In this document: positions 1 through 64,000 of the stretch, one piece after another
How the letters are laid out: every line of letters starts with the position of its first letter
Numbering within the stretch: position 1 is the stretch's first letter
IMG/VR virus record: IMGVR_UViG_3300007609_000008
Location: 1 to 64,000 of that record
Length of the DNA: 64,000 nt
Strand: one strand, 5' to 3'
Origin: a virus
Notes under the pieces: model-generated
The model's input: the letters and a program-made list of their open reading frames with translations, nothing else
Database searches by the model: none
What the model was told of the DNA's origin: nothing
Translations under genes and position numbers: made by a program

Positions 1-174
1 GGTAACAACGATTATAAATCATTCAAGTCAGGCTTACATCCGAACGCTTCTGATGAACACGCTAAGAAGTTATACAATGCCACTCGTAGTGGCATGAGTC
101 TGAAAGAAGGACAAACTAGATTATCATTTGGAGCATTCTTAAATGAACAGAGAAGCAGTATACGAACAGCTTAA
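1..174 (+). CDS. C-terminal fragment, probably T4-like cytidyltransferase-family protein
   Basis: Frame 1 open from window edge: GNNDYKSFKSGLHPNASDEHAKKLYNATRSGM..., TAA at 172-174; resembles C-terminus of cytidyltransferase-like proteins of marine T4-like phages. Confidence 0.5.
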   Translation, partial: GNNDYKSFKSGLHPNASDEHAKKLYNATRSGMSLKEGQTRLSFGAFLNEQRSSIRTA

Positions 175-604
175 AAGAGACGAGGGTGTCAAATATGAAA
201 TTTACAACGACCACCTCGGTTTACCCACCTTTGGAGTCGGTCATCTTATCCTCGAAAGTGACGAGGAATTCGGAAAACCAGTTGGAACACCAGTTGACGA
301 AGAAAGAGTCAGAGAATGTTTCGACAGAGACCTTGACATTGCCATCGGAGAGTGTGGAGTTCTATACGGAGAAGGGACATTTGGAAGTTTACCAGATGAA
401 GTCCAGCAGATCCTGGTTAATATGATGTTTAACATGGGACGTCCTCGTCTCAGTGGTTTTAAGAAATTCAACGCTGCAATTGAAGCAGGTGATTGGAACG
501 AAGCTGCGAAGGAAGGCAGAGACAGTCGTTGGTACGATCAAGTAACCAATCGTGCTGAAAGATTAATGGTTAGATTAGAAAACTTAGCAAGTTTAGATAG
601 ATAA
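143..604 (+). CDS. Phage lysozyme (GH24, T4-lysozyme-like endolysin)
   Basis: DEG...Y.D..G.PT.GVGH catalytic region, LVNMMFNMG and SRWYDQVTNRA motifs. Confidence 0.92.
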   Translation: MNREAVYEQLKRDEGVKYEIYNDHLGLPTFGVGHLILESDEEFGKPVGTPVDEERVRECFDRDLDIAIGECGVLYGEGTFGSLPDEVQQILVNMMFNMGRPRLSGFKKFNAAIEAGDWNEAAKEGRDSRWYDQVTNRAERLMVRLENLASLDR

Positions 605-620
605 TAATTGGAGAATAATA

Positions 621-1091
621 ATGGCAAAATTTAATAGACTACTAGACGCAGACTTTCAACCCCCAAGAACTTGGACTCTTGATTTGTCTTTAGCGTTTGA
701 CTCAGACGTTTTGAATGAAACTGAAGCCGCTGCACTCAAAGCAGTAGGTGCTAAGATAAACAAGAACATGAAGATTACTGTACCCAAAGGATTCAAGACT
801 GACTTAGCGTCTGTTCCTCGTGGCATCTGGTGGTTCATTGCTCCTTTTGATGTAGCTCGTGCAGGTGTTGTACATGATTACCTATACTGGTGTATCAGAG
901 GCTATCGTGCAGAATTCGGCGCAGAACAAGACGAAGTTCTTGTAAAAGAAGCTAAAAAAGCAGCAGATAAGGTATTCAAAGAAGCTATGACTTTAAGTGA
1001 GCACGTTTCTGGTCTTAAGCAATGGTGTGCATGGAAAGCTGTTGACCTGTTTGGTTACGCATCTATTGTACCGAGAGACGAACTTTACTAG
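621..1091 (+). CDS. DUF1353-like protein
   Basis: VPKGFKTDLASVP...AGVVHDYLY...ADKVFKEAM motifs. Confidence 0.8.
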   Translation: MAKFNRLLDADFQPPRTWTLDLSLAFDSDVLNETEAAALKAVGAKINKNMKITVPKGFKTDLASVPRGIWWFIAPFDVARAGVVHDYLYWCIRGYRAEFGAEQDEVLVKEAKKAADKVFKEAMTLSEHVSGLKQWCAWKAVDLFGYASIVPRDELY

Positions 1092-1432
1092 TGTATTTAC
1101 TATTAATCAGGGCAGCAATCAGCGGTGTGTTTGGTTCTGCCTTTGGTAAATGGTTTCTCTCTACACGCATGGGAATCTGGTTTCAGAAGAAGCTAGATGC
1201 TTTCATGGAATATCTTTCAGTTAAGTATGATATAAATATAGCAAAGAAAGAAGCTAAGTGGAAATCAGATTATCCACTTCTTGCAGAACGCATAGCTCAA
1301 TTAGAATCATGGTCACACCCTCCTGTTGAGAAGGGTGGTGCTACAGAACTACTACAGGCGATTAAAGATTTGCAAGCAGAAGTTGATGCACTCAAACCTG
1401 CTAAAACAAAAAGGACTCCTAGGAAAAAATAA
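1091..1432 (+). CDS. Hypothetical protein, hydrophobic N-terminus, coiled-coil C-terminus
   Basis: 113-aa ORF coupled to neighbours, GTG start. Confidence 0.6.
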   Translation: MYLLLIRAAISGVFGSAFGKWFLSTRMGIWFQKKLDAFMEYLSVKYDINIAKKEAKWKSDYPLLAERIAQLESWSHPPVEKGGATELLQAIKDLQAEVDALKPAKTKRTPRKK

Positions 1433-2109
1433 TGAAATATTATATATATTCACCTATAGGAAGAACAGGAAGTAAAAGAATTTTTGTTCCACTCACTACA
1501 GCTATAAAAGATGAAGTTGAAGATTCTGCACACTTTGCTATTCCTTTCGACAGCAATGTATGCACTCTTATGCGTGGCGGTCAACCAAACGAAGAACATG
1601 ATTCTGATGCTCTAGACAATTGGGAAAATTCAGTTGCCGTGCATAGCCATAGTCATAATTGTTTGCCTTCATCTTCTTCAGATTGGACATTTGTTCTCTC
1701 TTCTAGAAAAAGAAAAGTAGATGCAGCACTTAGTAAACTTGTTGCTCAAGAAAGTAACGTATACCACCCTGCTTCTGTTGCTAAACAAAAAGAAGGATTT
1801 GCTCCTTTTGAGGCTTCTCAAGAAGATGTTAATACTTTAATAGAAGCGCACATTGCAGGAGAAAATGCATTCATAGAAAAGGTAACAGCATTAGGTGGTA
1901 CTCCTGTTGTTATTTACATGGAAGACTCTTTTGCAACGGTACAAGAAAAATTAGGCAGAGATTTTAAAGACGATGCAGATGTGCATGATACACACACTAT
2001 CAGTAATTTAAAAGCAGTCGATTACGTTACTAACTATGCAGAAATTCAAGCAGCATATGATGCTAACTTGACAGACTATCAAGCAAGATTTTTTTCGGAT
2101 ACAGAATAA
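1432..2109 (+). CDS. Sulfotransferase-like (Stf0/P-loop fold) protein
   Basis: N-terminal GRTGS (5'-PSB-like) motif, SRKRKVDAALS and IYMED segments; paralog of 12407..13024. Confidence 0.5.
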   Translation: MKYYIYSPIGRTGSKRIFVPLTTAIKDEVEDSAHFAIPFDSNVCTLMRGGQPNEEHDSDALDNWENSVAVHSHSHNCLPSSSSDWTFVLSSRKRKVDAALSKLVAQESNVYHPASVAKQKEGFAPFEASQEDVNTLIEAHIAGENAFIEKVTALGGTPVVIYMEDSFATVQEKLGRDFKDDADVHDTHTISNLKAVDYVTNYAEIQAAYDANLTDYQARFFSDTE

Positions 2110-2390
2110 TGAAATCATTCAAAGAATTTTTAGAAGAAGCAAGGGGCGAAGATTCAAAAGGACACTATAGATCCACTGAGTCTGGTGCTGGAATGACACG
2201 CAAGGGTGCTAAAGCAGCCGGCGTTAAAACCGCAGTCACAACTCCTCCTAGTAAATTAAAGAAAGGCGGCAAGGCTGCAGCCAGACGAAAATCATTTTGT
2301 GCTAGAATGGGAGGAATGAAAGGTCCCATGAAAGACGAGAAGGGTCGTCCAACTCGTAAAGCAATGTCACTACGTAGGTGGAACTGCTAA
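2109..2390 (+). CDS. Putative capsid internal protein (DUF6321-like)
   Basis: MKSFKEFLEE resembles T4 internal-protein capsid-targeting sequence; RRKSFCARM...RRWNC basic domain. Confidence 0.65.
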   Translation: MKSFKEFLEEARGEDSKGHYRSTESGAGMTRKGAKAAGVKTAVTTPPSKLKKGGKAAARRKSFCARMGGMKGPMKDEKGRPTRKAMSLRRWNC

Positions 2391-2773
2391 TGGCTAAAAT
2401 ACTTATAGTAATGTTGCTCACTTTTGGCGGAATAGGCTATTGGTATTACAACGACACTCAAGCTACAATAGCCACTCTAAGAAGCAATAATGCCAAGTTA
2501 GCAATTGCCGCAGAAACCAGTAAAGAAACTATTGGCAAATTGCAAGCAGATGCAGCACAATTTGAAAAGTCTAATCAAGAATTGAGAACGCAGCTAAATG
2601 AAGCTGAAGAATATTCTGACGAATTAGCTGGCAAGCTAAGAAGACACAATCTAACGGTTTTAACTTTACAAAAACCAGGACTCATTGAAGGAAGAGTAAA
2701 CAATGCAACAGCGAAACTATTTGATGAAATGGAAGTTCTTACGGGCAAGCCTGTTCCTGCTACTGCTGAGTAG
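2390..2773 (+). CDS. Putative inner-membrane spanin (Rz-like)
   Basis: N-terminal TM helix then long coiled coil; overlaps a downstream lipoprotein gene; ATG at 2390 overlaps upstream TAA. Confidence 0.65.
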   Translation: MAKILIVMLLTFGGIGYWYYNDTQATIATLRSNNAKLAIAAETSKETIGKLQADAAQFEKSNQELRTQLNEAEEYSDELAGKLRRHNLTVLTLQKPGLIEGRVNNATAKLFDEMEVLTGKPVPATAE

Positions 2774-3107
2774 TTTTACTGCATGCAGTATGTTCAAGCC
2801 GGAAGAAGTAGTAGTCACTCAGGTAGAGTATGTAGATAGAACTATACCTATACAAGCAAGGCCTAAGCCAGTCAATCTATATGACATTGAGTTTTATGCT
2901 GTCACTGATGAAAATATAGAAGAGTTTTTAGAAAGATTCGAAAAAGACAACGGGGATGTTGTCTTCTTTGCTATCAGTGTTCCTGACTATGAGAACATTG
3001 CACTGAACATGGGCGAATTGCGAAGATTCATACAATCGCAAACTGCAATCATTGTGTATTACGAAGAAAATGCAAATCCAAAGAAAGATGAAGAAGACAC
3101 TGAATGA
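2727..3107 (+). CDS. Putative outer-membrane spanin lipoprotein (Rz1-like)
   Basis: MKWKFLRASLFLLLLSSFTAC signal peptide II with lipobox Cys, Pro-containing mature region, overlap with i-spanin. Confidence 0.7.
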   Translation, partial: KWKFLRASLFLLLLSSFTACSMFKPEEVVVTQVEYVDRTIPIQARPKPVNLYDIEFYAVTDENIEEFLERFEKDNGDVVFFAISVPDYENIALNMGELRRFIQSQTAIIVYYEENANPKKDEEDTE

Positions 3108-5038
3108 AATCATTTAAGACTTATATGCTAGATGAAGACCTTCGCAAGTGGTTTGGCAAAGGCAAAGAAGGCGATTGGGTTAGGGTAGGCACAGACGGAG
3201 AGATTAAAGGTCAGTGTGCTAGAGAACCTGGTGAGGGCAAGCCTAAGTGTATGCCAAGAAGCCGAGCGCATGGCATGGACAAAGACGATAGAGCAAAATC
3301 TGCTAAAAGAAAGCGCAGAAAAGATCCTGTTGCAGATAGAAAAGGTAAAGGTGGTAAACCGATCATGGTCAACACAGAAGAAAAGACTCTTGAAGAGAAA
3401 AAACGTGGTCTGTGGGATAATATCAGAGCTAAGAGAGCCAGGGGCGAAAAGCCAGCGAAAAAAGGCAGTAAAGATTATCCCGACGAATTAGAAAAAATTC
3501 GTGAGGAAGAACTACACAAAAAAAATGTACCTACAAAAGCTGATCTTTATAAAGCATATAGCCAAGGAATGAAGATGACTTCTGGTACTGCTGCACATAA
3601 AGCTCACTTAGAAAAAATTAAAAAAATGAGAAAAGATTTGGGTATGAATGAAGAAAATCTTCATGAGAAAAATGTACCTACAAAGCCAGCTCTGTGGTCT
3701 AAGTACAAAGCACAAGCAAAGGCAAAGTTTGATGTGTATCCTTCTGCATACGCTAACGGTTGGGCTGCTAAGATGTATAAGAAAGCAGGCGGCGGTTGGA
3801 AATCAGTGTCAGAATCTTTAGAGTCGAGCATTGCAGAGGCTTGTTGGTCTGGTTATAAGAAAAAAGGCATGAAGAAGAAAGGCAATAAAGTTGTGCCTAA
3901 CTGTGTACCAGAAGGCAAAGAGCATTCTTGGAAGTCAGAAGGTCACTACACAAAAGACGGAAAAGAGTGGAAAGGCGATCAACACGCTCACAACGGTCAA
4001 GTGATGACAGGCAAGAAGCACACGGCTGATAGTCAAGACCTGTATCACTATAAAGAATTGTCACCTGAAGTCAGAAAGAAAGTAGCAAAGACTATCGAAG
4101 AAAAGTTGAGTGCAGACAAAGATAGTATTGGCACATATGTCAAAGACTTTAAGAAGTCTGATGCACCCCAGTTTAAAGGCAAAAGTTCTAGCAAACGTAG
4201 ATCAATGGCTATTGCTGCTTATCTCAAGTCAAAGAGAAGAGACGGCGAACGATCATTAGGTGAGTCCATCAAGTATAACTCAGACATGGGTGCTATGGAT
4301 TGGGGAACACCTGCCGGCACTGATTACATGAAAGACAATACTCCTGGTCAGAAGAATCCTAAAGAAGCTCCTGTCAAGCCGCTAGAACAGTCAACGCTAA
4401 GACGATTGAATGTCCAAGACAAATATGTCAAAGAGTCTGGTCCTGCACACGAAACGAAAGCAGAATACAAAAAAGACAACGCAGAAGATGCTCCTGAACT
4501 CGGCGACTACGCTCTGACAAAGCAAGACATTGCTGAATTAGAACACGAAGCAGACAACATCACATACGAAAAGGCACTTGAGTACGGTGCGTTTGACGAT
4601 GAAGATAACGAAGAACCAGAAGTAAATATCACTGAAGTTCTGTCTGTTCAAGGCAGACTCAAGCGAAAGTTTGCTGCAAGAAAGAACAAACAAAAACTCA
4701 AAGTTGCTCGTGGCATTGCACTTAGGCGTGGTTCATCTCCAGATCGCTTGAAGAAGCGAGCAACTCGTGGTGCTCGTGGTGCAGTCTATAAGCGTCTATT
4801 GAAGGGCAGAGACAAGTCAAAGCTACCACCAGCAGAGAAAGGACGATTAGAAAAACTGATTGGCATGTATGCTCCTCTTGTATCAAGATTAGCTACAAGA
4901 ATGCTTCCTGGAATGCGTAAGATGGAAATCAGCCGCATGAAGAATAGAAAAGGCGGCGCACAGAAAGCTAAGAAGTATAAAGCAGCCAAGCCAGTAGCAA
5001 AGACACAAAAGGCAAAAAAGTATAAAATTAAAAGATAG
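3104..5038 (+). CDS. Large basic modular internal head protein
   Basis: MKSFKTYMLDE start, repeated Glu junctions (TLEE, SIAE, TIEE, SLGE, NITE), duplicated LH.KNVPTK, very Lys/Arg rich. Confidence 0.6.
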   Translation: MKSFKTYMLDEDLRKWFGKGKEGDWVRVGTDGEIKGQCAREPGEGKPKCMPRSRAHGMDKDDRAKSAKRKRRKDPVADRKGKGGKPIMVNTEEKTLEEKKRGLWDNIRAKRARGEKPAKKGSKDYPDELEKIREEELHKKNVPTKADLYKAYSQGMKMTSGTAAHKAHLEKIKKMRKDLGMNEENLHEKNVPTKPALWSKYKAQAKAKFDVYPSAYANGWAAKMYKKAGGGWKSVSESLESSIAEACWSGYKKKGMKKKGNKVVPNCVPEGKEHSWKSEGHYTKDGKEWKGDQHAHNGQVMTGKKHTADSQDLYHYKELSPEVRKKVAKTIEEKLSADKDSIGTYVKDFKKSDAPQFKGKSSSKRRSMAIAAYLKSKRRDGERSLGESIKYNSDMGAMDWGTPAGTDYMKDNTPGQKNPKEAPVKPLEQSTLRRLNVQDKYVKESGPAHETKAEYKKDNAEDAPELGDYALTKQDIAELEHEADNITYEKALEYGAFDDEDNEEPEVNITEVLSVQGRLKRKFAARKNKQKLKVARGIALRRGSSPDRLKKRATRGARGAVYKRLLKGRDKSKLPPAEKGRLEKLIGMYAPLVSRLATRMLPGMRKMEISRMKNRKGGAQKAKKYKAAKPVAKTQKAKKYKIKR

Positions 5039-5054
5039 TCAAAGTTTGTTTTGT

Positions 5055-5062
5055 TATAAATA
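5055..5062 (+). promoter_or_regulatory. T4-type late promoter TATAAATA
   Basis: Exact TATAAATA in intergenic gap before 5068. Confidence 0.75.
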
Positions 5063-5067
5063 CTTGT

Positions 5068-6195
5068 ATGCAAAGACAAAACAAACAGCGATTAGAACAG
5101 TTGGTGCGGCAGGGTCTTATCCCTAGCCGCAAACTTCCCATCCTCATGCAAGCCATGGGCAGCCTACACATGGGCAAGCAACTCACTCCCAATGAACGAG
5201 ACACACTGTCAAAATATATGTTTAACATGACAGATATCATGTTGAAGGATGATACTGTGTTTAATCGTGCCAAATTACACACGCAAAAAACAAAATATCA
5301 AACGGAGGAAGCTACCGTGGACTTGGATGAAAAAATGGTTGATGGCGTTGAGGTAGTTGACGGACCAGAAGCTGAAGAGAAAATGAAAAACAAAAAACTT
5401 AAAAAGAAAGACCAGATAGATGATATGAAAGAAAATATGGATCCTGAAGAAGAAGAACGAGTGCGCAGAAAGGACGAAAATAAAGCAAGACGCCTTTCTG
5501 TAAAAAGTCGTCAAAAATTCAGGATGCTTCCAAAAGAATTACGAAAGCAAAAAGAAAAAGCAGGATTAGATGAAGAGATTACTAAGATGAATGAAGACTA
5601 CAAAGCTATGTTCGAAGCTGTTCTTGAAGAATATGGCGTAGAAAACATCCGTGACATTCCTGCTGATCAAAAGAAAGAATTCTTTGCGGTTGTAGATGCA
5701 GCACTAGAAGAAGCTAAGATGGCTAAGAAAGACCATGACGGTGACGGCAAAGTTGAAAGCGGCACTGACGAGTACATGGGTTCTAGAGACAAGGCAATCA
5801 AAAAAGCAATCAAGCTCAAAGGCTTTGGTAAAGATTCAGGCAAAAGCAACATGAGCAATCCTGCTGCTAGAGCTTCTTTGATGAAGAAAGAAGAAGTAGA
5901 ACAGATTGATGAATACGGCAACCCTGCTGCTACACCTGACAGACTTGCTATGATCAGAAAAGCGGCTGACAGAGTACAGAGCGGACAAGCTGCTAAAGAC
6001 GCTGAGAAACGTGCAAAAGCTGACATGAAGCAGAAAGGTGCTCAGAAAGGCATGGCTCCTACTAAGAAAGATGTACAAGAGCAAATCGCAGCTATCAGAA
6101 AAACAATTAAAGAAGGCTCAGCCAAAGAAAAGATTGAAGCCTATAAAGAACTTAACACAATTATAGAACAATTTAAAACAACGGGAGAACTATAA
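5068..6195 (+). CDS. Charged hypothetical protein, probable internal head protein
   Basis: E/K-rich; KKDHDGDGKVESGTDEYMGSRDKAIKKA motif typical of T4-like internal proteins; late promoter upstream. Confidence 0.55.
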   Translation: MQRQNKQRLEQLVRQGLIPSRKLPILMQAMGSLHMGKQLTPNERDTLSKYMFNMTDIMLKDDTVFNRAKLHTQKTKYQTEEATVDLDEKMVDGVEVVDGPEAEEKMKNKKLKKKDQIDDMKENMDPEEEERVRRKDENKARRLSVKSRQKFRMLPKELRKQKEKAGLDEEITKMNEDYKAMFEAVLEEYGVENIRDIPADQKKEFFAVVDAALEEAKMAKKDHDGDGKVESGTDEYMGSRDKAIKKAIKLKGFGKDSGKSNMSNPAARASLMKKEEVEQIDEYGNPAATPDRLAMIRKAADRVQSGQAAKDAEKRAKADMKQKGAQKGMAPTKKDVQEQIAAIRKTIKEGSAKEKIEAYKELNTIIEQFKTTGEL

Positions 6196-7007
6196 TGTCC
6201 GGATGGGGCCTAACAGATGCTTTAGCATCACAACCAAAATATATTGCTAAGAAAGTAGTATTTGATGCCACAGATACAGACATTGTATCTACTGAGAATA
6301 ACACTATTGTTGTCCGTGGTTTCGGATTCAAGACTGGTGATGCTCTTGTTTACACAAGTGCTGGCACTGCCATTGGCGGTCTCACTTCTGGTACTACTTA
6401 CTACGCCATTCGTGTTGACAGCTTCACATACAAATTAGCAGCTTCACTTGTAAATGCTAATGCAGGTACTGCTATTTCACTGACTGCTGTTGGTGACGAT
6501 GCCGCAGATACTTTGCAACTAGTAGATCCTACTTTGTTTGGTGTTGATCAAAACGAAATTCAAGCAAACAAAGACACTGGTGCAGCTACTCACGGTTGGG
6601 TAAAAACTGCTACAGTAGGATCAAGAAAGAAGTCGGAAACTCTTGTTGCTATGTCAAGCAAAGGTGGTATTACTACTGATGCAGAAGACGTAGAATACGA
6701 AGACTTCCTCATCAGCATTACTACACAGCCTGCTGACGATGAATCAGCAACTGGTGAAGCAGTAACATTTGGTGTTGTAGCTGCTATCACAGGTACTGGC
6801 GGCACACTGACTTATCAGTGGCAGCTAGACAGCGGTTCAGGTTTCGGTGATATCACTGACGGCGGTGTTTACAGTGATGCAACAACTGCTACTCTTGCAA
6901 TCAGTGACAACACTGGTCTAGACGGAAACGAATATCGTTGTGTAGTTAGTGCAACTGGCGCTGATGATGTGAATTCAGCCGCAGCTACACTCACTGAAGC
7001 AGCCTAA
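6195..7007 (+). CDS. Virion structural protein with C-terminal Ig-like domain
   Basis: SITTQP...VTFGV...TYQWQ...ATLAIS...NEYRCVVS I-set-like pattern; GFKTGDALVY...GGLTSGTTYY structural repeat. Confidence 0.7.
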   Translation: MSGWGLTDALASQPKYIAKKVVFDATDTDIVSTENNTIVVRGFGFKTGDALVYTSAGTAIGGLTSGTTYYAIRVDSFTYKLAASLVNANAGTAISLTAVGDDAADTLQLVDPTLFGVDQNEIQANKDTGAATHGWVKTATVGSRKKSETLVAMSSKGGITTDAEDVEYEDFLISITTQPADDESATGEAVTFGVVAAITGTGGTLTYQWQLDSGSGFGDITDGGVYSDATTATLAISDNTGLDGNEYRCVVSATGADDVNSAAATLTEAA

Positions 7008-7037
7008 TAAATACTTTTTATTTAAGGAGTATTTAAT

Positions 7038-7478
7038 ATGGCAGATGCGAAACTTTCAGAACTCACGGCGGCCACTTCGGCCGCTGCAACTGATGTATTT
7101 TATGCAGTTCAGGGTAGCAGCAGCACTCAAATGTCTGTTGCTACCTTGTTTGCCGATGTGGCCACGCCTGTAAGTTTTAGTGATAAAATTGCTATTACTG
7201 ACAGCAATACAATGACAAGTGTGGGTGAAATTATTACCACTACTAATATCACACTTATCAATAATCCAGATTCAGCAGGAAACTTTACAATAGGCGATGG
7301 AGTAGACGGTCAAATAAAAATCATAATCATGACTTCAAACTCTGGTGGCCACACATGTACCTTACAAGGTTCATCTCTTGCCCAAGATATAACACTTGAC
7401 GCAGGTGGCAAGACTGCAACCCTTCTATATACTAATAGCAAATGGTATTTCATCGGAGGTACCGCTACAGTATCATAG
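7038..7478 (+). CDS. Putative structural protein
   Basis: MADAKLSELTAA start typical of phage fibre/structural proteins; Thr/Ser/Gly rich; AGGAG RBS. Confidence 0.55.
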   Translation: MADAKLSELTAATSAAATDVFYAVQGSSSTQMSVATLFADVATPVSFSDKIAITDSNTMTSVGEIITTTNITLINNPDSAGNFTIGDGVDGQIKIIIMTSNSGGHTCTLQGSSLAQDITLDAGGKTATLLYTNSKWYFIGGTATVS

Positions 7479-7487
7479 GAAAATATA

Positions 7488-7865
7488 ATGCTACAATTGA
7501 ACAATGATAATTTTTTGTTGTATGCTATAAAAAATTATTACAATCCCGGATCAATGGGAATGTCAGAGTTAGAAGATGATTTAAAAAGATTTAAATACAT
7601 CAAAAGACTTCTAAATCGTCATAGAACATCAGGTGAAATTAATGAAAGATTAGTTTTGAATCACTTGGTAGTTTTATATAATGTTTTTGGTGAAGCTACG
7701 ACCGATATGTTATTTTATAAAATAGAAAAAGAATATTGGTCAGATCTAAAAACATATTTAGTGTATTTACACAGAATGCCATTAGAGACAGTAGTTTCTC
7801 CTGGTATAAAAGAAACAGATATACCATTGAACTCTGAACTCATTAAGGTATTACGGAATCTATAA
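7488..7865 (+). CDS. Conserved T4-like hypothetical protein
   Basis: FLLYAIKNYYNP...DDLKRFKYIKRLL...ERLVLNHLVVLYNVFG motif. Confidence 0.7.
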   Translation: MLQLNNDNFLLYAIKNYYNPGSMGMSELEDDLKRFKYIKRLLNRHRTSGEINERLVLNHLVVLYNVFGEATTDMLFYKIEKEYWSDLKTYLVYLHRMPLETVVSPGIKETDIPLNSELIKVLRNL

Positions 7866-8401
7866 TGGCTAGAATGGCAGACGCATACGTAACGTATAGA
7901 ATTCTTAGACTTCTTGCGACTCCTATTGAAAAGAGTGATGCTTACAAACTCGGCATCATCAATAGTGACGGCAAGAAAATTAAGAATCCTAAAACGCCCA
8001 CTGAGAAAGATGCTTATTCTTTGCTCCAGAGATTCGTATTCAAGGTTCAACGAGCACTGATGAAGTCTCCTGACAGAAATGCAAAGAGACTATTGACAGT
8101 AGCAGCAGCTCTTAGTATACTAAGAGAACATGATGAAAAAGATATAGCCTCTTACACCGACAGCGACATTGAAGCGATGTTGGACATGTACGAGACTGAT
8201 GAGAAAGTGATTCAAGAATCCACACTACTAGAACATAACACTATTTCATTCAAAGCCTTTCGAGAAGAAGTCGCAGCAAATGCTGCAGGCGGCGGTGGAA
8301 TAGACGGTATTGGTATAGGACCTAAAGGCGAGCCAGGCAGAGATCCTGTCATGATGCCAATGGTACGCAGAAAGAAGAAGAAGAAAGATGGCAACAGTTA
8401 A
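7865..8401 (+). CDS. Conserved T4-like hypothetical protein
   Basis: AYKLGIINSDGKKIK motif; C-terminal SFKAFREE plus Gly-rich peptide. Confidence 0.65.
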   Translation: MARMADAYVTYRILRLLATPIEKSDAYKLGIINSDGKKIKNPKTPTEKDAYSLLQRFVFKVQRALMKSPDRNAKRLLTVAAALSILREHDEKDIASYTDSDIEAMLDMYETDEKVIQESTLLEHNTISFKAFREEVAANAAGGGGIDGIGIGPKGEPGRDPVMMPMVRRKKKKKDGNS

Positions 8402-8864
8402 ATCACTAGAAACAGAGATAGCTCTTGTCAAAAGCGATGTAAGTCAGATAGGACAGTTATTCACTAAACTTGAAACTGCCCTAGACAAGATTACAGATGT
8501 ATCCAATAACATTGGACAAATTCTTGCCGTTCACGAACAGCGTTTGAATAGTGGCGAAGAACACATAGACGAGCTTAAAAAAGATATGGACGATGCTGAA
8601 AGTAAGTTTGACAATGAAGTAAAAGAACTACACTCTAGATTAACTACTAATACAAGAGAGATAGAGCAGAAAATGTCAAACGAAGTAGATAAAGTATTAG
8701 ACGCCATCAAAGACCTCAAGTCACATATGGTAGACAAGCACGATAAACTAGAGACTAGACTTGCGGCGCTTGAACGTTGGCGTTGGATTCTCTTGGGTGC
8801 ATTTATAGCGGGCGCAGTACTCGTTGGTAATGGAGTAACTTTTAAGAGTCTTTTTTCAATGTAA
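8388..8864 (+). CDS. Coiled-coil protein with C-terminal TM helix
   Basis: Heptad pattern then RLAALERWRWILLGAFIAG. Confidence 0.65.
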   Translation: MATVKSLETEIALVKSDVSQIGQLFTKLETALDKITDVSNNIGQILAVHEQRLNSGEEHIDELKKDMDDAESKFDNEVKELHSRLTTNTREIEQKMSNEVDKVLDAIKDLKSHMVDKHDKLETRLAALERWRWILLGAFIAGAVLVGNGVTFKSLFSM

Positions 8865-8867
8865 TGG

Positions 8868-8896
8868 TTGACATTACATCTTTACTGTAATATAAT
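8868..8896 (+). promoter_or_regulatory. Sigma70-type early promoter
   Basis: TTGACA-17 bp-TATAAT before primase. Confidence 0.8.
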
Positions 8897-8925
8897 AAGC
8901 CTATACTAAATGTGTGGGCTTTTTT

Positions 8926-9951
8926 ATGTCTCTTTATATTGACCTTAAATACATCAACATGATATCTAATCGTTTGCCTATGTTCGCAAGGAAAGACGAT
9001 TACTTGTTTAATTGTCGGTGCATAATTTGTGGCGACTCTGCTGAAAAAAAGAATAAAGCACGAGGTTATTTCTACAAAAAAGAAAACAACATGTTTTACC
9101 GTTGTCACAACTGTGAGTATGGTACTACTGTAGGAAAGTTTATTGAACATCTTGATCCTATTTTGTATAAAGAATACGTGCTTGAAAAATTTGTCAAAAA
9201 AAATGAACAGCCTGAACCTAAAAAAGAAACAGATCTTAGAGACATATTCGACTACACTCCCAAGTTTCATAAACCGTTGAGTATCATTGATGGTCTAATG
9301 GACAGATTGGACACTCTGCCTGATGATCATGAAGCAGTAAAATATGTAAAGCAAAGAATGATACCCGAAGACCAATACAATCGACTTTATTATGTTGATG
9401 ACATTCGTGACCTGTCTCAGTTAAATACGAAATACACAAAAGCACTAAATATAAAGCAGCCGAGAATTGCGATCCCTTTCATCCGTGAAGACGGACAGCT
9501 TTCTGGTTTGACATTACGAGGCATTCGTGGCGAAAATCTTAGATACATTGTGCTCAAGATCAAAGAAGAAGATCCTACAATCTTCGGGCTAGACGTTATA
9601 GATAGAAGTAAAGAAGTGTATATTGTAGAGGGTCCTATTGACAGTCTGTTTCTTGAAAATTCTATCGCAGCAGCAGGATCTTCATTTCAAAAAATAGATA
9701 AAATTGGTCTAACTCATTTTACTGTGATATTTGACAATCAGCCTCGCAACAAAGAAATATGCAGTCTGATACACAAACAGATTAAGGCAGGAAACAAAGT
9801 TTGTCTATGGCCATCTGATATTGAAGAGAAAGATATTAACGAAATGATCATGTCCGGCTTGACAAAAGACGACATTCAGTATATTATAGATAATAATACA
9901 TATGAAGGGCTTGAAGCCGAACTTGAATTTACAGCATGGAGAAAATGTTAA
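8926..9951 (+). CDS. gp61: DNA primase (T4 gp61-like)
   Basis: Zn finger CIICGDS...CHNC, TOPRIM VEGPIDSLF and IFDNQPRN motifs. Confidence 0.95.
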   Translation: MSLYIDLKYINMISNRLPMFARKDDYLFNCRCIICGDSAEKKNKARGYFYKKENNMFYRCHNCEYGTTVGKFIEHLDPILYKEYVLEKFVKKNEQPEPKKETDLRDIFDYTPKFHKPLSIIDGLMDRLDTLPDDHEAVKYVKQRMIPEDQYNRLYYVDDIRDLSQLNTKYTKALNIKQPRIAIPFIREDGQLSGLTLRGIRGENLRYIVLKIKEEDPTIFGLDVIDRSKEVYIVEGPIDSLFLENSIAAAGSSFQKIDKIGLTHFTVIFDNQPRNKEICSLIHKQIKAGNKVCLWPSDIEEKDINEMIMSGLTKDDIQYIIDNNTYEGLEAELEFTAWRKC

Positions 9952-10604
9952 TGAGTGCATCACTAGTAGGTATGACACAACCCTCAGCATCAACAGGGTG
10001 CCATACTGCAAACGAACTAATTGCGTATGCAGCGAGAGTAAGTAACCCGGGTAACCAAAACAACCCCAAAACTGCATCAAAACTGCTCGGATACCTCATA
10101 AAACATGAACATTGGAGCCCATTTGAGATGGTTTCTGTCACAATGGAGATTACGACTACTCGTGACATCTCTAGGCAGATTATTAGACACCGTAGCTTTA
10201 GTTTTCAGGAATTCTCACAAAGATATGCAGAGTCAACGAACTTCGAAACGAGGGAATGTCGTCTTCAAGACGAAAAGAATCGTCAGAACAGCATTGAAAC
10301 AGAAGACCGTGAACTGGCAGAGAGTTGGAACATGGCCCAAAAAACAGTCATCAATGCAGCGAACGATGCCTACCAGTGGGCGCTAGAAAACGGAATAGCA
10401 AAAGAACAAGCAAGAGCAGTACTACCAGAAGGTAATACTGAAACAACACTTTATATGTCAGGCACTCTTAGGTCGTGGGTACATTACTGCAAACTAAGAA
10501 TGGCAAACGGCACACAAAAAGAACATATAGAAATAGCCGATCAATGTTGGGAAGTTATCAAGCATCATTTCCCTGACGTTGCAAAGGCAGTAGAGGAACT
10601 ATAG
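9951..10604 (+). CDS. thyX: Flavin-dependent thymidylate synthase
   Basis: HWSPFE, RHRSFSFQEFSQRY ThyX signature; GGAGA RBS before ATG 9951. Confidence 0.97.
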   Translation: MSASLVGMTQPSASTGCHTANELIAYAARVSNPGNQNNPKTASKLLGYLIKHEHWSPFEMVSVTMEITTTRDISRQIIRHRSFSFQEFSQRYAESTNFETRECRLQDEKNRQNSIETEDRELAESWNMAQKTVINAANDAYQWALENGIAKEQARAVLPEGNTETTLYMSGTLRSWVHYCKLRMANGTQKEHIEIADQCWEVIKHHFPDVAKAVEEL

Positions 10605-12407
10605 ATGGCGAAGAAAGAATACATGGGAATACAGATTGACTACGGACGAGACGCACTGTTTGACAAGCTAGGTCTTGCTCGTTTGAGAGAAAGTTACATG
10701 CGAGAGGACGAAGAATCTCCTCAAGAAAGATTCGCACATGTGAGCAGCAAATTCGCAAGCAATCCAGAACACGCACAGAGATTGTATGATTACAGTAGCA
10801 AGCATTGGCTTTCCTATTCTACTCCTATTCTCTCTTTTGGTCGTTCAAAGAAAGGCATGCCTATCTCATGCTTTCTAAACTATATCAATGACACGGCGGA
10901 GGGTCTCGTTGAAAACCTTTCTGAAACAAATTGGCTTAGTATGCTTGGCGGTGGTGTTGGGATTGGTTTTGGCATCCGTTCCTCTGATGATAAGTCTGTT
11001 GGTGTTATGCCTCATCTCAAGACTTACGATGCATCGTGCCTCGCATATCGCCAAGGCAGGACTAGACGTGGCTCTTATGCTACTTATCTGGACATATCTC
11101 ACCCAGATGTGATGATGTATCTTGAGATGCGAAAGCCGACAGGTGATCCGAATGTTCGTTGTTTGAATCTGCATCACGGCATCAACATCTCTGACCGTTT
11201 CATGGAGCTGATTGAACGCAGCATGACAGATCCAGATTCTGATGACGGCTGGAATCTCATTGATCCGCACTCAGGTGAGATTCGTGAAACTGTATCTGCT
11301 AGAAAACTGTGGCAGAAAGTGCTTGAGCTTCGTATGGAAACAGGCGAGCCTTACATTCACTTTGTTGACACTAGCAACAGAATGATGCCACAATTTCAGA
11401 AGGACTTAGGTCTAAAGATTCATCAGTCTAATCTGTGTTCAGAAATCATTCTGCCTACAAACAAAGATCGAACAGCAGTGTGCTGTTTGTCATCAGTGAA
11501 TCTTGAGCACTACGATTCGTGGAGCAAGAACCCACTGTTCCTGAAAGACATGGCAGAGATGCTTGATAATGTCCTTCAGTTCTTTATTGACAATGCGCCT
11601 GACGAAGTAGCACGAGCTAAGTTCTCTGCAACTCGTGAGAGAAGTATTGGTATTGGTGCATTAGGTTTTCACGCCTACTTGCAAAAGAGCAACCTGCCAT
11701 GGGAAAGCGCAATGGCTAAGGGTGCTAACTTACGAATGTTTAAACACATCAGGAGTAAACTTGATGAAGCGAATATTGAACTCGGTGAGGCTAGAGGTGA
11801 AGCACCTGACGCAAAGGGTACAGGAAGACGGTTTAGTCATGTCATGGCTATTGCTCCTAATGCGTCCTCTTCTATTATCATGGGTAACACTAGCCCATCT
11901 ATTGAGCCGTTTAGGGCGAATGCTTACAGGCAAGATACTCTTTCTGGAGCGTTTCTCAATAAAAATAAGTATCTTGTGGACGTTATTAAAGATAAGATTG
12001 AAACTGGAAAGACGAAACAGGCAGAAGACGAAATCTGGTCATCAATAATTTCCAATGACGGCTCGGTGCAGCATCTCACATTCCTAGACGAGTGGGAGAA
12101 AGATGTATTCAAGACCTCAATGGAGATTGATCAGCGTTGGGTTATTGAACACGCTGCTGACAGACAAGAGTTTATTGATCAGGCACAGTCACTCAATACA
12201 TTCTTCCGTCCTGACTCTAACATCAAGTATCTGCATGCTATTCACTACATGGCATGGAAGCAAGGCTTGAAGACACTTTACTATTGCCGTTCAGAGAAAC
12301 TAGGCAAAGCGGACAAAGTATCTAATCGCATTGAACGTCAAATCATCAAAGAGATTGATATGACAGCACTAGTGAACAATGACGAATGTTTGTCATGTGA
12401 GGGATAA
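10605..12407 (+). CDS. nrdA: Class Ia ribonucleotide reductase alpha subunit (short, no obvious ATP cone)
   Basis: PISCFL, GGGVG, SNLCSEI, APNASSS, KTLYY, C-terminal CLSCEG. Confidence 0.96.
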   Translation: MAKKEYMGIQIDYGRDALFDKLGLARLRESYMREDEESPQERFAHVSSKFASNPEHAQRLYDYSSKHWLSYSTPILSFGRSKKGMPISCFLNYINDTAEGLVENLSETNWLSMLGGGVGIGFGIRSSDDKSVGVMPHLKTYDASCLAYRQGRTRRGSYATYLDISHPDVMMYLEMRKPTGDPNVRCLNLHHGINISDRFMELIERSMTDPDSDDGWNLIDPHSGEIRETVSARKLWQKVLELRMETGEPYIHFVDTSNRMMPQFQKDLGLKIHQSNLCSEIILPTNKDRTAVCCLSSVNLEHYDSWSKNPLFLKDMAEMLDNVLQFFIDNAPDEVARAKFSATRERSIGIGALGFHAYLQKSNLPWESAMAKGANLRMFKHIRSKLDEANIELGEARGEAPDAKGTGRRFSHVMAIAPNASSSIIMGNTSPSIEPFRANAYRQDTLSGAFLNKNKYLVDVIKDKIETGKTKQAEDEIWSSIISNDGSVQHLTFLDEWEKDVFKTSMEIDQRWVIEHAADRQEFIDQAQSLNTFFRPDSNIKYLHAIHYMAWKQGLKTLYYCRSEKLGKADKVSNRIERQIIKEIDMTALVNNDECLSCEG

Positions 12408-13024
12408 TGAACTGGGTAATAGCAACTCCTGGTAGAACTGGATCAAATCTCATAGCCCATCATTTAGTTGATATGGGCTATGAGAAGTGTGAAAGAAATA
12501 CCAAAGAAGATAATTCTAGTATAATAGAGAAGAGCAAGAATCATCCAGTTGTTGTTCATGATCATGGAATGATTTCTCTTAAACCAGATGGAGATTCTTC
12601 TCTGTGTGTGAGTCTACGAAAAGATGTATTTCAGCAGACTTGTAGTGGTTTGATCTCAGTCAAGACAAACGAATTTAATGCTAGACAATATAACACCAGA
12701 CCGCTGTCATTTCACGTGGATCTAGATCAATTTGATTCTATGATAACCCTTCTAATGACTACTGGAATTTTTCAAGCGAGTCAAGTAGGACAAGACAAAT
12801 GGAAAAATAGTTTTATTGTGTTTTATGAAGACTTAATTGAAATGGGTATAATTGAATTTGCTAAAAAATATAATATGCCATACAAAGACTCTTCAGTGTG
12901 GAAAGATAAAAAAAGTCCTAGACGTCCAGAAAATACTATAACGAACTATGAAGAACTTTTAGAATATTATAATGATAAATACACTGCCAAAGTGAGAAAA
13001 TATCTATTGGACGTCACTAAATGA
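12407..13024 (+). CDS. Sulfotransferase-like protein
   Basis: PGRTGSNLI motif, LRKDVFQQTCS, VFYEDL; paralog of 1432..2109. Confidence 0.55.
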   Translation: MNWVIATPGRTGSNLIAHHLVDMGYEKCERNTKEDNSSIIEKSKNHPVVVHDHGMISLKPDGDSSLCVSLRKDVFQQTCSGLISVKTNEFNARQYNTRPLSFHVDLDQFDSMITLLMTTGIFQASQVGQDKWKNSFIVFYEDLIEMGIIEFAKKYNMPYKDSSVWKDKKSPRRPENTITNYEELLEYYNDKYTAKVRKYLLDVTK

Positions 13025-13692
13025 TAGAGAGAATAGTTGAGAGAGTAACAAGTAGATATCCTATTGAAAAATTGCTGCCGTTTTGCGAAGAAGCAAAAAA
13101 TGATGAAAGACCAGCAGCAATAAACATGAGGATTGATAACTGGGAAAATTGTCCCAACTCTTTATTATATTGCATCTATAAAGAAAAAAGATATGATGAC
13201 AGAGCTGGTTATTATATCTATCGTGAGAATGGTAAAATAGTCGCAGGACATGGTTACTATCCTTTTGATGAAGATCCCAACATGTATGTCCAATCCAGAG
13301 TATACAGCATTCCTTCTCATGCCAAAAGATTAGGCAGAGACAGAATGACCACATCAAATCAATTAGGTTCACTTATAGCAGATAAAGCGTTGACAGAAGG
13401 CTATATTGGTGGTATAATAAGTCTTGAAGAATATAATTCAACACTTGCAGACAAAATTGTTAGAATTACTCAACCAAGTAGATATCCTAATTATTATTAT
13501 GATACACAATTAATACATGGTAGGGTATGTAAGCCACGACATTATAAAGATTATGGCCTTAGAACTCAGCCTATGCAGAAATATGGTACCTGCATTATAA
13601 AGGGTACAAGACAGATAGTATTATATCATTTGTTTGATGAATCATATAAAACACAACTTTTCGATAAACTAGATAAGATAAGAGCAGAATAA
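13021..13692 (+). CDS. Hypothetical protein, possibly GNAT-like fold
   Basis: YYIYRENGKIVAG.GYY...RVY beta-strand pattern; weak. Confidence 0.4.
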   Translation: MIERIVERVTSRYPIEKLLPFCEEAKNDERPAAINMRIDNWENCPNSLLYCIYKEKRYDDRAGYYIYRENGKIVAGHGYYPFDEDPNMYVQSRVYSIPSHAKRLGRDRMTTSNQLGSLIADKALTEGYIGGIISLEEYNSTLADKIVRITQPSRYPNYYYDTQLIHGRVCKPRHYKDYGLRTQPMQKYGTCIIKGTRQIVLYHLFDESYKTQLFDKLDKIRAE

Positions 13693-14670
13693 ATGGCGAC
13701 AAAACTAAAACTGACGGACGAAAGAAGTTATTTCAAACCTTTCAACTACGCATGGGCATATGATGCGTGGCTCAAGCACGAACAGAGTCATTGGCTGCAT
13801 ACAGAAGTGCCGATGAATGAAGACGTAAAGGATTGGAAATCAAAGCTCAATGATTCTGAAAAGGCTTTTCTAACTAACATCTTTCGTTTCTTCACACAGG
13901 GAGATATCGATGTGGCGGGTGGTTATATTAATAACTACCTTCCTAACTTCCCTCAACCAGAAGTTCGCATGATGCTTGCTGGCTTTGCTGCACGAGAAGC
14001 ATTACACGTTGCTGCGTATTCACATCTCATTGAAACACTCGGTATGCCTGAGTCTACTTACAATGAGTTCCTAGAATACGAAGCGATGAAAGACAAGCAT
14101 GACTATCTGCAAGAACTTTCAATGGAGACGCAAGATCAAAAGACGATAGCAACAAACATTGCAGCCTTCTCAGCATTCACTGAAGGCATGCAATTGTTCT
14201 CGTCTTTCATCATGCTACTTAACTTCCCACGCCATGGCAAGATGAAAGGCATGGGTCAGATTGTTACTTGGTCAATTGTTGATGAAACAATGCATGCCGA
14301 GTCTATGATCAAACTGTTCCGTGAGTATGTAAACGAAAACATTGAACTGTGGAACGACAGTCTCAAAGGCAAGATTTACACGATTGCAGAGAAGATGGTA
14401 GAGCTTGAAGACAAGTTTATCGATCTAGCTTTTGCAATGGGTGCAATGGAAGGCCTGACATCAGAAGAAGTGAAGAAGTACATTCGCTACATCTGTGACC
14501 GTAGACTGATCAGCCTAGGACTGAAGGGCATCTTCAAAGTGAAGAAGAATCCTCTGCCGTGGGTTGAAGAAATGATCAATGCACCTACACACACGAATTT
14601 TTTCGAGAACCGTGCTACTGATTACGCTAGAGGCGCTCTCACAGGCGATTGGGGTGACGTTTGGGCGTAA
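13693..14670 (+). CDS. nrdB: Class Ia ribonucleotide reductase beta subunit
   Basis: EALHVAAYS, EGMQLFSSF, VDETMH di-iron ligands, NFFENR. Confidence 0.97.
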   Translation: MATKLKLTDERSYFKPFNYAWAYDAWLKHEQSHWLHTEVPMNEDVKDWKSKLNDSEKAFLTNIFRFFTQGDIDVAGGYINNYLPNFPQPEVRMMLAGFAAREALHVAAYSHLIETLGMPESTYNEFLEYEAMKDKHDYLQELSMETQDQKTIATNIAAFSAFTEGMQLFSSFIMLLNFPRHGKMKGMGQIVTWSIVDETMHAESMIKLFREYVNENIELWNDSLKGKIYTIAEKMVELEDKFIDLAFAMGAMEGLTSEEVKKYIRYICDRRLISLGLKGIFKVKKNPLPWVEEMINAPTHTNFFENRATDYARGALTGDWGDVWA

Positions 14671-15098
14671 AATGGTTACAGTACTACGCTAGAATTGCTG
14701 ATGAAACAGCAAAGCTATCCACAGCACTGAAACTGCAAGTAGGATGTGTCATTGTAAAAGACAATCGTATTCTGTCTGTCGGTTACAATGGCACGCCTTC
14801 GGGCTGGGACAATGCGTGTGAAGATGTTATCAAGTGGCCTAACGGTGATGTAAAGTTTCTCACCACTAAGCCAGAGACACTCCACGCAGAAGCCAACGCT
14901 TTGATGAAACTGTGTAAGTCTACTGAATCAAGCGATGGAGCTTCTGTGTTTGTCACGCACTTTCCCTGTATCGAGTGTGCTAAACTTATCTATCAGGCAG
15001 GCATCAAAGAGGTGTACTATATAAATGAGTACAACGCTTCAAAGGGAAGCGGCGACAAGTTTTTAGAACAAGCAGGAATCGAAGTATGTCAAATTTAG
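14661..15098 (+). CDS. cd: dCMP deaminase
   Basis: GYNGTP, LHAEANA, PCIECAK Zn motifs. Confidence 0.93.
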   Translation: MGVKWLQYYARIADETAKLSTALKLQVGCVIVKDNRILSVGYNGTPSGWDNACEDVIKWPNGDVKFLTTKPETLHAEANALMKLCKSTESSDGASVFVTHFPCIECAKLIYQAGIKEVYYINEYNASKGSGDKFLEQAGIEVCQI

Positions 15099-15748
15099 AT
15101 AATGGATGGGAAGGATTAACAACAGAAAGACTTGTTGAGCTTGCTGGAGGAAACAGAGAAGAATCACTGAAATCATTGGAATCCAGAATAGAAAAATTAT
15201 ACGAGCTATCTTATACTTCTACGCTATTTAAAACAGACATCGTAGCTGATTTTGGAAGTGGATTTGGCTTTGGTGCGAAAAGTCTAGCAAAATCTGCCAA
15301 AAAAGTATATTGTTTTGATGTTAGTAAATCTTTTCTTGACAAGTGTACAGAAAATACCGCAGAAATTGATAATATTTCCTGTTTGCATATAAAAAGAAAT
15401 GATATTTCTGAAATGTATGATAAAGGTATCAATAAGATAGTATCAAATTCAGTTTTTTGTCATTTCAATATATCAGAAATTGCATATTACTTAAAAGAAT
15501 TTTATGAATTGTTACCAACAGCAGGTCAAGTTATATTTTCTTTTCGAGACGCTGATATTTTGAATATTAATGATAATTTATTTAAAGAACATCAAAAATT
15601 AACAATGAACAATAGAGAATTTATAAGCAGAAGCATTTCATATGTGTCCAGATCTACTTTGGTTGATGTTTGTGAGCAAATTGGTTATAAAACATATATA
15701 GATGAAGGCGATCAAGAATATAAAACAGTAGTATTAGTAAAGGTATAA
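15086..15748 (+). CDS. Class I SAM-dependent methyltransferase
   Basis: VADFGSGFG motif I, YCFDVS, SNSVFCH. Confidence 0.8.
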   Translation: MSNLDNGWEGLTTERLVELAGGNREESLKSLESRIEKLYELSYTSTLFKTDIVADFGSGFGFGAKSLAKSAKKVYCFDVSKSFLDKCTENTAEIDNISCLHIKRNDISEMYDKGINKIVSNSVFCHFNISEIAYYLKEFYELLPTAGQVIFSFRDADILNINDNLFKEHQKLTMNNREFISRSISYVSRSTLVDVCEQIGYKTYIDEGDQEYKTVVLVKV

Positions 15749-15750
15749 AA

Positions 15751-15936
15751 ATGACAAGTATCATAATCAAAAAAACTATAGAATGCGAGGCTTGCGAAGC
15801 TGAATATAAAGTGAAGCACGATATGTCAGATAGACACTATGTAGTTACCTTTTGTTCTTTTTGTGGTACAGAGTTGGAAATCGAAGCATCATTAGATGAC
15901 TTCATAGACGAAGATGAAATAGAGGAAGACTGGTAA
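15751..15936 (+). CDS. Small Zn-ribbon protein
   Basis: CEAC...CSFC, acidic tail. Confidence 0.7.
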   Translation: MTSIIIKKTIECEACEAEYKVKHDMSDRHYVVTFCSFCGTELEIEASLDDFIDEDEIEEDW

Positions 15937-16133
15937 TGACAAAATGGCATGGGGGCAAGGGGTCAGGACGCCGTAAGGGTGCTGACGATAAAAAGTTCGC
16001 CGACAATTGGGATGCAATTTTTGGTAAGAAGAACGACACCGATCTAAAATTCACGACTGCCGAAGACTTTATAAATAGTGTTTCTGATGATGAGGAAACA
16101 CTTGATGGTAGCGAGAAAGAAAAAGAAACCTAA
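15936..16133 (+). CDS. Conserved small phage protein
   Basis: GGKGSGRR...FADNWDAIFGKK motif. Confidence 0.6.
   Translation: MTKWHGGKGSGRRKGADDKKFADNWDAIFGKKNDTDLKFTTAEDFINSVSDDEETLDGSEKEKET
16070..16077 (+). promoter_or_regulatory. T4-type late promoter TATAAATA
   Basis: Exact motif 28 bp before ATG 16105. Confidence 0.55.
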
Positions 16134-16452
16134 AGAAAAACAGGTTCACCGAGTTTATTGCACATACTTTCCTGACGGCACATATTACATAGGCTACTCA
16201 GGCAAGACGCAAAAACTGTATGAAAAATACTATGGTAGTTCTAGGTATGTCCTTGAATACGAAGGACAGCTTGAGAAAGAAACTATTGCAGAGTTCGACA
16301 AAAAGTCGTGGGCTAAAATGCAAGAGTTTCTCCTACAGTGGCAACAACGACACGATCCCAAGTGTTTAAATTCCATGCTCAATATTCGTCTCAACAAGGA
16401 ACCGTTGGCTGATTTTGAGCCCATAGAGTGGACACCAAAATGTTCTTTATAG
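16105..16452 (+). CDS. GIY-YIG-like small protein
   Basis: RVYCTYFPDGTYYIG...YYGSS...EFLLQ...CLN pattern; GAGGA RBS. Confidence 0.55.
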   Translation: MVARKKKKPKEKQVHRVYCTYFPDGTYYIGYSGKTQKLYEKYYGSSRYVLEYEGQLEKETIAEFDKKSWAKMQEFLLQWQQRHDPKCLNSMLNIRLNKEPLADFEPIEWTPKCSL

Positions 16453-17393
16453 CACTTCTTGCATTCTCAGCACTTGCTGTATCAGCAGTTGCTGGTTATT
16501 TTTCAATCGTGGGATTGACAGCAATATTCCCCGCAGTTTTTGCTCCCATTGTGGCTATGGGAGTTGTCTTAGAGGTAGCTAAACTCGTCACAGCTTCTTG
16601 GCTTTATCGATACTGGAACAAAACAGCACTCGCAATGAAGTCATACTTTACGATTGCTGTCATTATTTTGTCCATTATCACATCGATGGGCATCTTTGGC
16701 TTTCTCAGTAAAGCACACCTTGAACACAGTGTGTCTACCGGCGACAATAGTTTACAGATTGCTAGACTCGACAGGCGCATTGAAACAGAGCAGAGGCGTA
16801 TAGCAGACGCAGAGACAGTACTAGCACAACTTGACACTACAGTGCAAACTCTGATAGACTATGATAGAATCAGAGGAGATGATGGTGCTATTGCGACAAG
16901 AGAACGGCAGTCAGATGAAAGAGATCAACTCAACTCCTCCATTGACAGTGCCATAGCCTCCATTGATGATTTATCCGAAGAGAAACTAGTACTAGAAACA
17001 GAACAGCTTCTCATTGAGGTAGAAGTAGGACCTCTATTATATGTCGCCGAAATGATATATGGCGATACAGACAAAGAAACACTTGACAAGACTGTCAGAT
17101 TTGTTATAATATTATTAATACTTGTGTTTGACCCGTTAGCTATCTTGCTTGTTGTTGCGGCAAACATGAGTTTAAAAGAAAGACGAGGTGAGACTATCAC
17201 TTTTATATCTGAAAAAGATGTAGAACCAGATGGCGAAGACTTCGGTATAGCAACTGAAGACTTTTGTGAAGAACAAGAAGTTTCTCAAGACGACTCTGTA
17301 GAAATCACCGAAGACGATATGCAACATGTACAGCGGCTCGATAGAAGAGTTCGCAAAAAACTTGAATGGCTAATTGATAAGAAAGGAAAGTAA
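16440..17393 (+). CDS. Membrane protein with coiled coil (DUF4407-like)
   Basis: Three N-terminal TM helices, LEVAKLVTASWL, SMGIFGFLSKAH, VFDPLAI. Confidence 0.7.
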   Translation: MFFIALLAFSALAVSAVAGYFSIVGLTAIFPAVFAPIVAMGVVLEVAKLVTASWLYRYWNKTALAMKSYFTIAVIILSIITSMGIFGFLSKAHLEHSVSTGDNSLQIARLDRRIETEQRRIADAETVLAQLDTTVQTLIDYDRIRGDDGAIATRERQSDERDQLNSSIDSAIASIDDLSEEKLVLETEQLLIEVEVGPLLYVAEMIYGDTDKETLDKTVRFVIILLILVFDPLAILLVVAANMSLKERRGETITFISEKDVEPDGEDFGIATEDFCEEQEVSQDDSVEITEDDMQHVQRLDRRVRKKLEWLIDKKGK

Positions 17394-17395
17394 TT

Positions 17396-17683
17396 ATGAA
17401 TTTTCACCCTGAAAGAAATAACGAAGCATGGCAAGGCAAAGTGGTAGACTATCTAACACGCTATGAGTGCCACGTACAATTTGAAAAGACGGACGGAACT
17501 GTTCGTGACATGCAATGTACACTACAAGAATCTATTGTTCCAGAAACTAAAGGTACAAGTAAAAGCAAGCCGGCTGGCGTTCTCACTGTGTTTGACACAG
17601 AAAAGCAAGGTTGGCGCACTGTCAAGTTTGATAAAGTGATTGACTTTAAAGTACAAAATGAGTATGTCCGCTCCTCGAATTAA
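17396..17683 (+). CDS. WYL-like/SH3 beta-barrel protein
   Basis: FEKTDGTVRDM.CTL...VFDTEKQGWRT. Confidence 0.7.
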   Translation: MNFHPERNNEAWQGKVVDYLTRYECHVQFEKTDGTVRDMQCTLQESIVPETKGTSKSKPAGVLTVFDTEKQGWRTVKFDKVIDFKVQNEYVRSSN

Positions 17684-17697
17684 TAGAGAACTATTAG

Positions 17698-18819
17698 ATG
17701 TGGGAGTACGATAGTGTAAGGCAGGTGAACATAGAAATATCTAGTCTGTGCAATTCCATTTGTGCTTGGTGTCCTAGATATGAAAATATGTCACCTGTTC
17801 TTAACAAAGAACTCACTCCTCAATATGTGACTCTTGAACAATTCAAAGAATGGTTTCCCAGAGACTTTGCTAAAAACATTTTGCAATGGACTTACTCTGG
17901 TGATTATGGCGATGCTGGCACTAATCCTGATCTAATTGAAATTTTTCGATACACATTCGAATGTAATCCAAATGCAAGTGTTCAAGTAAATACCAATGGC
18001 GGTATGAAATCTCCCTCGTTTTGGAAAGAATTAGGAGAAGTTTTCTCTGGCTTCCCAGAAAGAAAGGTTATTTTTTCAATAGACGGCTTAGAAGATACCA
18101 ATCACATTTACAGAAGAAATGTTAAATGGGAAAAGGTAATTGCTAATGCCAAAGCCTATTTGAGTACAGGCGCAGTTGCTACATGGGATGCTTTGGTGTT
18201 TAAGTATAATGAACATCAACTGGAAGACATGAAAAATCTTTCAGACTCTATGGGATTCTCTGACATAACATTTAAAACTCCGCAGGGGTTTGAGCGTGGT
18301 CCAATGAAAGTCAGAGACAAGAATCAAATAGTTTTATATGAGATACATCCTACAGACGAGTCACAGATAAAAAATAATTATCCAGTACTCAATGGAAAAT
18401 TAGCATCAGATTTTGACTATGAAAATATAAAGAATCAAGTAGAGAGTAAATATTTTTTTGCTAAAGGAGAAACTAAATGTTTCTCCATGAGAAATGGTCA
18501 AGACTCTACTGAAATTCGTGTGACCTCATGGGGAGATGTTTATCCTTGCTGTCACTTTGGACATCTTTCTTTGTATCAGAGAGAAAACCAACAGATACAA
18601 CGAGCACAGATGTTAGACATATTTAAGGATAAAAAAATATCACTAAAGAAACATAGCCTCCGTGAGATACTAGAATCTGATCCTTTTTCCGATGTTTATG
18701 GCAAATGGGAGAAGAAATCATGCGTCACTTGCTGGTTGAATTGTGGAATATCCGAAAATAAACCCTCTACCATGCAAAAAATCTTCAATAATCCCGAAAA
18801 TCCGTATGGAAGTGCTTGA
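17698..18819 (+). CDS. Radical SAM protein with C-terminal SPASM/Twitch domain
   Basis: CNSICAWC, GDYGD, NTNG, FSIDG; C-terminal KC...GDVYPCCH...CVTCWLNC. Confidence 0.9.
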   Translation: MWEYDSVRQVNIEISSLCNSICAWCPRYENMSPVLNKELTPQYVTLEQFKEWFPRDFAKNILQWTYSGDYGDAGTNPDLIEIFRYTFECNPNASVQVNTNGGMKSPSFWKELGEVFSGFPERKVIFSIDGLEDTNHIYRRNVKWEKVIANAKAYLSTGAVATWDALVFKYNEHQLEDMKNLSDSMGFSDITFKTPQGFERGPMKVRDKNQIVLYEIHPTDESQIKNNYPVLNGKLASDFDYENIKNQVESKYFFAKGETKCFSMRNGQDSTEIRVTSWGDVYPCCHFGHLSLYQRENQQIQRAQMLDIFKDKKISLKKHSLREILESDPFSDVYGKWEKKSCVTCWLNCGISENKPSTMQKIFNNPENPYGSA

Positions 18820-18844
18820 CACAGTGACTCCTTGGTGTTATAAT
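18816..18844 (+). promoter_or_regulatory. Sigma70-type early promoter
   Basis: TTGACA-17 bp-TATAAT. Confidence 0.8.
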
Positions 18845-18875
18845 TACTATTGTAATGTAAATAAGGAGTCCTTTA

Positions 18876-19973
18876 ATGGCAAAACGACAACGCAGTACTT
18901 ATGTTCTCCCAGAACCTAAATGGCGAGAATACAAGGAGTACACATCCGAAGAGGACCGCTCTAAGGCATTCAGTGATTGTGAATACTTCACTCACTACGA
19001 AGTTGCTGACAAGAGCGGTGTACCTCACATCAAGAAGTGGATGAAGGCAAACTATGATGCAGCAGATGTAGCTGACATTCTAAAGTTGCCTGACTCCACA
19101 TTCTATTCTATCGCTAAGTATGGTTACATCTGGTCTAAGCTAGGTTACATGCCTCAGACGCACATTGATTACCTGTTCAAGATCAAAGATGATATGGTTC
19201 AGAAAGGTAAGGCGTATGTGACTGAGAAAGAAGAAGCGCCTAAGGTAGTAGCTATCCGAAAGAACCTCGATAACTTTCTCGATGGTGTAGAAGATGCACA
19301 GGCTACAATCGTACAAGGTGGTACAGTCAAGGTAGAATCTTTTGTTGAGAGTTACAAACTCAATGCAGCAGAGATATCTACGGCTTACACTAAACTCGAT
19401 GAGTTGTCACTAGAGTGGCGTGAGCTTTTAGCACTTCGCAACATGGATAACTTAGGTGAATGGGACAAGCAATTGATTGAGGGTTACAAGCACCTCAAGC
19501 AGTCGCTACTCAAGAAACTGATTGAGTTCTACAAAGACCTACAGACAGGCTTGCTCGAAACTAAACAGTCAAAGAAGATTGTTCGTATTCGCCGCAAGAA
19601 GCCTACTGACAAGAACAAGCTAGTCCGTCGCCTTAAGTATCTCAAGGAATATCCTGAGCTTAAGTTGAAGTCGCTTGACCCTGTAGACATTATAGGCGCA
19701 AGTGAAGTGTGGGTGTATGACACTGCTCGCAAAAAGATAGGCGTGTATGCTTCAGAGTATGAAGGTACGCTCAGTGTCAAAGGTACTACTATTGATAATT
19801 ATTCTGATGCAAAGTCCTATGAAAAGACAATGCGTAAGCCTAATGATCAAGTGCCTGCATTCATGGCAGCACGTAAGAACGGACTGCACAAATTTGTTGA
19901 TACTATTCGTGGCAAGAAACTCGCAGTGAAGAAGCGACTACAGCCTACAATGGTTATCGTGAGGATCATTTAA
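18876..19973 (+). CDS. Conserved T4-like hypothetical protein
   Basis: 365-aa ORF with AGGAG RBS, upstream of rnh; WVYDTARKKIG..KTMRKP C-terminal domain. Confidence 0.65.
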   Translation: MAKRQRSTYVLPEPKWREYKEYTSEEDRSKAFSDCEYFTHYEVADKSGVPHIKKWMKANYDAADVADILKLPDSTFYSIAKYGYIWSKLGYMPQTHIDYLFKIKDDMVQKGKAYVTEKEEAPKVVAIRKNLDNFLDGVEDAQATIVQGGTVKVESFVESYKLNAAEISTAYTKLDELSLEWRELLALRNMDNLGEWDKQLIEGYKHLKQSLLKKLIEFYKDLQTGLLETKQSKKIVRIRRKKPTDKNKLVRRLKYLKEYPELKLKSLDPVDIIGASEVWVYDTARKKIGVYASEYEGTLSVKGTTIDNYSDAKSYEKTMRKPNDQVPAFMAARKNGLHKFVDTIRGKKLAVKKRLQPTMVIVRII

Positions 19974-19974
19974 T

Positions 19975-20871
19975 ATGATGGTAATAGATTATAATCAAGT
20001 AGCGATCGCAGCTTTTATGGGCGAAATGGGTGGTCGTGGTAATAAAGATATAGAAGTAAACGTGCCTCTTTTACGACACATGATACTAAACACAATTCGT
20101 TCTTACAAGAATAAATTTTCTGATGAGTTCGGTGATGAAGTAGTTATTGCATGCGATAATCGTAGGTATTGGCGCAGAGATATATTTCCATATTATAAAG
20201 CAGGTCGCAAGAAGTCAAGAGAGGACAGTGATTATGATTGGTCTGCAATTTTCGAAGCGTTACACTGTATTCGCAATGAGCTAGACGAGTTCTTTCCTTA
20301 TCCTGTGATTGATGTCGATGGGGCAGAAGCTGATGATGTGATAGGTGCTCTCGCTGAATACTCACAGACAGCAGGAGAAGGTGGTGGCTTGTTTGATGAA
20401 GGCTCACAGATTCCCTTTCTCGTACTGTCAGGCGACCATGACTTTAATCAGTTGCAAAAGTGGAGCAATGTAAAGCAGTATTCTCCTTCACAAAAGAAGT
20501 GGATCAAGATCAAAGAACCTGCTTCTTCTGTTTTGATGGAGCATATAATTACTGGTGATAAGGGTGACGGTGTGCCTAACATGCTGTCTCCTGATAACTG
20601 TTTTGTTGAAGGCATTCGACAGAAGTCTATTCGTAAAAATCTTCTTGCAGAGTGGAAAGTTACTCCGCCAGAAAAGTGGATCACTTCTGATATGTCGCAT
20701 GGATATAATCGCAATCAAATGCTCGTTGACTTATCAAAGACTCCACAAGACATCAAAAATGAGATTATAAGTAGTTATGAAAAACAGCAAGGCGGTGACC
20801 GTAGTCAACTGCTAAATTATTTTATAAAGCACAAGATGAAAGGAATGATTGAAGTGATAGGAGACTTTTAA
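19975..20871 (+). CDS. rnh: T4-like RNase H (5'-3' exonuclease)
   Basis: VIDYNQ, YKAGR, EADD, SGDHDF, GDKGDGVPN. Confidence 0.95.
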   Translation: MMVIDYNQVAIAAFMGEMGGRGNKDIEVNVPLLRHMILNTIRSYKNKFSDEFGDEVVIACDNRRYWRRDIFPYYKAGRKKSREDSDYDWSAIFEALHCIRNELDEFFPYPVIDVDGAEADDVIGALAEYSQTAGEGGGLFDEGSQIPFLVLSGDHDFNQLQKWSNVKQYSPSQKKWIKIKEPASSVLMEHIITGDKGDGVPNMLSPDNCFVEGIRQKSIRKNLLAEWKVTPPEKWITSDMSHGYNRNQMLVDLSKTPQDIKNEIISSYEKQQGGDRSQLLNYFIKHKMKGMIEVIGDF

Positions 20872-20872
20872 T

Positions 20873-21109
20873 ATGATTGTTACGAAAAAAGAATATCACC
20901 AAATGACTAGCACATTGACGTATGATGTTCCAGAAGACGCCATCATAGAAATCTTTGGCAGTATGGAATCTTTTACAGAGAATTGTAACGAAGAGTCTGA
21001 TCTGTTCTGGGGCTTCATGTGTGACTTTGATTACGACCGTGAAGATGATCTGTGGACAGATCGCAAAGGTGGCTATGATGTTGAATGGGAGTTAGAAGAT
21101 GCAGAGTAA
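20873..21109 (+). CDS. Hypothetical acidic protein
   Basis: 78-aa ORF, DLWTDRKGGYDV. Confidence 0.6.
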   Translation: MIVTKKEYHQMTSTLTYDVPEDAIIEIFGSMESFTENCNEESDLFWGFMCDFDYDREDDLWTDRKGGYDVEWELEDAE

Positions 21110-21650
21110 TTTTAGACAAGTAAACGAAGGCTTCAAATGGGTATTCGAAGCTGCAAAGCCAGATGAACAGGTGCAACGCTTAAAAACATGGGCATCTAAG
21201 AATCAAACAGTTGTGCCTTTGATTAGGCTAGGCGTAGGCGCAGAAAAAGCTGACTGGAGACTTCCAGAAGGTATGCCAGAGACAGCTAAAATTCTAGACG
21301 ATATTCCTGAAGGCATGGGAGAAACTACACTCATGCTCGAATGGAGAAGAGTTAAGCAGTTTATTGATCCCAAAAGCAACATGAATAATCTACCTGATTG
21401 GAAACGTGAGCAGCAGTGGATTAATATCTTAGAAGCTATTCAAGTAGAAGAAGCAAAGATCCTTACTGCGGTAAAAGATGGAGAACTATTGAAACTCTAT
21501 CCTAAACTAGAGAAGTGTCTGCCTATTCTTGGTATAGAGGAGTATAATAAACCGCCTCGAAAAAGTACCAAAAAGAAAACGGCTAAGACTACTACTAAAA
21601 AGCCTCGTGCCAAGAAAGAAAAGTCGACCGCAGACGAAGTGGTTGTCTGA
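21099..21650 (+). CDS. Conserved T4-like protein (DUF6433-like)
   Basis: LPEG.P...KREQQWINILEAI..EEAKILTAVKDG.L. Confidence 0.65.
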   Translation: MQSNFRQVNEGFKWVFEAAKPDEQVQRLKTWASKNQTVVPLIRLGVGAEKADWRLPEGMPETAKILDDIPEGMGETTLMLEWRRVKQFIDPKSNMNNLPDWKREQQWINILEAIQVEEAKILTAVKDGELLKLYPKLEKCLPILGIEEYNKPPRKSTKKKTAKTTTKKPRAKKEKSTADEVVV

Positions 21651-21693
21651 TAAGAAATACAGAGAATTTATTTTGAGGTCTAACTCTTAGAAT

Positions 21694-22212
21694 TTATTGT
21701 AGATCATCTGGTTTGTAGGGATCGTAAAACATACCAAGTTGATATCCATCAGGCACAGGTTCATGTTCTGGTATTTTAGTTGGGCCATCGGGCGAGCATA
21801 TCCATTTATACTTGCCCCTGGCTCTTCTTTTCTCTGACATTTTTTGTCTAGTAGAGTCTCGATGCTTGTGACCATACATGGGATTATTTTCTCCCCTGCG
21901 AGTACCAGCCATTGTCTTCGATACTTTGTCACGGAACTCTTGTGATCTACCATTAATTCTTGCGGGATGCTTGTCGCCCATTTTAGCTTCTGCTATGCGC
22001 TTTCTTCCCTCTTCAGTGTGTTTGCGAGTTCTGGCTCGTGCAGTGTCGTGTGTGATCTCAATCTTCATCTTAGCAGCAGCTTTTCGTATCTGCTCAACGT
22101 TAGATCCCCGTAGAATCATTTCACGAGGCTTCGGCACAGTGTCAACCTTCGTGTTATCTACAATGAAGTATTCGTCTCGGTGCTTGAATATAAAAAAGAT
22201 TGTAGCTGCCAT
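21694..22212 (-). CDS. NUMOD3-motif protein (homing-endonuclease-like DNA-binding module)
   Basis: KHTEEGRKRIAEAK and NPMYGHKHRDSTRQKMSE repeats; C-terminal W...IP....PDGYQLG. Confidence 0.7.
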   Translation of the reverse strand: MAATIFFIFKHRDEYFIVDNTKVDTVPKPREMILRGSNVEQIRKAAAKMKIEITHDTARARTRKHTEEGRKRIAEAKMGDKHPARINGRSQEFRDKVSKTMAGTRRGENNPMYGHKHRDSTRQKMSEKRRARGKYKWICSPDGPTKIPEHEPVPDGYQLGMFYDPYKPDDLQ

Positions 22213-23036
22213 TATATAATGCTCGTACCTCTGATGGGTTTTCCTTGCAGACGATAACTAGCCATCACATCAATTGTAGTTGGTTTAGGATTAGAAGCGG
22301 GAGCATTTAATCCTCTTGGTTGTATTCTGACTTCTAACTTTGCAGTAAGATTTGATAACTTATTAAATTCGGTCTTTGATCCAAATATGGTAGCAATTTG
22401 TGTGAGTTCTTTTTTTGTAAGAGACCCAGTACTGTCAACAATCCATATTTCTTTGCCTATCATCATAGCCAATACATTTTTTCTTATACCTGGTCTGATG
22501 TTCTTTTTAAATTTTGACTTGTAATGAGAAATAATTTTATTGCCCAGTGTATTACTGGAGATGTTAGCAACATTATAATTCTCTGTGTTGTTCGCAAAGT
22601 TTTCTGTCAATGGTCTTCTTGCAAATTTGTCAGGAACGATACTCAACATGCCACTTGATATTTCTTTTGTCTTTGCATGAAAATATTTTTTAAAATCTTT
22701 GAGAAGCCTTTTACCATTTGCAACTGCTTCTGGTGTATTATTCATCAAGGTTATCAATTCTTGTTTTGCTTCTGATTTCTTATCTGGTGTATAGAATTTA
22801 CTACCATCAAAACGCCAGTCACGCATACTGCCCATCTGTGCGGTATGTGAATTTTTGTATTCGATATGGACATCAACTTTATTCTTATCGTCCAAATTAA
22901 TGGTAAAGCCAAAGTCAGGAAAGCCAGCATCAGCGCCCATAGGCTCGGCAAAAGATGGATGATTTTTGCCCAGTCTCTTTTTCAGTGCCTTGAATGCGGC
23001 TATTTCATCGTCAAATGCTTTGGTATTAGCGCCCAT
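22212..23036 (-). CDS. Putative PD-(D/E)xK endonuclease
   Basis: GFPDFGF...HIEYKN spacing. Confidence 0.55.
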   Translation of the reverse strand: MGANTKAFDDEIAAFKALKKRLGKNHPSFAEPMGADAGFPDFGFTINLDDKNKVDVHIEYKNSHTAQMGSMRDWRFDGSKFYTPDKKSEAKQELITLMNNTPEAVANGKRLLKDFKKYFHAKTKEISSGMLSIVPDKFARRPLTENFANNTENYNVANISSNTLGNKIISHYKSKFKKNIRPGIRKNVLAMMIGKEIWIVDSTGSLTKKELTQIATIFGSKTEFNKLSNLTAKLEVRIQPRGLNAPASNPKPTTIDVMASYRLQGKPIRGTSII

Positions 23037-23061
23037 TTTACTCTCCTAAACTGTCTTTTAC

Positions 23062-23069
23062 TATTTATA
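23062..23069 (-). promoter_or_regulatory. T4-type late promoter TATAAATA
   Basis: TATTTATA on + strand, upstream of GGAGAG RBS and ATG 23036. Confidence 0.75.
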
Positions 23070-23073
23070 ATAC

Positions 23074-23102
23074 TTGACATTATACGCCAAACCTGTCATA
23101 AT
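23074..23102 (+). promoter_or_regulatory. Early promoter cassette
   Basis: TTGACA-17-CATAAT followed by ACAAACTGA leader shared with 31.5-34.4 kb cassettes. Confidence 0.85.
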
Positions 23103-23132
23103 AGTACTACAAACTGATAAAGGAGTCAAGAA

Positions 23133-23279
23133 ATGACCAAAGATATTCTAATCGAAATGCTATTCTCAACCGAACAGGCACTGGAGAACTACTACACCAC
23201 TGGAAGCAGCTATGACATAGAAGCTGCGGAACAGCAGTGTGCTGACCTTGAAAGACAGCTCGCAACGCTAAGTGATTGA
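23133..23279 (+). CDS. Small early protein, 48 aa (not in ORF track)
   Basis: AGGAG RBS; MTKDILIEMLFSTEQALENYY...ATLSD. Confidence 0.7.
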   Translation: MTKDILIEMLFSTEQALENYYTTGSSYDIEAAEQQCADLERQLATLSD

Positions 23280-23327
23280 TTTTGTTGAAGAAATTAATTT
23301 ACAAACCTCAATTAAATCAAAGACTTA
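23269..23327. repeat. TAAGTnnTTGATTT inverted-repeat element
   Basis: TAAGTGATTGATTT-31 bp-AAATCAAAGACTTA directly before a promoter. Confidence 0.8.
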
Positions 23328-23332
23328 CGAAT

Positions 23333-23361
23333 TTGACTTTCTTTGCTGCCTGTAGTATAAT
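23333..23361 (+). promoter_or_regulatory. Early promoter
   Basis: TTGACT-17-TATAAT, leader ACAAAATGAGAAAAGGAAC. Confidence 0.8.
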
Positions 23362-23387
23362 GTATGTACAAAATGAGAAAAGGAACT

Positions 23388-23924
23388 GAAATGATATTAA
23401 TTAGTACAATAGGTGGCACAGAAAAGCAGCGTGACTTGGGTGACAGAGCAATCAGGCACTTCATCAAAGCACTCATGCCTCGTAAGCGTAAACTCACAAT
23501 CGACCTGCAAATCAAGAATCTAATCAAAGATGACATTGCGGGTCTGTGTGAGCATATAGGCGGCAACGAGGTTGTGATTGAGTCACACCACAGGGGCTCT
23601 CTGTATGACTACATTAGCTTTCTAGCACATGAATCTGTACACATGAAACAATATGTTACTGGTCAGTTGAAGACAACAGACAAGGCATTGTTGTGGAATG
23701 GTGAGGACATGACAGATGTCCCTTACAAGAAACAGCCTTGGGAAGTTGAGGCATGGAATAGTCAACATAACCTAGCAAAAGATTTTATTAAAAACGAATT
23801 GGGCATGACACTCAAACTAGCAAAAGAAACGAGTCCTAGAACATTGAAAGAAATGAACTGGAATCAAGAGGCTCTCTTTCTAGATAAGGTGATCGCAGCT
23901 CAAGCAAAAAGGAAAAAGAAATGA
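23388..23924 (+). CDS. Putative zinc metallopeptidase
   Basis: LAHESVHMKQY (HExxH) and PWEVEAW; start placed after AAGGA RBS. Confidence 0.7.
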   Translation, partial: EMILISTIGGTEKQRDLGDRAIRHFIKALMPRKRKLTIDLQIKNLIKDDIAGLCEHIGGNEVVIESHHRGSLYDYISFLAHESVHMKQYVTGQLKTTDKALLWNGEDMTDVPYKKQPWEVEAWNSQHNLAKDFIKNELGMTLKLAKETSPRTLKEMNWNQEALFLDKVIAAQAKRKKK

Positions 23925-24526
23925 TGAGAAAAGAAAATATAATACTCACAGACATTGACGGTTGCGTCCTTGATTGGGAGTTTGCGTTTCATAGTTGGAT
24001 GGAGATGCAAGGTCATGAGCTAGACACGAAAGATGTTTACTCGATGGCGATTGCATATCAAATGGCTCCTGACAAAGTAAAACGAATGATTAAGACATTC
24101 AACGAGTCAGCAGCAATCGGCTTCTTGCCTCCGCTTCGTGACGCTCAGTACTATATAAAGAAGCTACACGAGAAGAAGCAGTATCGCTTCGTTGCTATCA
24201 CTAGCCTCAGTCTTGATCCTTACGCAAAACTCTTGCGTGAGCGCAATCTCAAGAAGATATTTGGACCAAACACATTCAAAGAAGTTATCTGTTTGGAGTG
24301 TGGTGCAGACAAAGACGATGCGCTTGGTCATGCAGCAGTGAAGTACCCTGGTGCAGTGTGGATCGAAGACAAAGCAGAGAACGCTGATGTTGGTGCTTCT
24401 TTGGGTCTTGATACATATCTAATGGAACATGCTCACAACATGGACTACAAAGGCAAAGCTCGTAAAGTGAAGAACTGGCAAGAACTTTACGGTCTAATAC
24501 TAAGAGGCAAGCCAGTCTGGCCTTAA
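23921..24526 (+). CDS. HAD-family 5'-nucleotidase-like (T4 30.2-like)
   Basis: TDIDGCVLDW, WIEDK. Confidence 0.8.
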   Translation: MMRKENIILTDIDGCVLDWEFAFHSWMEMQGHELDTKDVYSMAIAYQMAPDKVKRMIKTFNESAAIGFLPPLRDAQYYIKKLHEKKQYRFVAITSLSLDPYAKLLRERNLKKIFGPNTFKEVICLECGADKDDALGHAAVKYPGAVWIEDKAENADVGASLGLDTYLMEHAHNMDYKGKARKVKNWQELYGLILRGKPVWP

Positions 24527-24535
24527 GGATAAACT

Positions 24536-24640
24536 ATGTTAATTAACATCTCAATTGAAATTGATACTCAACGAGACGCAGAAGAATTGCGTACTATCAT
24601 GGAATTGATTCAACAAATACAGGATAAAGAAAATGCTTAG
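24536..24640 (+). CDS. Small protein, 34 aa (not in ORF track)
   Basis: AAGGA RBS; MLINISIEIDTQRDAEELRTIMELIQQIQDKENA. Confidence 0.55.
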   Translation: MLINISIEIDTQRDAEELRTIMELIQQIQDKENA

Positions 24641-24992
24641 TGATACAATCGAAACAACCTATGCAGTCACGCTAGTAGAACAAATCAAGCGTTGGCACTA
24701 TGACCGCAACCTCATCGAAGGTGCAACTGACAAGGATCAGGTGTGTAAACTGATTCAAGAAGTCGGCGAACTGTCTGACAATGTGTGCAAGCAGAAGGAC
24801 ATTCGTGATGACATTGGTGACATCATTGTGGTACTTATAAATATCGCAGAACGCAACAACGTCAGTTTGACTGAATGTTTAGATAAAGCGTATGACGATA
24901 TCAAAGACCGCAAGGGTATGATGGTAGACGGCATCTTTGTCAAAGAAGAAGATGATGTCATCAAACTCACTGCCGAATGCGCAGAAGAATGA
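24633..24992 (+). CDS. mazG: MazG-like nucleotide pyrophosphohydrolase
   Basis: KLIQEVGEL...DDIGD...AYDDIKDRKG. Confidence 0.88.
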   Translation: MLSDTIETTYAVTLVEQIKRWHYDRNLIEGATDKDQVCKLIQEVGELSDNVCKQKDIRDDIGDIIVVLINIAERNNVSLTECLDKAYDDIKDRKGMMVDGIFVKEEDDVIKLTAECAEE

Positions 24993-25138
24993 TTCTGTGC
25001 CACTGTAACAATGTCCGAACAGCCGATACGCACAAATATCACCTAATAGGAACTGAGTGTGGAAACTGCATACAACGAAAAAGCACCGATGACTTTAAAA
25101 ATGATAAGACCAGACGTTCCTGTCTGGAAAATAAATAA
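24989..25138 (+). CDS. Minimal Bfd-like (2Fe-2S) protein, 49 aa (not in ORF track)
   Basis: ATGA overlap with mazG; MILCHCNNV...GTECGNCI gives CxC...CxxC. Confidence 0.55.
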   Translation: MILCHCNNVRTADTHKYHLIGTECGNCIQRKSTDDFKNDKTRRSCLENK

Positions 25139-25664
25139 TTTTTATCTTCCTGAAGTTTCTTTTGAGAATGAAAATGCAATTGACCAAGGAAACAATCAAG
25201 ACAGATACATGTCTTCAATAAAAGATTCTGATAAAGATAGTTTTAAAAAGGCTTGGCTTGAAAATATTTCAGTTATAGTACAGCACATTCAAGACCAAGC
25301 AAAAACTCAGTTAGTTTACGATATGTGGTTGAACTTTTTAAAAGATTTGAAAGTCGATAGTTTACCAGATATTTTTATTGATCGTCCAGGCTTCAATATG
25401 GGCAAACACATTGATAACAGATTTATTATAGGCACTGTCATAGTAAATTTAAAAGATAATCCAAAAAGCAGCGGCACACATTTTTGGAACAGTATCGATG
25501 AACCTATTCCCTGGTACTCTGGGCCAGTAAAAAAGCATACGGGCATTCTGATGCTAAACAATGTCAATACATTACATTCTATTAACATTAATAAAAATGA
25601 AGAAGATGTAAGACACATAGCTTACGAAAATATTTGTGTTTCTGATCTTTTTAAAGGGTATTAA
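25089..25664 (+). CDS. 2OG-Fe(II) oxygenase-like protein
   Basis: GKHIDNR (HxD), LHSI distal His, VRH; paralog of 54445..55053. Confidence 0.6.
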   Translation: MTLKMIRPDVPVWKINNFYLPEVSFENENAIDQGNNQDRYMSSIKDSDKDSFKKAWLENISVIVQHIQDQAKTQLVYDMWLNFLKDLKVDSLPDIFIDRPGFNMGKHIDNRFIIGTVIVNLKDNPKSSGTHFWNSIDEPIPWYSGPVKKHTGILMLNNVNTLHSININKNEEDVRHIAYENICVSDLFKGY

Positions 25665-25667
25665 AAA

Positions 25668-25850
25668 ATGACTATGGAACTCTACTACGCTGCAACGCTA
25701 TTCCTAATGATAGGTTGTGGCTACATGTCTTTTACTATTGGTCGCAGAGAAGGTGTCATGCGCTTTCTGGCTTACCTGGAAGACTTTACTGATAAGAACG
25801 GCATGGTAAAGGTACGGTTGACTGACACCACATTCGAGGTCATTAAATGA
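25668..25850 (+). CDS. Small membrane protein
   Basis: N-terminal TM helix; ATGA overlap with next gene. Confidence 0.6.
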   Translation: MTMELYYAATLFLMIGCGYMSFTIGRREGVMRFLAYLEDFTDKNGMVKVRLTDTTFEVIK

Positions 25851-26584
25851 GCTCCATATGGACATTTGGTGACTCAGCGGTTGAAAGAAATATTCGTCTG
25901 CGGCCAGATATGCCAAACCATGAAACATGGACTGAAATTCTAGCTAAAAAACTTGGCATGAAATTACAGGATTATTCATGGGGTGGCAGTAGTCTTGATT
26001 TTACTTATTATCAATACAGAAATAATCTGTCTCGCTTCAATAAAGGCGATATAATTATTATTGGGTTGACTGACTTGTGTAGAGGTTGGTTTTACGAAAA
26101 GACTCCCAATCTTTCATCGCAACATAGAATAAATTCCAGTGAATATGTATCAGATGATCACAAAAAAGCCATCGACATTTATTTCAACGATTTTTTCAGA
26201 GAGGATGTAGAAACACACATACTACATAACTTTCTCGATACTTTGGTGTATCATCAAGAAAAATATGGTGTAAAAATTATCACATTCTCTACTGAAAAAT
26301 ACACATATGACCGAGTAAATATACCCAAGGAACTTACAGGTGCAAATGGTGTACTGTGGCAAGATGCATCGATGGGTGAAGTCATAGAAGGTAGAGAAGC
26401 ATACGATAAAATATTCTACAACATCCAATATGGCAAGAAAACTGATACTAGATTAAATCATGTTTCAGAACCTAATCATGCCATATGGGCAGATAAAATG
26501 TACGAGTCTATTCACACTGGTGAGCCAATGGACTTTACCACTGGCTTTCTTAAAAACATAATGAGCGTAAAGGAATTAGAATGA
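25847..26584 (+). CDS. SGNH/GDSL-like hydrolase or acyltransferase
   Basis: WTFGDS, GGSS, C-terminal NH..E.NH.IWA; paralog of 29599..30333. Confidence 0.65.
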   Translation: MSSIWTFGDSAVERNIRLRPDMPNHETWTEILAKKLGMKLQDYSWGGSSLDFTYYQYRNNLSRFNKGDIIIIGLTDLCRGWFYEKTPNLSSQHRINSSEYVSDDHKKAIDIYFNDFFREDVETHILHNFLDTLVYHQEKYGVKIITFSTEKYTYDRVNIPKELTGANGVLWQDASMGEVIEGREAYDKIFYNIQYGKKTDTRLNHVSEPNHAIWADKMYESIHTGEPMDFTTGFLKNIMSVKELE

Positions 26585-26841
26585 GCACAATGATGAGACC
26601 TACCCGTGATGTGGTAGTATTTGGTTTTGAGAAAAAAGAAAATGTAAGTGAAGGTGGTATTGTACTTCAAGAATCAACTAAACTAGAATCAGCAATTGGT
26701 ACAGTCATGGGCGTAGGTCCAGACGTGAAAGATGTTTTTCTTTCTGATAGAATTGTAGCTGATTGGTCAAAAGCGCAAGACATTGGCAACAATTTAATGG
26801 CAATTGAAGAAGAACACATTCAAATTGTCCTGGGTGAGTAA
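26581..26841 (+). CDS. groES: Co-chaperonin GroES-like
   Basis: RPTRD.V...SEGGIVL mobile loop, GTVMGVGP, IEEEHI. Confidence 0.8.
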   Translation: MSTMMRPTRDVVVFGFEKKENVSEGGIVLQESTKLESAIGTVMGVGPDVKDVFLSDRIVADWSKAQDIGNNLMAIEEEHIQIVLGE

Positions 26842-27431
26842 TGAATAATTACATAAGAGAAAACATTCTCTTTCCTCTTACTGAAAAAGATATTAAAGTT
26901 TTTAGTGAATGTGTCGAGCATCCAAAAAATGCTCGTTTAGTGCATCATGCGATAAAGGATAAAAAAATCCTCCGAACTGATTTCACGAAGAACATGATAC
27001 GCCTAGCCAAGCTGCTTGATTTAGAAGTAGCAAGTATTACAGCATTTACGGGCAGGGCAGGTGAAAATTCAGCTCCTCACATTGACGGCGAACCTGGTAA
27101 GTCTTACTCATGGCGCCTGGCTTATTATGCATCGGGAGACAACAGCTATCTGAATTGGTGGCGTGTAGGCCCTGCGTTGGAGCATGTTACACTGGATCTG
27201 AACAATCAAAGAGCCAAAGAAACAGACACTCCTACTGGTTATTCTATTATAGACACACATAAAAAAGTCTACACGCAAGAGATCAACATGGAGTCAGCCT
27301 TTGTGCGTACTGACATTCCACACTCAGTTGACATGCGAGAATCAAAAGAGGATCGTCTCACAATATCAGCTACCTTTTTTCCTCACATCTCATGGGAAGA
27401 AATTAACAAGAGACTGGACAAACTATGCTAG
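26841..27431 (+). CDS. 2OG-Fe(II)/cupin-like oxygenase
   Basis: APHIDG, IPHSV, RLTIS. Confidence 0.6.
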   Translation: MNNYIRENILFPLTEKDIKVFSECVEHPKNARLVHHAIKDKKILRTDFTKNMIRLAKLLDLEVASITAFTGRAGENSAPHIDGEPGKSYSWRLAYYASGDNSYLNWWRVGPALEHVTLDLNNQRAKETDTPTGYSIIDTHKKVYTQEINMESAFVRTDIPHSVDMRESKEDRLTISATFFPHISWEEINKRLDKLC

Positions 27432-27976
27432 TAGCAATCACAGGACATGCAAAAGGTATCGGTGCAGCTATAACAGAAGCCCTCACTGAAAAGGGCCATA
27501 CCGTTATGGGCTTTGATCTAGAAACTGATGATGATATACGAGATCCCGACTCAATTGTAGAACAAGCAAAAATTGCAGATGTTTTTATTAACAATGCGTA
27601 TGTCCCTGGCGCACAAATTCTCATGCTACAAAAAATATTTGAAGAATGGAAAGACGATTCAACAAAAACGATTATTAACATGGGAAGCAAAGCCAAGTAT
27701 TTTCCTGTAGGACATAATCAAGCTACACCTGCCATGACTCAGTACACATTATACAAAAGAATGATAACTGAAGAGTTTCAGCGTATGCAATTTTATTCAA
27801 AGAAACAATGCAGACTCATAGGTATAAATCCTGGCTTTGTTGACACTGAAATGACAAAAGATTTGCAAATTTTAAAATTGACACCAGAAGCAGTGGCTGA
27901 TGCAATTGTATGGGCATTAGAGATGCCACAAGACGTAGAAATTGGCGAACTCAGCATATGGACACGAGAGCAATAA
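27425..27976 (+). CDS. Short-chain dehydrogenase/reductase
   Basis: TGHAKGIG, FINNAY, YTLYK (YxxxK), INPGFVDTEM. Confidence 0.88.
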   Translation: MLVAITGHAKGIGAAITEALTEKGHTVMGFDLETDDDIRDPDSIVEQAKIADVFINNAYVPGAQILMLQKIFEEWKDDSTKTIINMGSKAKYFPVGHNQATPAMTQYTLYKRMITEEFQRMQFYSKKQCRLIGINPGFVDTEMTKDLQILKLTPEAVADAIVWALEMPQDVEIGELSIWTREQ

Positions 27977-27982
27977 CGAAGC

Positions 27983-28687
27983 ATGAAAAAATATGCAACC
28001 ATAAAAGAAGCAAAAGACAAAGAACTTAAGTTTTTACCAAAAAAATTTAAATGGTTAGGCACGGACTCTGTAGAAACTTTTATGAAGCAGAGTAAAGAGC
28101 ATCAGAACCATTGGAATAATCAGCCGCCTATTGAGTATGACATTAACCACTATGGTTTTAGATCTGCCAAATTTCCCGAGATCAAAACAAGAGAGTCCAT
28201 TACCTTCATTGGCTGTTCGAACACAGTGGGAATTGGAATGGATAAAGAAAGGTGTTGGACTCATCTACTCTCTCAGAAACTAGGTCTTGAAGAAATAAAC
28301 CTAGGAGTAGGAGGCAGTTCAACAGACACAGCGTTTCGTGTGTACAATGAATGGCAACCAATACACAGAAGCAAAATCACTTGCTTTCTTTTGCCACCTT
28401 CAGCCAGATTGGAACTTTGTGAAGAGAATGAATGGCGAAATATTGGACACTGGTCAGAAGGAATAATTGAACCAGACTTACTGTCTAATCTTTTAGATCC
28501 CACTCTCAATGAGGTGAGAACGGACAGAAATGTAGCAGCAGTAAAACATATTGCACAAGAGACATTGTCCAGAATAATCGTGTTACCTTATCATGCTAGA
28601 TTAAAAAATGATTTTGCGAGAGATAACATGCATGCTGGTGCAGAATGGCATAAAGCAATTGCTGAAGCCTTTGAGAAAAAAATATAA
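27983..28687 (+). CDS. SGNH-like protein
   Basis: INHYGFRS, FIGCSNT.G.G, INLGVGGSS, DNMHAG..WH. Confidence 0.6.
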   Translation: MKKYATIKEAKDKELKFLPKKFKWLGTDSVETFMKQSKEHQNHWNNQPPIEYDINHYGFRSAKFPEIKTRESITFIGCSNTVGIGMDKERCWTHLLSQKLGLEEINLGVGGSSTDTAFRVYNEWQPIHRSKITCFLLPPSARLELCEENEWRNIGHWSEGIIEPDLLSNLLDPTLNEVRTDRNVAAVKHIAQETLSRIIVLPYHARLKNDFARDNMHAGAEWHKAIAEAFEKKI

Positions 28688-28690
28688 ATA
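28683..28690 (+). promoter_or_regulatory. T4-type late promoter TATAAATA
   Basis: Exact motif upstream of 28720-iscU-iscA. Confidence 0.65.
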
Positions 28691-28719
28691 ATGTTATTAA
28701 TTACCCATACAGAGGCATT

Positions 28720-28896
28720 ATGAAAAAGACCTACAGCAGTCTAACACAGCTCAAAGTAGAAATAGAAAGAGAAGGCAAGTGCGAAGTCCTAGAATTCAAT
28801 GGCATGCACTTGATAGTCCAATGCGACAACAAAAAAATAAGATACGGCCTTAACAGAGGCGAAGTCATCGAAACAATCCTATTGGAGAAGAACTAA
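28720..28896 (+). CDS. Small protein, 58 aa (not in ORF track)
   Basis: GAGG RBS; MKKTYSSLTQLKVEIEREGKC..., TAATG overlap with iscU. Confidence 0.65.
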   Translation: MKKTYSSLTQLKVEIEREGKCEVLEFNGMHLIVQCDNKKIRYGLNRGEVIETILLEKN

Positions 28897-29270
28897 TGGC
28901 CTATTCAGATAAGGTAGTTGATCATTACGAGAACCCAAGAAACGTAGGTAAATTTGATCCAGCAGAAGCAAACATCGGCACAGGCATGGTAGGAGCACCC
29001 GCTTGTGGTGATGTCATGCGACTCCAGATCGAGGTAGAGGAAGGTGTGATCACTGACGCTAAATTCAAAACCTACGGCTGTGGATCAGCAATCGCATCCT
29101 CATCCTTGCTCACGGAATGGGTCAAAGGTAGAACACTAGAACAGGCAAAAGAAATCAAGAACACAGACCTAGCAGAAGAACTAGAACTACCTCCTGTCAA
29201 AGTCCATTGTTCAGTACTAGCGGAAGACGCAATCAAAGCAGCCATCAAGGACTATCAGGACAAGCAATGA
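28896..29270 (+). CDS. iscU: Fe-S cluster scaffold IscU
   Basis: MAYSDKVVDHYENPRNVG, APACGDVM, GCGSAIASSS, KVHCSVLAEDA. Confidence 0.97.
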   Translation: MAYSDKVVDHYENPRNVGKFDPAEANIGTGMVGAPACGDVMRLQIEVEEGVITDAKFKTYGCGSAIASSSLLTEWVKGRTLEQAKEIKNTDLAEELELPPVKVHCSVLAEDAIKAAIKDYQDKQ

Positions 29271-29593
29271 CAGTCGCAGCATTCACACCACAAGCATTGA
29301 TCCTGACAGAAAAAGCAAAAGAAAAAGCAAATTCTCTCAAGGAAGACAATAAACTATTAAGAGTCTACGTACACGGCGGAGGCTGTTCAGGCTTCCAATA
29401 CGGATTCTCTATAGAAGAAAAGCAAGAAGACGACACCGTTATAGACAACGCAGTATTAGTAGACAGCCTATCCTATTCCTATGTAGTAGGCTCAACGCTA
29501 GACTATAAAGAAGACATCATGGGAAGCCAATTCACAGTCACAAACCCAAACGCAGTAGGCACCTGTGGTTGTGGCGTATCGTTTACGGTATAA
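29267..29593 (+). CDS. iscA: A-type Fe-S carrier (IscA/ErpA, HesB family)
   Basis: GGCSGFQY and TCGCGVSF. Confidence 0.93.
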   Translation: MTVAAFTPQALILTEKAKEKANSLKEDNKLLRVYVHGGGCSGFQYGFSIEEKQEDDTVIDNAVLVDSLSYSYVVGSTLDYKEDIMGSQFTVTNPNAVGTCGCGVSFTV

Positions 29594-29598
29594 TAACC

Positions 29599-30333
29599 AT
29601 GAAAAATACTCTCTGGACATTCGGTGATTCTTTCATCAACACTTACAGTCGTATGCCAATAGGCGAGAACTGGACTCAAATGCTTGCCAAAAAACTTGGC
29701 ATGGAACTCAAAGACTTCGGGCTTTCTGGATCAAGTCTAGAATATTCTACTTTCCAATACACAGAACACTATGATGAAATAAAAGAAGGAGACATTGTAA
29801 TAGTCGCACTGACAGCCTTTGGTGCAAGAAAATGGCTAAATATTAATGACATAAGAATACAAACCCCCCATAGATTAGAATCCGCCGAAGACCTAACAGA
29901 ACAAGACAAACAACACTACAGCAGAGTCTTCGCCGAACACGATATCAGAACAACGGCCAGTCTCTTCACACTGTTCATGCACTCACTATCCGATCTAAAG
30001 AAACAAAAAGGAGTCAAAGTCGTTGCCCTACCCTGTTTCGAACACGGCACTCTGTATCTAGATGGACTAAGCCTTACTAATATTCCTAAAGTAAAAGGAA
30101 ATCTACGACACCATATTTCTGACCATGAAGTCAAAGGATCATCTGAACAAAAACAATGCTTACAGTTTGATGACCCTAGAGTTAATCACATGGAAAAATG
30201 TAATCACATAATCCTAGCAGAAAAGGTGTATGAATCACTTATAAACGATACAGACATAGACCTAACAACAGGCTTTCACGCAGAAGTCCTCAATGCAAAT
30301 GACTTCGTTTTGTACAATCGCCCGCAGAGATAA
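29599..30333 (+). CDS. SGNH/GDSL-like protein
   Basis: WTFGDS...LAKKLGM...GSSLE; paralog of 25847..26584. Confidence 0.65.
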   Translation: MKNTLWTFGDSFINTYSRMPIGENWTQMLAKKLGMELKDFGLSGSSLEYSTFQYTEHYDEIKEGDIVIVALTAFGARKWLNINDIRIQTPHRLESAEDLTEQDKQHYSRVFAEHDIRTTASLFTLFMHSLSDLKKQKGVKVVALPCFEHGTLYLDGLSLTNIPKVKGNLRHHISDHEVKGSSEQKQCLQFDDPRVNHMEKCNHIILAEKVYESLINDTDIDLTTGFHAEVLNANDFVLYNRPQR

Positions 30334-30344
30334 GCAGACAAAAA

Positions 30345-30803
30345 ATGATCTATTTCCCAATCAATTTCAAACTCACAGCAAGCCAAATAAACCCCCTCCT
30401 GGCACATGATAAACTCACAGATTATTATAAACATCACGGCAAGTCAGGCTACCATAACCTAGACTTCGGAAAGGTACCAAAGGAACTAACAAAAGAAATT
30501 ACAAAATTCTTTCCTAATCCAGATAAGATTACTCTAGTCGCTATAGATAAGAACAAAACAGTACCAGTCCATACAGACGGAAACTATGGAAGAAAAACAG
30601 TCATTATCTTTCCATTAACAGATAACTACGCTCCCTGTATAGCAGATAACACAGAAATACCCTATATGCATTGTTATGCGTTTAATACACAGATACCACA
30701 CACAGTCATAAACAATGACACTAGAAGGATAAGCCTCCAATTATGGTACGATATTGATATAGAACAACTGTACAGAGAAATGACACAGATAGAGCATAGA
30801 TAG
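30345..30803 (+). CDS. 2OG-Fe(II)/AspH-like oxygenase
   Basis: VPVHTDG, FNTQIPHTV, RRISLQ. Confidence 0.65.
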   Translation: MIYFPINFKLTASQINPLLAHDKLTDYYKHHGKSGYHNLDFGKVPKELTKEITKFFPNPDKITLVAIDKNKTVPVHTDGNYGRKTVIIFPLTDNYAPCIADNTEIPYMHCYAFNTQIPHTVINNDTRRISLQLWYDIDIEQLYREMTQIEHR

Positions 30804-30905
30804 TACCCTAAGAGAGACAACGTTTCGCTATATAGAGCAAAAGCGAGACAACGTTTCATCATTCTATACATGAAGTATGGTTCCACGATACCACCAGAAA
30901 ATCCA

Positions 30906-31143
30906 CAGATGCAAATCCACACGGGTACCGCCACTGGAACTCAGATGCGAGCGGAAATGCGGGTCGAGATGCAGATTCCGTAGCTATTCGAGATGCAGAT
31001 TTATATTCTAGCACAGGTGCAGCCGAATGTCAACCCCAGATGCGAAAAAAGTACGAGCCCAGGTGCAGACTCTGGTCCACGTAGGTGCAGATTAGGGTAG
31101 GACACAGGTGCAGATGAAGGCCCAGACGCAGACCCAGACGTAC
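30906..31143. repeat. Iteron-like direct-repeat array, core (C/G/T)AGRTGC(A/G)
   Basis: Copies at 30906, 30942, 30966, 30990, 31014, 31037, 31060, 31082, 31105, degenerate at 31123 and 31135; spacing 22-24 bp. Confidence 0.8.
31005..31033 (-). promoter_or_regulatory. Leftward sigma70 promoter inside repeat array
   Basis: Minus strand GGGGTTGACA-17 bp-TAGAAT with TGn extended -10. Confidence 0.7.
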
Positions 31144-31148
31144 ACAGA

Positions 31149-31240
31149 GACACAGGCCCTGCCCAGATGAGCCATATAGAGCCTAATTCCTCTAGCGTAT
31201 AGGGTATCCATCAGAAGGCCAGCCGGGCAGGGCCTGTGTC
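31149..31240. repeat. Perfect 16-bp inverted repeat, 60-nt loop
   Basis: GACACAGGCCCTGCCC (31149-64) and GGGCAGGGCCTGTGTC (31225-40). Confidence 0.85.
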
Positions 31241-31480
31241 CCGGTAAATTCCATTGATGGCCGAAAAAATTCCATTGATGGCTTGATGGAGTTCCGGGCA
31301 GGGGCAGGGCAGGAATTCCGGGAGCTGGAGTTCCGGGAAAATCTCTGCGGCCCTGGCCACTGGAGCCCTAGATCCGCTGAGGCCTGACCATGGCCAAAAC
31401 CTCAATGATATCAACTACTTAGAAAACCCTAATGAAATCAAGCACTTGGCGCCAGTGCCTTTTTTCAGGGTTGAGGGATC

Positions 31481-31509
31481 AGTATAGCATACGGAATTCC
31501 ATTTGTCAA
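31481..31509 (-). promoter_or_regulatory. Leftward sigma70 promoter, back-to-back with first early cassette
   Basis: Minus strand GGGGTTGACA-17 bp-TATACT, leader AACCCTGAAAAAAGG. Confidence 0.75.
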
Positions 31510-31545
31510 CCCCTAATTTTGATTTTATTTGATACAAATTAATGG

Positions 31546-31574
31546 TTGACATTTACGGATACCTGTGTCATAAT
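31546..31574 (+). promoter_or_regulatory. Early promoter cassette 1
   Basis: TTGACA-17-CATAAT, ACAAACTGAAAAAGGAAC leader. Confidence 0.88.
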
Positions 31575-31603
31575 AGCTCTACAAACTGAAAAAAGGAACT
31601 GAA

Positions 31604-31855
31604 ATGAACCAAGCCTTTAGGAATGAAATGATGACCCTAGGTACTGTACTGGAAGAGGTACACCGTAATATGCAGGCCTGTGCGGAATCCGATTCCCTTC
31701 GTATCGATGACCTTAATTCCCAGTGGGAGCTCCTACAGGAGTACGAATATGACGGTCCAGAGTCGCTCCAGCACCACGTCTATTATAGTGGTATGGATAC
31801 GGAGCCACGAGAGGAGCTCCTGGAGATAGTCCTGAAACATACTGTAACAAAATAA
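31604..31855 (+). CDS. Early hypothetical protein
   Basis: 83 aa, own promoter and RBS. Confidence 0.7.
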   Translation: MNQAFRNEMMTLGTVLEEVHRNMQACAESDSLRIDDLNSQWELLQEYEYDGPESLQHHVYYSGMDTEPREELLEIVLKHTVTK

Positions 31856-31858
31856 TGG

Positions 31859-31887
31859 TTGACATTTAGGGAAAAGCCTGTCATAAT
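31859..31887 (+). promoter_or_regulatory. Early promoter cassette 2
   Basis: TTGACA-17-CATAAT. Confidence 0.88.
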
Positions 31888-31918
31888 AGCCATACAAACT
31901 AAAAAGAGGAAAGAAAAT

Positions 31919-32266
31919 ATGTCAATTTACCAAGTCAACGCAGTAACCTCCATCAACGGATCATACCTATCTGCCCGTGAGCAGGCCCTGGGCATGGATC
32001 GCCATACCCTAAGCTCAGATGGTCGTCTGGAGACCATCACTAAGGAATTCCGTACAGTGGAAAAGTTTACGGAAACCACACTCGGTACGGTTCTAGTCGG
32101 ACAGTCCTTCCTTAAGTATGACCTGCTCGCTAGGAATGTGGCCAAGTATGAGAAGCTGCCCCTATCGTCAAAGGTCAAGGTAGGATTCAATGGTAAACAG
32201 AAGGAAATCCACTTCGACGGCAAGCGATTTGTCCAGATTGGTACTGATTACCATGGGGAAGTGTAA
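31919..32266 (+). CDS. Early hypothetical protein
   Basis: ATG after GAGGA RBS (ORF track start falls in promoter). Confidence 0.7.
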   Translation: MSIYQVNAVTSINGSYLSAREQALGMDRHTLSSDGRLETITKEFRTVEKFTETTLGTVLVGQSFLKYDLLARNVAKYEKLPLSSKVKVGFNGKQKEIHFDGKRFVQIGTDYHGEV

Positions 32267-32283
32267 AAAAGTTAAAAAAAGGG

Positions 32284-32312
32284 TTGACAAATAGGAAAAA
32301 GCCTGTCATAAT
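32284..32312 (+). promoter_or_regulatory. Early promoter cassette 3
   Basis: TTGACA-17-CATAAT. Confidence 0.88.
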
Positions 32313-32347
32313 AGCTCTACAAACTGAAAAAAACGAGGAAAATCATC

Positions 32348-32713
32348 ATGGCATATGTATCACAAGCGGACAAAAAAGCACTGGCTCCTGAAATCAAGCG
32401 AGTCCTCAATAAGTACGGCATGAAAGGTACCCTAGCAGTCCGCAACCACATGACCCTAGTCTGTAATATCAAGTCTGGCAAGCTGGATTTCACTGAAGGC
32501 ACTCACGGTGACGGCTACACTCAGGTAAATCCTTATTGGATCGACCGTACTTACACTGGTGAGAAGGAAGCCTTCCTCACTGAGCTCCTAGGAGCGATGA
32601 AAGGTCCAGACTTCTATGATCGCTCGGATGTTATGACCGATTATTTCGATATTTCCCATTATACTGATATTAATATCGGCGACTGGAACAAGCCTTACAC
32701 CAAAGTTTCATAG
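32348..32713 (+). CDS. Conserved early phage protein
   Basis: MAYVSQ..K...LAVRNH...DYFDISHY.DINIG.WNKPY, a family I recognise from phage early regions; function unknown. Confidence 0.7.
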   Translation: MAYVSQADKKALAPEIKRVLNKYGMKGTLAVRNHMTLVCNIKSGKLDFTEGTHGDGYTQVNPYWIDRTYTGEKEAFLTELLGAMKGPDFYDRSDVMTDYFDISHYTDINIGDWNKPYTKVS

Positions 32714-32720
32714 TTTCCTC

Positions 32721-32778
32721 TGGGGGGAGTGGTTACCCCCCAAACTCTCGGGCAGGGTTACTCCTTTTCTCCCTGCCC
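32721..32778 (+). ncRNA. Putative structured RNA (two GC-rich hairpins) before terminator
   Basis: TGGGGGG-AGTGGTTA-CCCCCCA and GGGCAGGG-13 nt-CCCTGCCC. Confidence 0.35.
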
Positions 32779-32785
32779 ACTTTAT

Positions 32786-32810
32786 AGCCCCCGTTTTGGG
32801 GGCTTTTTTT
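32786..32810 (+). terminator. Rho-independent terminator
   Basis: AGCCCCC-GTTTT-GGGGGCT followed by T run. Confidence 0.85.
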
Positions 32811-32815
32811 GTCTA

Positions 32816-32888
32816 TAAACCCTTGATTTTGAACTAAAAAACATCTTTTTTTAACTTTTTTTAAAAGGTTTTGTAAATCAAGGGGTTA
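32816..32888. repeat. TAAnnnnTTGATTT inverted-repeat element
   Basis: TAAACCCTTGATTT-45 bp-AAATCAAGGGGTTA upstream of cassette 4. Confidence 0.7.
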
Positions 32889-32913
32889 GCACCAGTAAAA
32901 AAGTAGAAAAAGG

Positions 32914-32941
32914 TTGACAAAACCGAAAAACCATGTATAAT
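32914..32941 (+). promoter_or_regulatory. Early promoter cassette 4
   Basis: TTGACA-16-TATAAT. Confidence 0.85.
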
Positions 32942-32975
32942 GTAACCATAAACTGAAAAAAACGAGGAAATAACC

Positions 32976-33266
32976 ATGATCGTATATAAAATCCCAAGTG
33001 AAACCACAGCCATCCGCTATAAAAAGGTAGTAAATGCCAGGGGCAAATATGCATTCGGTGGATTAAAGCGGGCAGGGTCGAAGGAATCCTATAACATAGA
33101 TCAGGCCATCGCCATTCTGAATAGGTACTCTGGTAAGGCAATCCCACGAGAGAAGCTCCTTCAGGCCTTCTCCAAGAAGTTTAATGCCACCGAGGCATCC
33201 AAGAATATCAAGGCAGCCTATATGACCTTGTGGTTCACCAAGAACAAATTAATTAAGGAAATATAA
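32976..33266 (+). CDS. Early basic hypothetical protein
   Basis: 96 aa, GAGGA RBS. Confidence 0.7.
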   Translation: MIVYKIPSETTAIRYKKVVNARGKYAFGGLKRAGSKESYNIDQAIAILNRYSGKAIPREKLLQAFSKKFNATEASKNIKAAYMTLWFTKNKLIKEI

Positions 33267-33274
33267 AAAAAAGG

Positions 33275-33302
33275 TTGACAAATCGGATTTTTAGTGTATA
33301 AT
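33275..33302 (+). promoter_or_regulatory. Early promoter cassette 5
   Basis: TTGACA-16-TATAAT-GTAACCACAAATCAGAGAAAAAGGAAATAA. Confidence 0.85.
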
Positions 33303-33334
33303 GTAACCACAAATCAGAGAAAAAGGAAATAATC

Positions 33335-33526
33335 ATGACCAAGACTAACCACAGAGAAATGGCAGATAAGCTAATCCAAGAATTCCTAAAGAATGGCGGT
33401 ACTATCACCAAGGTACCAGCTAAGCCAGTACGGGTACGCCATATTGCCGGGCTCAAGTGGGCAAGTATCGCTCACACAGGCCGTAAGCAAATCACCGTGG
33501 CCAGAATGTTATCTCAGGGAGTGTAA
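33335..33526 (+). CDS. Early small protein
   Basis: EFLKNGGTITKVP motif. Confidence 0.7.
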   Translation: MTKTNHREMADKLIQEFLKNGGTITKVPAKPVRVRHIAGLKWASIAHTGRKQITVARMLSQGV

Positions 33527-33534
33527 AAAAAGGG

Positions 33535-33562
33535 TTGACAAATCCAAAAAACCCTGTATAAT
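33535..33562 (+). promoter_or_regulatory. Early promoter cassette 6
   Basis: TTGACA-16-TATAAT; downstream leader identical to cassette 5. Confidence 0.85.
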
Positions 33563-33594
33563 GTAACCACAAATCAGAGAAAAAGGAAATAACC

Positions 33595-34296
33595 ATGAAA
33601 TACCTATCTATCGGTTCAAACGCTAAGACAATCAAGTCGGACAAGGGCGGCGAGTACCTAACCGCTATCATGTACATGGCTCCAGCAGATACAGTGGACG
33701 GTATCAACGTCTGCCCTACGGCTGAATTAGCTGGTTGTAAGTCTGCCTGCCTATACAAGGCTGGCATGGGCTCATTTTCGAACGTCCAGAAAGCCCGTAT
33801 GGCCAAGACTATCGCATTCCGTGACAATCCAGTGGCTTTCGTGGACCAGCTGGCAGATGATATCCAAAAAGGTATCAAAAAAGCCACCAAGAAGGGTGTC
33901 CAGCTAGTCGTCCGTCTCAATGGCACCTCAGATATCGCTTGGGAGAACCAGAAAGGCTCAAATGGCCTAAACCTCATGGACACCTTCCCTGATACCCAAT
34001 TCTATGACTACACCAAACTCCCTGGCCGTAAAGTGCCAGCCAACTACCACCTCACTGTATCTTACTCAGAGGCCAACCTAGCCTACGCTTCTAAGGCTAA
34101 CCGTACCACTCACAACCTAGCAGTGGTATTCCGCAAGGATCTCCCAGAAGTCTTCCTAGGACGTAAGGTTATCAATGGCGACAAGGACGACCTTCGCTTC
34201 CTAGATCTGGCCAACGTGGTCGTCGGTCTAATCGCTAAGGGCCCAGCCAAGAAGGATACCTCTGGCTTCGTAATCGACGGTCACGCAAGTATCTGA
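33595..34296 (+). CDS. Gp88-like protein (radical-SAM-like Cys motif)
   Basis: NAKTIK, CPTAELAGCKSACL, VRLNGTSDI.WE, FYDYTK, DKDDLRFLD. Confidence 0.75.
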   Translation: MKYLSIGSNAKTIKSDKGGEYLTAIMYMAPADTVDGINVCPTAELAGCKSACLYKAGMGSFSNVQKARMAKTIAFRDNPVAFVDQLADDIQKGIKKATKKGVQLVVRLNGTSDIAWENQKGSNGLNLMDTFPDTQFYDYTKLPGRKVPANYHLTVSYSEANLAYASKANRTTHNLAVVFRKDLPEVFLGRKVINGDKDDLRFLDLANVVVGLIAKGPAKKDTSGFVIDGHASI

Positions 34297-34327
34297 TTCC
34301 ATTAAGGTAAATAATTACAAAAAAGGG

Positions 34328-34356
34328 TTGACAAATACCAAAACCCTGTGTATAAT
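34328..34356 (+). promoter_or_regulatory. Early promoter cassette 7
   Basis: TTGACA-17-TATAAT. Confidence 0.88.
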
Positions 34357-34388
34357 GTACTTACAAACTGAAAAAAAGAGGAAAAACC

Positions 34389-34604
34389 ATGCAACCAATA
34401 ACTAAGCAATTCGTCAAAATGTATAACGAGGCAGATATCATGGCCTCACGCTCTAATCAGATGATCGCTTGGATGATCGAAACCCTAGAGCAACAATCGG
34501 CTGAAGGCAACCTAGATCGTAACGGTCAGGTACACCTAGCCCTAGGTAAAGAGTTTAAGGAAGAGCTTGAGGCTTATCTAGCCAAGCCCATCGGAGGAGA
34601 ATAA
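34389..34604 (+). CDS. Early hypothetical protein
   Basis: 71 aa, GAGGA RBS. Confidence 0.7.
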   Translation: MQPITKQFVKMYNEADIMASRSNQMIAWMIETLEQQSAEGNLDRNGQVHLALGKEFKEELEAYLAKPIGGE

Positions 34605-34605
34605 G

Positions 34606-34695
34606 ATGATGGCAATCCTTAAGGAACTCCTAATCTGTACCGCAGTCGGCCTAGCTCTAGCTCTCCTATTAGGCTGGCAGCTCCTCCTAGCTTAG
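34606..34695 (+). CDS. Small hydrophobic membrane peptide, 29 aa (not in ORF track)
   Basis: GGAGGAG RBS; MMAILKELLICTAVGLALALLLGWQLLLA. Confidence 0.6.
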   Translation: MMAILKELLICTAVGLALALLLGWQLLLA

Positions 34696-34700
34696 ACCAG

Positions 34701-34756
34701 AGAGCGTCCCTAAATCCCAGAATCCGAGGTAGGGTTTTGGTACCAGGGACGCTTCT
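34701..34756 (+). terminator. Long-loop hairpin closing the early array
   Basis: AGAGCGTCCCT...AGGGACGCTTCT; no strong U tract. Confidence 0.45.
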
Positions 34757-34910
34757 ATATAACGGTATATACCCACCAGCCATGTTTCAAGGTCACAGGG
34801 TTCCTTCACAGAGATTCCCTATATAAAAAAATTGCAGAAAATTTTTCGCAGCCAAAAAAGTCGGCACAGAACTCGGCAACCAACGGCGGGCAAAAAAGAG
34901 CAAATAATGG

Positions 34911-35025
34911 TTGACAGCCCAGTACAACCCTGTTATAATTGGACATGTCCCCTTTAAGAATAGATCTATTGGAGTGTATTAGATCTATAATAACGCTTGA
35001 CAATACCCCAAGAATTTTGTATAAT
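34911..35025 (+). promoter_or_regulatory. Two tandem sigma70 promoters with intervening AGATCT palindromes
   Basis: TTGACA-17-TATAAT at 34911-39 and 34997-35025; ATAGATCTAT and TAGATCTAT at 34960-88. Confidence 0.8.
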
Positions 35026-35056
35026 GTCTATACACAATGAGAAATGGAGAACAGCA

Positions 35057-36580
35057 ATGTCAGCAATGGCTACAGAGAATTATGAGAATCCTGAGAATCC
35101 CGATATTACGACTGTTAAGACATGGAAAAGAGGCATGAGTTCCGTTAAACTGAAAGCAGAGAAAAAGGCAACTACAACACTCACTGAGGCTATTGATGCA
35201 CTTAAGCCTATGCCTAAATTCACTAAGGTTAATATGTCTATTGCTGAGTTTGTTAATGATCTGTTACCCGATACAGACTGCAACCCTATTGGACAGCGTC
35301 CCCCTATTTCTTCAGATACAGACAATGAGAAGTCGAGAGGCATTGTTGATTCTATCATGAAGAACTATGATATTGGCTTAATTACGCTTGTCGATGTAAA
35401 AGACGTAGATAAGACACCTTACAAGTGGGAGTCTGTAGACGGTGGTCATCGCAAGCGTAGTATTAGAGACTTCCTGAATAATCTTGTTAAATGGAATGGT
35501 AGATACTATTCTCAATTGTCTAAAGCAGAACAGAATCACTTTAAGTCTTATCCCTTGTCATTTACTCTTTATGAGAATATGCCTGCATACATCATAGGCG
35601 ATATCTTCCGCACTACTAATAAGACTACTGATGTAAATGATCAAGAGACTTTGAACTCTTACGGCGATCACCCTGTTGCGAATGCGATTAGGGAAACAGT
35701 CCGAATGGTTGCAAGCAGCAACGGCAAGGCTACCGTGATCCATGATCTCTTTGAGGTTTCTGTTGGGGGCCGTTTCAGATGGATCAGCGGCGATAATCTG
35801 CGGCTACGCCAAGAGGAGTTTGTGGCTCGTATCTACTACTCTTTCTATGAGAAGGGCAATAATGCTACGCTAGGGTCAAGAACATCTAAGCAGATAGCGC
35901 ATCTGTATAATGATCCCTCTGTTAATATAAAGCAGTTGAAGAAGAAAGTTGATAAGTGTTTGGACTTCTTGTTTGAGATGGCTAAAGTACGAAAGCAGAC
36001 AGTGGGTGACGGACTGGGTAACAGCGAGAAGAATGCGTTGCTGAATCTGTACTTGTATCTGTCGGACAGCTATAACAGCGACCTAGAATGTAATGACTAT
36101 GTGAGCTGGTACAAAGCGTTTTCAGTTGTCTATAACGACCTGTCTAGAGATCCAAAAGGCATTTGGTCAGAAGTGCCTGATCTAGATTTTGAGTCTAAAG
36201 ATTCTACAATCTCTCAGTTGTTCAAAGACTATTGTCGCAACCATGATAACAAAGACAAGCTAACACAGTCTGTTATCTGGATGACGCAACACGAGAAGTG
36301 GTCACTTGTTAATGAATACACCTTGTTTAAAGATCGTAATCGTTCTTTTCCTAAGTGGATGAAAGAAGTCAAGCTCCAAGAACAAGGTTATGTCTGTGCG
36401 ATTGACGGACTACCGTTAGACTGGAAAGACGCAGAAGCTGGACACATTATTGCTCATGTTAAGGGTGGTCCTACAGTGTACGACAATCTCGCTATGATTC
36501 GCAAGTCTCATAATCGTGACATGGGTACAATGGACGTCAATGAGTATCTTGAACACTACAACAAGACAAAGGCAGCGTAA
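35057..36580 (+). CDS. DUF262 (ParB/Srx-like) + HNH protein, GmrSD-like nuclease
   Basis: WESVDGGHR (DGQQR-like), IF..TN..T.VNDQE; C-terminal CAIDG...EAGHIIAHVKGG.T.YDNL..I..SHNR..G; GGAGA RBS. Confidence 0.75.
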   Translation: MSAMATENYENPENPDITTVKTWKRGMSSVKLKAEKKATTTLTEAIDALKPMPKFTKVNMSIAEFVNDLLPDTDCNPIGQRPPISSDTDNEKSRGIVDSIMKNYDIGLITLVDVKDVDKTPYKWESVDGGHRKRSIRDFLNNLVKWNGRYYSQLSKAEQNHFKSYPLSFTLYENMPAYIIGDIFRTTNKTTDVNDQETLNSYGDHPVANAIRETVRMVASSNGKATVIHDLFEVSVGGRFRWISGDNLRLRQEEFVARIYYSFYEKGNNATLGSRTSKQIAHLYNDPSVNIKQLKKKVDKCLDFLFEMAKVRKQTVGDGLGNSEKNALLNLYLYLSDSYNSDLECNDYVSWYKAFSVVYNDLSRDPKGIWSEVPDLDFESKDSTISQLFKDYCRNHDNKDKLTQSVIWMTQHEKWSLVNEYTLFKDRNRSFPKWMKEVKLQEQGYVCAIDGLPLDWKDAEAGHIIAHVKGGPTVYDNLAMIRKSHNRDMGTMDVNEYLEHYNKTKAA

Positions 36581-36741
36581 TGGAAAGAGAAACACTAGAG
36601 TTAGTGATCGGGTCGTTTGCCTTGCTGTCATTCTGTTATATGGGATTTGCTCTCACACTGTATTACAAAGCAAGTAAGCCTACAAAGCGAAGAGTGTACG
36701 ATAAGCACAGTGTTAAGTATCGTGACGGGGACAATACCTAA
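36580..36741 (+). CDS. Small membrane protein, 53 aa (not in ORF track)
   Basis: TAATG coupling at both ends; one TM helix. Confidence 0.65.
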   Translation: MERETLELVIGSFALLSFCYMGFALTLYYKASKPTKRRVYDKHSVKYRDGDNT

Positions 36742-37061
36742 TGAATGAATATAACCCAGACAATTGGGTCGTTCTGAAAATTGTTAATGAAGGCGAGACA
36801 CTCTATAAAGTGCTTGCTGGATGGAGCGGTGGCTATCTAGACGGCGATTCTTGGCGATTGAACTCAGGTATCACCGAAGTCAAAGGCGACAGTGATGGCA
36901 GCCTATTCTTCTACGGTCATTCAGGCAGTTGCTATACATGTCACCCAGAAAGATATCGCTTGACAATGGCTATTGCTGGAGTGTATAATCAGCTTAAAGA
37001 AAAGTTTGGTGATGCAATTGAAATGATGCCAGAAGACACTGATTGGAGGGAGATTGTGTGA
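36741..37061 (+). CDS. Conserved phage protein
   Basis: PDNWVVLKI...YKVLAGWSGGYLDGDSWRLNSGI...GSCY.C motif. Confidence 0.75.
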   Translation: MNEYNPDNWVVLKIVNEGETLYKVLAGWSGGYLDGDSWRLNSGITEVKGDSDGSLFFYGHSGSCYTCHPERYRLTMAIAGVYNQLKEKFGDAIEMMPEDTDWREIV

Positions 37062-37357
37062 TGAGTGATAAAGAAGAGTTGTTTGAGGCACTCAGAGAGA
37101 TCAGAGAATCACAACGGCAAGCAAAGGCAGAATATGAAACCAAGAACGATGCTTGGTGGAACGGTCTAACAGAAGAAGAGCGTGAAGATGCGTTCTATGC
37201 TGTGTGCAAACGTATACACAAAGCAGAGTTTGTAGATCAGGCTTCTTATCGTGGAACATTGTATGATGTGTTTGGTTTTGATGAGAGTATGTATGGTCGT
37301 GGTATAGACTGTGGGTATGGAGATATCCATAACTCTATCTTTTTACTTGAGGAGTAA
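37061..37357 (+). CDS. Hypothetical protein
   Basis: WWNGL...AFYAVCKRI..SYRGTLYDVFGF. Confidence 0.65.
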   Translation: MSDKEELFEALREIRESQRQAKAEYETKNDAWWNGLTEEEREDAFYAVCKRIHKAEFVDQASYRGTLYDVFGFDESMYGRGIDCGYGDIHNSIFLLEE

Positions 37358-37363
37358 TTTATT

Positions 37364-37600
37364 ATGAATTGGCATTATGCAGCAAAGAAGTTCAGTTCCG
37401 AAATTGAAGAATGGTACGGTCTTGTTGAAGTCTTTGATGAAGACATGCACACAGAGAATGAAGTCACTGTCAATGGAGCTTCTCCAGAAGAGTTAGCTAT
37501 GTGGCTACGACAAGCAGCAGATGATGTTGAAAAGTATGGTGTTGTAAATGATACTGATGATGGAAAGAAAATGTGTGACAAGCCATTATTGGAGAAGTAA
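37364..37600 (+). CDS. Hypothetical protein
   Basis: 78-aa ORF with GGAG RBS. Confidence 0.6.
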   Translation: MNWHYAAKKFSSEIEEWYGLVEVFDEDMHTENEVTVNGASPEELAMWLRQAADDVEKYGVVNDTDDGKKMCDKPLLEK

Positions 37601-37601
37601 T

Positions 37602-37832
37602 ATGACCATGCCAACAGAAAGAACACAAGCAGTATTACGAGTGGAACGATTTCTGCTGGATCTGCGTAACCCCAAGAAATATCCCCGTATTCCCAAAGCA
37701 GTGCGTGAAGAAGCCAGTCGATTGTTGAAACACTATCCGTCACAGTACGATATGATGTACATCGATGAAAGTTTTGAGCCGTTGGAGGCAATAGATTATG
37801 AACGAGACCTTGTTGGAAGAGGTGGGCAATGA
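37602..37832 (+). CDS. Conserved small phage protein
   Basis: MTMPTERTQAV...FLLDL...PRIPK.VR.EA..LLKHYP. Confidence 0.7.
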   Translation: MTMPTERTQAVLRVERFLLDLRNPKKYPRIPKAVREEASRLLKHYPSQYDMMYIDESFEPLEAIDYERDLVGRGGQ

Positions 37833-37863
37833 AGAAACGATTGGTTAGACACTCTTGAAACTG

Positions 37864-38103
37864 ATGATGATTAATTCAAAGACTATAAGTATCACTAAGT
37901 GGTTAGCTACGATTCTAGTGATTACGGCGACTGCCTTTAACAGTTTGGGCTACTACCCAATAGGACCTATCATTAATGCGTTTGCTGGTCTGCTATGGTG
38001 TGCAGTATCAATAGCGTGGAACGACAAGGCATTAATGGTAACGAATTTTACGATAACTTTTGTTTGTATTGCCGGGTTGGCATTTAATTTTGGAGCATTG
38101 TGA
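37864..38103 (+). CDS. Small membrane protein (DUF6552-like)
   Basis: KWLAT...NSLGYYPIG...W.DKAL..TN, three TM segments. Confidence 0.6.
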   Translation: MMINSKTISITKWLATILVITATAFNSLGYYPIGPIINAFAGLLWCAVSIAWNDKALMVTNFTITFVCIAGLAFNFGAL

Positions 38104-38306
38104 TGGAATCAGTAGTAGAGGCACTTCGTGAAAAGACAGTTGGCTTTCAGCCGCATACGTATTATCTGAACGGTGCTGGTAAGTGTGTAGCGTATAAGAA
38201 GAACGGCGAAGACAGTGTTAAGGTCTTTATCAAGCCTTTGTCGTTTAGTAAGAGTTATCGTAAGTTTGAGAAATTACCCGTTGATGAACAAGGAATAGTA
38301 CTATGA
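38100..38306 (+). CDS. Hypothetical protein
   Basis: HTYYLN...FSKSYRKF. Confidence 0.6.
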   Translation: MMESVVEALREKTVGFQPHTYYLNGAGKCVAYKKNGEDSVKVFIKPLSFSKSYRKFEKLPVDEQGIVL

Positions 38307-38437
38307 GCGATGAAGATTTCAGTAAAGTAGAATTACGCCACGATGAAGGCAAGGCAGTCATGGGCGTTGTAGCTCTTTGTGTGACTATCGTAGGAACGTT
38401 TTGTTTCTTTGCACTTAAAGCTGTAGGAGTGCTATAA
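38303..38437 (+). CDS. Small membrane protein, 44 aa (not in ORF track)
   Basis: ATGA overlap; C-terminal TM helix. Confidence 0.55.
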   Translation: MSDEDFSKVELRHDEGKAVMGVVALCVTIVGTFCFFALKAVGVL

Positions 38438-38445
38438 TACTGTTA

Positions 38446-38464
38446 GGATGGCCAATGGCCATCC
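38446..38464. terminator. Hairpin between convergent genes
   Basis: GGATGGCC-AAT-GGCCATCC. Confidence 0.6.
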
Positions 38465-38473
38465 ATTTACAGC

Positions 38474-38977
38474 TTATTCAGAATCGTTGAGCGGGTTGTC
38501 TAAGATTCGCTCAATCTTTTCCTCTATCTCGTCACGCATTTCACGTAACTCTTCGTCTAACTCTCTTAGACGGTCATTCAAAGATGTTTCCATAGCGTAC
38601 ACATCGTTACGCAAATCTCTCTGAGTCTCGTTTGTAGACTCATCAATAGTACGGACAAAAGTATCAACCTCATCTGCGTCTTCACGCACACGGTCTAAGT
38701 CTTCACGCATACTTTCGAGTAGAGTCGTTACAGTTTCAAACTGCTGACCAACATCTTCTTGTAGTGAAGCTACTGTTTCTGCTTGTACGGCTAACTGCTG
38801 ATTGATACCAGACATGTCAGGTGCGACATATTCTGTCACTGCTTGTTCTGCATCAAGCAACCGCTGATACAATTCAAAGCCGCCCCATAAGCCGCCAATG
38901 ATTGTACCGAGTAATGGAATGAGCACAAGTGCTTTACCACCTGATACTTTCATTTCTCCTATTTCTACCTCAGCCAT
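38474..38977 (-). CDS. Membrane-anchored coiled-coil protein
   Basis: N-terminal TM (LIPLLGTIIGGLWGGF), acidic heptads. Confidence 0.7.
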   Translation of the reverse strand: MAEVEIGEMKVSGGKALVLIPLLGTIIGGLWGGFELYQRLLDAEQAVTEYVAPDMSGINQQLAVQAETVASLQEDVGQQFETVTTLLESMREDLDRVREDADEVDTFVRTIDESTNETQRDLRNDVYAMETSLNDRLRELDEELREMRDEIEEKIERILDNPLNDSE

Positions 38978-38990
38978 TTATTTTCTCCTT

Positions 38991-40124
38991 TTATGGTCTT
39001 GCTATGAAATTAGGTACTTCTGGGTCGTACGGATCTGGTAAAACATCTAATTCAGCATTTCTAGCATCATACCAAGACTCTGGTTGGAATGTTACTGAAC
39101 TTGTTTTCGTCCAACCATTGCTTCCGCTTGAATATGTAACAGTATCACCTGTAACTGAAGTGATTAGAACATCTTGTAAAAAATTATATTCAGCTACTAT
39201 ATCTGACTTACAGTTAGATGCAGCAGCTATAATCTCAGGCCCGTATGCAGCTATAATAGGTGCTTTATAATCCATTTCACTGGCGACTTCTAGCTCACCG
39301 TCTTCATTAAAATCTGCGTCTCTAGCTGATAAAGCGTCTATTGTGTCAGACAACGAGCCCGACCCATTAGGTACGCCATGATTAAATGTAATTGATTTAA
39401 GTTTTGTTGTTATGTCTAAACTCTGTGCAAACTCTGCCCATTTTCCTATCTTGTTCAACACTGTCAGCGCATAACCACTGTTAGTAATTATTTCTTGATT
39501 ATCATTATTTAATTTATACTCCCCAACTATGTAATCCGCATCTGCTTCTGGCTGTACATCTTCTTCTACTAATGATCCTACTGAAATATTGCAATCGTAT
39601 CTAGATGCTAATGTTCCGGTAACTAGTTGTGTAAACTGAGTATTGAGTTGTCCTATGATTGAGTTTGCATCAGTCCTAAGTTCATCGATTTCGTCTTGTT
39701 TAGTTTGTCTATGACTTTCAGCAGTATTGGCCTGAGATGTCGCATTACTGTAATCTGTAGCGTAATCTGGATCTAATGGATCTAAATTATCTCTATGTGT
39801 TAGCCATTCATCTCTTATATTTGCATGCGTGTCTCTTGCATCACACTGCGCTATTAATTTTGCATCTATATTGTTCTTATGTCCAACCGCAGTAGTGTAT
39901 AGCGGTTTTGCCGTATATTTAATTCTTGCTATTTCATCTGCCATAGAATACATAGAGGCTTCAGAGATATCGTTGTTTGCGACAATTGTACTTTCTAGGT
40001 ATACGTCTTCTAAGTTAGTTAAAAGACCCATGTTGTTTTTTAAATCTAACATCCAGTCAAGAATTTGATGTTCAAGCCTTTCTTCTACGTCATTTACATC
40101 AGCGGTAATCGGACAGTCAGCCAT
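38991..40124 (-). CDS. Acidic hypothetical protein, late
   Basis: 377 aa, GGAG RBS, late promoter upstream; no recognisable family. Confidence 0.65.
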   Translation of the reverse strand: MADCPITADVNDVEERLEHQILDWMLDLKNNMGLLTNLEDVYLESTIVANNDISEASMYSMADEIARIKYTAKPLYTTAVGHKNNIDAKLIAQCDARDTHANIRDEWLTHRDNLDPLDPDYATDYSNATSQANTAESHRQTKQDEIDELRTDANSIIGQLNTQFTQLVTGTLASRYDCNISVGSLVEEDVQPEADADYIVGEYKLNNDNQEIITNSGYALTVLNKIGKWAEFAQSLDITTKLKSITFNHGVPNGSGSLSDTIDALSARDADFNEDGELEVASEMDYKAPIIAAYGPEIIAAASNCKSDIVAEYNFLQDVLITSVTGDTVTYSSGSNGWTKTSSVTFQPESWYDARNAELDVLPDPYDPEVPNFIARP

Positions 40125-40148
40125 TATAATCTCCTAATCAATAATGTA

Positions 40149-42416
40149 CTATTTATATTGTAAACTAATCAGTTCTTCGTGCTTGTTATCTGTGCCCATC
40201 ATTCTGAGCATAGAGTTTCTGTCATTCTGTACACTGCCTCCTGGCATACCTCTGTCAGTGTAGAAGCTAACATCTTGTAACTGTCCGCTGTACTGAGAGA
40301 AGGCGCTGTTTCTGCCCATAAGAAAGACTGTCATGCTCTGATCTGTGAAACCGCCTGAGTCTTGTAACGTGTCTGCGAACTCATCAAGATTCTCTTCTAA
40401 CTGTTCATCACTCATGTTGTCTGCTTGCGACTCAGCCTTAGCTGTTGTCTGTTGTTCTTGTTGACTTGGAGGCGCAACATCAAAGCGTGAGAAGTTAGGC
40501 TGCACGTTGTTAAGAACAGCCGATATACTTTGTCCTGTACTGAACGATTGATTCTGTTGACTTGCAAATCCACCACCTTGTTGTGTCGCAGATGATTCCA
40601 TCTGAAAATCAGCAGTTTGTTGTTCTTCTTGTGACTGTTCAGCGACTACAACTACTGCCGGATTAACCACGGCTGAGAATGTAGCGTTCTCGAAGAAAGA
40701 ATCTTGAGAATCGAATGAAAACTCGTCCTTCATGTGTAATTCTGACTGATTATTACTCATATCATCCGTACTATTGAGTAAATTGTTAGATGAATTACTC
40801 ATGTTATCCTGAGGAGATGATTCATATGATTTACTTTGTGTATTATATGAAACAAATGCAGAGGTTTCTTGTGATAGTGTATTATTCATCGGTGTAGTGT
40901 TAGTTGTCAATGCATTACTGATAGAACTGGAAAAATTTTGTTCACTTAGATTTGTTGCATTGAAAGCAGAAACGCTATCAGATGATGTATAACTTTGAGT
41001 TGACTGGTAGCTTGCAGTTTGTATAGCATTGTCTTGAGCTGAAGCCGCAGTATCGAGAGCTAGACCAATCGCATCTACCCTTACCGGATTGACTCTCTCC
41101 TGTGTCAAGTTTTCGGGAGGCGATACACTTTCTTGCGGTTGAGGAATTTCTTCTGCTACAATCACTTCTTCTACAGGAGAGATTTCTTCTCGTGGTTCGA
41201 TTCTTTCTTCTGCTGGAACACTTTCTTCTATCGGCTCTTCAATTTCCTGAACCGGTTCTCTTCTAGCAGGCCGTGTGTTCACAGGTTCGACATAAACTTC
41301 TTCTTGAAAGGGTTCCTGTTCAAAAACCTGTGGTTCTTCGACATATGCAGGTGGAGTCTCTTGATACATAGGCTCTGGTTCTGCAAACATCTCTGGTGCA
41401 TTGTTGTCCTGATTAAATATATCTGGTGCATTGGTGTTAGGTGGAGGAGGCGGAGGAGGAAACATATTCGGGTCTTCGACTACCGGCTCATAGAAGTCTG
41501 ATATATCATCACCGAATATAAAGTCTGTACCCGATGCATTCTGTACTAATATAGCGTTATCGTAACCAGGACAAGCAGGATCATAAAGTTCATCGTATGT
41601 ACACTGTTGATCTAGATATGCCTGTTCGTATCCTTGACAGCCGTAATCATAAAGAGGATCACTAGAGCATTGTTGGTCGTAGTACGCTTCTTCGTAACCA
41701 GGACAGCTAGAATCATTCAGTGCGTTGCTACAATCAGGCCCGTTAGCTTGATATCCGCCATCCTGCCCGTACCAAGCCCTTCCCCCATTAAATGTTTCAC
41801 TAATAAAGTCCAGTTGAAACTCGTCAATACTACCCTGTGCATACTGTAACTGATTAAGTTCACCAGCAGCTAAGTTGCCCGTGTTTCCTATAAAAACATT
41901 GTGATAAGTAATGTCTACTTCGTCATACAAAAAATCAAACGAGCCATCTGGCCACATGTTTACTTGGAATGTATTTGTGTTCGTAGTTGCATATTCAGTA
42001 ATATTCTTCCAAAGAAATGACGATACTTCTTCGTTTGTTTTATAGAAGTAACCCGAGTCAGCAATACTAGTATCGTGTCTCAGATCAGTCCACAATGGAG
42101 CAATCATAAATGAATAATATCCAGACCCAGCATTTGATCCAGCCAAGTCTATACCATTGCAACACATGGAGTTGTTAGTGTTGGGATTACCGAACTGAGA
42201 CACAGGATCGTACAGCATAATGACCCCATTAGAACTCATCCATGCATCAGTAAAAACTCCGCCATAATAAGGAAAATTATGCTCAAGTGGAACGTGAAAG
42301 GTGCCGTCGTCAACACCGTTCATAACTTGAGTCATACCAGCAGAGGACAGCCAATCGGACTGTCCATACACAGTACTACTGAATAATGCTAATAGTGCAA
42401 AGACTAGATTTTTCAT
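40149..42416 (-). CDS. Exported protein: NIDO-like domain, Cys repeats, low-complexity linker
   Basis: Signal peptide; FPYYG...SSNG...IAPLWTDL...NTFQV NIDO-like; three C..D.LY...C.GY repeats; Pro/Glu then Ser/Asn/Gln-rich. Confidence 0.7.
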   Translation of the reverse strand: MKNLVFALLALFSSTVYGQSDWLSSAGMTQVMNGVDDGTFHVPLEHNFPYYGGVFTDAWMSSNGVIMLYDPVSQFGNPNTNNSMCCNGIDLAGSNAGSGYYSFMIAPLWTDLRHDTSIADSGYFYKTNEEVSSFLWKNITEYATTNTNTFQVNMWPDGSFDFLYDEVDITYHNVFIGNTGNLAAGELNQLQYAQGSIDEFQLDFISETFNGGRAWYGQDGGYQANGPDCSNALNDSSCPGYEEAYYDQQCSSDPLYDYGCQGYEQAYLDQQCTYDELYDPACPGYDNAILVQNASGTDFIFGDDISDFYEPVVEDPNMFPPPPPPPNTNAPDIFNQDNNAPEMFAEPEPMYQETPPAYVEEPQVFEQEPFQEEVYVEPVNTRPARREPVQEIEEPIEESVPAEERIEPREEISPVEEVIVAEEIPQPQESVSPPENLTQERVNPVRVDAIGLALDTAASAQDNAIQTASYQSTQSYTSSDSVSAFNATNLSEQNFSSSISNALTTNTTPMNNTLSQETSAFVSYNTQSKSYESSPQDNMSNSSNNLLNSTDDMSNNQSELHMKDEFSFDSQDSFFENATFSAVVNPAVVVVAEQSQEEQQTADFQMESSATQQGGGFASQQNQSFSTGQSISAVLNNVQPNFSRFDVAPPSQQEQQTTAKAESQADNMSDEQLEENLDEFADTLQDSGGFTDQSMTVFLMGRNSAFSQYSGQLQDVSFYTDRGMPGGSVQNDRNSMLRMMGTDNKHEELISLQYK
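40150..40157 (-). promoter_or_regulatory. T4-type late promoter TATAAATA
   Basis: Overlaps last codons of the 755-aa gene. Confidence 0.6.
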
Positions 42417-43660
42417 TGAGGCATATTAGGAGATGTAGTGACTCTACCTTTCTTTACATCTCTTTCTTTTATACCAGGTATGTCAGCAAGATTCTCTTCC
42501 CACTCAGCTCCTGCTTCGTCACCGATCTTGCCTTGGAACGGACATGGAGTACCTGCCATCTTCATCGCAGTCCATACACGCTCGTCTTGACACATCAATG
42601 ATACAGCAGCGACACGCATACCCATATCGTACAGAGTCTTGCTCAGTTTGATTCGCTCACAGTTAGTGTCAGTAATAGATTTACCACCTGAGATACCGAA
42701 TATCTGAGTTTGAACTGCACCACTTACACCTGTTGTACACAAGTCTTGTGAAAACGAGCTACCAATACTAGGAGCGATTGCAGAAGGAGGAGGAGACTCA
42801 ATCTTTTGATTGATAGTCTGATTCTGTTTGCTCTCACTGACACTTCTGTTTTCGTTTACATTGTTATTAGTATTTGTATTTGTAGACTCACTCACACTCT
42901 CAGATATATTGGTGTTTGTGTTTTCACTTACACTATTGTTGTTATTAGTGTTAGTGTTCACTGAAGTGCTGCTACTTTCCATTGTACTAATATTGGTGTT
43001 TGTGTTGTCACTAGTAGACGTATTCACATTAGTATTATTATTTGTAGCATTAATAGTAGTGTCGTTCACATTAGTATTATTATTAGTATTATTAGTAGTA
43101 CTAATGCTTTCACTGTAATTATTATTTGTATTATTACTAGTTGTATTATTAGTATTTAAATTGGTATTGGTGTTATTACTAGTCGTTGTGTTTACATTGT
43201 TGTTGTTATTTGTAGAAGTACTAGTGCTAACATTATTATTGTTGTTAGTGTTCGTATTGTTTGTCCCACCGGACAGAACATTATTGTTAGTGTTCACATT
43301 AGTGCTTGTACTAGTACTAACATTTGTGTTATTATTAGTATTAGTATTATTAGTACCACCAGACAATATATTATTGTTAGTGTTGGTGTTTGTACTAGTA
43401 TTCACATTAGTGTTGTTATTCGTATTCGTACTAACATTTGTGTTATTATTATTGTTAGTATTTGTAGAAGTGCTTGTGTTTGTGTTCACATTATTGTTAT
43501 TGTTGGTTGCAGTCGAAGTCACAGTAGACGCCGAGTTTGTGGTCCCGTTCGTTTCTACATAGGTAGACGAATCGAAAAGACCGTCAGCATCGTTTTCGAC
43601 TTGTGCATTTGCAATATAGGGAATCATCAGAAGCATAATAAAGGATCCAATTCTTTTCAT
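42413..43660 (-). CDS. Exported Asn/Thr-repeat protein with Cys-containing C-terminal domain
   Basis: MKRIGSFIMLLMIPYIANAQ signal peptide, about 250 aa of NTNTNNN repeats, PPPSAIAP...DLC...NCERIKL...LMCQD...GTPCP; AAAGGA RBS. Confidence 0.8.
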   Translation of the reverse strand: MKRIGSFIMLLMIPYIANAQVENDADGLFDSSTYVETNGTTNSASTVTSTATNNNNNVNTNTSTSTNTNNNNNTNVSTNTNNNTNVNTSTNTNTNNNILSGGTNNTNTNNNTNVSTSTSTNVNTNNNVLSGGTNNTNTNNNNNVSTSTSTNNNNNVNTTTSNNTNTNLNTNNTTSNNTNNNYSESISTTNNTNNNTNVNDTTINATNNNTNVNTSTSDNTNTNISTMESSSTSVNTNTNNNNSVSENTNTNISESVSESTNTNTNNNVNENRSVSESKQNQTINQKIESPPPSAIAPSIGSSFSQDLCTTGVSGAVQTQIFGISGGKSITDTNCERIKLSKTLYDMGMRVAAVSLMCQDERVWTAMKMAGTPCPFQGKIGDEAGAEWEENLADIPGIKERDVKKGRVTTSPNMPQ

Positions 43661-43692
43661 TGTCGGTCCTTTAAAGGGGGGATATGTCATGT

Positions 43693-43700
43693 TATTTATA
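43693..43700 (-). promoter_or_regulatory. T4-type late promoter TATAAATA
   Basis: Exact motif 33 bp before ATG 43660. Confidence 0.75.
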
Positions 43701-43731
43701 AGCTATTGATATTCCTCAATAAAATTATTGC

Positions 43732-43760
43732 TTGACATATCCGCAAAAATCTGTCATAAT
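43732..43760 (+). promoter_or_regulatory. Early promoter heading the radical SAM operon
   Basis: TTGACA-17-CATAAT. Confidence 0.82.
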
Positions 43761-43790
43761 AGTAGTATATTTACAGTGAGGACTAGTATA

Positions 43791-44099
43791 ATGTATATGA
43801 ATCTTGGCAACTCTTTAAACTATACCACTTCTGGTCGTAAGCGGGCCAAGCTGCCAACCAAGAAGGCTGTCAAGCGTAAGTTCGAACCTTATGTGCCTTC
43901 TAAGACATATATAAGAGAGACACCTGATTATCCTAGTGTCACTACATCGCCTGCTGCTGACTCATGCAGCAAGCCTACGAGAACAGAATACACAGGCACG
44001 CTTGTTAAGGGCATCGCTACTATGCATAAGTCTAATGCAGTGCCTATCATCAACGACCAAGAAGCAAAAGATATTTCAAACATGAGGCGTGGTTCGTGA
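43791..44099 (+). CDS. Conserved T4-like small protein
   Basis: YTGTLVKGIATMHKSNAVPI motif; GAGGA RBS. Confidence 0.75.
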   Translation: MYMNLGNSLNYTTSGRKRAKLPTKKAVKRKFEPYVPSKTYIRETPDYPSVTTSPAADSCSKPTRTEYTGTLVKGIATMHKSNAVPIINDQEAKDISNMRRGS

Positions 44100-44704
44100 A
44101 AATAGACTTTGATCTAGTATCTAGATGGATGTATGAGATACGAGAAAATTCTAGAATGTTAGATTGCTTCTGGCCGAGTCAGTTGCAAAGCAAGAAGTGG
44201 ATAATTGACACCCTAGTCAAAGAAGCATATTGGCGTGGTAGCATGGGTGACATTGTTATCTTTGGCGGCTGGTATGGCGTTCTTGCACAGATGCTACATC
44301 AAGAATTTGGCGGTAAATATATCAGTGTCGATAATGACCCTTCTTGCAAGGAAGTCTTTGATAGAATCAATACTAGCAACAAAATAGTGTTTAAAGATGG
44401 CTGTATGTCCGAATACGACTACAGTGATTCAATATTTTTAGACATGGTGATAAACACTAGTAGCGAACATGTATCTCAAGAAGTGTATTCTCAATGGTGG
44501 AACAACATTCCTAAAGGTACTAAATATGTAGTACAGGGCAATAATTTTTTTGAGACAGATGAACATGTGAGATGTACTGACACTCTTGAAGAATTTATCA
44601 CTATTAATTATCTAGAAAGCGCAAAGATTAAAGAATCTTTGAATTGCGGCATGAGACCAGATGGTTCTCCTTTCTATCGTTTTATGGCAATAGGCGTTAA
44701 ATAA
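44096..44704 (+). CDS. Class I SAM-dependent methyltransferase-like
   Basis: IFGGWYGVLA motif I variant, SVDND, VINTSSEH, VQGNN. Confidence 0.7.
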   Translation: MKIDFDLVSRWMYEIRENSRMLDCFWPSQLQSKKWIIDTLVKEAYWRGSMGDIVIFGGWYGVLAQMLHQEFGGKYISVDNDPSCKEVFDRINTSNKIVFKDGCMSEYDYSDSIFLDMVINTSSEHVSQEVYSQWWNNIPKGTKYVVQGNNFFETDEHVRCTDTLEEFITINYLESAKIKESLNCGMRPDGSPFYRFMAIGVK

Positions 44705-46161
44705 TGAAACTTAAGCACGGTGGTGAATCTAACTCTAATAACATAAGAGTTCTTGAAGACAAGCGAGACTATATTAATAATATTAGTCCTTCTTTTTGTT
44801 CTGCTAAGTGGTTGCAGACTACACTTTATTTACAGAATGGATACAATCATTCTTGTCACCACCCTTCACCTCACAAAATTCCTTTAGAAGAAGTACAGGC
44901 TAATCCTGCTGCCTTGCACAACAGTGCATTTAAAAAAGAACAGAGAGCTAAAATGCTCAAAGGCGAGAGACCAGCCGAGTGTGATTACTGTTGGAATATT
45001 GAAGATTTGGGAAAAGGTTACTTCTCAGATAGACACTACAAAACTTCTGATTATTGGGCATGGCATAGAGTAGATGAACCCGCTGAATCTGATCCGTATG
45101 ATGATATCTTTCCTTCTTACTTAGAGATTTCATTTTCTAACGCTTGTAACTTCGCATGTGCATATTGTACACCCGAAGCAAGCTCTAAATGGATGAAAGA
45201 CATAAAATCACATGGTGCATATCCTGTTGAGTTTGGTAGCCATTCTCTAGATAGTCTTAGAGATTTACAAAAAATTCCTTATAAAACTGATGAACATAAT
45301 CCTTATGTAGAAGCATTTAACAAGTGGTTTCCAGATGCTCTTCCTCATCTCAAGGTTTTCCGCATAACTGGCGGCGAACCTACAATGAGCAAAGACTTTT
45401 GGAAATCATTAGATTATATTTTACAAAATCCGAGAGATGATTTAGAAATTTCCATTAATACAAATCTTGGTGTACCAAAAGAACTAATTGACAGGTTGAT
45501 TGAGTATGCTAAAAGACTTGATACCGCATGTAAAGAGTGTGTTATATTTACAAGTTGCGAGGCATACGGTGAACAAGCAGAATATGTCAGAGACGGTTTA
45601 GACTATGATTATTGGTATGGCAATGTAAAAAGAATTCTAGAAGAGACTGAATGCAAAGTAGTTACTATGACTACTATAAATGCGTTGAGTCTTCCTTCTT
45701 TTACTCGCTGGTTAAAAGACATGATGGATCTCAGAATCGAATATAATCAGTTAGGTTTTATGAACAGAACTCCTATTAGTTTTAACTACTTGAGATTTCC
45801 TCCCCATCTGCAAGTATCAATACTTCCTGATTATATACGAGACAAATATGCTTCCGATATTGAAGAATATGTTTTGTCATGGGGAGAACTCGTTACTCCT
45901 TTGCCGAATGCAAAGTTTTACTTGGAAGAGATTGATCAGGTAAAAAGATTTTGTGACTACATGAGACAGGATACGACATCTGGTCCAAAATACAGAGAAA
46001 ACTTTATGCAGTTTATACAACATTATGATCTTCGCAGAGACAAAGATTTTATTTCTACTTTCCCTGAATATGAAGATTTTTATGAAGAATGGGCAATCGA
46101 GTATGCCCCTAAACTTAAAGCAGATTATATGGATTTGATAGAAGTTATTGAAGTAAAATGA
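44704..46161 (+). CDS. N-terminal Twitch radical SAM protein 1
   Basis: FCSAKW...SCHHP...CDYCW then CNFACAYC, TGGEP, NTN. Confidence 0.92.
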   Translation: MKLKHGGESNSNNIRVLEDKRDYINNISPSFCSAKWLQTTLYLQNGYNHSCHHPSPHKIPLEEVQANPAALHNSAFKKEQRAKMLKGERPAECDYCWNIEDLGKGYFSDRHYKTSDYWAWHRVDEPAESDPYDDIFPSYLEISFSNACNFACAYCTPEASSKWMKDIKSHGAYPVEFGSHSLDSLRDLQKIPYKTDEHNPYVEAFNKWFPDALPHLKVFRITGGEPTMSKDFWKSLDYILQNPRDDLEISINTNLGVPKELIDRLIEYAKRLDTACKECVIFTSCEAYGEQAEYVRDGLDYDYWYGNVKRILEETECKVVTMTTINALSLPSFTRWLKDMMDLRIEYNQLGFMNRTPISFNYLRFPPHLQVSILPDYIRDKYASDIEEYVLSWGELVTPLPNAKFYLEEIDQVKRFCDYMRQDTTSGPKYRENFMQFIQHYDLRRDKDFISTFPEYEDFYEEWAIEYAPKLKADYMDLIEVIEVK

Positions 46162-47588
46162 GCAAAGATTTAATAGACTATCGTAAGAGAGTTCTTGACT
46201 CAAAGTCTCCTTCTTTCTGTGGCGCAAAGTGGTACAATGCTACAACTTGGTTAGGCAGCGGCACTACTGCTTCTTGCCATCACCCAACTGCACATAAAAT
46301 TCCTCTCGTTGAATTGCGAGACGATTACACTGCCATACACAACACAAAACACAAGAAAGCCACTCGCAAGATGATGCAAGAGGGTGAACGTCCTCTTGAG
46401 TGTGAATATTGTTGGCGCATGGAAGACATGGGCAAAGATGCTGTCTCAGACCGTGTTTTTAAATCTCAGATATACAGTGAAGAAGATTTGCAGTCGGCAT
46501 ACGACAAGTCTTGGGAAGATAGTGTAGACTTAAAAACTTTTGAGATTGCATTTGACAGAACTTGTAACCTTGCCTGTTCGTATTGTAACCCTTCGTTCTC
46601 TACTACATGGGCTAGAGACATTAAGAAGTATGGTCCTTATCAAAACTTGTTGTCAGATGGAGCAGGTGCATTTGAGCAAGACGGTTCTTGGACTGAGCCA
46701 TACGGTAGAGACGAAGAGAATCCATACATCGAAGCATTCTGGAAGTGGTGGGACAATGGTCTGTCTGAAAGTCTAGAAGAGCTACGAGTTACTGGTGGTG
46801 AACCTCTTATGTCAGGCAATACTTGGAAACTGTTCGATTGGTTTGAAGAGCAAGATAGCGATATGCGCTTTTCAATTAATAGTAATCTAATTGCCAAAGA
46901 CGAGATTATTGATAAACTAATTGAAAAATCTCATCGTGTTAAAAACTTTGAGCTTTACACTAGCGCAGAGTGTTTTGGTGTACATCAAGAATATTTGAGA
47001 GATGGCTTTGATTGGGAAGTCTGGCACAACAACATGCTAAGATTTGCGAAAGAAGGCAACTACAATAGTCTTAACATTATGATGACTATTACCGGATTGT
47101 CTTTGTTCAGCACTGCCGAGTTTTTAGACGAAGTTTACGAAATGAAGAAACACAGCAAATCAGGACATCATCCTGTTGTAAGTGTGAACATACTTCGCTT
47201 TCCTAGTTTTCAGAACATTCTTACATTACCAAAAGAGATTCGTGAGCATTGTAGACAAGAACTTGCTTTGTGGTTTGAAGAAAATAGAAACAAACCACAG
47301 TGGCTAGAATTCGAACTTGCAAGCATTGAAAGATTGATTGAATATCTTGCAACAGACGAAACACCACACCGTAAAGCGAGTAATCGTGATACTTTATGGC
47401 AGGACATGAAAGCCTTCTACACACAGTATGATCAGAGACGCAACAAAGATATTAATGTGTTTCCAGAAATATTTACTAAATGGTATGACACTATAAATAG
47501 TGGTTACAAGAAAGCTGAACTACACTCAGGTGACAACACTATATTTTTAGACGATGACAGATTAATAGAATTAACGGATATATTATGA
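46158..47588 (+). CDS. N-terminal Twitch radical SAM protein 2
   Basis: FCGAKW...SCHHP...CEYCW, CNLACSYC, TGGEP. Confidence 0.92.
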   Translation: MSKDLIDYRKRVLDSKSPSFCGAKWYNATTWLGSGTTASCHHPTAHKIPLVELRDDYTAIHNTKHKKATRKMMQEGERPLECEYCWRMEDMGKDAVSDRVFKSQIYSEEDLQSAYDKSWEDSVDLKTFEIAFDRTCNLACSYCNPSFSTTWARDIKKYGPYQNLLSDGAGAFEQDGSWTEPYGRDEENPYIEAFWKWWDNGLSESLEELRVTGGEPLMSGNTWKLFDWFEEQDSDMRFSINSNLIAKDEIIDKLIEKSHRVKNFELYTSAECFGVHQEYLRDGFDWEVWHNNMLRFAKEGNYNSLNIMMTITGLSLFSTAEFLDEVYEMKKHSKSGHHPVVSVNILRFPSFQNILTLPKEIREHCRQELALWFEENRNKPQWLEFELASIERLIEYLATDETPHRKASNRDTLWQDMKAFYTQYDQRRNKDINVFPEIFTKWYDTINSGYKKAELHSGDNTIFLDDDRLIELTDIL

Positions 47589-48628
47589 GCAAACATGTAA
47601 TATTAACACTACAAAATCCTCTAGATGAGAGCGACACGTTAGACATAAAATTTAATGTCATGGATACAGATATTGGCAATGATTGGTTTGATTTCGCTTC
47701 TTCTGCTCTTAAAAACAATCCTAGATTAGAAAAAAACTTTTGCTGGTTAGGTTGGCCAGATCCCAATCGTACTGTTGATTACTTAGCAAATCGTTTAGAA
47801 GAGTGTGTTGACGGTATAAATGATTTTGCAGATAACAATGTCGAACTCTGGGAAGGGTATCGTATTGATAAAAACTGGGACGATATTACTAGCGAAGATG
47901 CTTTGAACCAGTTACATCATCATTTTGAGATTCTTATGGGACAAGTGTGGGATGTCGCTAAGTACATGATACGTTCAGATGATGCTACTTCTTACAATAT
48001 CAGACAGCTTAATAATCTAGTACACGAACTTGCAGCAAGAAAAGTAGCAACTACTAACAAAGGTATGACTATTGGAAGTTATTTGAATCCGGTTAGAGAA
48101 CTATTCAAAGAAGATTACTACGACAATTTCTCTCTGAATAGAGATTTTGGAGATGTGTTTCTGCATTACGCTCAGACTGGTAAAACTCCAATAGAAGCAT
48201 TTGAAGACAACGATGATTATGTTTTCAATAACAATATTAATGCTTTGAGATATATGTCCGGCGAATTTAATATTTGGTGGTGTAATTCAATTTCAGAAAG
48301 CGAAAATGCAAAAAGAAAAGAAGAACTGAAAAAATGGCTACAAGATAGAGATGTAATATTTCAAGAACATGATGATTTTTGTTACTATGTTGATCCAGAT
48401 GAAAACAAGCAAGGCATAGGTTGGTTAGTTGTTGCTAAATTGGAAAATCAGTTTGATAGCAATTCTAAACTTGCTGAAGAAATTGCAAAAAGATTAAACA
48501 TATATAGTATGTCGTGTTTTGAAAATGAAGAGTTAGTAAGTTCCTATGTTTGGGATTATAAATGGACTGATTCTGATTATATTGAAAACGAAATTAACTT
48601 TTTAAGTCCACTTTTCCCGAGAGCATAA
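47585..48628 (+). CDS. Conserved hypothetical protein (paralog of 58323..59165)
   Basis: LNQLHHHFE, LNNLVHELA, HYAQTGKT motifs. Confidence 0.65.
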   Translation: MSKHVILTLQNPLDESDTLDIKFNVMDTDIGNDWFDFASSALKNNPRLEKNFCWLGWPDPNRTVDYLANRLEECVDGINDFADNNVELWEGYRIDKNWDDITSEDALNQLHHHFEILMGQVWDVAKYMIRSDDATSYNIRQLNNLVHELAARKVATTNKGMTIGSYLNPVRELFKEDYYDNFSLNRDFGDVFLHYAQTGKTPIEAFEDNDDYVFNNNINALRYMSGEFNIWWCNSISESENAKRKEELKKWLQDRDVIFQEHDDFCYYVDPDENKQGIGWLVVAKLENQFDSNSKLAEEIAKRLNIYSMSCFENEELVSSYVWDYKWTDSDYIENEINFLSPLFPRA

Positions 48629-50025
48629 TGACAGTACACAGTTACAATTTATTAGACTTAAAAGATGTCACTGAAGAATTGAATACAGTTGGTAAAGGCT
48701 TCTGTCTTGCCAAGTGGTATCATGTCAGTATGCATCTTCATACCGGACAGAATCATAGCTGCTATCATCCAGCTCCTCACAAGATTCCTCTAGACTTAGC
48801 GAAAGAAGACGCCAATGTTCTTCACAATAGTCCTTTCAAGAAAAAAGTACGCAAAGAAATGCTTGAAGGTGGAAGACCGGCAGAGTGTAGTTACTGCTGG
48901 AATGTTGAAGACCTGGGAGACGATCAAATATCAGATAGAATGCTTCGTTCATCTGAGCCTTGGGCATTGCCATTAATTCAAGAGACTAAAGATATTGATT
49001 GGCAAGCAGATGTTTATCCTCGCTATCTAGAACTAAACTTTAGTAATCGCTGTCAACTGAAATGTAGTTACTGTGCTCCTATGGCAAGCTCTAGTTGGTT
49101 AAAAGAAACTGAGAAGTGGGGCAACTGGCCCTTAGAAAATCGTATCAATGTTAGACAATACGATAATGACACCTTCAAAAACGAAGGCTCCATTTACGGC
49201 GAAGAAGACACAAACCCATACATCAAAATCTTTTGGGAGTGGTTCCCTGATGCATATCCACACTTACACACACTAAGATTTACTGGAGGTGAGCCTTTAC
49301 TTAGTCCTAACGTATTTAAGGTTCTCGACTATGTTGGCGCCAATCCTAAACCAGACTTAGAGTTTGCTGTAAACAGTAACATGATGATTCCAGAAAGAAA
49401 CATTATTCGTTTTATTCAGACAGCAAATGATTTGACTGTGAACAATAAAATTAAAGGATACTCGCTGTTTACTAGTGTTGATACTTGGGGCAAACAAGCA
49501 GAATGGATTCGTAACGGACTCGAAATAAAAAAATATGAAAGTAATCTTCACTACTACATGGAACATTCTGAATCAAAGTATTTCAGTTTTATGGTGACTT
49601 TCTGTTTGCTTGCTATTCCTAACTTTACTGAGTTTTTAGACAAGGTGTTAGAGTTTAGAGAAAAATATAATGTAGATGACAGTTATCAGCGTGTTAATTT
49701 TGATACCCCGTATACTATTGAACCGCCTCATCTGACTGCTCGTATTGCTGATGATTGGATGATCGAACGATTAGAATATACTTGTAATTACTTAGAAGAA
49801 AGAGTAGACGATAGTGATATCAAAATGTTCTCATCTGTTGAACATAAGAAACTGTTACGTGTTCTTGAATGGGTAAAACAAAACAGATATGAGGGCGAAG
49901 AGCTTGCTATGAATAGAAGAGATTTCGCTAAGTTTGTAGACGAGCATGACAGAAGAAGAGGCACAGATTTCCATGCTGCCTTTCCTGAACTAAGAAATTT
50001 TTACGATATGTGTAAGGAGTCATAA
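48628..50025 (+). CDS. N-terminal Twitch radical SAM protein 3
   Basis: FCLAKW...SCYHP...CSYCW, CQLKCSYC, TGGEP. Confidence 0.92.
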   Translation: MTVHSYNLLDLKDVTEELNTVGKGFCLAKWYHVSMHLHTGQNHSCYHPAPHKIPLDLAKEDANVLHNSPFKKKVRKEMLEGGRPAECSYCWNVEDLGDDQISDRMLRSSEPWALPLIQETKDIDWQADVYPRYLELNFSNRCQLKCSYCAPMASSSWLKETEKWGNWPLENRINVRQYDNDTFKNEGSIYGEEDTNPYIKIFWEWFPDAYPHLHTLRFTGGEPLLSPNVFKVLDYVGANPKPDLEFAVNSNMMIPERNIIRFIQTANDLTVNNKIKGYSLFTSVDTWGKQAEWIRNGLEIKKYESNLHYYMEHSESKYFSFMVTFCLLAIPNFTEFLDKVLEFREKYNVDDSYQRVNFDTPYTIEPPHLTARIADDWMIERLEYTCNYLEERVDDSDIKMFSSVEHKKLLRVLEWVKQNRYEGEELAMNRRDFAKFVDEHDRRRGTDFHAAFPELRNFYDMCKES

Positions 50026-50687
50026 TGAATATAGTTATTGTAGGACCTGGAAATGATCCAAAAAGATTTGGAACACACTTTGTCAATCTTTGTGAAAGTA
50101 AAGGACATTCTGTCACTAAGTTTTCATATAGACTAGAAAATGAATCATTTGAAGATGTAGTAGAAAGATATAAAACAGAAATTTCACATCTAGACAGGGT
50201 AGATCTTTTTTTATATAACTCTATTGGTGGATTTTATCCAGGTCAAGCCTTTCACTATCACACCGGTCATGAAGTAGAATACAAGAGATGGCAAGAAGGT
50301 ATTATGATAAATGGTGCAATGCCTCATGCATTATCTCTTAAGACTCTTGAAAAAATGGATGAGCAATCTTCAATAGTTTTCATGACATCTTCTGGCTCAT
50401 ATCTAGTCAATAGAGACAACTACTTAGAGCTTGCTGGCTACTTTGGAACAAAAGGTGCATTAAATCATCTATCAAGAGCACTCGCTGAATGTAATGATGC
50501 TGGTGCTAAAGTTTGTATCATGGCTCCTCATATTCCGTACGATGATGGTGATGATGAAATAACAGAAAGAATAATGAATATACTCACAGAAAAAATGTTA
50601 AATATTTTACCTGAAGACAACGGCAAAGTATTACAATGCTTCCCTCCAGAAGGTAGGCTACATTATTATCCGCATGGTAAACACTAA
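50025..50687 (+). CDS. Atypical SDR-like oxidoreductase
   Basis: VIVGPG...FG Rossmann start, VFMTSS, YFGTK (YxxxK). Confidence 0.65.
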   Translation: MNIVIVGPGNDPKRFGTHFVNLCESKGHSVTKFSYRLENESFEDVVERYKTEISHLDRVDLFLYNSIGGFYPGQAFHYHTGHEVEYKRWQEGIMINGAMPHALSLKTLEKMDEQSSIVFMTSSGSYLVNRDNYLELAGYFGTKGALNHLSRALAECNDAGAKVCIMAPHIPYDDGDDEITERIMNILTEKMLNILPEDNGKVLQCFPPEGRLHYYPHGKH

Positions 50688-51949
50688 TGATAAGTAAAGA
50701 CAGCAAGTCGTTTTGTATTTTGCCCTTTGTGCATTCTCATCTAAACACAGAAGGAGATGTTTTCCCTTGTTGTATAAGCTGGGACGCTCAAAGGTCTACT
50801 CAAATAGGTTATTTGAAAGACAATACATTAGAAGAGCTTTTCAATAGTGATAAGATGAAACAGCTTCGTCTCGACCTTGCAGCAGGTAAGAGAAGACCTG
50901 ATTTTTGTGATGCATGTTACAAACGAGAAGACAACGGTTTTGTTAGTGCAAGGCACGGAAACAATTTAGATTATCTTGATGTTGAAGATGATATTGTTGC
51001 TAGTATGCACGAAGACGGATATCTAGAACCAATCATTAAAAGTTGGGACATAAGATTTAGCAATCTGTGCAATCTAAAATGTAGAACATGTGGTAGCGTA
51101 TATAGTACCACTTGGGCACAAGAAGATGCTAAATTTAATGGGTTTTCAGAGTATAAACAGATAAACTCAATACCAGAAGGGGATCCCGATCCTCTAGATA
51201 ATCAATACGATAATGTTGATAAAATTTACTTTGCAGGTGGCGAACCTCTTATCATGCCTGAGCATTTTCGTGTTCTACAGAAAATAATTGATAGTGGCAG
51301 AGCACATAAAGTAAAATTATTGTATAACACAAACATGACAAAATTAAATTATAATAAGCACGATCTTATTGAATACTGGAAAGAATTTAAAGTGGTCGTT
51401 CTTGGTGCCAGCATTGATGCAATGGGTGACAGAGCGGATTACATAAGAAATGGAGTTAAGTGGTCTAATATTGAGAAAAATTTAAAAACGCTTTCTGAAG
51501 CTATTAAAAAGTATCCTAATATTAACATTCACATGGCACCTACAGTAAGTATTCTTAATGTACATTCTCTTGCGGATACTCACAGGTATTTTGTAGAGAA
51601 TGAATACATACCTAGTACTTCTTCAATTGTGTTGAACATGCTTCTAGGCCCCACTTGGTTTGAAATACGCAACTTGCCAAATGTACTAAAAGAAGAAGTA
51701 AAAGAAAAATTAAGAGATCACATATCGTGGTTAATTGAAAAAGATACTCGTCAAGATGTTGTTGAAAGTTTTGAAAGCATTTTAACTTATATTGATAATG
51801 ATGCTTCGGAAACAGACGTAATGAAATTTGTGCAAGAGACGAGACGAGTAGATGCAAGAAGAGATCAAAATTTTCCTGATACTTTTCCTGAGTATGCTGA
51901 ATGGTGGGATTCTTTAGATAAATCTTTAATAAGCGTATCAAATATATGA
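50687..51949 (+). CDS. N-terminal Twitch radical SAM protein 4
   Basis: FCILPF...GDVFPCC...CDACY, CNLKCRTC, AGGEP, NTN. Confidence 0.92.
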   Translation: MISKDSKSFCILPFVHSHLNTEGDVFPCCISWDAQRSTQIGYLKDNTLEELFNSDKMKQLRLDLAAGKRRPDFCDACYKREDNGFVSARHGNNLDYLDVEDDIVASMHEDGYLEPIIKSWDIRFSNLCNLKCRTCGSVYSTTWAQEDAKFNGFSEYKQINSIPEGDPDPLDNQYDNVDKIYFAGGEPLIMPEHFRVLQKIIDSGRAHKVKLLYNTNMTKLNYNKHDLIEYWKEFKVVVLGASIDAMGDRADYIRNGVKWSNIEKNLKTLSEAIKKYPNINIHMAPTVSILNVHSLADTHRYFVENEYIPSTSSIVLNMLLGPTWFEIRNLPNVLKEEVKEKLRDHISWLIEKDTRQDVVESFESILTYIDNDASETDVMKFVQETRRVDARRDQNFPDTFPEYAEWWDSLDKSLISVSNI

Positions 51950-53244
51950 GTAATAAAATAGAAGAACCTTCAAAAACTTTTTGTGTCATGCCTTGGATAC
52001 ATTTACACGCTTGGCCAGAAGGAAAGGCTATGTTGTGCTGTAAAGCTCATGGCGGTGAAAACGGAGGAGACGTAGGCGACTTTTCTGTAAATACATATGA
52101 AGAAATAATGAACAGCGACAAGATGAAGCAAATTCGTCTTGATATGCTTGAAGGGAAGACGGTAGAGCAATGTATTGCCTGCACTAATGATGAAAAACTA
52201 GATAAGAAAAGTTTTAGACACGACATGAATAATTCTTATCGTGATTTGATTCCCTCGCTTTTGACAGATGACAAAACTTTATCTGACGGCACACTTACTG
52301 ATCCTAAGATGTATTATATGGATTTCAGATTTAGTAACTTGTGTAATTTAGGATGTCAAACATGTGGAAGTCCTCTAAGTAGTACAATTGCAAATAATCG
52401 CCCAAACAACGATAGCGAAAATGCATTCTTAAAGAAAAAAAATGTTTTGTCTGAAAGAGGCACAATTACTTCTTTTGTTTATGCTCGTCCAGATTTTTTT
52501 GAAGTCGATGTTTTGCCGCATATTGATACAGTAACTAATTTTTACTTTGCTGGTGGTGAACCCTTGATGCATCAAGAGCATCTTGATATTTTAAGATATA
52601 TGGATGACAATAAACTTTACGACAAGCATATAACTTACAGTACAAACTTATCTCTATTGAAATGGAAAGGAACAGATTTTCTTGATATATGGAAAAACTT
52701 TGACAACATTTTATTTTTTTGTAGTATTGACGGTGATAATGAAAGATTAGAATATATTAGAGAATTTTCAAAACATAAAGTAATATTTAATAATTTGAAA
52801 AAACTAATACAATTAAAAAAAGAAAATCCTCTTAAAAGATTTAAAATTTGCATTTGTTATACTCATAGCATTTATAATTGTTATTACACTAAAGAGTTTT
52901 TTGCTGCATTAATAAATGAAGGTGTGATAGAAGATTTAGATCATTTAGAATTTAATTATTCTTATGGCGAAAGAAATCATCCTGCGATTTTGCCAAATTT
53001 TGCAAAAAAAGAACTTATAGAGAAGAGACACGAAGATAGATCATCAGAAGAACTTCAAAAGGCTTTTTCTTTATTTCCTGATTTGAGACATTATTTTGAT
53101 AGCATCGATAATATCTTACATGAAACTATGCCTGCAAATGAGTTTGACAAATTGATCAGCCACGATCTTTTACCAAAAATAGATAAAATAAAAATTGCAC
53201 TTCCTTGGTTACACAGTGTAATTGATAGACACAGGGTATTATAA
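51946..53244 (+). CDS. N-terminal Twitch radical SAM protein 5
   Basis: FCVMPW...LCC...CIAC, CNLGCQTC, AGGEP. Confidence 0.92.
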   Translation: MSNKIEEPSKTFCVMPWIHLHAWPEGKAMLCCKAHGGENGGDVGDFSVNTYEEIMNSDKMKQIRLDMLEGKTVEQCIACTNDEKLDKKSFRHDMNNSYRDLIPSLLTDDKTLSDGTLTDPKMYYMDFRFSNLCNLGCQTCGSPLSSTIANNRPNNDSENAFLKKKNVLSERGTITSFVYARPDFFEVDVLPHIDTVTNFYFAGGEPLMHQEHLDILRYMDDNKLYDKHITYSTNLSLLKWKGTDFLDIWKNFDNILFFCSIDGDNERLEYIREFSKHKVIFNNLKKLIQLKKENPLKRFKICICYTHSIYNCYYTKEFFAALINEGVIEDLDHLEFNYSYGERNHPAILPNFAKKELIEKRHEDRSSEELQKAFSLFPDLRHYFDSIDNILHETMPANEFDKLISHDLLPKIDKIKIALPWLHSVIDRHRVL

Positions 53245-54458
53245 TGACCAGATGCGTCAACACAGATAAATCATTAAGATATACAAACAGTGGAGATGTA
53301 GCTCTTTGCTGTAAGAGTGAGTTATGGTTAAATGACGAGAACGGCAATAAGTGTAATATATCAACACATGATTTTAATGCGCCGCTCAATGGAAAACTAG
53401 CAACTGAAATTCGTAATGACCTGAACAACGGGGTCCGTCATGCAAATTGCAAAAAGTGTTGGGACGAAGAAGATGCAGGAATAGCAAGCAAAAGAATTCT
53501 TGACAACTCCAGAGCAGTAGATTACTGGGGCAAAGATTTTTTGACTGATGGCAAAATTGAGCCAGCCATTGTTGAATTGAACTTAGGAACACTGTGCAAT
53601 CTTAAGTGTAGGATCTGTGGTCCATGGTCAAGCAGTAACTGGGTAAATGAGCACTATGCTGTAAACACTTCGCCCGAAAAGCAAACAAGAGAAAACAAAA
53701 AAAAGTATATGCAGCAGGTGAAGCAATGGCAAGGCAATTTTGAAGATGACAGTCCTACTTGGAAAAACATAGAAGACAGTTTGCCTCATTTGAAACAAAT
53801 TGATATATATGGTGGCGAGCCATTCATGGTAGAAAAGCAATGGGAAGTATTGCAAAAAAGCATAGACAGGGGGTATAGTAAAGACCAGACCCTACACTTT
53901 AACACAAATACTACCATATACTCTGAGAAGCATGTTAAAATTTTGAAACAATTCAAAACAGTTCTTATTAGTCTTTCGTTAGATGACATAGAAGATAGAT
54001 TTGAGTTTCAGCGTCATCCAGCTAAATGGGATCTGGTATCCGAAAATATACAAAAATTTTTACAGTTAAATGCAGATAATGAAAATATAACTGTTGTTGC
54101 TTGTGTAACTATCAATAACTTGAATGTATATTACTTACCTGAAATACTAGAATATTATGATAGTATTGGTTTAGGGTATTATACTAATATTTTACACGGG
54201 CCACCACATTATAATATTAAAAACATTCCGCAAAATTTAAAAGAAGTTATTACTAATAAATATAAAGAAGACATGAAGACTTCTAATGAATATAAGACGG
54301 AAAGACTGCGACAGGTAATGGAATTTATGAATTCATTTATTACTACAAATAATGAATGGACAAATTTTATAGAGTATACTAAAAAGAAAGACGAATACAG
54401 AAAAGAAAACTTCAATGAGGTTTTTCCTGAGTGGAGCGATGTAATTGAAAATAACTAA
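53244..54458 (+). CDS. N-terminal Twitch radical SAM protein 6
   Basis: RCVN...GDVALCC...CKKCW, CNLKCRIC, YGGEP. Confidence 0.92.
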   Translation: MTRCVNTDKSLRYTNSGDVALCCKSELWLNDENGNKCNISTHDFNAPLNGKLATEIRNDLNNGVRHANCKKCWDEEDAGIASKRILDNSRAVDYWGKDFLTDGKIEPAIVELNLGTLCNLKCRICGPWSSSNWVNEHYAVNTSPEKQTRENKKKYMQQVKQWQGNFEDDSPTWKNIEDSLPHLKQIDIYGGEPFMVEKQWEVLQKSIDRGYSKDQTLHFNTNTTIYSEKHVKILKQFKTVLISLSLDDIEDRFEFQRHPAKWDLVSENIQKFLQLNADNENITVVACVTINNLNVYYLPEILEYYDSIGLGYYTNILHGPPHYNIKNIPQNLKEVITNKYKEDMKTSNEYKTERLRQVMEFMNSFITTNNEWTNFIEYTKKKDEYRKENFNEVFPEWSDVIENN

Positions 54459-55053
54459 GCCGTTAGAGGGCGTAAGATATCAAAATACTACAGAAGAAAT
54501 GCCTATTTGGTTTTTTGAAGGAGTAGAACTTCCAGAAATTGATTTTGATTCTTTGAACTGGAAAAATTCACATGGCAGACAGTTATACGAGGACGATAGA
54601 TACAAAAAAAGAGAAGTTGCTGAATGGACTAGTAATAATAAAAATCCGGCAGCGATTGCAATTTTTAATGCAATAGAAAGTGTCGTGACAGAGATAGAAA
54701 AAAATTATCCAGCAGAAAACTTAGAATTGATTTGGCCAATTGATACATGGAAAAGATCCTCCTATGTAGATATCAAAAATGATCATGATGGATTTTGGAT
54801 GGGCGAGCATCTAGATAATAGAAATGTCAAGTGGACATGTATAATGAATTTAGAAGATAATGAAGATTCTACTAGATTTCACTTAGATTATTTTAACGAA
54901 GATGCGGTTGAAGGAAGAGAAAAAGAATTCTACGCACCTACGAAGAAAGGTAGCGGAGTTTTCTATTTCAATCATCATGCTTTATTACATAGCATAGGCC
55001 CGACTTCTGGTAAAGATAGATACATAGCATTTCAGATGAATTTGGTGAAATAA
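54445..55053 (+). CDS. 2OG-Fe(II) oxygenase-like protein
   Basis: GEHLDNR, LLHSIG, DRY; paralog of 25089..25664. Confidence 0.6.
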   Translation: MKITKPLEGVRYQNTTEEMPIWFFEGVELPEIDFDSLNWKNSHGRQLYEDDRYKKREVAEWTSNNKNPAAIAIFNAIESVVTEIEKNYPAENLELIWPIDTWKRSSYVDIKNDHDGFWMGEHLDNRNVKWTCIMNLEDNEDSTRFHLDYFNEDAVEGREKEFYAPTKKGSGVFYFNHHALLHSIGPTSGKDRYIAFQMNLVK

Positions 55054-56279
55054 TGAGCAAGGATACAATCTGCACTCTTCCATGGAATGGCATTCACTTA
55101 AATGCTAATATAGGAGTTTGTTGCAACTCTCTTAGAGCACTCAATTCTAATAACGGAGAACTCAGTACGGCTGAAGACTTGTTGTCCCTAGAAGAAAACA
55201 ATGATTTAATTCAGCTAAAAAAAGATTTGCTCGCAGGCGTAAAAAATCCTATTTGTGATCGATGCTGGAATATGGAACCAAGTAGTTTCAGAAAAACATT
55301 TAACCAGTCTTATCCAGAAACTTATCAGAAAATATTAACAGAATCACCTGAAAGTCTTCCTCTAGAACATATTTTCATTTCAATAGGAAATACTTGCAAT
55401 CTAAATTGTAGAATGTGTGGTCCACATAGCAGCTCTATGATAACAAAAGAGTGGTCTGATCCTGAACGTCCTCATCCAGTTAGACCAAGCAATATAGGAA
55501 AATCTATTATTGCAACAGATTATGATAATACACGCTCTAGTCACTTGAGTAATCCTAATTTTATAGAATATGTAAAAAATAATTACAAAGAGCTAAAAAC
55601 AATTTATATCTATGGTGGAGAGCCATTTATTATAATTGAAGAACATCTAAATTTTTTACAACTTTTAGTTGATTTAGGCGTATCTAAAAATATAAAGTTA
55701 CAATATTCTACTAACGGAACTAACACAACGTTGAGAAGATTTATTGATCTTTGGAAAAATTTTAAAGAAATATCAATCTCTGTCAGTTGCGATGGTATGG
55801 AAGAAGTGTATGATTTTATTAGATGGCCTAGTACTTGGTCAAAGATGAAGAAGAGCTTAGATTATTATTATGATTTTAGTAACAAAAATGATAATATAGC
55901 ATTACATGTTGCTTGCACTCTGCAAATCGCAACTTTAGAGCAAATAAAAAAATTTGAAAATTTTCTAAAAACAACTTATCCAAAATTATCTGGAAGCTAT
56001 TATATACCGGTAGATTATCCTGAAGAGTTTTCTTTAAAATGTGTTCCACTGCCAGTGTTGAAGGAGTATAATAATGATCCAAACTTGTCAGAAAGAGTAC
56101 AATCTATAATAAAACAAACAATTGATTCGTATAATCATGAAGAAAGTTTTAAGTACTTTGACAATTTTTTAAAAACCGCAGAGTGGCAAGACAAATACAG
56201 AAATCAGAATGTATACGATTACTTGCCTCAGATAAAAAAATGGAAAAAGATTCATGAAGACGATCAAGTATCAAAATAA
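55053..56279 (+). CDS. N-terminal Twitch radical SAM protein 7
   Basis: ICTLPW...VCC...CDRCW, CNLNCRMC, YGGEP. Confidence 0.92.
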   Translation: MSKDTICTLPWNGIHLNANIGVCCNSLRALNSNNGELSTAEDLLSLEENNDLIQLKKDLLAGVKNPICDRCWNMEPSSFRKTFNQSYPETYQKILTESPESLPLEHIFISIGNTCNLNCRMCGPHSSSMITKEWSDPERPHPVRPSNIGKSIIATDYDNTRSSHLSNPNFIEYVKNNYKELKTIYIYGGEPFIIIEEHLNFLQLLVDLGVSKNIKLQYSTNGTNTTLRRFIDLWKNFKEISISVSCDGMEEVYDFIRWPSTWSKMKKSLDYYYDFSNKNDNIALHVACTLQIATLEQIKKFENFLKTTYPKLSGSYYIPVDYPEEFSLKCVPLPVLKEYNNDPNLSERVQSIIKQTIDSYNHEESFKYFDNFLKTAEWQDKYRNQNVYDYLPQIKKWKKIHEDDQVSK

Positions 56280-57120
56280 TGTAATCAGTTTTGATAAAAT
56301 TATTGGATTTGGTTGTAGCTATACTGCAGGAACTGAATTAGTAGATCATAGTGTTCTTAATATTAGTGCAGAAAAAAGCGATGAGTTAAAAAGAAAAATG
56401 CCTATAGCAGACTACTATGGTGAAATTTCATCCAAGTTTGCAATTGGAGGGCTGTCTTCAGTTTTCGATCTACAAAAAAAATATGCATACATTGCACATC
56501 TTGCAAAAAAGTTTGAAGTGCCTTGGGAAAATTATGCATATGGCGGAAGTAGTTTAGAATATGTTTGCTGGCTTCTAACAAAAAAGATTTATAACAAAGA
56601 AATTAGAGACACCGATTTAATTGTAATAGGAGTAACTTGTCCCAATAGGGCGTTCTATGTGAAGAACAAAGAAGAAGTTATGCACTTACAACTGTCTAGA
56701 AATGTAAGATGGCCAAATGATGAATTTTTTGAAGATTATCTGATGACTTTTGGCAACGAAGATACTACAATATGGAAATATTTTCATCAATTGCAGTATC
56801 TTTCTTCTTTAAATGAAAAGCTAAATAATCGTATTGTACTGTTGCCTATGTCATTTCCTTGTCATGAATGGGTTAAAATATTATTTAATAGAAGGGATCA
56901 AGATAGAAAAAAGGAAGAACAATATTATATCGATGAATTAAAATCTATTAGGGGTATGATGACTGACGATTTAGAGCCTCTAATGTTAGGCGCATTTGAA
57001 AACCAGACGGTGGGTAGAACAATTGCACCGGAGGATTTACATGGTTATGGTCACTGTAATATGAAAATTCATGAGCAGTATGCAGAAAGATTGTATAAAA
57101 AACTTACAGGAGAATCATAA
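56254..57120 (+). CDS. SGNH-like protein
   Basis: GFGCSYTAG, NYAYGGSS, HGYGHCN..IH..YA. Confidence 0.6.
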   Translation: MKTIKYQNNVISFDKIIGFGCSYTAGTELVDHSVLNISAEKSDELKRKMPIADYYGEISSKFAIGGLSSVFDLQKKYAYIAHLAKKFEVPWENYAYGGSSLEYVCWLLTKKIYNKEIRDTDLIVIGVTCPNRAFYVKNKEEVMHLQLSRNVRWPNDEFFEDYLMTFGNEDTTIWKYFHQLQYLSSLNEKLNNRIVLLPMSFPCHEWVKILFNRRDQDRKKEEQYYIDELKSIRGMMTDDLEPLMLGAFENQTVGRTIAPEDLHGYGHCNMKIHEQYAERLYKKLTGES

Positions 57121-57224
57121 TGATCAAAAAAATAAAAGATTGGTATAAAGACTGGAAAAAGAAAAAAGAAATTAAAAAGAAACTTAAAAAATTAAGAGAA
57201 GAAGACCCTTTTATATATGACTAA
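57120..57224 (+). CDS. Basic 34-aa peptide (not in ORF track)
   Basis: MIKKIKDWYKDWKKKKELKRKLKKLREEDPFIYD; TAATG coupling upstream, 8-nt overlap downstream. Confidence 0.65.
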   Translation: MIKKIKDWYKDWKKKKEIKKKLKKLREEDPFIYD

Positions 57225-58326
57225 ATTAGCTGATACTTTTTGCATTGTTCCTTGGATAGGCGCAGTAGTTGCTCCCGATAAGGAAAATTTAATTTGCTGT
57301 AGAGCTAATGATAAGCCCACTGAGTATACCTTAGATTCTGTAAATACTGAAACACATAAACATCTGAGAGATGCTTTGGGAAATGGAGTAAAGGATCCTA
57401 TTTGTAAGAGATGTTGGTCTGATGAAAAATCAGGAATAGAAAGTTATAGACAAAGTTATAATAAACACTACAAAGACCTCATTGCATCCGACTCATATTC
57501 TCCCGCTAAACTTAGATTTTTAGAACTGACTCCAAGTAATGTATGTAATCTTGCATGTAGAATGTGTTCTTCTAGATATTCCTCTAAAATTGTTGCAAGG
57601 GAAAAGTATCTTTCTGAACTTAATTTATTTCATGAAAGAGAAAAAGCTCACTTTACAGATTGGAGAAACTTAGATTTATCACACTTAGAAGAGCTGAAAC
57701 TAATGGGCGGTGAGCCTATGTATCTAAAAGAGCATCTTGAAATATTAGAGCACCTAGACACAATTGGTGTACTTGAAAATTTAAATTTGATGGTGATTAC
57801 AAATTGCACTCATTCGATAAATGAAAAATGGAAATATTTTTTAACAAAAGCCAGACGAGTTCATATTGCTATAAGCATTGACGCAGTTGGTAAATTAAAT
57901 GAATATATTAGACAATATTCAAATTGGAATGAAGTTGAAAAAAATCTGCATGAGATAAACGAATTTTCTTTGTCTTTAAAAGATGTTTGGCTCAGTGTAA
58001 ACTGTACAGTTGGAATTTATAATGTAAACAAAACAAAAGAATTTGAAGATTATATGAAAAAACGAAATATTCATTATTATTTTAATCCTTTAGTGTATCC
58101 TAATTATCAAAGTTTGCATTACTTATCTGAGGATCATAAAAATTATCTTTTGAATCATGAGAATGTATCAAAAAAATTACATCATGTTTTGCAAGAAAAA
58201 GAAACACATGTTGTTAGTGCAGAAAAATTCATGGAAGAGACAACCGCAGTCGATAAATTTTATAATAAATATCTAAAGGATTACAACGAGGAGATATATA
58301 ATTTATTATATATGAAAAGATTATGA
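57217..58326 (+). CDS. N-terminal Twitch radical SAM protein 8
   Basis: FCIVPW...ICC...CKRCW, CNLACRMC, MGGEP. Confidence 0.92.
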   Translation: MTKLADTFCIVPWIGAVVAPDKENLICCRANDKPTEYTLDSVNTETHKHLRDALGNGVKDPICKRCWSDEKSGIESYRQSYNKHYKDLIASDSYSPAKLRFLELTPSNVCNLACRMCSSRYSSKIVAREKYLSELNLFHEREKAHFTDWRNLDLSHLEELKLMGGEPMYLKEHLEILEHLDTIGVLENLNLMVITNCTHSINEKWKYFLTKARRVHIAISIDAVGKLNEYIRQYSNWNEVEKNLHEINEFSLSLKDVWLSVNCTVGIYNVNKTKEFEDYMKKRNIHYYFNPLVYPNYQSLHYLSEDHKNYLLNHENVSKKLHHVLQEKETHVVSAEKFMEETTAVDKFYNKYLKDYNEEIYNLLYMKRL

Positions 58327-59165
58327 GAATAACATTTCATAGAGATGACAAAGAAGTAGGGTACATTAATTTTTTGACGTATGATAATTTAGCGTTTAAA
58401 TACTTCAAAGAAAATATTCTGCAAACGACAATGAAAACAAAAACTACTGGTGTTAGTTTTGAAAAATCTAAGCTAGAAATAATAAACAATTATATTGAAT
58501 ATAAAGATGTTATAGAAAAAATAAATCAATATGATTACAGCGAGAAGATAGAAACTGATGTCTCCAAAGACATGAGTTTACAAAAGTTGTTTGACACTCA
58601 TGAATATTTTGAAGTTCTAGGTGAAGTTAGAAGAAAAGGACTTTTACCAGACACACAAGAAATGGACGATATGTTCAACTTAGCGTGTAGGATGAATACT
58701 TTGATTCATAAAATGGAAGGCTCTGCTACTTTAGAAGGCTCTCAATGGTTTCAAGCCCTTTTTGATAAGCCAACTATATACAGAACAGATTTAGATGATG
58801 CTCTATTAGCAGAAGCAGTCGAAGATTTTGAAGAACATAAAATTTATATAGGATACGGCGAAACAGGGAAAAATTTGCATCATTGTTTCCAATTCAATGA
58901 AACTGATTTAGTGCATAGAAAAATGGTACAACCTCAACGCTCAATTTTAACTGAAATATTTCTTGTGTTGAATGGAGAGATGCCTCTAAGATGGGAAAAA
59001 TTTGAGGAGTGGTGTATAGAAAATGATGTAGAATCGTATGGGTATGATTATAAAAATCCAAAATATTATGGCAAGTGGGCAATAGGTGAAATAGAATCAA
59101 AATCTTTTGAGACTCTGACAGCTTTTCCAGTTTATGATGAGGTTAGAATAACTTTTAATGATTAA
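58323..59165 (+). CDS. Conserved hypothetical protein (paralog of 47585..48628)
   Basis: LFDTHEYFE, MNTLIHKME, GYGETGKN. Confidence 0.6.
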   Translation: MRITFHRDDKEVGYINFLTYDNLAFKYFKENILQTTMKTKTTGVSFEKSKLEIINNYIEYKDVIEKINQYDYSEKIETDVSKDMSLQKLFDTHEYFEVLGEVRRKGLLPDTQEMDDMFNLACRMNTLIHKMEGSATLEGSQWFQALFDKPTIYRTDLDDALLAEAVEDFEEHKIYIGYGETGKNLHHCFQFNETDLVHRKMVQPQRSILTEIFLVLNGEMPLRWEKFEEWCIENDVESYGYDYKNPKYYGKWAIGEIESKSFETLTAFPVYDEVRITFND

Positions 59166-60582
59166 GTGGGGCATATCTGCCGGTACACATGATGCAGCTT
59201 TGACAGTAGTCAAGGACAATAAAATTCTTTTTTCTTCTCATGCAGAAAGATACAGTGGCATAAAAAATGACAAAGACTTGAATGCAGATTTGATTGCAGA
59301 GGCTTTATCATTTGGCACACCTGAAATTATCTTTTGGTATGAGAATCCCTATACAAAGGCAGCTAGAAAAATTTATGCTGGTCAGCCTAATGCTTGGATG
59401 AGTCCTAAGAAGTATCTAAATAAATACGGACTAGGTTGCATACCCATTGAGTATGGCAATCATCACGCTAGTCACATGGCAGCAGGTTACTACACATCTC
59501 CATTTGCGTCTGCTGCTACTCTTGTCATTGATGCAATAGGCGAGTTCAACACTGTGTCTATTTGGAAAGACAAGAAGAAAGTATGGACTGCTAACTATCC
59601 TTCATCACTAGGTCTTTTCTATTCTGCAATGACGGCACGAGTAGGACTAAAGCCTAACGAAGACGAATACATTCTCATGGGCATGGCAGCATACGGTAAT
59701 CCTGATCGATTCTATTCTGACATGAAAGAACTATGTCTTGATGGCACAAACTTTCATCGAGGCTGTTCTTGGTGGAAGCCTGAACTCACAGAAGACGATT
59801 ACTTTGATATAGCAGCAGCAACTCAAAAACTTTACGAGAAATACTTTGTGAGTCTTTTGCGACTCACTAAAGACATGACAGGATCAGATAATCTAGTCTT
59901 CATGGGCGGATGTGCATTGAACTGTCTCGCAAACAGAATCATACCTCAGCACTTTGAAAATCATTGGATCATGCCGAATCCTGGAGACGCAGGATCATCT
60001 CTAGGTGCTATTCTTTCGCATACTAAGCAGAAAGTGAAATTTGACAATGCATTTTTAGGTGAAGAGATAAAAGGCAAATATCCAGTTGACAAAGCACTCA
60101 AAGAACTGTTACAATGTGGTATAGTTGGAGTTGCAAGTGGTCGTGCAGAGTTTGGTCCAAGAGCATTGGGCAATCGTAGTTTATTAGCTGATCCTCGTGG
60201 TCAAGAGATGAAAGACAAAGTGAATGCAATCAAGAAGAGACAAGAGTTTAGACCTTTTGCTCCCGTGATATTGCAATCAGATGTGAATGAGTATTTCAAC
60301 GTCAATAAGAGTTTTTCTTCACCCTACATGCAGCAAATAGTTAGGTGTAAGTATCCTAAAGATTATCCTGCTATTGTTCACGAAGACGGCACAAGTAGAG
60401 TACAAACAGTGACAAAAGAGTCACATCCTGGACTATTTGAGTTACTTACTGAGTGGAAGAAAGAGACAGGATGCCCTATGTTACTCAATACGAGTCTAAA
60501 CATCAAAGGGAAACCTATTGTCAATAATTTACAAGATGCTAAAGATTTTCAGAATAAGTACAAGGTTAAAGTCGTAAGTTAA
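59158..60582 (+). CDS. Carbamoyltransferase, NodU/CmcH family
   Basis: HDAA, HHASH, DAIGE, MGMAAYG, GGCALN, GDAG, EFGPRALGNRS, FRPFAP, LNTSLN. Confidence 0.95.
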   Translation: MIKWGISAGTHDAALTVVKDNKILFSSHAERYSGIKNDKDLNADLIAEALSFGTPEIIFWYENPYTKAARKIYAGQPNAWMSPKKYLNKYGLGCIPIEYGNHHASHMAAGYYTSPFASAATLVIDAIGEFNTVSIWKDKKKVWTANYPSSLGLFYSAMTARVGLKPNEDEYILMGMAAYGNPDRFYSDMKELCLDGTNFHRGCSWWKPELTEDDYFDIAAATQKLYEKYFVSLLRLTKDMTGSDNLVFMGGCALNCLANRIIPQHFENHWIMPNPGDAGSSLGAILSHTKQKVKFDNAFLGEEIKGKYPVDKALKELLQCGIVGVASGRAEFGPRALGNRSLLADPRGQEMKDKVNAIKKRQEFRPFAPVILQSDVNEYFNVNKSFSSPYMQQIVRCKYPKDYPAIVHEDGTSRVQTVTKESHPGLFELLTEWKKETGCPMLLNTSLNIKGKPIVNNLQDAKDFQNKYKVKVVS

Positions 60583-60594
60583 ATAAATAACAGT

Positions 60595-60903
60595 ATGGGA
60601 CAAATCGTACAGTTTAAACAGAAAGAAAATACAGAGCCAGAAGTTAAGATTATAGGGCATCGTATTTCTTTCTATACAGAAGAAGAGCTAGACATTACGC
60701 TGATGGCGTTGAATGTGTATGGCTTTGAAGAAGTCAGATTCACTCGTAAGAATCTGAAAGACCTCGACCCACTTTACATTAAAAGATGTCTGATTAAGAT
60801 GAGAGATTCTGATCTTATTTCGACACTAGGATATAGAGTGATAAATATGATTATAGAAAACATTGAAGAAGTAACGGAGAATGATTATGCCAATGAAATT
60901 TAA
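60595..60903 (+). CDS. Hypothetical protein
   Basis: 102-aa ORF. Confidence 0.65.
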   Translation: MGQIVQFKQKENTEPEVKIIGHRISFYTEEELDITLMALNVYGFEEVRFTRKNLKDLDPLYIKRCLIKMRDSDLISTLGYRVINMIIENIEEVTENDYANEI

Positions 60904-61066
60904 ACCATCATCTTACACACGAGTAGGCGGCATCAAGAAAGGCAGCCACACGTATATGTCAGGCGCATCTAATGCTACGCTACAAGAAGCACTAGAATCT
61001 AGCCTATCAAAGCCAAAATTCAAAGACAAGATTCGCAAAGAACTTGTTCGCCGAGGCGTTGCATAG
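60887..61066 (+). CDS. Small basic protein
   Basis: MPMKFKPS...KIRKELVRRG; GGAG RBS. Confidence 0.6.
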   Translation: MPMKFKPSSYTRVGGIKKGSHTYMSGASNATLQEALESSLSKPKFKDKIRKELVRRGVA

Positions 61067-61383
61067 TGCCTACATACAACTTTGAGAATACTGAGACAGG
61101 CGAGATCACTCAACAGATCATGAAAATTTCTGAGAGAGATGCATTCCTCGAAGAAAATCCTCATATGAAAAGCATCATGTTGTCTGCGCCTGGAACAGTG
61201 AAAGCCACTGGTGACAGAACAAAAGCTCCCAATGGCTTCAAAGAAGTCTTATCAAAAATCAGTGAATCGAATCCGACAAGTGCGTTGGCGTCAGACTATG
61301 GTCACAAAGATCACAAGTCAGTCACTACTCGGAATATAGTCCAAAAACACAGAGATAAAGCAGGAGGTAATATCACAGAGTAA
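61066..61383 (+). CDS. FmdB-like zinc-ribbon family protein (Cys-less)
   Basis: MPTYNFENTETGE...FLEENPH...GFKEVLSKI. Confidence 0.65.
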   Translation: MPTYNFENTETGEITQQIMKISERDAFLEENPHMKSIMLSAPGTVKATGDRTKAPNGFKEVLSKISESNPTSALASDYGHKDHKSVTTRNIVQKHRDKAGGNITE

Positions 61384-61430
61384 GTTTTATATTATGGTTC
61401 TTTAACTTTAACCAACCATAGGAATTTTCT

Positions 61431-62180
61431 ATGCCAAAGAAGAATCTTCAGTTAGTACAAAACGAAAAAAATGAAAGACGCCCCTCAAACAGTCTCAAGA
61501 TTACTCTTGACGACATGATTACGATTTCAGCAAAGACCGAAAATCAAGGCCAGTTTATGTCCCAATACAGACATAACCCGGCCTTTTTATTGCATGGCTG
61601 TGCTGGAACGGGAAAAACTTTCATTGCCTTATATCGTGCGTTAGAAGAAGTGTTAGATAAACAAAACGGTTATGGTAAAGTAGTTGTTGTGCGATCCGCA
61701 GTACCTAGCAGAGACATTGGTCACTTACCTGGAAGCGAGGAGGAGAAAACAGAAGTTTACAGTGCGCCTTATCAATCTATGTGTCAGGAATTTTTTCCCA
61801 CAAAAGATAAGCCGTATCAACGATTAGTGGAGCAGAAACATTTAGAGTTTATGTGTACATCTTATGTAAGAGGCATTACATTAGACCACGCAATCGTTAT
61901 TGTTGATGAGTGTCAGAACTTGAATGACATGGAACTTAATAGTATAATGACACGAGTAGGCGTTAATACAAAGATTATTTTTTGCGGAGACTTCCGACAA
62001 ACAGATTTGTCTAAACGCTACGATATGTCAGGCATGCGTCAGTTTATGATTACAACCGAAGCTATGCCGTCATTCTGCTCAGTTGAGTTTGGCCCGGAAG
62101 ATATTGTCAGATCCGAGCTAGTCAAAGAGTATATCTTAGCCAGAATGCAGTATGAGGACGACTATGGCGTAAGTATCTGA
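61431..62180 (+). CDS. phoH: PhoH family ATPase
   Basis: GCAGTGKT, RSAVPSRDIGHLPG, RGITL, VDECQN, GDFRQTD, DIVRS. Confidence 0.95.
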   Translation: MPKKNLQLVQNEKNERRPSNSLKITLDDMITISAKTENQGQFMSQYRHNPAFLLHGCAGTGKTFIALYRALEEVLDKQNGYGKVVVVRSAVPSRDIGHLPGSEEEKTEVYSAPYQSMCQEFFPTKDKPYQRLVEQKHLEFMCTSYVRGITLDHAIVIVDECQNLNDMELNSIMTRVGVNTKIIFCGDFRQTDLSKRYDMSGMRQFMITTEAMPSFCSVEFGPEDIVRSELVKEYILARMQYEDDYGVSI

Positions 62181-62228
62181 TTTAATTGAAGTAATTAATT
62201 TAGAGTCCCTAAGGAAATCAAGTACTTA
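62170..62228. repeat. TAAGTnnTTGATTT inverted-repeat element
   Basis: TAAGTATCTGATTT-31 bp-AAATCAAGTACTTA. Confidence 0.8.
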
Positions 62229-62242
62229 GGGACTCTTTTTTT
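62202..62242 (+). terminator. Rho-independent terminator
   Basis: AGAGTCCCTAAG-11 nt-CTTAGGGACTCT then T run. Confidence 0.85.
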
Positions 62243-62244
62243 GC

Positions 62245-62273
62245 TTGACATTTAGGCAAACACTTGCTATAAT
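62245..62273 (+). promoter_or_regulatory. Early promoter cassette
   Basis: TTGACA-17-TATAAT, ACAAAATGAAAAAGGAG leader. Confidence 0.85.
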
Positions 62274-62302
62274 AGCTATACAAAATGAAAAAGGAGATTG
62301 AC

Positions 62303-62518
62303 ATGTGGAATTTAGAAGGTATGCGAGTTACAGGCACTTACCTAGACGTAGTAGAAGTCTCTGGTAAAGTCACTCACAGCCGAGTAGCATACGGTGGTGG
62401 TGTTGAGCATCATGTTAAAATTGATGAGGGATTCACCGCAGTAAATGGTCGCTTGACACGACCCGCAGGTGATGTTATAATTATTCATCACAAACACATT
62501 ACGGGAGTGCGTGACTAA
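62303..62518 (+). CDS. Early small protein
   Basis: MWNLEGMRVTGTYL...GKV..SRVAYGG.V.H; start after AGGAG. Confidence 0.7.
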   Translation: MWNLEGMRVTGTYLDVVEVSGKVTHSRVAYGGGVEHHVKIDEGFTAVNGRLTRPAGDVIIIHHKHITGVRD

Positions 62519-62661
62519 TGATTATTTTAAGCAATGGCCAGTCACAACAATTCTTTTCTTGTTATGCAGAAATTATAGATTTCATTGGCAACAGTGAGTT
62601 CAATTCAGTGATGAGTGGTGATCATCCACAGTACACATTGTCGTATGTGTCAATAACTTAA
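62518..62661 (+). CDS. Small protein, 47 aa (not in ORF track)
   Basis: TAATG coupling at both ends. Confidence 0.55.
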   Translation: MIILSNGQSQQFFSCYAEIIDFIGNSEFNSVMSGDHPQYTLSYVSIT

Positions 62662-63509
62662 TGAAAATATTCATTCCAACAGTAAATAGACCTGACAACC
62701 AGATTACTTACAATAATCTTCCAGATTCTTTGAAGAAAAATGTAACCATGGTTGTTCAAGCATGGGAAAGAGATAAGTATAATTACGATTGTGATTATCT
62801 TGTTCTTCCAGACACTGAAGAATTTCATTTCAGTCACTACTACTGTATATCAAAAACTCGCAAATTTATTTACGAAGCGGGTAAAGATATAAAGTATGCT
62901 GTATTAGACGATGACTTGTTGTTTGGCAGAAGAAATGCAAAATACTGGACAGGCATTTCTAATATGGAAATGTCAAAAAGAAAGTCTACCGAGCAAGATG
63001 TTTTAGACATGTTTGCGATGTATGAAAAATGGTTAGATGAAGAAGAAGTCACTGTTTGTGGTTGTTCACATTCAGAAAATCCTCCTGGCAACAAAGCGTT
63101 TACTCGTAACAGTTCTTTAGGCAGTGCATTGTGGATCAATGGTAAAGACTTCAAAGATGAGTTGCCAGAACTTGATCTTACTTCTGTTAAAGTTATGGAA
63201 GATACCTACTTTTTACTTCAGTTATTGAGTAGAGGTTATGGAAATAAAGTCAGCCAAGAATTTGTATTCTTTAATCAAAGTGTGCATAAGAAGAGTATGC
63301 AGTCTACTATATGGGACGAGCAGACGTTTCAGAATACACTGAAAGATCATAAAATAGTAGAAGCAGCCTTTCCTGGCATATTTACTATATTATACGATGA
63401 AAATGGTGAAAGAGTTAAAGGCGGCTTCAGAGATTTTGGTAAAGTTCGTGTACAGTGGAGTAAGGCATACAATAAAAAGTATGATTCATTGGACCACTTG
63501 TTTGATTAA
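62661..63509 (+). CDS. GT-A glycosyltransferase, TAGT/GREB1-like
   Basis: IFIPTVNRP, VLDDDL (DxD), MEDTYFLLQLL.RGY.N. Confidence 0.7.
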   Translation: MKIFIPTVNRPDNQITYNNLPDSLKKNVTMVVQAWERDKYNYDCDYLVLPDTEEFHFSHYYCISKTRKFIYEAGKDIKYAVLDDDLLFGRRNAKYWTGISNMEMSKRKSTEQDVLDMFAMYEKWLDEEEVTVCGCSHSENPPGNKAFTRNSSLGSALWINGKDFKDELPELDLTSVKVMEDTYFLLQLLSRGYGNKVSQEFVFFNQSVHKKSMQSTIWDEQTFQNTLKDHKIVEAAFPGIFTILYDENGERVKGGFRDFGKVRVQWSKAYNKKYDSLDHLFD

Positions 63510-63510
63510 T

Positions 63511-63585
63511 GCGCTTGTGGTGAAAGGGATATCACAGGAGCCTTCTAAGCTCTTATTCCAGGTTCGAATCCTGGCAGGCGTACCA
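63511..63585 (+). tRNA. trnR: tRNA-Arg (anticodon TCT)
   Basis: Cloverleaf: GCGCTTG/CAGGCGT acceptor, GGAGC-CTTCTAA-GCTCT anticodon arm, CCAGG-TTCGAAT-CCTGG T arm, encoded CCA. Confidence 0.93.
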
Positions 63586-63599
63586 AATTTAGGAATATT

Positions 63600-64000
63600 A
63601 TGAAAAATTTTATACACATTGAAGCTCCAACATTACCATCTCTGTCTCGTAAAAACATAGACGGCAAGAGAGTATATGTAAATGGAGATGGAGATAAATA
63701 TCCATCTGTCACTTCAGTTCTTTCTGTTCGTGGTAAGAAAGGTATATTTGAGTGGCGCCAACGAGTTGGTGCAGAAGAAGCAGATAGAGTTTCACGTAAA
63801 GCCTCTACTCGAGGCACAAGAATACATAAATTGTGTGAAACATACTTGCTTAACGAAGAACTACCTGAATTGTTGCCACTAGACTTAGATACTTGGAAAA
63901 AATTTCGACCTATTGTTGAGCGCATAGATAATATTCATTACGTTGAACCATTTCTGTATAGTAATCATTTAGGAATGGCAGGTCAGTGTGACTGTATTGC
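63600..64000 (+). CDS. PD-(D/E)xK exonuclease (T4-like/Cas4-like), truncated by window end
   Basis: YPSVTSVLS...EWRQRVG...RGTRIH...E..LYS...AGQCDCI. Confidence 0.88.
   Translation, partial: MKNFIHIEAPTLPSLSRKNIDGKRVYVNGDGDKYPSVTSVLSVRGKKGIFEWRQRVGAEEADRVSRKASTRGTRIHKLCETYLLNEELPELLPLDLDTWKKFRPIVERIDNIHYVEPFLYSNHLGMAGQCDCI

Follow-up and report, generated by a model that had tools for sequence, protein, structure and literature searches.

The change in strand composition between 28.7 and 38.4 kb of the window (the whole 64,000-nt stretch of viral DNA analyzed here) is, on balance, probably a junction of gene sets that differ in synonymous codons and in amino acids, and not a skew generated by replication forks. 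The junction is located in the variable early/late region of a marine T4-like phage. At neutral sites the anomaly is one-sided, and each gene set has a compositional character of its own. From left to right, the sets would be a late isc operon that avoids T-ending codons, a 0.8-kb control block, seven C-rich early cassettes, a nuclease gene, and genes for small proteins rich in E, V, G, and W. The codon habits of these sets would not record the direction of forks but would be lineage histories, borne by modules that relatives have shuffled among themselves. Inferring origins from skew can mislead in T4-like phages, as local shifts along one coding strand may arise from the codon usage and amino-acid content of modules.

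Strand composition of the window

The local shift in composition is real and beyond chance. The base counts given in the original prediction were exact (30361-30420: A23 C20 G6 T11; 37261-37320: A11 C2 G23 T24). In 500-nt windows, the GC skew had its low of -0.246 at 30251-30750 and its high of +0.356 at 37001-37500, and (G+T-A-C)/N went from -0.264 to +0.144 from left to right. Four-fold sites differed from those in the rest of the genome by chi-square at 28720-30803 (p=1e-24), 31604-34604 (p=2e-35), and 36580-38437 (p=8e-8). The flanks were correctly placed on the same strand: every gene in 23.1-38.4 kb is on the + strand, and the run is terminated by four minus-strand genes with late-type promoters (38474-43690).

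The predicted “inversion” was upheld as a local shift, but it is not symmetric, the four-fold anomaly (A/C-rich) being confined to the left flank and the center. The bias was also said to fade with distance. It does so on the left, where the baseline is reached beyond ca. 27 kb; on the right, its limit is 38.4 kb, the point at which the genes switch strand. Four-fold composition matches the genome baseline to the left of ca. 27 kb and beyond 43.7 kb, and the skews on both sides return to baseline inside 2-4 kb, with no plateau along either arm. Genome-wide, the cumulative GC skew rises monotonically, following the coding strand, with only a shallow local dip at 28-36 kb (count 1022 to 966).

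The cumulative four-fold G+T-A-C (“keto”) curve was level over 0-27 kb, dropped by ca. 260 over 27-36 kb, and was level afterwards; it is a step, not a V. When 126 genes were ranked, 9 of the 12 most A/C-biased fell in 27.4-34.6 kb. No change of sign in the four-fold skew was found at the repeat array described below, both sides of which are A/C-rich in the window and in the relative L096. The detrended four-fold GC-skew curve reaches its lowest point in the genome at 35,791, over a range wider than gene-order permutations give (p=0.0045). T4 was used as a control; its genes at the mapped oriA and oriE are ordinary at four-fold sites, and gene 5, the antisense partner of the oriE primer RNA, is no exception.

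Gene sets on either side of the junction

A T4-type late promoter motif, TATAAATA (28683-28690, + strand), is located upstream of the isc operon. The T3-avoiding set, all on the + strand, starts with a 58-aa ORF (28720-28896), the L097 homolog of which is equally biased. It continues with the gene for the IscU (NifU_N) Fe-S scaffold, rich in codons ending in A or C (28896-29270; Pfam E=1e-52; four-fold AT skew +0.51), that for an A-type Fe-S carrier of the IscA/ErpA type (29267-29593; Pfam Fe-S_biosyn E=6e-14), a 244-aa paralog of 25847-26584 (29599-30333; 30% identity), and a 152-aa protein with no family match, the four-fold sites of which are A-rich and T-poor (30345-30803). The IscA/ErpA-like gene is the most biased in the genome (four-fold G+T-A-C = -0.69), and no close relative of it was found among cultured phages. 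In the paralogous pair, 29599-30333 is biased and 25847-26584 is not.

At the four-fold sites of 28720-30803, A, C, G, and T stand at.50,.28,.06, and.16, compared to.36,.13,.09, and.43 in the genome. The A/C richness of this flank is purely synonymous: the observed (G+T-A-C) was -0.201, the amino-acid expectation -0.049, and the genome value -0.037. T-ending codons are depleted in nearly all families of the codon table (e.g. GCT from 38 to 11%, ATT from 47 to 17%, and TTT from 71 to 30%). The biggest four-fold change is from T to A, and purines rise from.45 to.56. The late Fe-S assembly operon combines a lineage- and strand-specific avoidance of T-ending codons with the genome's most extreme codon bias. 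A host origin of the isc genes was considered and rejected, as the biased iscU copies group within phage iscU of ordinary composition at 80-85% identity.

The center (31.6-34.6 kb) has C-rich third positions, matching the left flank in sign. Nine near-consensus rightward cassettes of promoter, leader, and ribosome-binding site are found in 31546-35025 (+ strand; -35 elements at 31546, 31859, 32284, 32914, 33275, 33535, 34328, 34911, and 34997). Eight to nine copies are 60-100% identical over 48-84 nt, with a conserved leader, Shine-Dalgarno sequence, and start codon, and GTTGACA-N15-18-TATAAT was matched 7 times (0.04 expected). Seven small early genes, including GP88 (33595-34296), occupy 31604-34604 on the + strand; they favor C- and G-ending codons (GC3.48-.58, four-fold C.34). 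They are followed by a gene for a DUF262/GmrSD_N-like and HNH nuclease (34997-36580, + strand), which has near genome-typical codons (four-fold T.43, the genome value). A codon class common to early genes was rejected, as genes proximal to early promoters elsewhere than in 31-37.5 kb have no excess of GC3 (0.356 vs. 0.317, p=0.32).

These cassettes recall the PeSL (promoter-early stem-loop) cassettes and hyperplastic regions of T4-type phages (Arbiol et al. 2010, PMC2839356; Comeau et al. 2014, PMC4122927). In both, a near-perfect TTGACA-N17-TATAAT is repeated with a conserved leader and Shine-Dalgarno sequence, each promoter drives one small gene without known function, and content and order vary between close relatives. 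Unlike in PeSL cassettes, a clear stem-loop or terminator was found at only one of nine upstream stretches (32786-32804); the other eight 70-nt stretches folded no better than shuffles (z from -1.8 to +1.1).

The right flank (36580-38437, + strand) codes for eight small proteins with an excess of E, V, L, M, Y, C, G, F, and W and few N, T, S, and Q residues; one has a DUF6552 domain (37855-38103). The flank is G/T-rich mostly because of this amino-acid make-up. Its GC skew was +0.252, against an amino-acid expectation of +0.205 and a background of +0.084, such that ca. 70% of the excess is expected from amino acids, and its four-fold G+T vs. A+C is at baseline (genes from -0.19 to +0.20; genome mean -0.03, sd 0.18). 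Amino acids explain most of the bias on the right and do not explain that on the left.

Comparison with relatives suggests that the bias is lineage-specific and largely moves with the genes. Other phage iscU genes (n=78) track their own genome background (mean T.34), and only L015, L016, and the window itself have T-poor iscU. The 152-aa gene is of normal composition in its distant homologs. In L097, two genes of normal composition lie between the biased iscU and the biased iscA, and unbiased genes lie nearer the array than the biased iscU does. In L001, the 152-aa gene is biased at a different genomic position that has no array, and iscA is without bias. Gene order varies among relatives, and the window, L016, L096/L097, L100, and L103 differ in which small early genes are present and in how these are arranged. 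Genes adjoining the array are biased in every array-bearing relative, and L103 has several unrelated genes to the left of the array, each of them A/C-rich (+0.2 to +0.68).

The non-coding block at 30.8-31.6 kb

Between the late operon and the early cassettes is a conserved non-coding block with two palindromes, a repeat array, and leftward promoters. The palindromic GAGACAACGTTTC is present in two copies (30814-30857) and is kept in seven relatives and in L016; it is followed by an invariant 13-mer, TTCTATACATGAA (30860-30872). In the iteron-like array (30907-31132), AGRTGC(A/G) recurs about ten times, always on the + strand, with spacings of 36, 24, 24, 24, 23, 23, 22, 23, and 18; the repeats are thus evenly spaced, mostly at 22-24 bp. 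They also read as AGRTGCAGA or AGRYGCR, and 7 of the 13 matches to AGRTGCRRA in the window fall inside the array. The array was found in seven related contigs, in which the cores are more conserved than the spacers (76% vs. 47%, p=1.5e-7). It is G+C-rich (.49-.53), and a 26-nt inverted repeat (31144-31245; 85% complementary, fold z=-2.6) follows in a G+C-rich block (GC.46-.53). The non-coding stretch 30804-30998 is not depleted in G (.23).

Three leftward sigma-70-type promoters were found in the whole genome, two of them in this block. One (TTGACA-17-TAGAAT, 31005-31033, - strand) is embedded in the array with a repeat in its spacer, is aimed antisense at the late isc operon, and is retained among relatives. 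The other (31481-31509, - strand) stands back to back with the first rightward promoter; a terminator-like hairpin at 31055-31072 (- strand) predicts an RNA of ca. 430 nt from it. Upon infection, the host sigma-70 polymerase would fire rightward at about ten strong promoters, giving rise to small early proteins, and leftward at the two orphan promoters. One leftward RNA would terminate at the hairpin inside the array, and the other would run antisense into the late isc operon. A putative protein bound to the evenly spaced repeats would control the embedded promoter.

The anatomy of the block resembles that of T4 oriE. In T4 (NC_000866), six oriE repeats are exactly 24 nt apart; about ten copies are 22-24 nt apart here. 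oriE depends on an early-mode, host-type promoter, as this block may, and the primer RNA of oriE is annotated as antisense to a late gene's transcript, as the leftward transcript would be. The two differ in that the T4 repeats lie within the coding sequence of gene 5, whereas these are non-coding with a spacing not divisible by three; the two also share no sequence similarity, no relative of repEA/repEB was seen among the adjoining genes, and the genomic neighborhood is different. Even for T4 itself, a role of the direct repeats has yet to be proven (Kreuzer and Brister 2010, PMC3016281). Iteron origins of plasmids such as R6K gamma (cited in PMC3016281) likewise have same-orientation repeats 22-24 bp apart, conserved cores, and a repeat in a promoter spacer. 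Unlike these origins, the block has a G+C-rich array, no recognized initiator gene beside it (PHROGs and Pfam assign no function to the adjoining small genes), and no convincing DnaA boxes, with just two 7-of-9 matches (AAATCCACA). The original claim of an origin thus loses its grounds in skew and survives as that of a candidate, because a conserved non-coding block has evenly spaced repeats and antisense early-type promoters, as annotated for T4 oriE. Priming of replication in the manner of oriE is a tentative possibility that we would put below even chances. An R-loop-favoring design was rejected, as the antisense RNA would be pyrimidine-rich. The 30.8-31.5 kb interval is a small, testable element that could be an early control region or an origin in abundant marine phages with unmapped origins.

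Searches for the block elsewhere returned little. Only tRNA exceeded the gathering threshold in Rfam, with one chance microRNA match at E<=1. The phage collection gave no match to the region by megablast or to the array by distant blastn. Pattern scans of IMG/VR with the invariant 13-mer plus CCACC yielded two unrelated 55%-GC contigs, and a two-iteron pattern yielded 108 stretches, none homologous to the block. Across these searches and the genomes compared, the element occurs only in seven JGI metagenome contigs and one further genome.

Explanations for the compositional shift

The original prediction was that forks move outward from a bidirectional origin in 30.8-35 kb, leaving the left A/C-rich and the right G/T-rich. 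On bacterial chromosomes, replication-associated skew makes the leading strand G/T-rich. The raw signs of the flanks agree with such a skew, the cumulative four-fold GC-skew minimum is at 35.8 kb, the zone contains the array and divergent early promoters, and T4 oriE, oriF, and oriG lie at compositional shifts (PMC3016281). Those T4 shifts, however, coincide with a switch of gene strand that is absent here, and, unlike bacterial skew, the deviation in the window is a local one that spans just 2-6 kb, affects four-fold sites on one side only, is not continued along the arms, and is partly due to amino acids. Because the four-fold curve is a step, the sign is the same on both sides of the array, the right flank mainly reflects amino acids, no skew persists along the arms, and T4 oriA and oriE have no local silent-site anomaly, the inference from composition to forks fails; we consider this origin of the shift improbable. 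The alternative offered with it, a long terminal repeat or genome end bearing host-takeover genes as in SPO1 (T5 being a further example), would suit the dense grouping of strong early promoters and small early genes. It is given almost no credence, since 28.7-38.4 kb has no second copy in the 125-kb contig (short promoter cassettes excepted) and the contig has no terminal repeat; moreover, the relatives hold the block internally, flanked by the same gene sets, and headful packaging in T4-type phages counts against it.

It is conceivable, albeit rather unlikely, that the left flank bears a one-sided mutational footprint. Leftward early transcription from the promoter in the array, or RNA-primed leftward leading-strand synthesis like that at T4 oriE, would hold the minus strand of 28.7-31 kb single-stranded, deamination would render silent sites of the + strand A/C-rich, and new inserts would not yet have equilibrated. 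The changes on the + strand (A and C up, G and T down) fit exposure of the minus strand, the bias sets in at the leftward promoter and fades by ca. 27 kb, and the clustering of leftward promoters and the biased L103 genes are in keeping with it. The biased 152-aa gene of L001 again adjoins a leftward-transcribed gene, and the oriE primer RNA is listed in the T4 record as complementary to the transcript of late gene 5. Nevertheless, the main change, T to A, is impossible by deamination transitions, the neighboring non-coding DNA keeps its G, and the L097 genes closer to the array than iscU are unbiased, as is T4 gene 5. The minus-strand late module at 38.5-43.7 kb, past ten rightward early promoters, also lacks a mirror-image bias. 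Selection on the RNA itself is less likely still; late isc mRNA would be held poor in U and G (unstructured, or escaping a U-dependent endonuclease) for efficient Fe-S assembly serving radical SAM enzymes, many genes for which are carried by the phage. The restriction of the bias to silent sites in an operon-like set under one late promoter, and the rank of iscU and iscA as the most extreme genes in all clade relatives, are consistent with such selection; the remaining late genes are T-rich at four-fold sites, however, and L001 iscA and most phage iscU are unbiased.

The preferred reading, a junction of gene sets, also has evidence against it. Nearly every codon family departs from T in one and the same direction, which looks like directional, strand-specific pressure rather than tRNA-driven selection. 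The L103 genes left of the array, the biased neighbors of the array, and the four-fold GC-skew minimum at 35,791 are further points against it. A joint reading, which we hold to be unlikely, is that the array and its embedded antisense early promoter form an oriE-type origin of a pelagimyophage-like lineage, and that the extreme, one-sided A/C enrichment of silent sites over the 2-5 kb on its left is a mutational scar of repeated unidirectional, RNA-primed initiation with the minus strand single-stranded. If true, this would be a local origin footprint, a feature that T4 itself lacks. The phage is uncultured, marine, and T4-like, and its capsid protein shares 68% identity with the capsid proteins of Methylophilales phage Melnitz and of the Pelagibacter phages.

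Composition of the region

The window comprises the initial 64 kb of a single parent contig of 125,421 bp (38.5% G+C), the + strand of which holds almost all of the genes. The major capsid protein shares 68% identity with its counterparts in Methylophilales phage Melnitz and Pelagibacter phages Mosig and HTVC008M, which makes the source phage an uncultured marine T4-like myovirus. The only RNA genes were a tRNA-Arg(TCT) and a permuted tmRNA. Genes were called with a codon-usage score and a simple ORF model, and codon positions were then analyzed separately.

The original prediction held that strand composition inverts around 31-35 kb, a candidate bidirectional origin or genome terminus. The two 60-nt base counts given for it were reproduced exactly on recounting. 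In 500-nt windows, GC skew had its minimum (-0.246) at 30.25-30.75 kb and its maximum (+0.356) at 37.0-37.5 kb, and the G+C fraction rose to.43-.53 across 30.75-34.75 kb. The cumulative GC skew of the whole genome climbed monotonically with the coding strand, and 28-36 kb formed only a shallow dip (count 1022 to 966). A two-sided switch was not found at neutral sites: the cumulative G+T-A-C at four-fold sites (silent third codon positions; + strand orientation) was flat from 0 to 27 kb, lost about 260 over 27-36 kb, and stayed level thereafter to about 100 kb, a step rather than a V. Calculated per gene, the same quantity was unremarkable in the right flank (36580-38437; -0.19 to +0.20, compared to a genome mean of -0.03, sd 0.18), and nine of the 12 most A/C-biased genes were situated in 27.4-34.6 kb. 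The detrended four-fold GC-skew curve reached its lowest point in the genome at 35,791 and spanned a wider range than gene-order permutations did (p=0.0045); its shape arises from the local drop just described, after which the curve recovers slightly and then levels off over a long distance. In sliding windows, the four-fold GC-skew values of the region (-0.55 to +0.10) had counterparts in other parts of the genome; depletion of T with an excess of A over T at four-fold sites was seen at 27-32 kb alone.

The left flank (28720-30803) encodes a 58-aa ORF, IscU, an IscA-type carrier, a 244-aa protein, and a 152-aa protein. Its four-fold composition (A.50, C.28, G.06, T.16) differed from that of the rest of the genome (A.36, C.13, G.09, T.43) with a chi-square p of 1e-24, and its codon positions 1 and 2 were ordinary. 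The corresponding values were A.28, C.34, G.11, T.26 for the early cassette genes (31604-34604); A.25, C.16, G.16, T.43 for the DUF262/HNH gene (34997-36580); and A.37, C.15, G.18, T.30 for the small proteins of the right flank.

Codon choice and amino-acid content

An expected composition was calculated for each region by giving each amino acid its genome-average codons. For the left flank, the observed G+T-A-C was -0.201, compared to -0.049 expected from the amino acids and a background of -0.037; its A/C richness is thus almost wholly synonymous. Nearly every codon family there shuns T-ending codons, with A- and C-ending ones substituting. In the right flank, the GC skew was +0.252 (+0.205 expected from the amino acids; background, +0.084). 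Amino-acid composition thus predicts about 70% of the excess in the right flank, whose proteins have a surplus of E, V, L, M, Y, C, G, F, and W and a shortage of N, T, S, and Q. The two flanks accordingly have separate causes.

The early cassette genes have another habit, favoring codons ending in C or G. AGA constitutes 6% of their Arg codons; its share is 55% genome-wide and 77% among the late isc genes. A general codon habit of early genes was considered and rejected, since early-promoter-proximal genes elsewhere are not GC3-rich. The sole tRNA of the phage, tRNA-Arg(TCT) at 63511-63585, reads AGA, the codon that is almost absent from the cassette genes.

Bias in relatives and its possible causes

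Related contigs were drawn from IMG/VR and JGI metagenomes using a profile of the 152-aa protein; the relatives compared are few and non-independent. The order iscA, 152-aa gene, ca. 1 kb of non-coding DNA, early cassettes is common to seven contigs (L095, L096, L097, L100, L101, L103, and partly L098/L099). Among 80 phage loci, T-poor iscU genes were confined to the window's closest relatives, L015 and L016, and the others matched their own backgrounds. Because these other iscU genes, like distant homologs of the 152-aa gene, have ordinary compositions, the T-avoidance must have originated in the window's own lineage rather than having come in on a gene acquired from a host.

The bias follows genes for the most part. 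In L097, a biased iscU and a biased iscA are separated by two genes of normal composition, and in L001 the 152-aa gene is still biased at a different genomic position, lacking the adjacent repeat array and neighboring an unbiased iscA. However, in L103 a group of unrelated genes to the left of the array is A/C-rich throughout, which counts against a purely gene-intrinsic reading. In the T4 record (NC_000866), oriA is at 16,763 and oriE is at 79,355, and the oriE primer RNA is recorded there as complementary to the transcript of gene 5; the genes flanking both origins, gene 5 included, have ordinary four-fold compositions. The minus-strand late module past strong rightward promoters in the window has no mirror-image bias, the non-coding DNA adjoining the biased genes is not depleted of G, and the main change in the left flank is from T to A, which deamination transitions do not yield. 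These four observations make replication- or transcription-driven mutation less likely, and replication is considered unlikely to be the cause of the composition pattern. As to the alternative of a long terminal repeat, 28.7-38.4 kb does not recur in the contig except as short promoter cassettes, and no terminal repeat was found in the contig.

The closest IMG/VR relative, L016, retains both GAGACAGCGTTTC palindromes and a degenerate embedded leftward promoter (11440-11716). It has lost the AGRTGCAGA array, the 244-aa gene, and the 152-aa gene; its iscU and iscA are nonetheless T-poor. Three GDSL/SGNH-like paralogs (25847-26584, 27983-28687, and 29599-30333; identities of 30% and 24%) look like the mobile members of the neighborhood, because their position differs in each relative (L097, L100, L015). 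The 152-aa protein (30345-30803) is conserved in metagenomes and had no match in Pfam or PHROG. By eye, it has a possible HxD...H...R pattern (HTDG, PHTV, RRISLQ), as in small 2-oxoglutarate/Fe(II) oxygenases.

The non-coding block and the early cassettes

No credible ORF was found within 30804-31603. Besides an invariant 13-mer, this block contains the palindromic GAGACAACGTTTC in two copies and an array (30907-31132) of about ten AGRTGC(A/G) repeats (unit AGATGCAGATT), all on the + strand and 22-24 nt apart, a spacing that is no multiple of three. Seven of the 13 matches to AGRTGCRRA in the window are packed into 210 bp. Over seven relatives, conservation was 76% in the repeat cores, compared to 47% in the spacers (p=1.5e-7). 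A leftward promoter (TTGACA-17-TAGAAT, - strand) is predicted within the array, and a second (31509-31481, - strand) is back to back with the first rightward promoter; the whole genome has just three sigma-70-type promoters on the minus strand, these two among them. Leftward promoters embedded in the array are retained in relatives. No Rfam family matched the block, and the predicted ca. 430-nt RNA of the second leftward promoter folded moderately better than shuffled sequences (z=-2.6).

In T4, oriE, oriF, and oriG sit at transcriptional divergence and compositional shifts (PMC3016281). The block resembles oriE in its repeat period and in a predicted early-type promoter that points antisense toward a late gene, but it has neither sequence similarity to oriE nor recognizable repE genes nearby. 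By this analogy, the block is a possible, though doubtful, replication origin. The oriE "iterons" coincide with a coding repeat, because they recur with an exact 24-nt period within the 3' portion of gene 5 (5403-5570 of L108, the T4 oriE stretch; T4 79,402-79,569). This coincidence is worth recalling wherever the oriE repeats are cited as origin iterons.

To the right of the block are nine near-consensus promoter-leader-RBS cassettes with one small gene apiece, and their gene order varies among relatives. They are similar to the PeSL cassettes of T4-type hyperplastic regions (PMC2839356, PMC4122927), but mostly lack the stem-loop. A 63-aa cassette protein (33335-33526) had a weak hit, under the cut-off of 29.3 bits, to the RNA-polymerase-binding domain of SutA (21.9 bits; E=1e-4) and is possibly a small takeover protein that binds the host polymerase. 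The GP88-family protein (33595-34296) shares 91-94% identity with its counterparts in L096, L097, and L103, compared to 57-77% for the adjacent cassette genes; by these identities, it is unusually conserved for a variable early region. A perfect TTGACA-18-TATAAT promoter (36960-36989) is located within the 106-aa gene at 36741-37061, directly before an overlapping ORF that starts at 37043.

Follow-up and report, generated by a model that had tools for sequence, protein, structure and literature searches.

What is a phage building with eight radical SAM enzymes encoded side by side in one operon? The genes in question belong to an uncultured marine T4-like phage and lie in a 64,000-nt stretch of its genome (positions 1 to 64,000 of IMG/VR record IMGVR_UViG_3300007609_000008), which is the window analyzed here. 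The original prediction described 17 genes whose junctions all overlap. This is accurate, as 17 co-directional ORFs run on the + strand from 43728 or 43791 to 60582, and adjacent genes share 1 to 26 nt at 16 of 16 junctions, in ATGA, TAATG, or longer arrangements. For the first gene, the ATG at 43791 is preferable as a start codon because the alternative TTG start at 43728 falls within a sigma-70-type promoter. This promoter is a consensus match only, with 11 of 12 positions matching and a TG preceding the -10 hexamer. Promoter-like sites number 62 across the region, compared with 71.8 expected in shuffled sequences, and it is the position of this one, not the frequency of such sites, that makes it notable. 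The features, all on the + strand, are as follows.

43732..43760, +, sigma-70-type promoter (TTGACA, 17 nt, TG-extended CATAAT) in the intergenic gap heading the operon
43791..44099, +, g01, small conserved protein of ~102 aa, phrog_27048 (unknown function)
44096..44704, +, g02, probable class I SAM methyltransferase, 202 aa, from language-model neighbors only
44704..46161, +, rSAM1, type A N-Twitch radical SAM, 485 aa, NF033640 339.8 bits
46158..47588, +, rSAM2, type A N-Twitch radical SAM, 476 aa, NF033640 295.1 bits
47585..48628, +, g05 (G5), conserved cassette protein of no known family, 347 aa
48628..50025, +, rSAM3, type A N-Twitch radical SAM, 465 aa, NF033640 296.6 bits
50025..50687, +, g07, SDR-like protein (short-chain dehydrogenase/reductase), 220 aa, adh_short_C2
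50687..51949, +, rSAM4, type B N-Twitch radical SAM, 420 aa, NF033640 387.3 bits
51946..53244, +, rSAM5, type B N-Twitch radical SAM, 432 aa, NF033640 277.8 bits
53244..54458, +, rSAM6, type B N-Twitch radical SAM with divergent N-terminus, 404 aa, NF033640 307.1 bits
54445..55053, +, g11, 2OG/Fe(II) oxygenase-like protein, 202 aa, PF13640 E 0.005 (below cut-off)
55053..56279, +, rSAM7, type B N-Twitch radical SAM, 408 aa, NF033640 244.5 bits
56254..57120, +, g13, SGNH/CE2-like esterase-family protein, 288 aa, accessory-family member
57120..57224, +, g14, basic micro-protein of the DPFIY[K/D] family, 34 aa, C-terminal end DPFIYD
57217..58326, +, rSAM8, type B N-Twitch radical SAM, 369 aa, NF033640 247.5 bits
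58323..59165, +, g16, G5 family, 280 aa, distant paralog of g05
59158..60582, +, g17, NodU/CmcH/TobZ-type O-carbamoyltransferase, 474 aa, Carbam_trans_N 1e-37, Carbam_trans_C 5.8e-54

As predicted, all eight radical SAM proteins belong to the N-terminal-Twitch family, wherein a search with the NF033640 (N_Twi_rSAM) HMM placed 8 of 8 above its 170-bit cut-off, at 244 to 387 bits. Seven cysteines are invariant in all eight, comprising four near the N-terminus and those of the CxxxCxxC motif. The division into two subtypes is also evident: rSAM1 to rSAM3 carry FCxAKW..SC(H/Y)HP and are 34 to 37% identical to each other, rSAM4 to rSAM8 are of the PW/PF..CC type with rSAM6 deviating, and identity between the types is 21 to 26%. 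Pfam SPASM matches residues 10 to 78 of rSAM4. The middle and later genes had been described as more AT-rich, and GC content is indeed 0.30 to 0.34 from rSAM5 to g16 (0.21 in the 34-codon g14), compared with 0.36 to 0.40 in the genes at both ends of the operon and 0.40 in the rest of the window. The N-Twitch family is catalogued, but we found no paper on it and no characterized member. This finding, together with intact genes under purifying selection and phage-encoded IscU and IscA (28.9–29.6 kb), leaves standing the proposal of an undescribed multi-step pathway, although Bfd (PF04324), which had been named alongside the latter two proteins, was searched for and not found.

The idea that the operon grew as an accordion of accreting paralogs did not hold. 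The paralogs are only 21 to 37% identical to one another, and in a phylogenetic tree each clusters with its counterparts from distant phages and, in several cases, with a copy from a Bdellovibrionota MAG as well. Three cross-phage groups are well supported, with values of 0.95 for the rSAM1 orthogroup (Bdellovibrionota copy included), 0.95 for that of rSAM5, and 0.985 for that of rSAM6, which spans 15 loci including L028. In addition, rSAM2 is 47 to 51% identical to the copies in L016 and L028. The paralogs belong to separate ancient orthogroups. Between sister phages only a distal block varies, which begins with rSAM7 and includes g13, g14, rSAM8, and g16. In the tree rSAM7 is the sister of rSAM8, with L001 carrying only the rSAM7 type and L002 only the rSAM8 type; rSAM8 is 61% identical to L002:15096-16193. 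Relaxed selection, had it been found, would have weakened the original prediction. Instead, the paralogs are intact and under strong purifying selection, with dN/dS values of 0.02 to 0.08 across rSAM2, rSAM3, rSAM4, the methyltransferase, and the carbamoyltransferase (relative to L001, 0.018 for rSAM2, 0.026 for rSAM3, and 0.05 for g02; 0.043 for g17). Synonymous divergence is saturated in the operon but not in its downstream flank, and thus the operon behaves as an exchangeable island.

Comparison with other phages shows that this is no private oddity but an enlarged version of a widespread, uncharacterized phage cassette. The cassette recurs in at least 468 confirmed stretches of IMG/VR phage contigs, with R3 R2 R4 R6 R4 G5 (SGNH, peptide) CmT as a recurring order. 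Among the 80 loci kept for comparison, 59 encode at least three N-Twitch radical SAMs, and 45 of these 59 also encode the carbamoyltransferase. The core consists of approximately five ancient radical SAM orthogroups plus G5, to which is added a module of SGNH/CE2-like esterase(s), the DPFIY[K/D] micro-protein, and a NodU/TobZ-type carbamoyltransferase. There are 22 viral loci with three to six radical SAMs and neither the peptide nor the carbamoyltransferase, and about half of these have G5. The g01 gene is found upstream in L001, L002, and L099 but is missing from more distant cassettes, and it therefore probably belongs to the phage backbone and not to the pathway.

The enzymes interspersed among the radical SAMs had been named from sequence motifs, and several of these names hold in part. 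The Atlas neighbors of g02 are phage "methyltransferase domain" clusters and its orthologues occur in 10 loci, but it has no Pfam or NCBIfam match. The SDR assignment of g07 is borderline, its 27.2 bits barely exceeding the cut-off of 27, with a YxxxK motif in the translation and orthologues in L001 to L003 and L099. Although g11 falls below the Pfam cut-off, its HxD...H...R motif (H122-x-D124, H182, R192) is invariant in five orthologues. The two paralogous unknowns are indeed distant paralogs, with g05 and g16 aligning over 187 columns (hhalign probability 90%, E 1.5e-6) and having in common the motifs H..FE.L.G, N.L.H, and Y..TGK. In a model of g05 (pLDDT 92.5), a helical insert interrupts a beta-barrel, for which Foldseek returned no PDB match. 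HHH-FE and QTGK are invariant motifs, and the family numbers 1053 clusters. A natural fusion joins G5 to an N-Twitch radical SAM (P0280).

In the added module, the SGNH-like call for g13 lacks a direct Pfam match but is upheld by an accessory profile family of 39 loci to which g13 belongs (E 2e-13). The representative of this family matches DUF6071 (E 1.5e-8) and, weakly, GDSL, the Ser of GDS and a His are invariant, and in the PDB the profile best matches CE2 acetyl-xylan esterases (E 6e-4). The 34-aa ORF proved to be a real, conserved gene rather than an incidental peptide: its family of 33-aa phage micro-proteins has 59 instances with synonymous codons at invariant residues, and it strictly co-occurs with the carbamoyltransferase (49/0/3/22). 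The carbamoyltransferase itself was strongly confirmed, and g17 is 49% identical to a Ralstonia phage RsoM2USA gene. Characterized members of its family O-carbamoylate hydroxyls (PMC2679770).

The targets originally proposed, namely DNA bases, glycans, and proteins, are not equally likely, with carbohydrate chemistry best supported by context and DNA bases least. We tentatively favor a tailoring cassette in which radical SAM steps on a sugar-like substrate are followed by the finishing module. Carbohydrate chemistry is suggested by genes of the relatives, including a GT2 in L002, a UDP-glucose/GDP-mannose dehydrogenase in L003, a DegT aminotransferase in 10 loci, an extended-SDR epimerase-like member, and the CE2-like esterases. 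A recurrent upstream family in 17 loci profile-matches a weakly GT2-like ORF at 100.5 kb in the phage's own genome, which also encodes an NAD-dependent epimerase/dehydratase (65585–66439). Against this reading, the operon contains no glycosyltransferase or nucleotide-sugar enzyme, and the carbohydrate genes of relatives are accessory and variable. Furthermore, bacterial family members that occur as single copies have mixed neighbors (6 of 97 are GT2, but ABC transporters and PqqD also occur), and an AF2 model of rSAM4 (pLDDT 92.3) has only generic radical SAMs as Foldseek relatives, its best matches being the peptide maturases CteB, SkfB, and anSME as much as the sugar or nucleotide enzymes BlsE, DesII, and viperin, all at a generic level.

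Under the sugar reading, host RNA polymerase would probably transcribe the translationally coupled genes early from the single promoter. Each radical SAM would cleave SAM at its CxxxCxxC cluster, with the four-Cys N-terminal auxiliary cluster serving as electron sink or relay, and the resulting radical would take a single specific hydrogen from the substrate. This substrate would be soluble, cytoplasmic, and rich in hydroxyls, and is most likely a nucleotide-sugar or an acceptor-borne sugar. A cytoplasmic site is proposed because no exporter is present among the operon genes and no signal-like N-terminus or long hydrophobic stretch was seen when the translations were read by eye. Position-specific outcomes could include oxidation, epimerization, deoxygenation, or C-C/C-methyl chemistry, and different reactions at different positions would account for the joint retention of five to eight old paralogs that cannot replace one another. 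G5 (g05 and g16) may be a direct partner of the radical SAMs, given that it is found fused to one. Intermediates would be processed by the SDR, the 2OG oxygenase, and the methyltransferase, after which the SGNH/CE2-like protein, micro-protein, and carbamoyltransferase would (de)acylate and O-carbamoylate a hydroxyl. If so, the phage would be rebuilding a sugar-like molecule.

Most SPASM/Twitch radical SAMs mature peptides, and the CteB, SkfB, and anSME matches, like the secondary NCBIfam matches to cyclophane, sactipeptide, and dynobactin maturases, are what would be expected of a RiPP-like pathway. There, G5 would present a gene-encoded peptide whose residues the radical SAMs would cross-link, epimerize, or oxidize, and the product would be completed by the other enzymes. 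The conserved micro-protein with its invariant C-terminal motif is a candidate substrate inside the cassette, as are the Asn/Thr/Ser-rich secreted protein adjoining the operon or a protein encoded elsewhere; PqqD lies near two bacterial family members, and G5, besides its fusion to a radical SAM, resembles the cyclophilin barrel, a peptide-binding fold (VIA Z 8.6). We nevertheless consider a peptide substrate unlikely. The micro-protein tracks the carbamoyltransferase and not the radical SAMs, being absent with it from the 22 loci described above, and bacterial radical SAM arrays do not carry it. No RRE/PqqD domain was found in the operon and no Ser/Cys-tailed ORF in the genome or compared loci, the Asn/Thr/Ser-rich neighbor is restricted to a marine subgroup, and the cyclophilin-like match is borderline, at a level often reached by unrelated models. 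Peptide-derived products such as mycofactocin are also decorated by glycosyltransferases, and thus the sugar genes are compatible with a peptide core. Far less probable is hypermodification of DNA, wherein a group such as a sugar would be built or tailored on a phage base to evade restriction. The early-type promoter agrees with the timing of T4 DNA-modification genes, island-like exchange would suit an arms race, the window includes an NT5C-type deoxynucleotidase, and a TAGT-like glycosyltransferase (PF20691 4e-10, phrog_842 6e-18) lies 2 kb downstream of the operon. However, this last gene has no counterpart in sister loci L001 to L003, neither TET/JBP nor a thymidylate-synthase-type hydroxymethylase was found in 125 kb (76% of the genome), no DNA-binding, base-flipping, or nucleotide-kinase protein is recognizable in the operon, and the accessory families sampled from the widespread core cassette include no DNA-modification marker.

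It is also doubtful that the product is a free, non-glycan small metabolite (a cyclitol, nucleoside, alkaloid, or cofactor) made or remodeled in the infected cell for host takeover, anti-defense, or competition. The early-type promoter and soluble enzymes would fit such a cytoplasmic product, and related cassettes include B12-dependent radical SAMs, but Pfam revealed no scaffold-forming enzyme (PKS, NRPS, cyclase, or amidinotransferase) in the operon or in the sampled accessory genes of related loci. The finishing module would then play the part that carbamoylation genes have in known natural-product clusters, as exemplified by saxitoxin. A sxtJ-like gene is absent from the phage cassette, and the micro-protein has no HMM match to DUF5989/SxtK. 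The likeness, which is one of gene types rather than compared homology, lies in the NodU-type carbamoyltransferase, the tiny protein, the GDSL/SGNH protein, and an APS-kinase-like P-loop protein (26 loci), which together mirror sxtI, sxtK, sxtL, and sxtO of the saxitoxin cluster (PMC2679770).

All eight N-Twitch radical SAM proteins of the operon (rSAM1 to rSAM8) score between 244.5 and 387.3 bits against the NF033640 N_Twi_rSAM model, each above its curated cut-off of 170 bits, and a six-frame search of the genome with this model returns the same eight above that cut-off. The family assignment made in the original prediction is thus borne out for every copy. Four N-terminal cysteines precede the CxxxCxxC motif in all eight proteins, and C10, C29, C74 and C77, along with C128, C132 and C135 (rSAM4 numbering), are invariant in 8/8 aligned sequences. 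The Pfam SPASM model matches residues 10 to 78 of rSAM4 and residues 13 to 80 of rSAM5. Seven of the eight exceed the PF04055 gathering score of 29.5 bits (29.6 to 47 bits); the other, rSAM3, scores 29.1 bits, carries CxxxCxxC and passes NF033640. The proposed division into two subtypes is likewise real, wherein rSAM1 to rSAM3 (type A) are mutually 34 to 37% identical, versus 21 to 26% with the remaining five (type B).

The AlphaFold model of rSAM4 (pLDDT 92.3) is matched by Foldseek to CteB, SkfB, anSME, BlsE, viperin, DesII and MoaA at TM scores of 0.3 to 0.5. Because this resemblance to other radical SAM enzymes is generic, the structure names no reaction, and the rSAM4 sequence retrieves nothing usable from the PDB. 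No characterised member, structure or paper for the NF033640 family was found in the searchable literature and databases. The family is known only from its catalogue entry, which predicts neither the arrays, the G5 partner nor the phage cassette. A ninth radical SAM gene, whose SPASM domain is C-terminal, lies at 17698 to 18819 (+) of the window. In seven other phage loci its orthologues (family profile, E 1.8e-84) belong to the cassette itself, and this genome may therefore encode a portion of the pathway 25 kb from the operon.

The described layout of 17 genes overlapping at every junction also stands: there are 17 plus-strand ORFs from 43791 to 60582, and 16/16 junctions overlap, by 1 to 26 nt. 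The source record is 125,421 bp long and 76% complete (CheckV), with the window forming its first 64 kb. A T4 RNase H gene (19975 to 20871), ribonucleotide reductase and PhoH genes, and TATAAATA motifs directly ahead of several gene starts in the window fit a marine T4-like phage. Two promoter-like signals lie at the head of the operon.

43732 to 43760, plus strand: match to a TTGACA-17-TG-CATAAT promoter, scoring 11/12, in the 100-nt gap upstream of the operon.
43693 to 43700, at the start of the minus-strand neighbour: late-type TATAAATA, T4-late-like and divergent from the operon.

The first is the sole such site at any operon head in the region. Taken with the overlaps and the neighbour's late motif, this promoter match suggests that the operon would be transcribed early by the host polymerase as one translationally coupled unit, a proposal drawn from consensus matches only. 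A further TATAAATA at 47492 to 47499 (+), within the 3′ end of rSAM2 and about 90 nt ahead of g05, could be an internal late promoter or a chance occurrence; nine TATAAATA sites are found in the window versus 4.8 expected.

The cassette protein encoded by g05 (G5) has no Pfam, PHROG or PDB relative, no neighbours in the Atlas and no tblastn match among phages. Its model (pLDDT 92.5) is a barrel bearing a helical insert, for which Foldseek finds no PDB match at E 0.001 and whose likeness to cyclophilins is borderline (Z 8.6). Its invariant His, Glu and Lys residues may constitute a metal or active site. A profile of the family recovers 1,053 clusters when proteins are grouped at 50% identity; in IMG/VR it yields at least 468 confirmed stretches. 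Among the 80 loci kept, at least three N-Twitch radical SAM genes are present in 59 and at least five in 48, and a carbamoyltransferase (CmT) is also present in 45. The recurrent order is R3 R2 R4 R6 R4 G5 ... CmT. Within the operon, g16 is a distant g05 paralog (hhalign 90%). One database protein, P0280, is a natural fusion of G5 with an N-Twitch radical SAM, which argues that G5 and the radical SAMs work together. Carrier contigs reach 374 kb, and thus the cassette spans phage lineages; megablast of the operon against cultured phages gives no match. Seven G5 representatives (P0205, P0219, P0221, P0222, P0225, P0234 and P0239) are 712 to 775 aa long because some 400 residues are added at the N-terminus; Pfam does not recognise this added region, in which faint internal similarity to G5 itself is seen.

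Among bacteria, many Bacteroidota and others have a single N-Twitch family gene, and Bdellovibrionota MAGs carry arrays of up to eight genes. Some copies in these arrays of predatory bacteria are 51% identical to phage rSAM2. The eight-gene arrays occur at L028 (a Bacteriovoracaceae MAG, 6055 to 18051) and L087 (a Pseudobdellovibrionaceae MAG), both of which are without G5, the micro-protein and the carbamoyltransferase. Small ORFs adjoining the Bdellovibrionota arrays appear spurious and were rejected as genes, and the neighbourhoods of 26 single-copy bacterial members were too heterogeneous to point to a substrate.

The paralogs had been viewed as an accordion of accreting copies. In a tree of 136 family members, they instead fall in separate groups, each with counterparts from distant phages; the rSAM1, rSAM2 and rSAM6 groups also include copies from one Bdellovibrionota MAG. 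The groups of rSAM1, rSAM5 and rSAM6 have support of 0.95 to 0.985, and the remaining groups are weakly supported. Moreover, rSAM2 is 47 to 51% identical to copies in L016 and L028, versus 21 to 36% to its operon neighbours. This indicates that the array is ancient and not an accordion of recent duplicates; the tree rules out recent duplication in place. The rSAM7 and rSAM8 genes form one tree group with a weakly supported node. The sister phage locus L001 has rSAM7 only and L002 has rSAM8 only, and the window phage has both, surrounded by g13, g14 and g16. This distal block is the variable part of the operon. It is also the most AT-rich (GC 0.30 to 0.32); the reported AT-richness of the middle and later genes holds, and its accordion reading does not.

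Where they could be estimated, dN/dS values versus L001 are 0.02 to 0.08 for operon genes, which together with intact reading frames excludes relaxed selection or decay of the paralogs. Operon dS versus L001 is saturated, at 1.4 to 2.3 where it can be computed; the backbone genes downstream give 0.60 to 0.77. These values indicate that the cassette is strongly constrained and that its divergence or exchange has proceeded separately from that of the backbone.

As predicted, the operon terminates with a carbamoyltransferase gene, g17, whose product scores 130.8 bits for Carbam_trans_N (Kae1-like; cut-off 24) and 182.6 bits for Carbam_trans_C (YrdC-like; cut-off 27). With 143.7 bits against NF041651, the NodU equivalog with a cut-off of 1000 bits, g17 is solidly predicted to be a NodU/CmcH/TobZ-type family member, not NodU proper. 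The 34-aa micro-protein g14 turned out, on sequence grounds, to be a conserved gene. Its family (DPFIY) comprises 59 instances with 50 distinct 3′ ends, all of which terminate with DPFIY plus K or D; several synonymous codons encode the invariant residues. In the 74 viral loci that carry three or more radical SAMs, the peptide is present in 49/49 that have the carbamoyltransferase, and the latter is absent from 22/22 that have no peptide (Fisher 6e-16, with relatedness not corrected for). The three peptide-only exceptions are loci that end shortly past the peptide. Neither 79 bacterial loci nor the distant cyanophage and pelagiphage carbamoyltransferase loci have the peptide. This pattern suggests that the peptide goes with the carbamoyltransferase, as a substrate or subunit, and not with the radical SAMs. 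Near the more distant carbamoyltransferases of phages S-CAM8, HTVC008M, RAS14 and C48C1 there is no peptide, radical SAM, G5 or SGNH gene. A literature search for the DPFIY motif found nothing. Assignment of g14 to DUF5989/SxtK finds no support, with no PF19451 match at E 0.01 and an empty six-frame genome search at E 10; a 34-residue query has little power, so that g14 may still be distant kin.

The SGNH-like protein g13 has no Pfam match of its own and joins a 67-member profile family (E 2e-13) present in 39 loci. A representative of this family matches DUF6071 (1.5e-8), with a weak further match to Lipase_GDSL. The family alignment keeps Ser22 and His267 throughout, and the best PDB matches of the profile are CE2 acetyl-xylan esterases (E 6e-4 to 0.02). 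A DUF6071 search of the genome gives no match. Three more paralogs of the g13 family (SGNH/DUF6071-like) surround the phage IscU and IscA genes.

25847 to 26584, plus strand: g13-family paralog.
27983 to 28687, plus strand: g13-family paralog.
29569 to 30333, plus strand: g13-family paralog.

A weak epimerase-like ORF (27431 to 27766) lies near these paralogs, and an APS-kinase-like protein is found in 26 related loci. The IscU (28896 to 29270) and IscA (29297 to 29575) support genes are present as proposed, whereas the phage Bfd named with them gives no match in a genome search.

The remaining operon enzymes are assigned less firmly. The g07 protein is a borderline candidate SDR, at 27.2 bits for adh_short_C2 (cut-off 27) and 22.8 bits for adh_short (cut-off 26.6), with YxxxK present and a degenerate N-terminal glycine motif. 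The 2OG oxygenase-like g11 scores 18.2 bits for PF13640 (cut-off 27), its family profile finds no match in the PDB, and H122, D124, H182 and R192 (HxD...H...R) are invariant across five orthologues. The g02 protein is probably a methyltransferase, and its sequence retrieves nothing usable from the PDB.

What the cassette acts upon can be weighed from its surroundings. Related cassettes embed or adjoin a GT2 gene (L002), a UDP-glucose/GDP-mannose dehydrogenase gene and a B12 radical SAM gene (L003), and DegT aminotransferase genes, and an extended-SDR epimerase-like member is found among the accessory genes. A family recurrent upstream of related cassettes profile-matches a weakly GT2-like ORF at 100.5 kb in the genome of the window phage. 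Other genes relevant to the substrate are as follows.

Genome 65585 to 66439, plus strand: NAD-dependent epimerase/dehydratase, 5 kb downstream of the operon and just past the window end.
62661 to 63509, plus strand: TAGT-like glycosyltransferase (PF20691, phrog_842), downstream of PhoH, with no sister-locus counterpart.
42413 to 43690, minus strand: 425-aa protein divergent from the operon, with the late-type TATAAATA motif at its start.
40149 to 42416, minus strand: the next gene, whose 755-aa product has an N-terminus resembling a signal peptide, one stretch rich in Pro and Glu, and long regions rich in Ser, Thr, Asn and Gln.

The carbohydrate genes of the relatives, the downstream epimerase/dehydratase, the CE2-like esterases and the O-carbamoyltransferase together form a sugar-tailoring vocabulary. 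Reading the operon translations by eye reveals no signal-like N-terminus and no long hydrophobic stretch, and the operon encodes no exporter; the chemistry would accordingly take place in the cytoplasm. Cytoplasmic sugar tailoring is the reading toward which we lean, at somewhat less than an even chance. The 425-aa neighbour has an N-terminus resembling a Sec signal peptide (by eye), followed by about 300 residues of Asn/Thr/Ser low complexity (104 N, 78 T and 51 S, with 28 NxS/T sequons) and a conserved Cys-containing C-terminal domain (phrog_20531). It occupies the same position in related loci L002, L099 and L101, is restricted to this phage subgroup, and is a possible glycoprotein substrate. 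The 755-aa neighbour has no Pfam, PHROG or cultured-phage (tblastn) match.

The habits of the radical SAM superfamily and the cyclophilin-like character of G5 would favor a peptide or protein substrate, but the sole conserved peptide does not track the radical SAMs, and we consider this reading doubtful. No Ser/Cys-tailed protein is present in the genome or in 177 loci. The hallmarks of a RiPP cluster are also missing: no operon protein contains an RRE, and 22 viral loci rich in radical SAMs, like 79/79 bacterial loci, do not have the peptide. Equally unlikely is a product that is a free, secondary-metabolite-like compound. Hypermodification of DNA is highly improbable, given that no TET/JBP (PF12851) or thymidylate synthase-family hydroxymethylase (PF00303) gene is found in 125 kb of a record that is 76% complete, and that the TAGT-like gene is not conserved in sister phages. 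An NT5C-type 5′-deoxynucleotidase (23921 to 24526, +; E 1e-6) is encoded in the window; such enzymes can deplete canonical dNMP in phages with unusual bases. As a composite, the N-Twitch radical SAMs and G5 may carry out an undescribed radical tailoring that hundreds of phage lineages would retain and that would yield a novel carbamoylated product early in infection, either a heavily rebuilt sugar decoration or a free metabolite, with serotype-like variation among sister phages and with the micro-protein as an obligatory subunit or acceptor of one carbamoyltransferase clade; we regard this proposal as tentative, and on balance rather unlikely to hold in full.

Radical SAM enzymes are costly and oxygen-sensitive. 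Nevertheless, in this lytic marine phage nine of them and its own Fe-S assembly genes take up 13% of the 125-kb record, and hundreds of other phages keep the cassette core, which implies a strong, unrecognised selective function. The island-like exchange among sister phages suggests that the product structure is under diversifying pressure, which would bear on ocean phage-host recognition or defence evasion. Identifying the product would give chemistry to a blank catalogued family of thousands of proteins, including those of Bdellovibrionota and Bacteroidota, as well as roles to a micro-protein that is very common in phages and to the G5 family, which comprises about 1,000 clusters at 50% identity.

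Among known systems, the cassette enzymes share with NF033640 the four-Cys N-terminal domain followed by CxxxCxxC, and all eight are members by score. BtrN, AprD4, DesII and BlsE are radical SAM enzymes of sugar and cyclitol pathways, some with an auxiliary cluster, wherein hydrogen abstraction from a sugar or cyclitol carbon leads to oxidation, dehydration or decarboxylation. This is the chemistry that the cassette would do under the best explanation, and Foldseek matches rSAM4 to two of them, DesII and BlsE. However, their auxiliary domain is C-terminal and they act as one to three enzymes, whereas the cassette has five to eight paralogs; there is no sequence-level membership, and the structural likeness is generic (TM about 0.35 to 0.46). 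The best structural matches of rSAM4 are CteB, SkfB and anSME (PDB 5why, 6efn and 4k36; E 1.6e-6 to 2e-5). These SPASM peptide maturases and the cassette enzymes both combine a radical SAM core with a Cys-rich auxiliary cluster domain, but the maturases have a C-terminal SPASM domain and an N-terminal RRE that binds the leader, whereas in the cassette the Cys-rich domain is N-terminal and there is no RRE or obligatory precursor.

Cultured phages hold partial counterparts: four distant N-Twitch family members in Vibrio phages K566 and K567, and a mini-cassette in Ralstonia phage RsoM2USA (MG752970). In this mini-cassette, annotated as hypothetical or left unannotated, three SGNH-like genes and a micro-protein ORF accompany a single strong N-Twitch radical SAM and a carbamoyltransferase that shares 49% identity with g17.

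RsoM2USA (L179) 11892 to 12014, minus strand: unannotated micro-protein ORF ending DPFIYK (profile E 4.6e-14), between RsoM2USA_200 and _201 of this cultured jumbo phage.

The same gene types are grouped in the saxitoxin cluster, wherein sxtI, sxtJ, sxtK, sxtL and sxtO include, beside a NodU-type carbamoyltransferase, genes for a GDSL-type hydrolase, an APS-kinase-type protein and a tiny protein whose role is obscure and which is said to act with the carbamoyltransferase (PMC2679770). The phage cassette differs in having neither sxtJ nor the scaffold-forming sxt genes, and its micro-protein has no DUF5989 match, so that the likeness is one of module logic only. A precedent is the 183-kb T4-like environmental genome of Nishimura et al. 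2017 (PMC5332604), in which 12 radical SAM genes accompany an A-type carrier gene; the authors proposed that phage IscU/ATC serve phage Fe-S enzymes. The window has this same combination of IscU/ATC and radical SAM genes. That paper gives gene counts only and describes neither a cassette nor any family assignment, partner proteins or function, and the searchable literature yields nothing further on the family and cassette.
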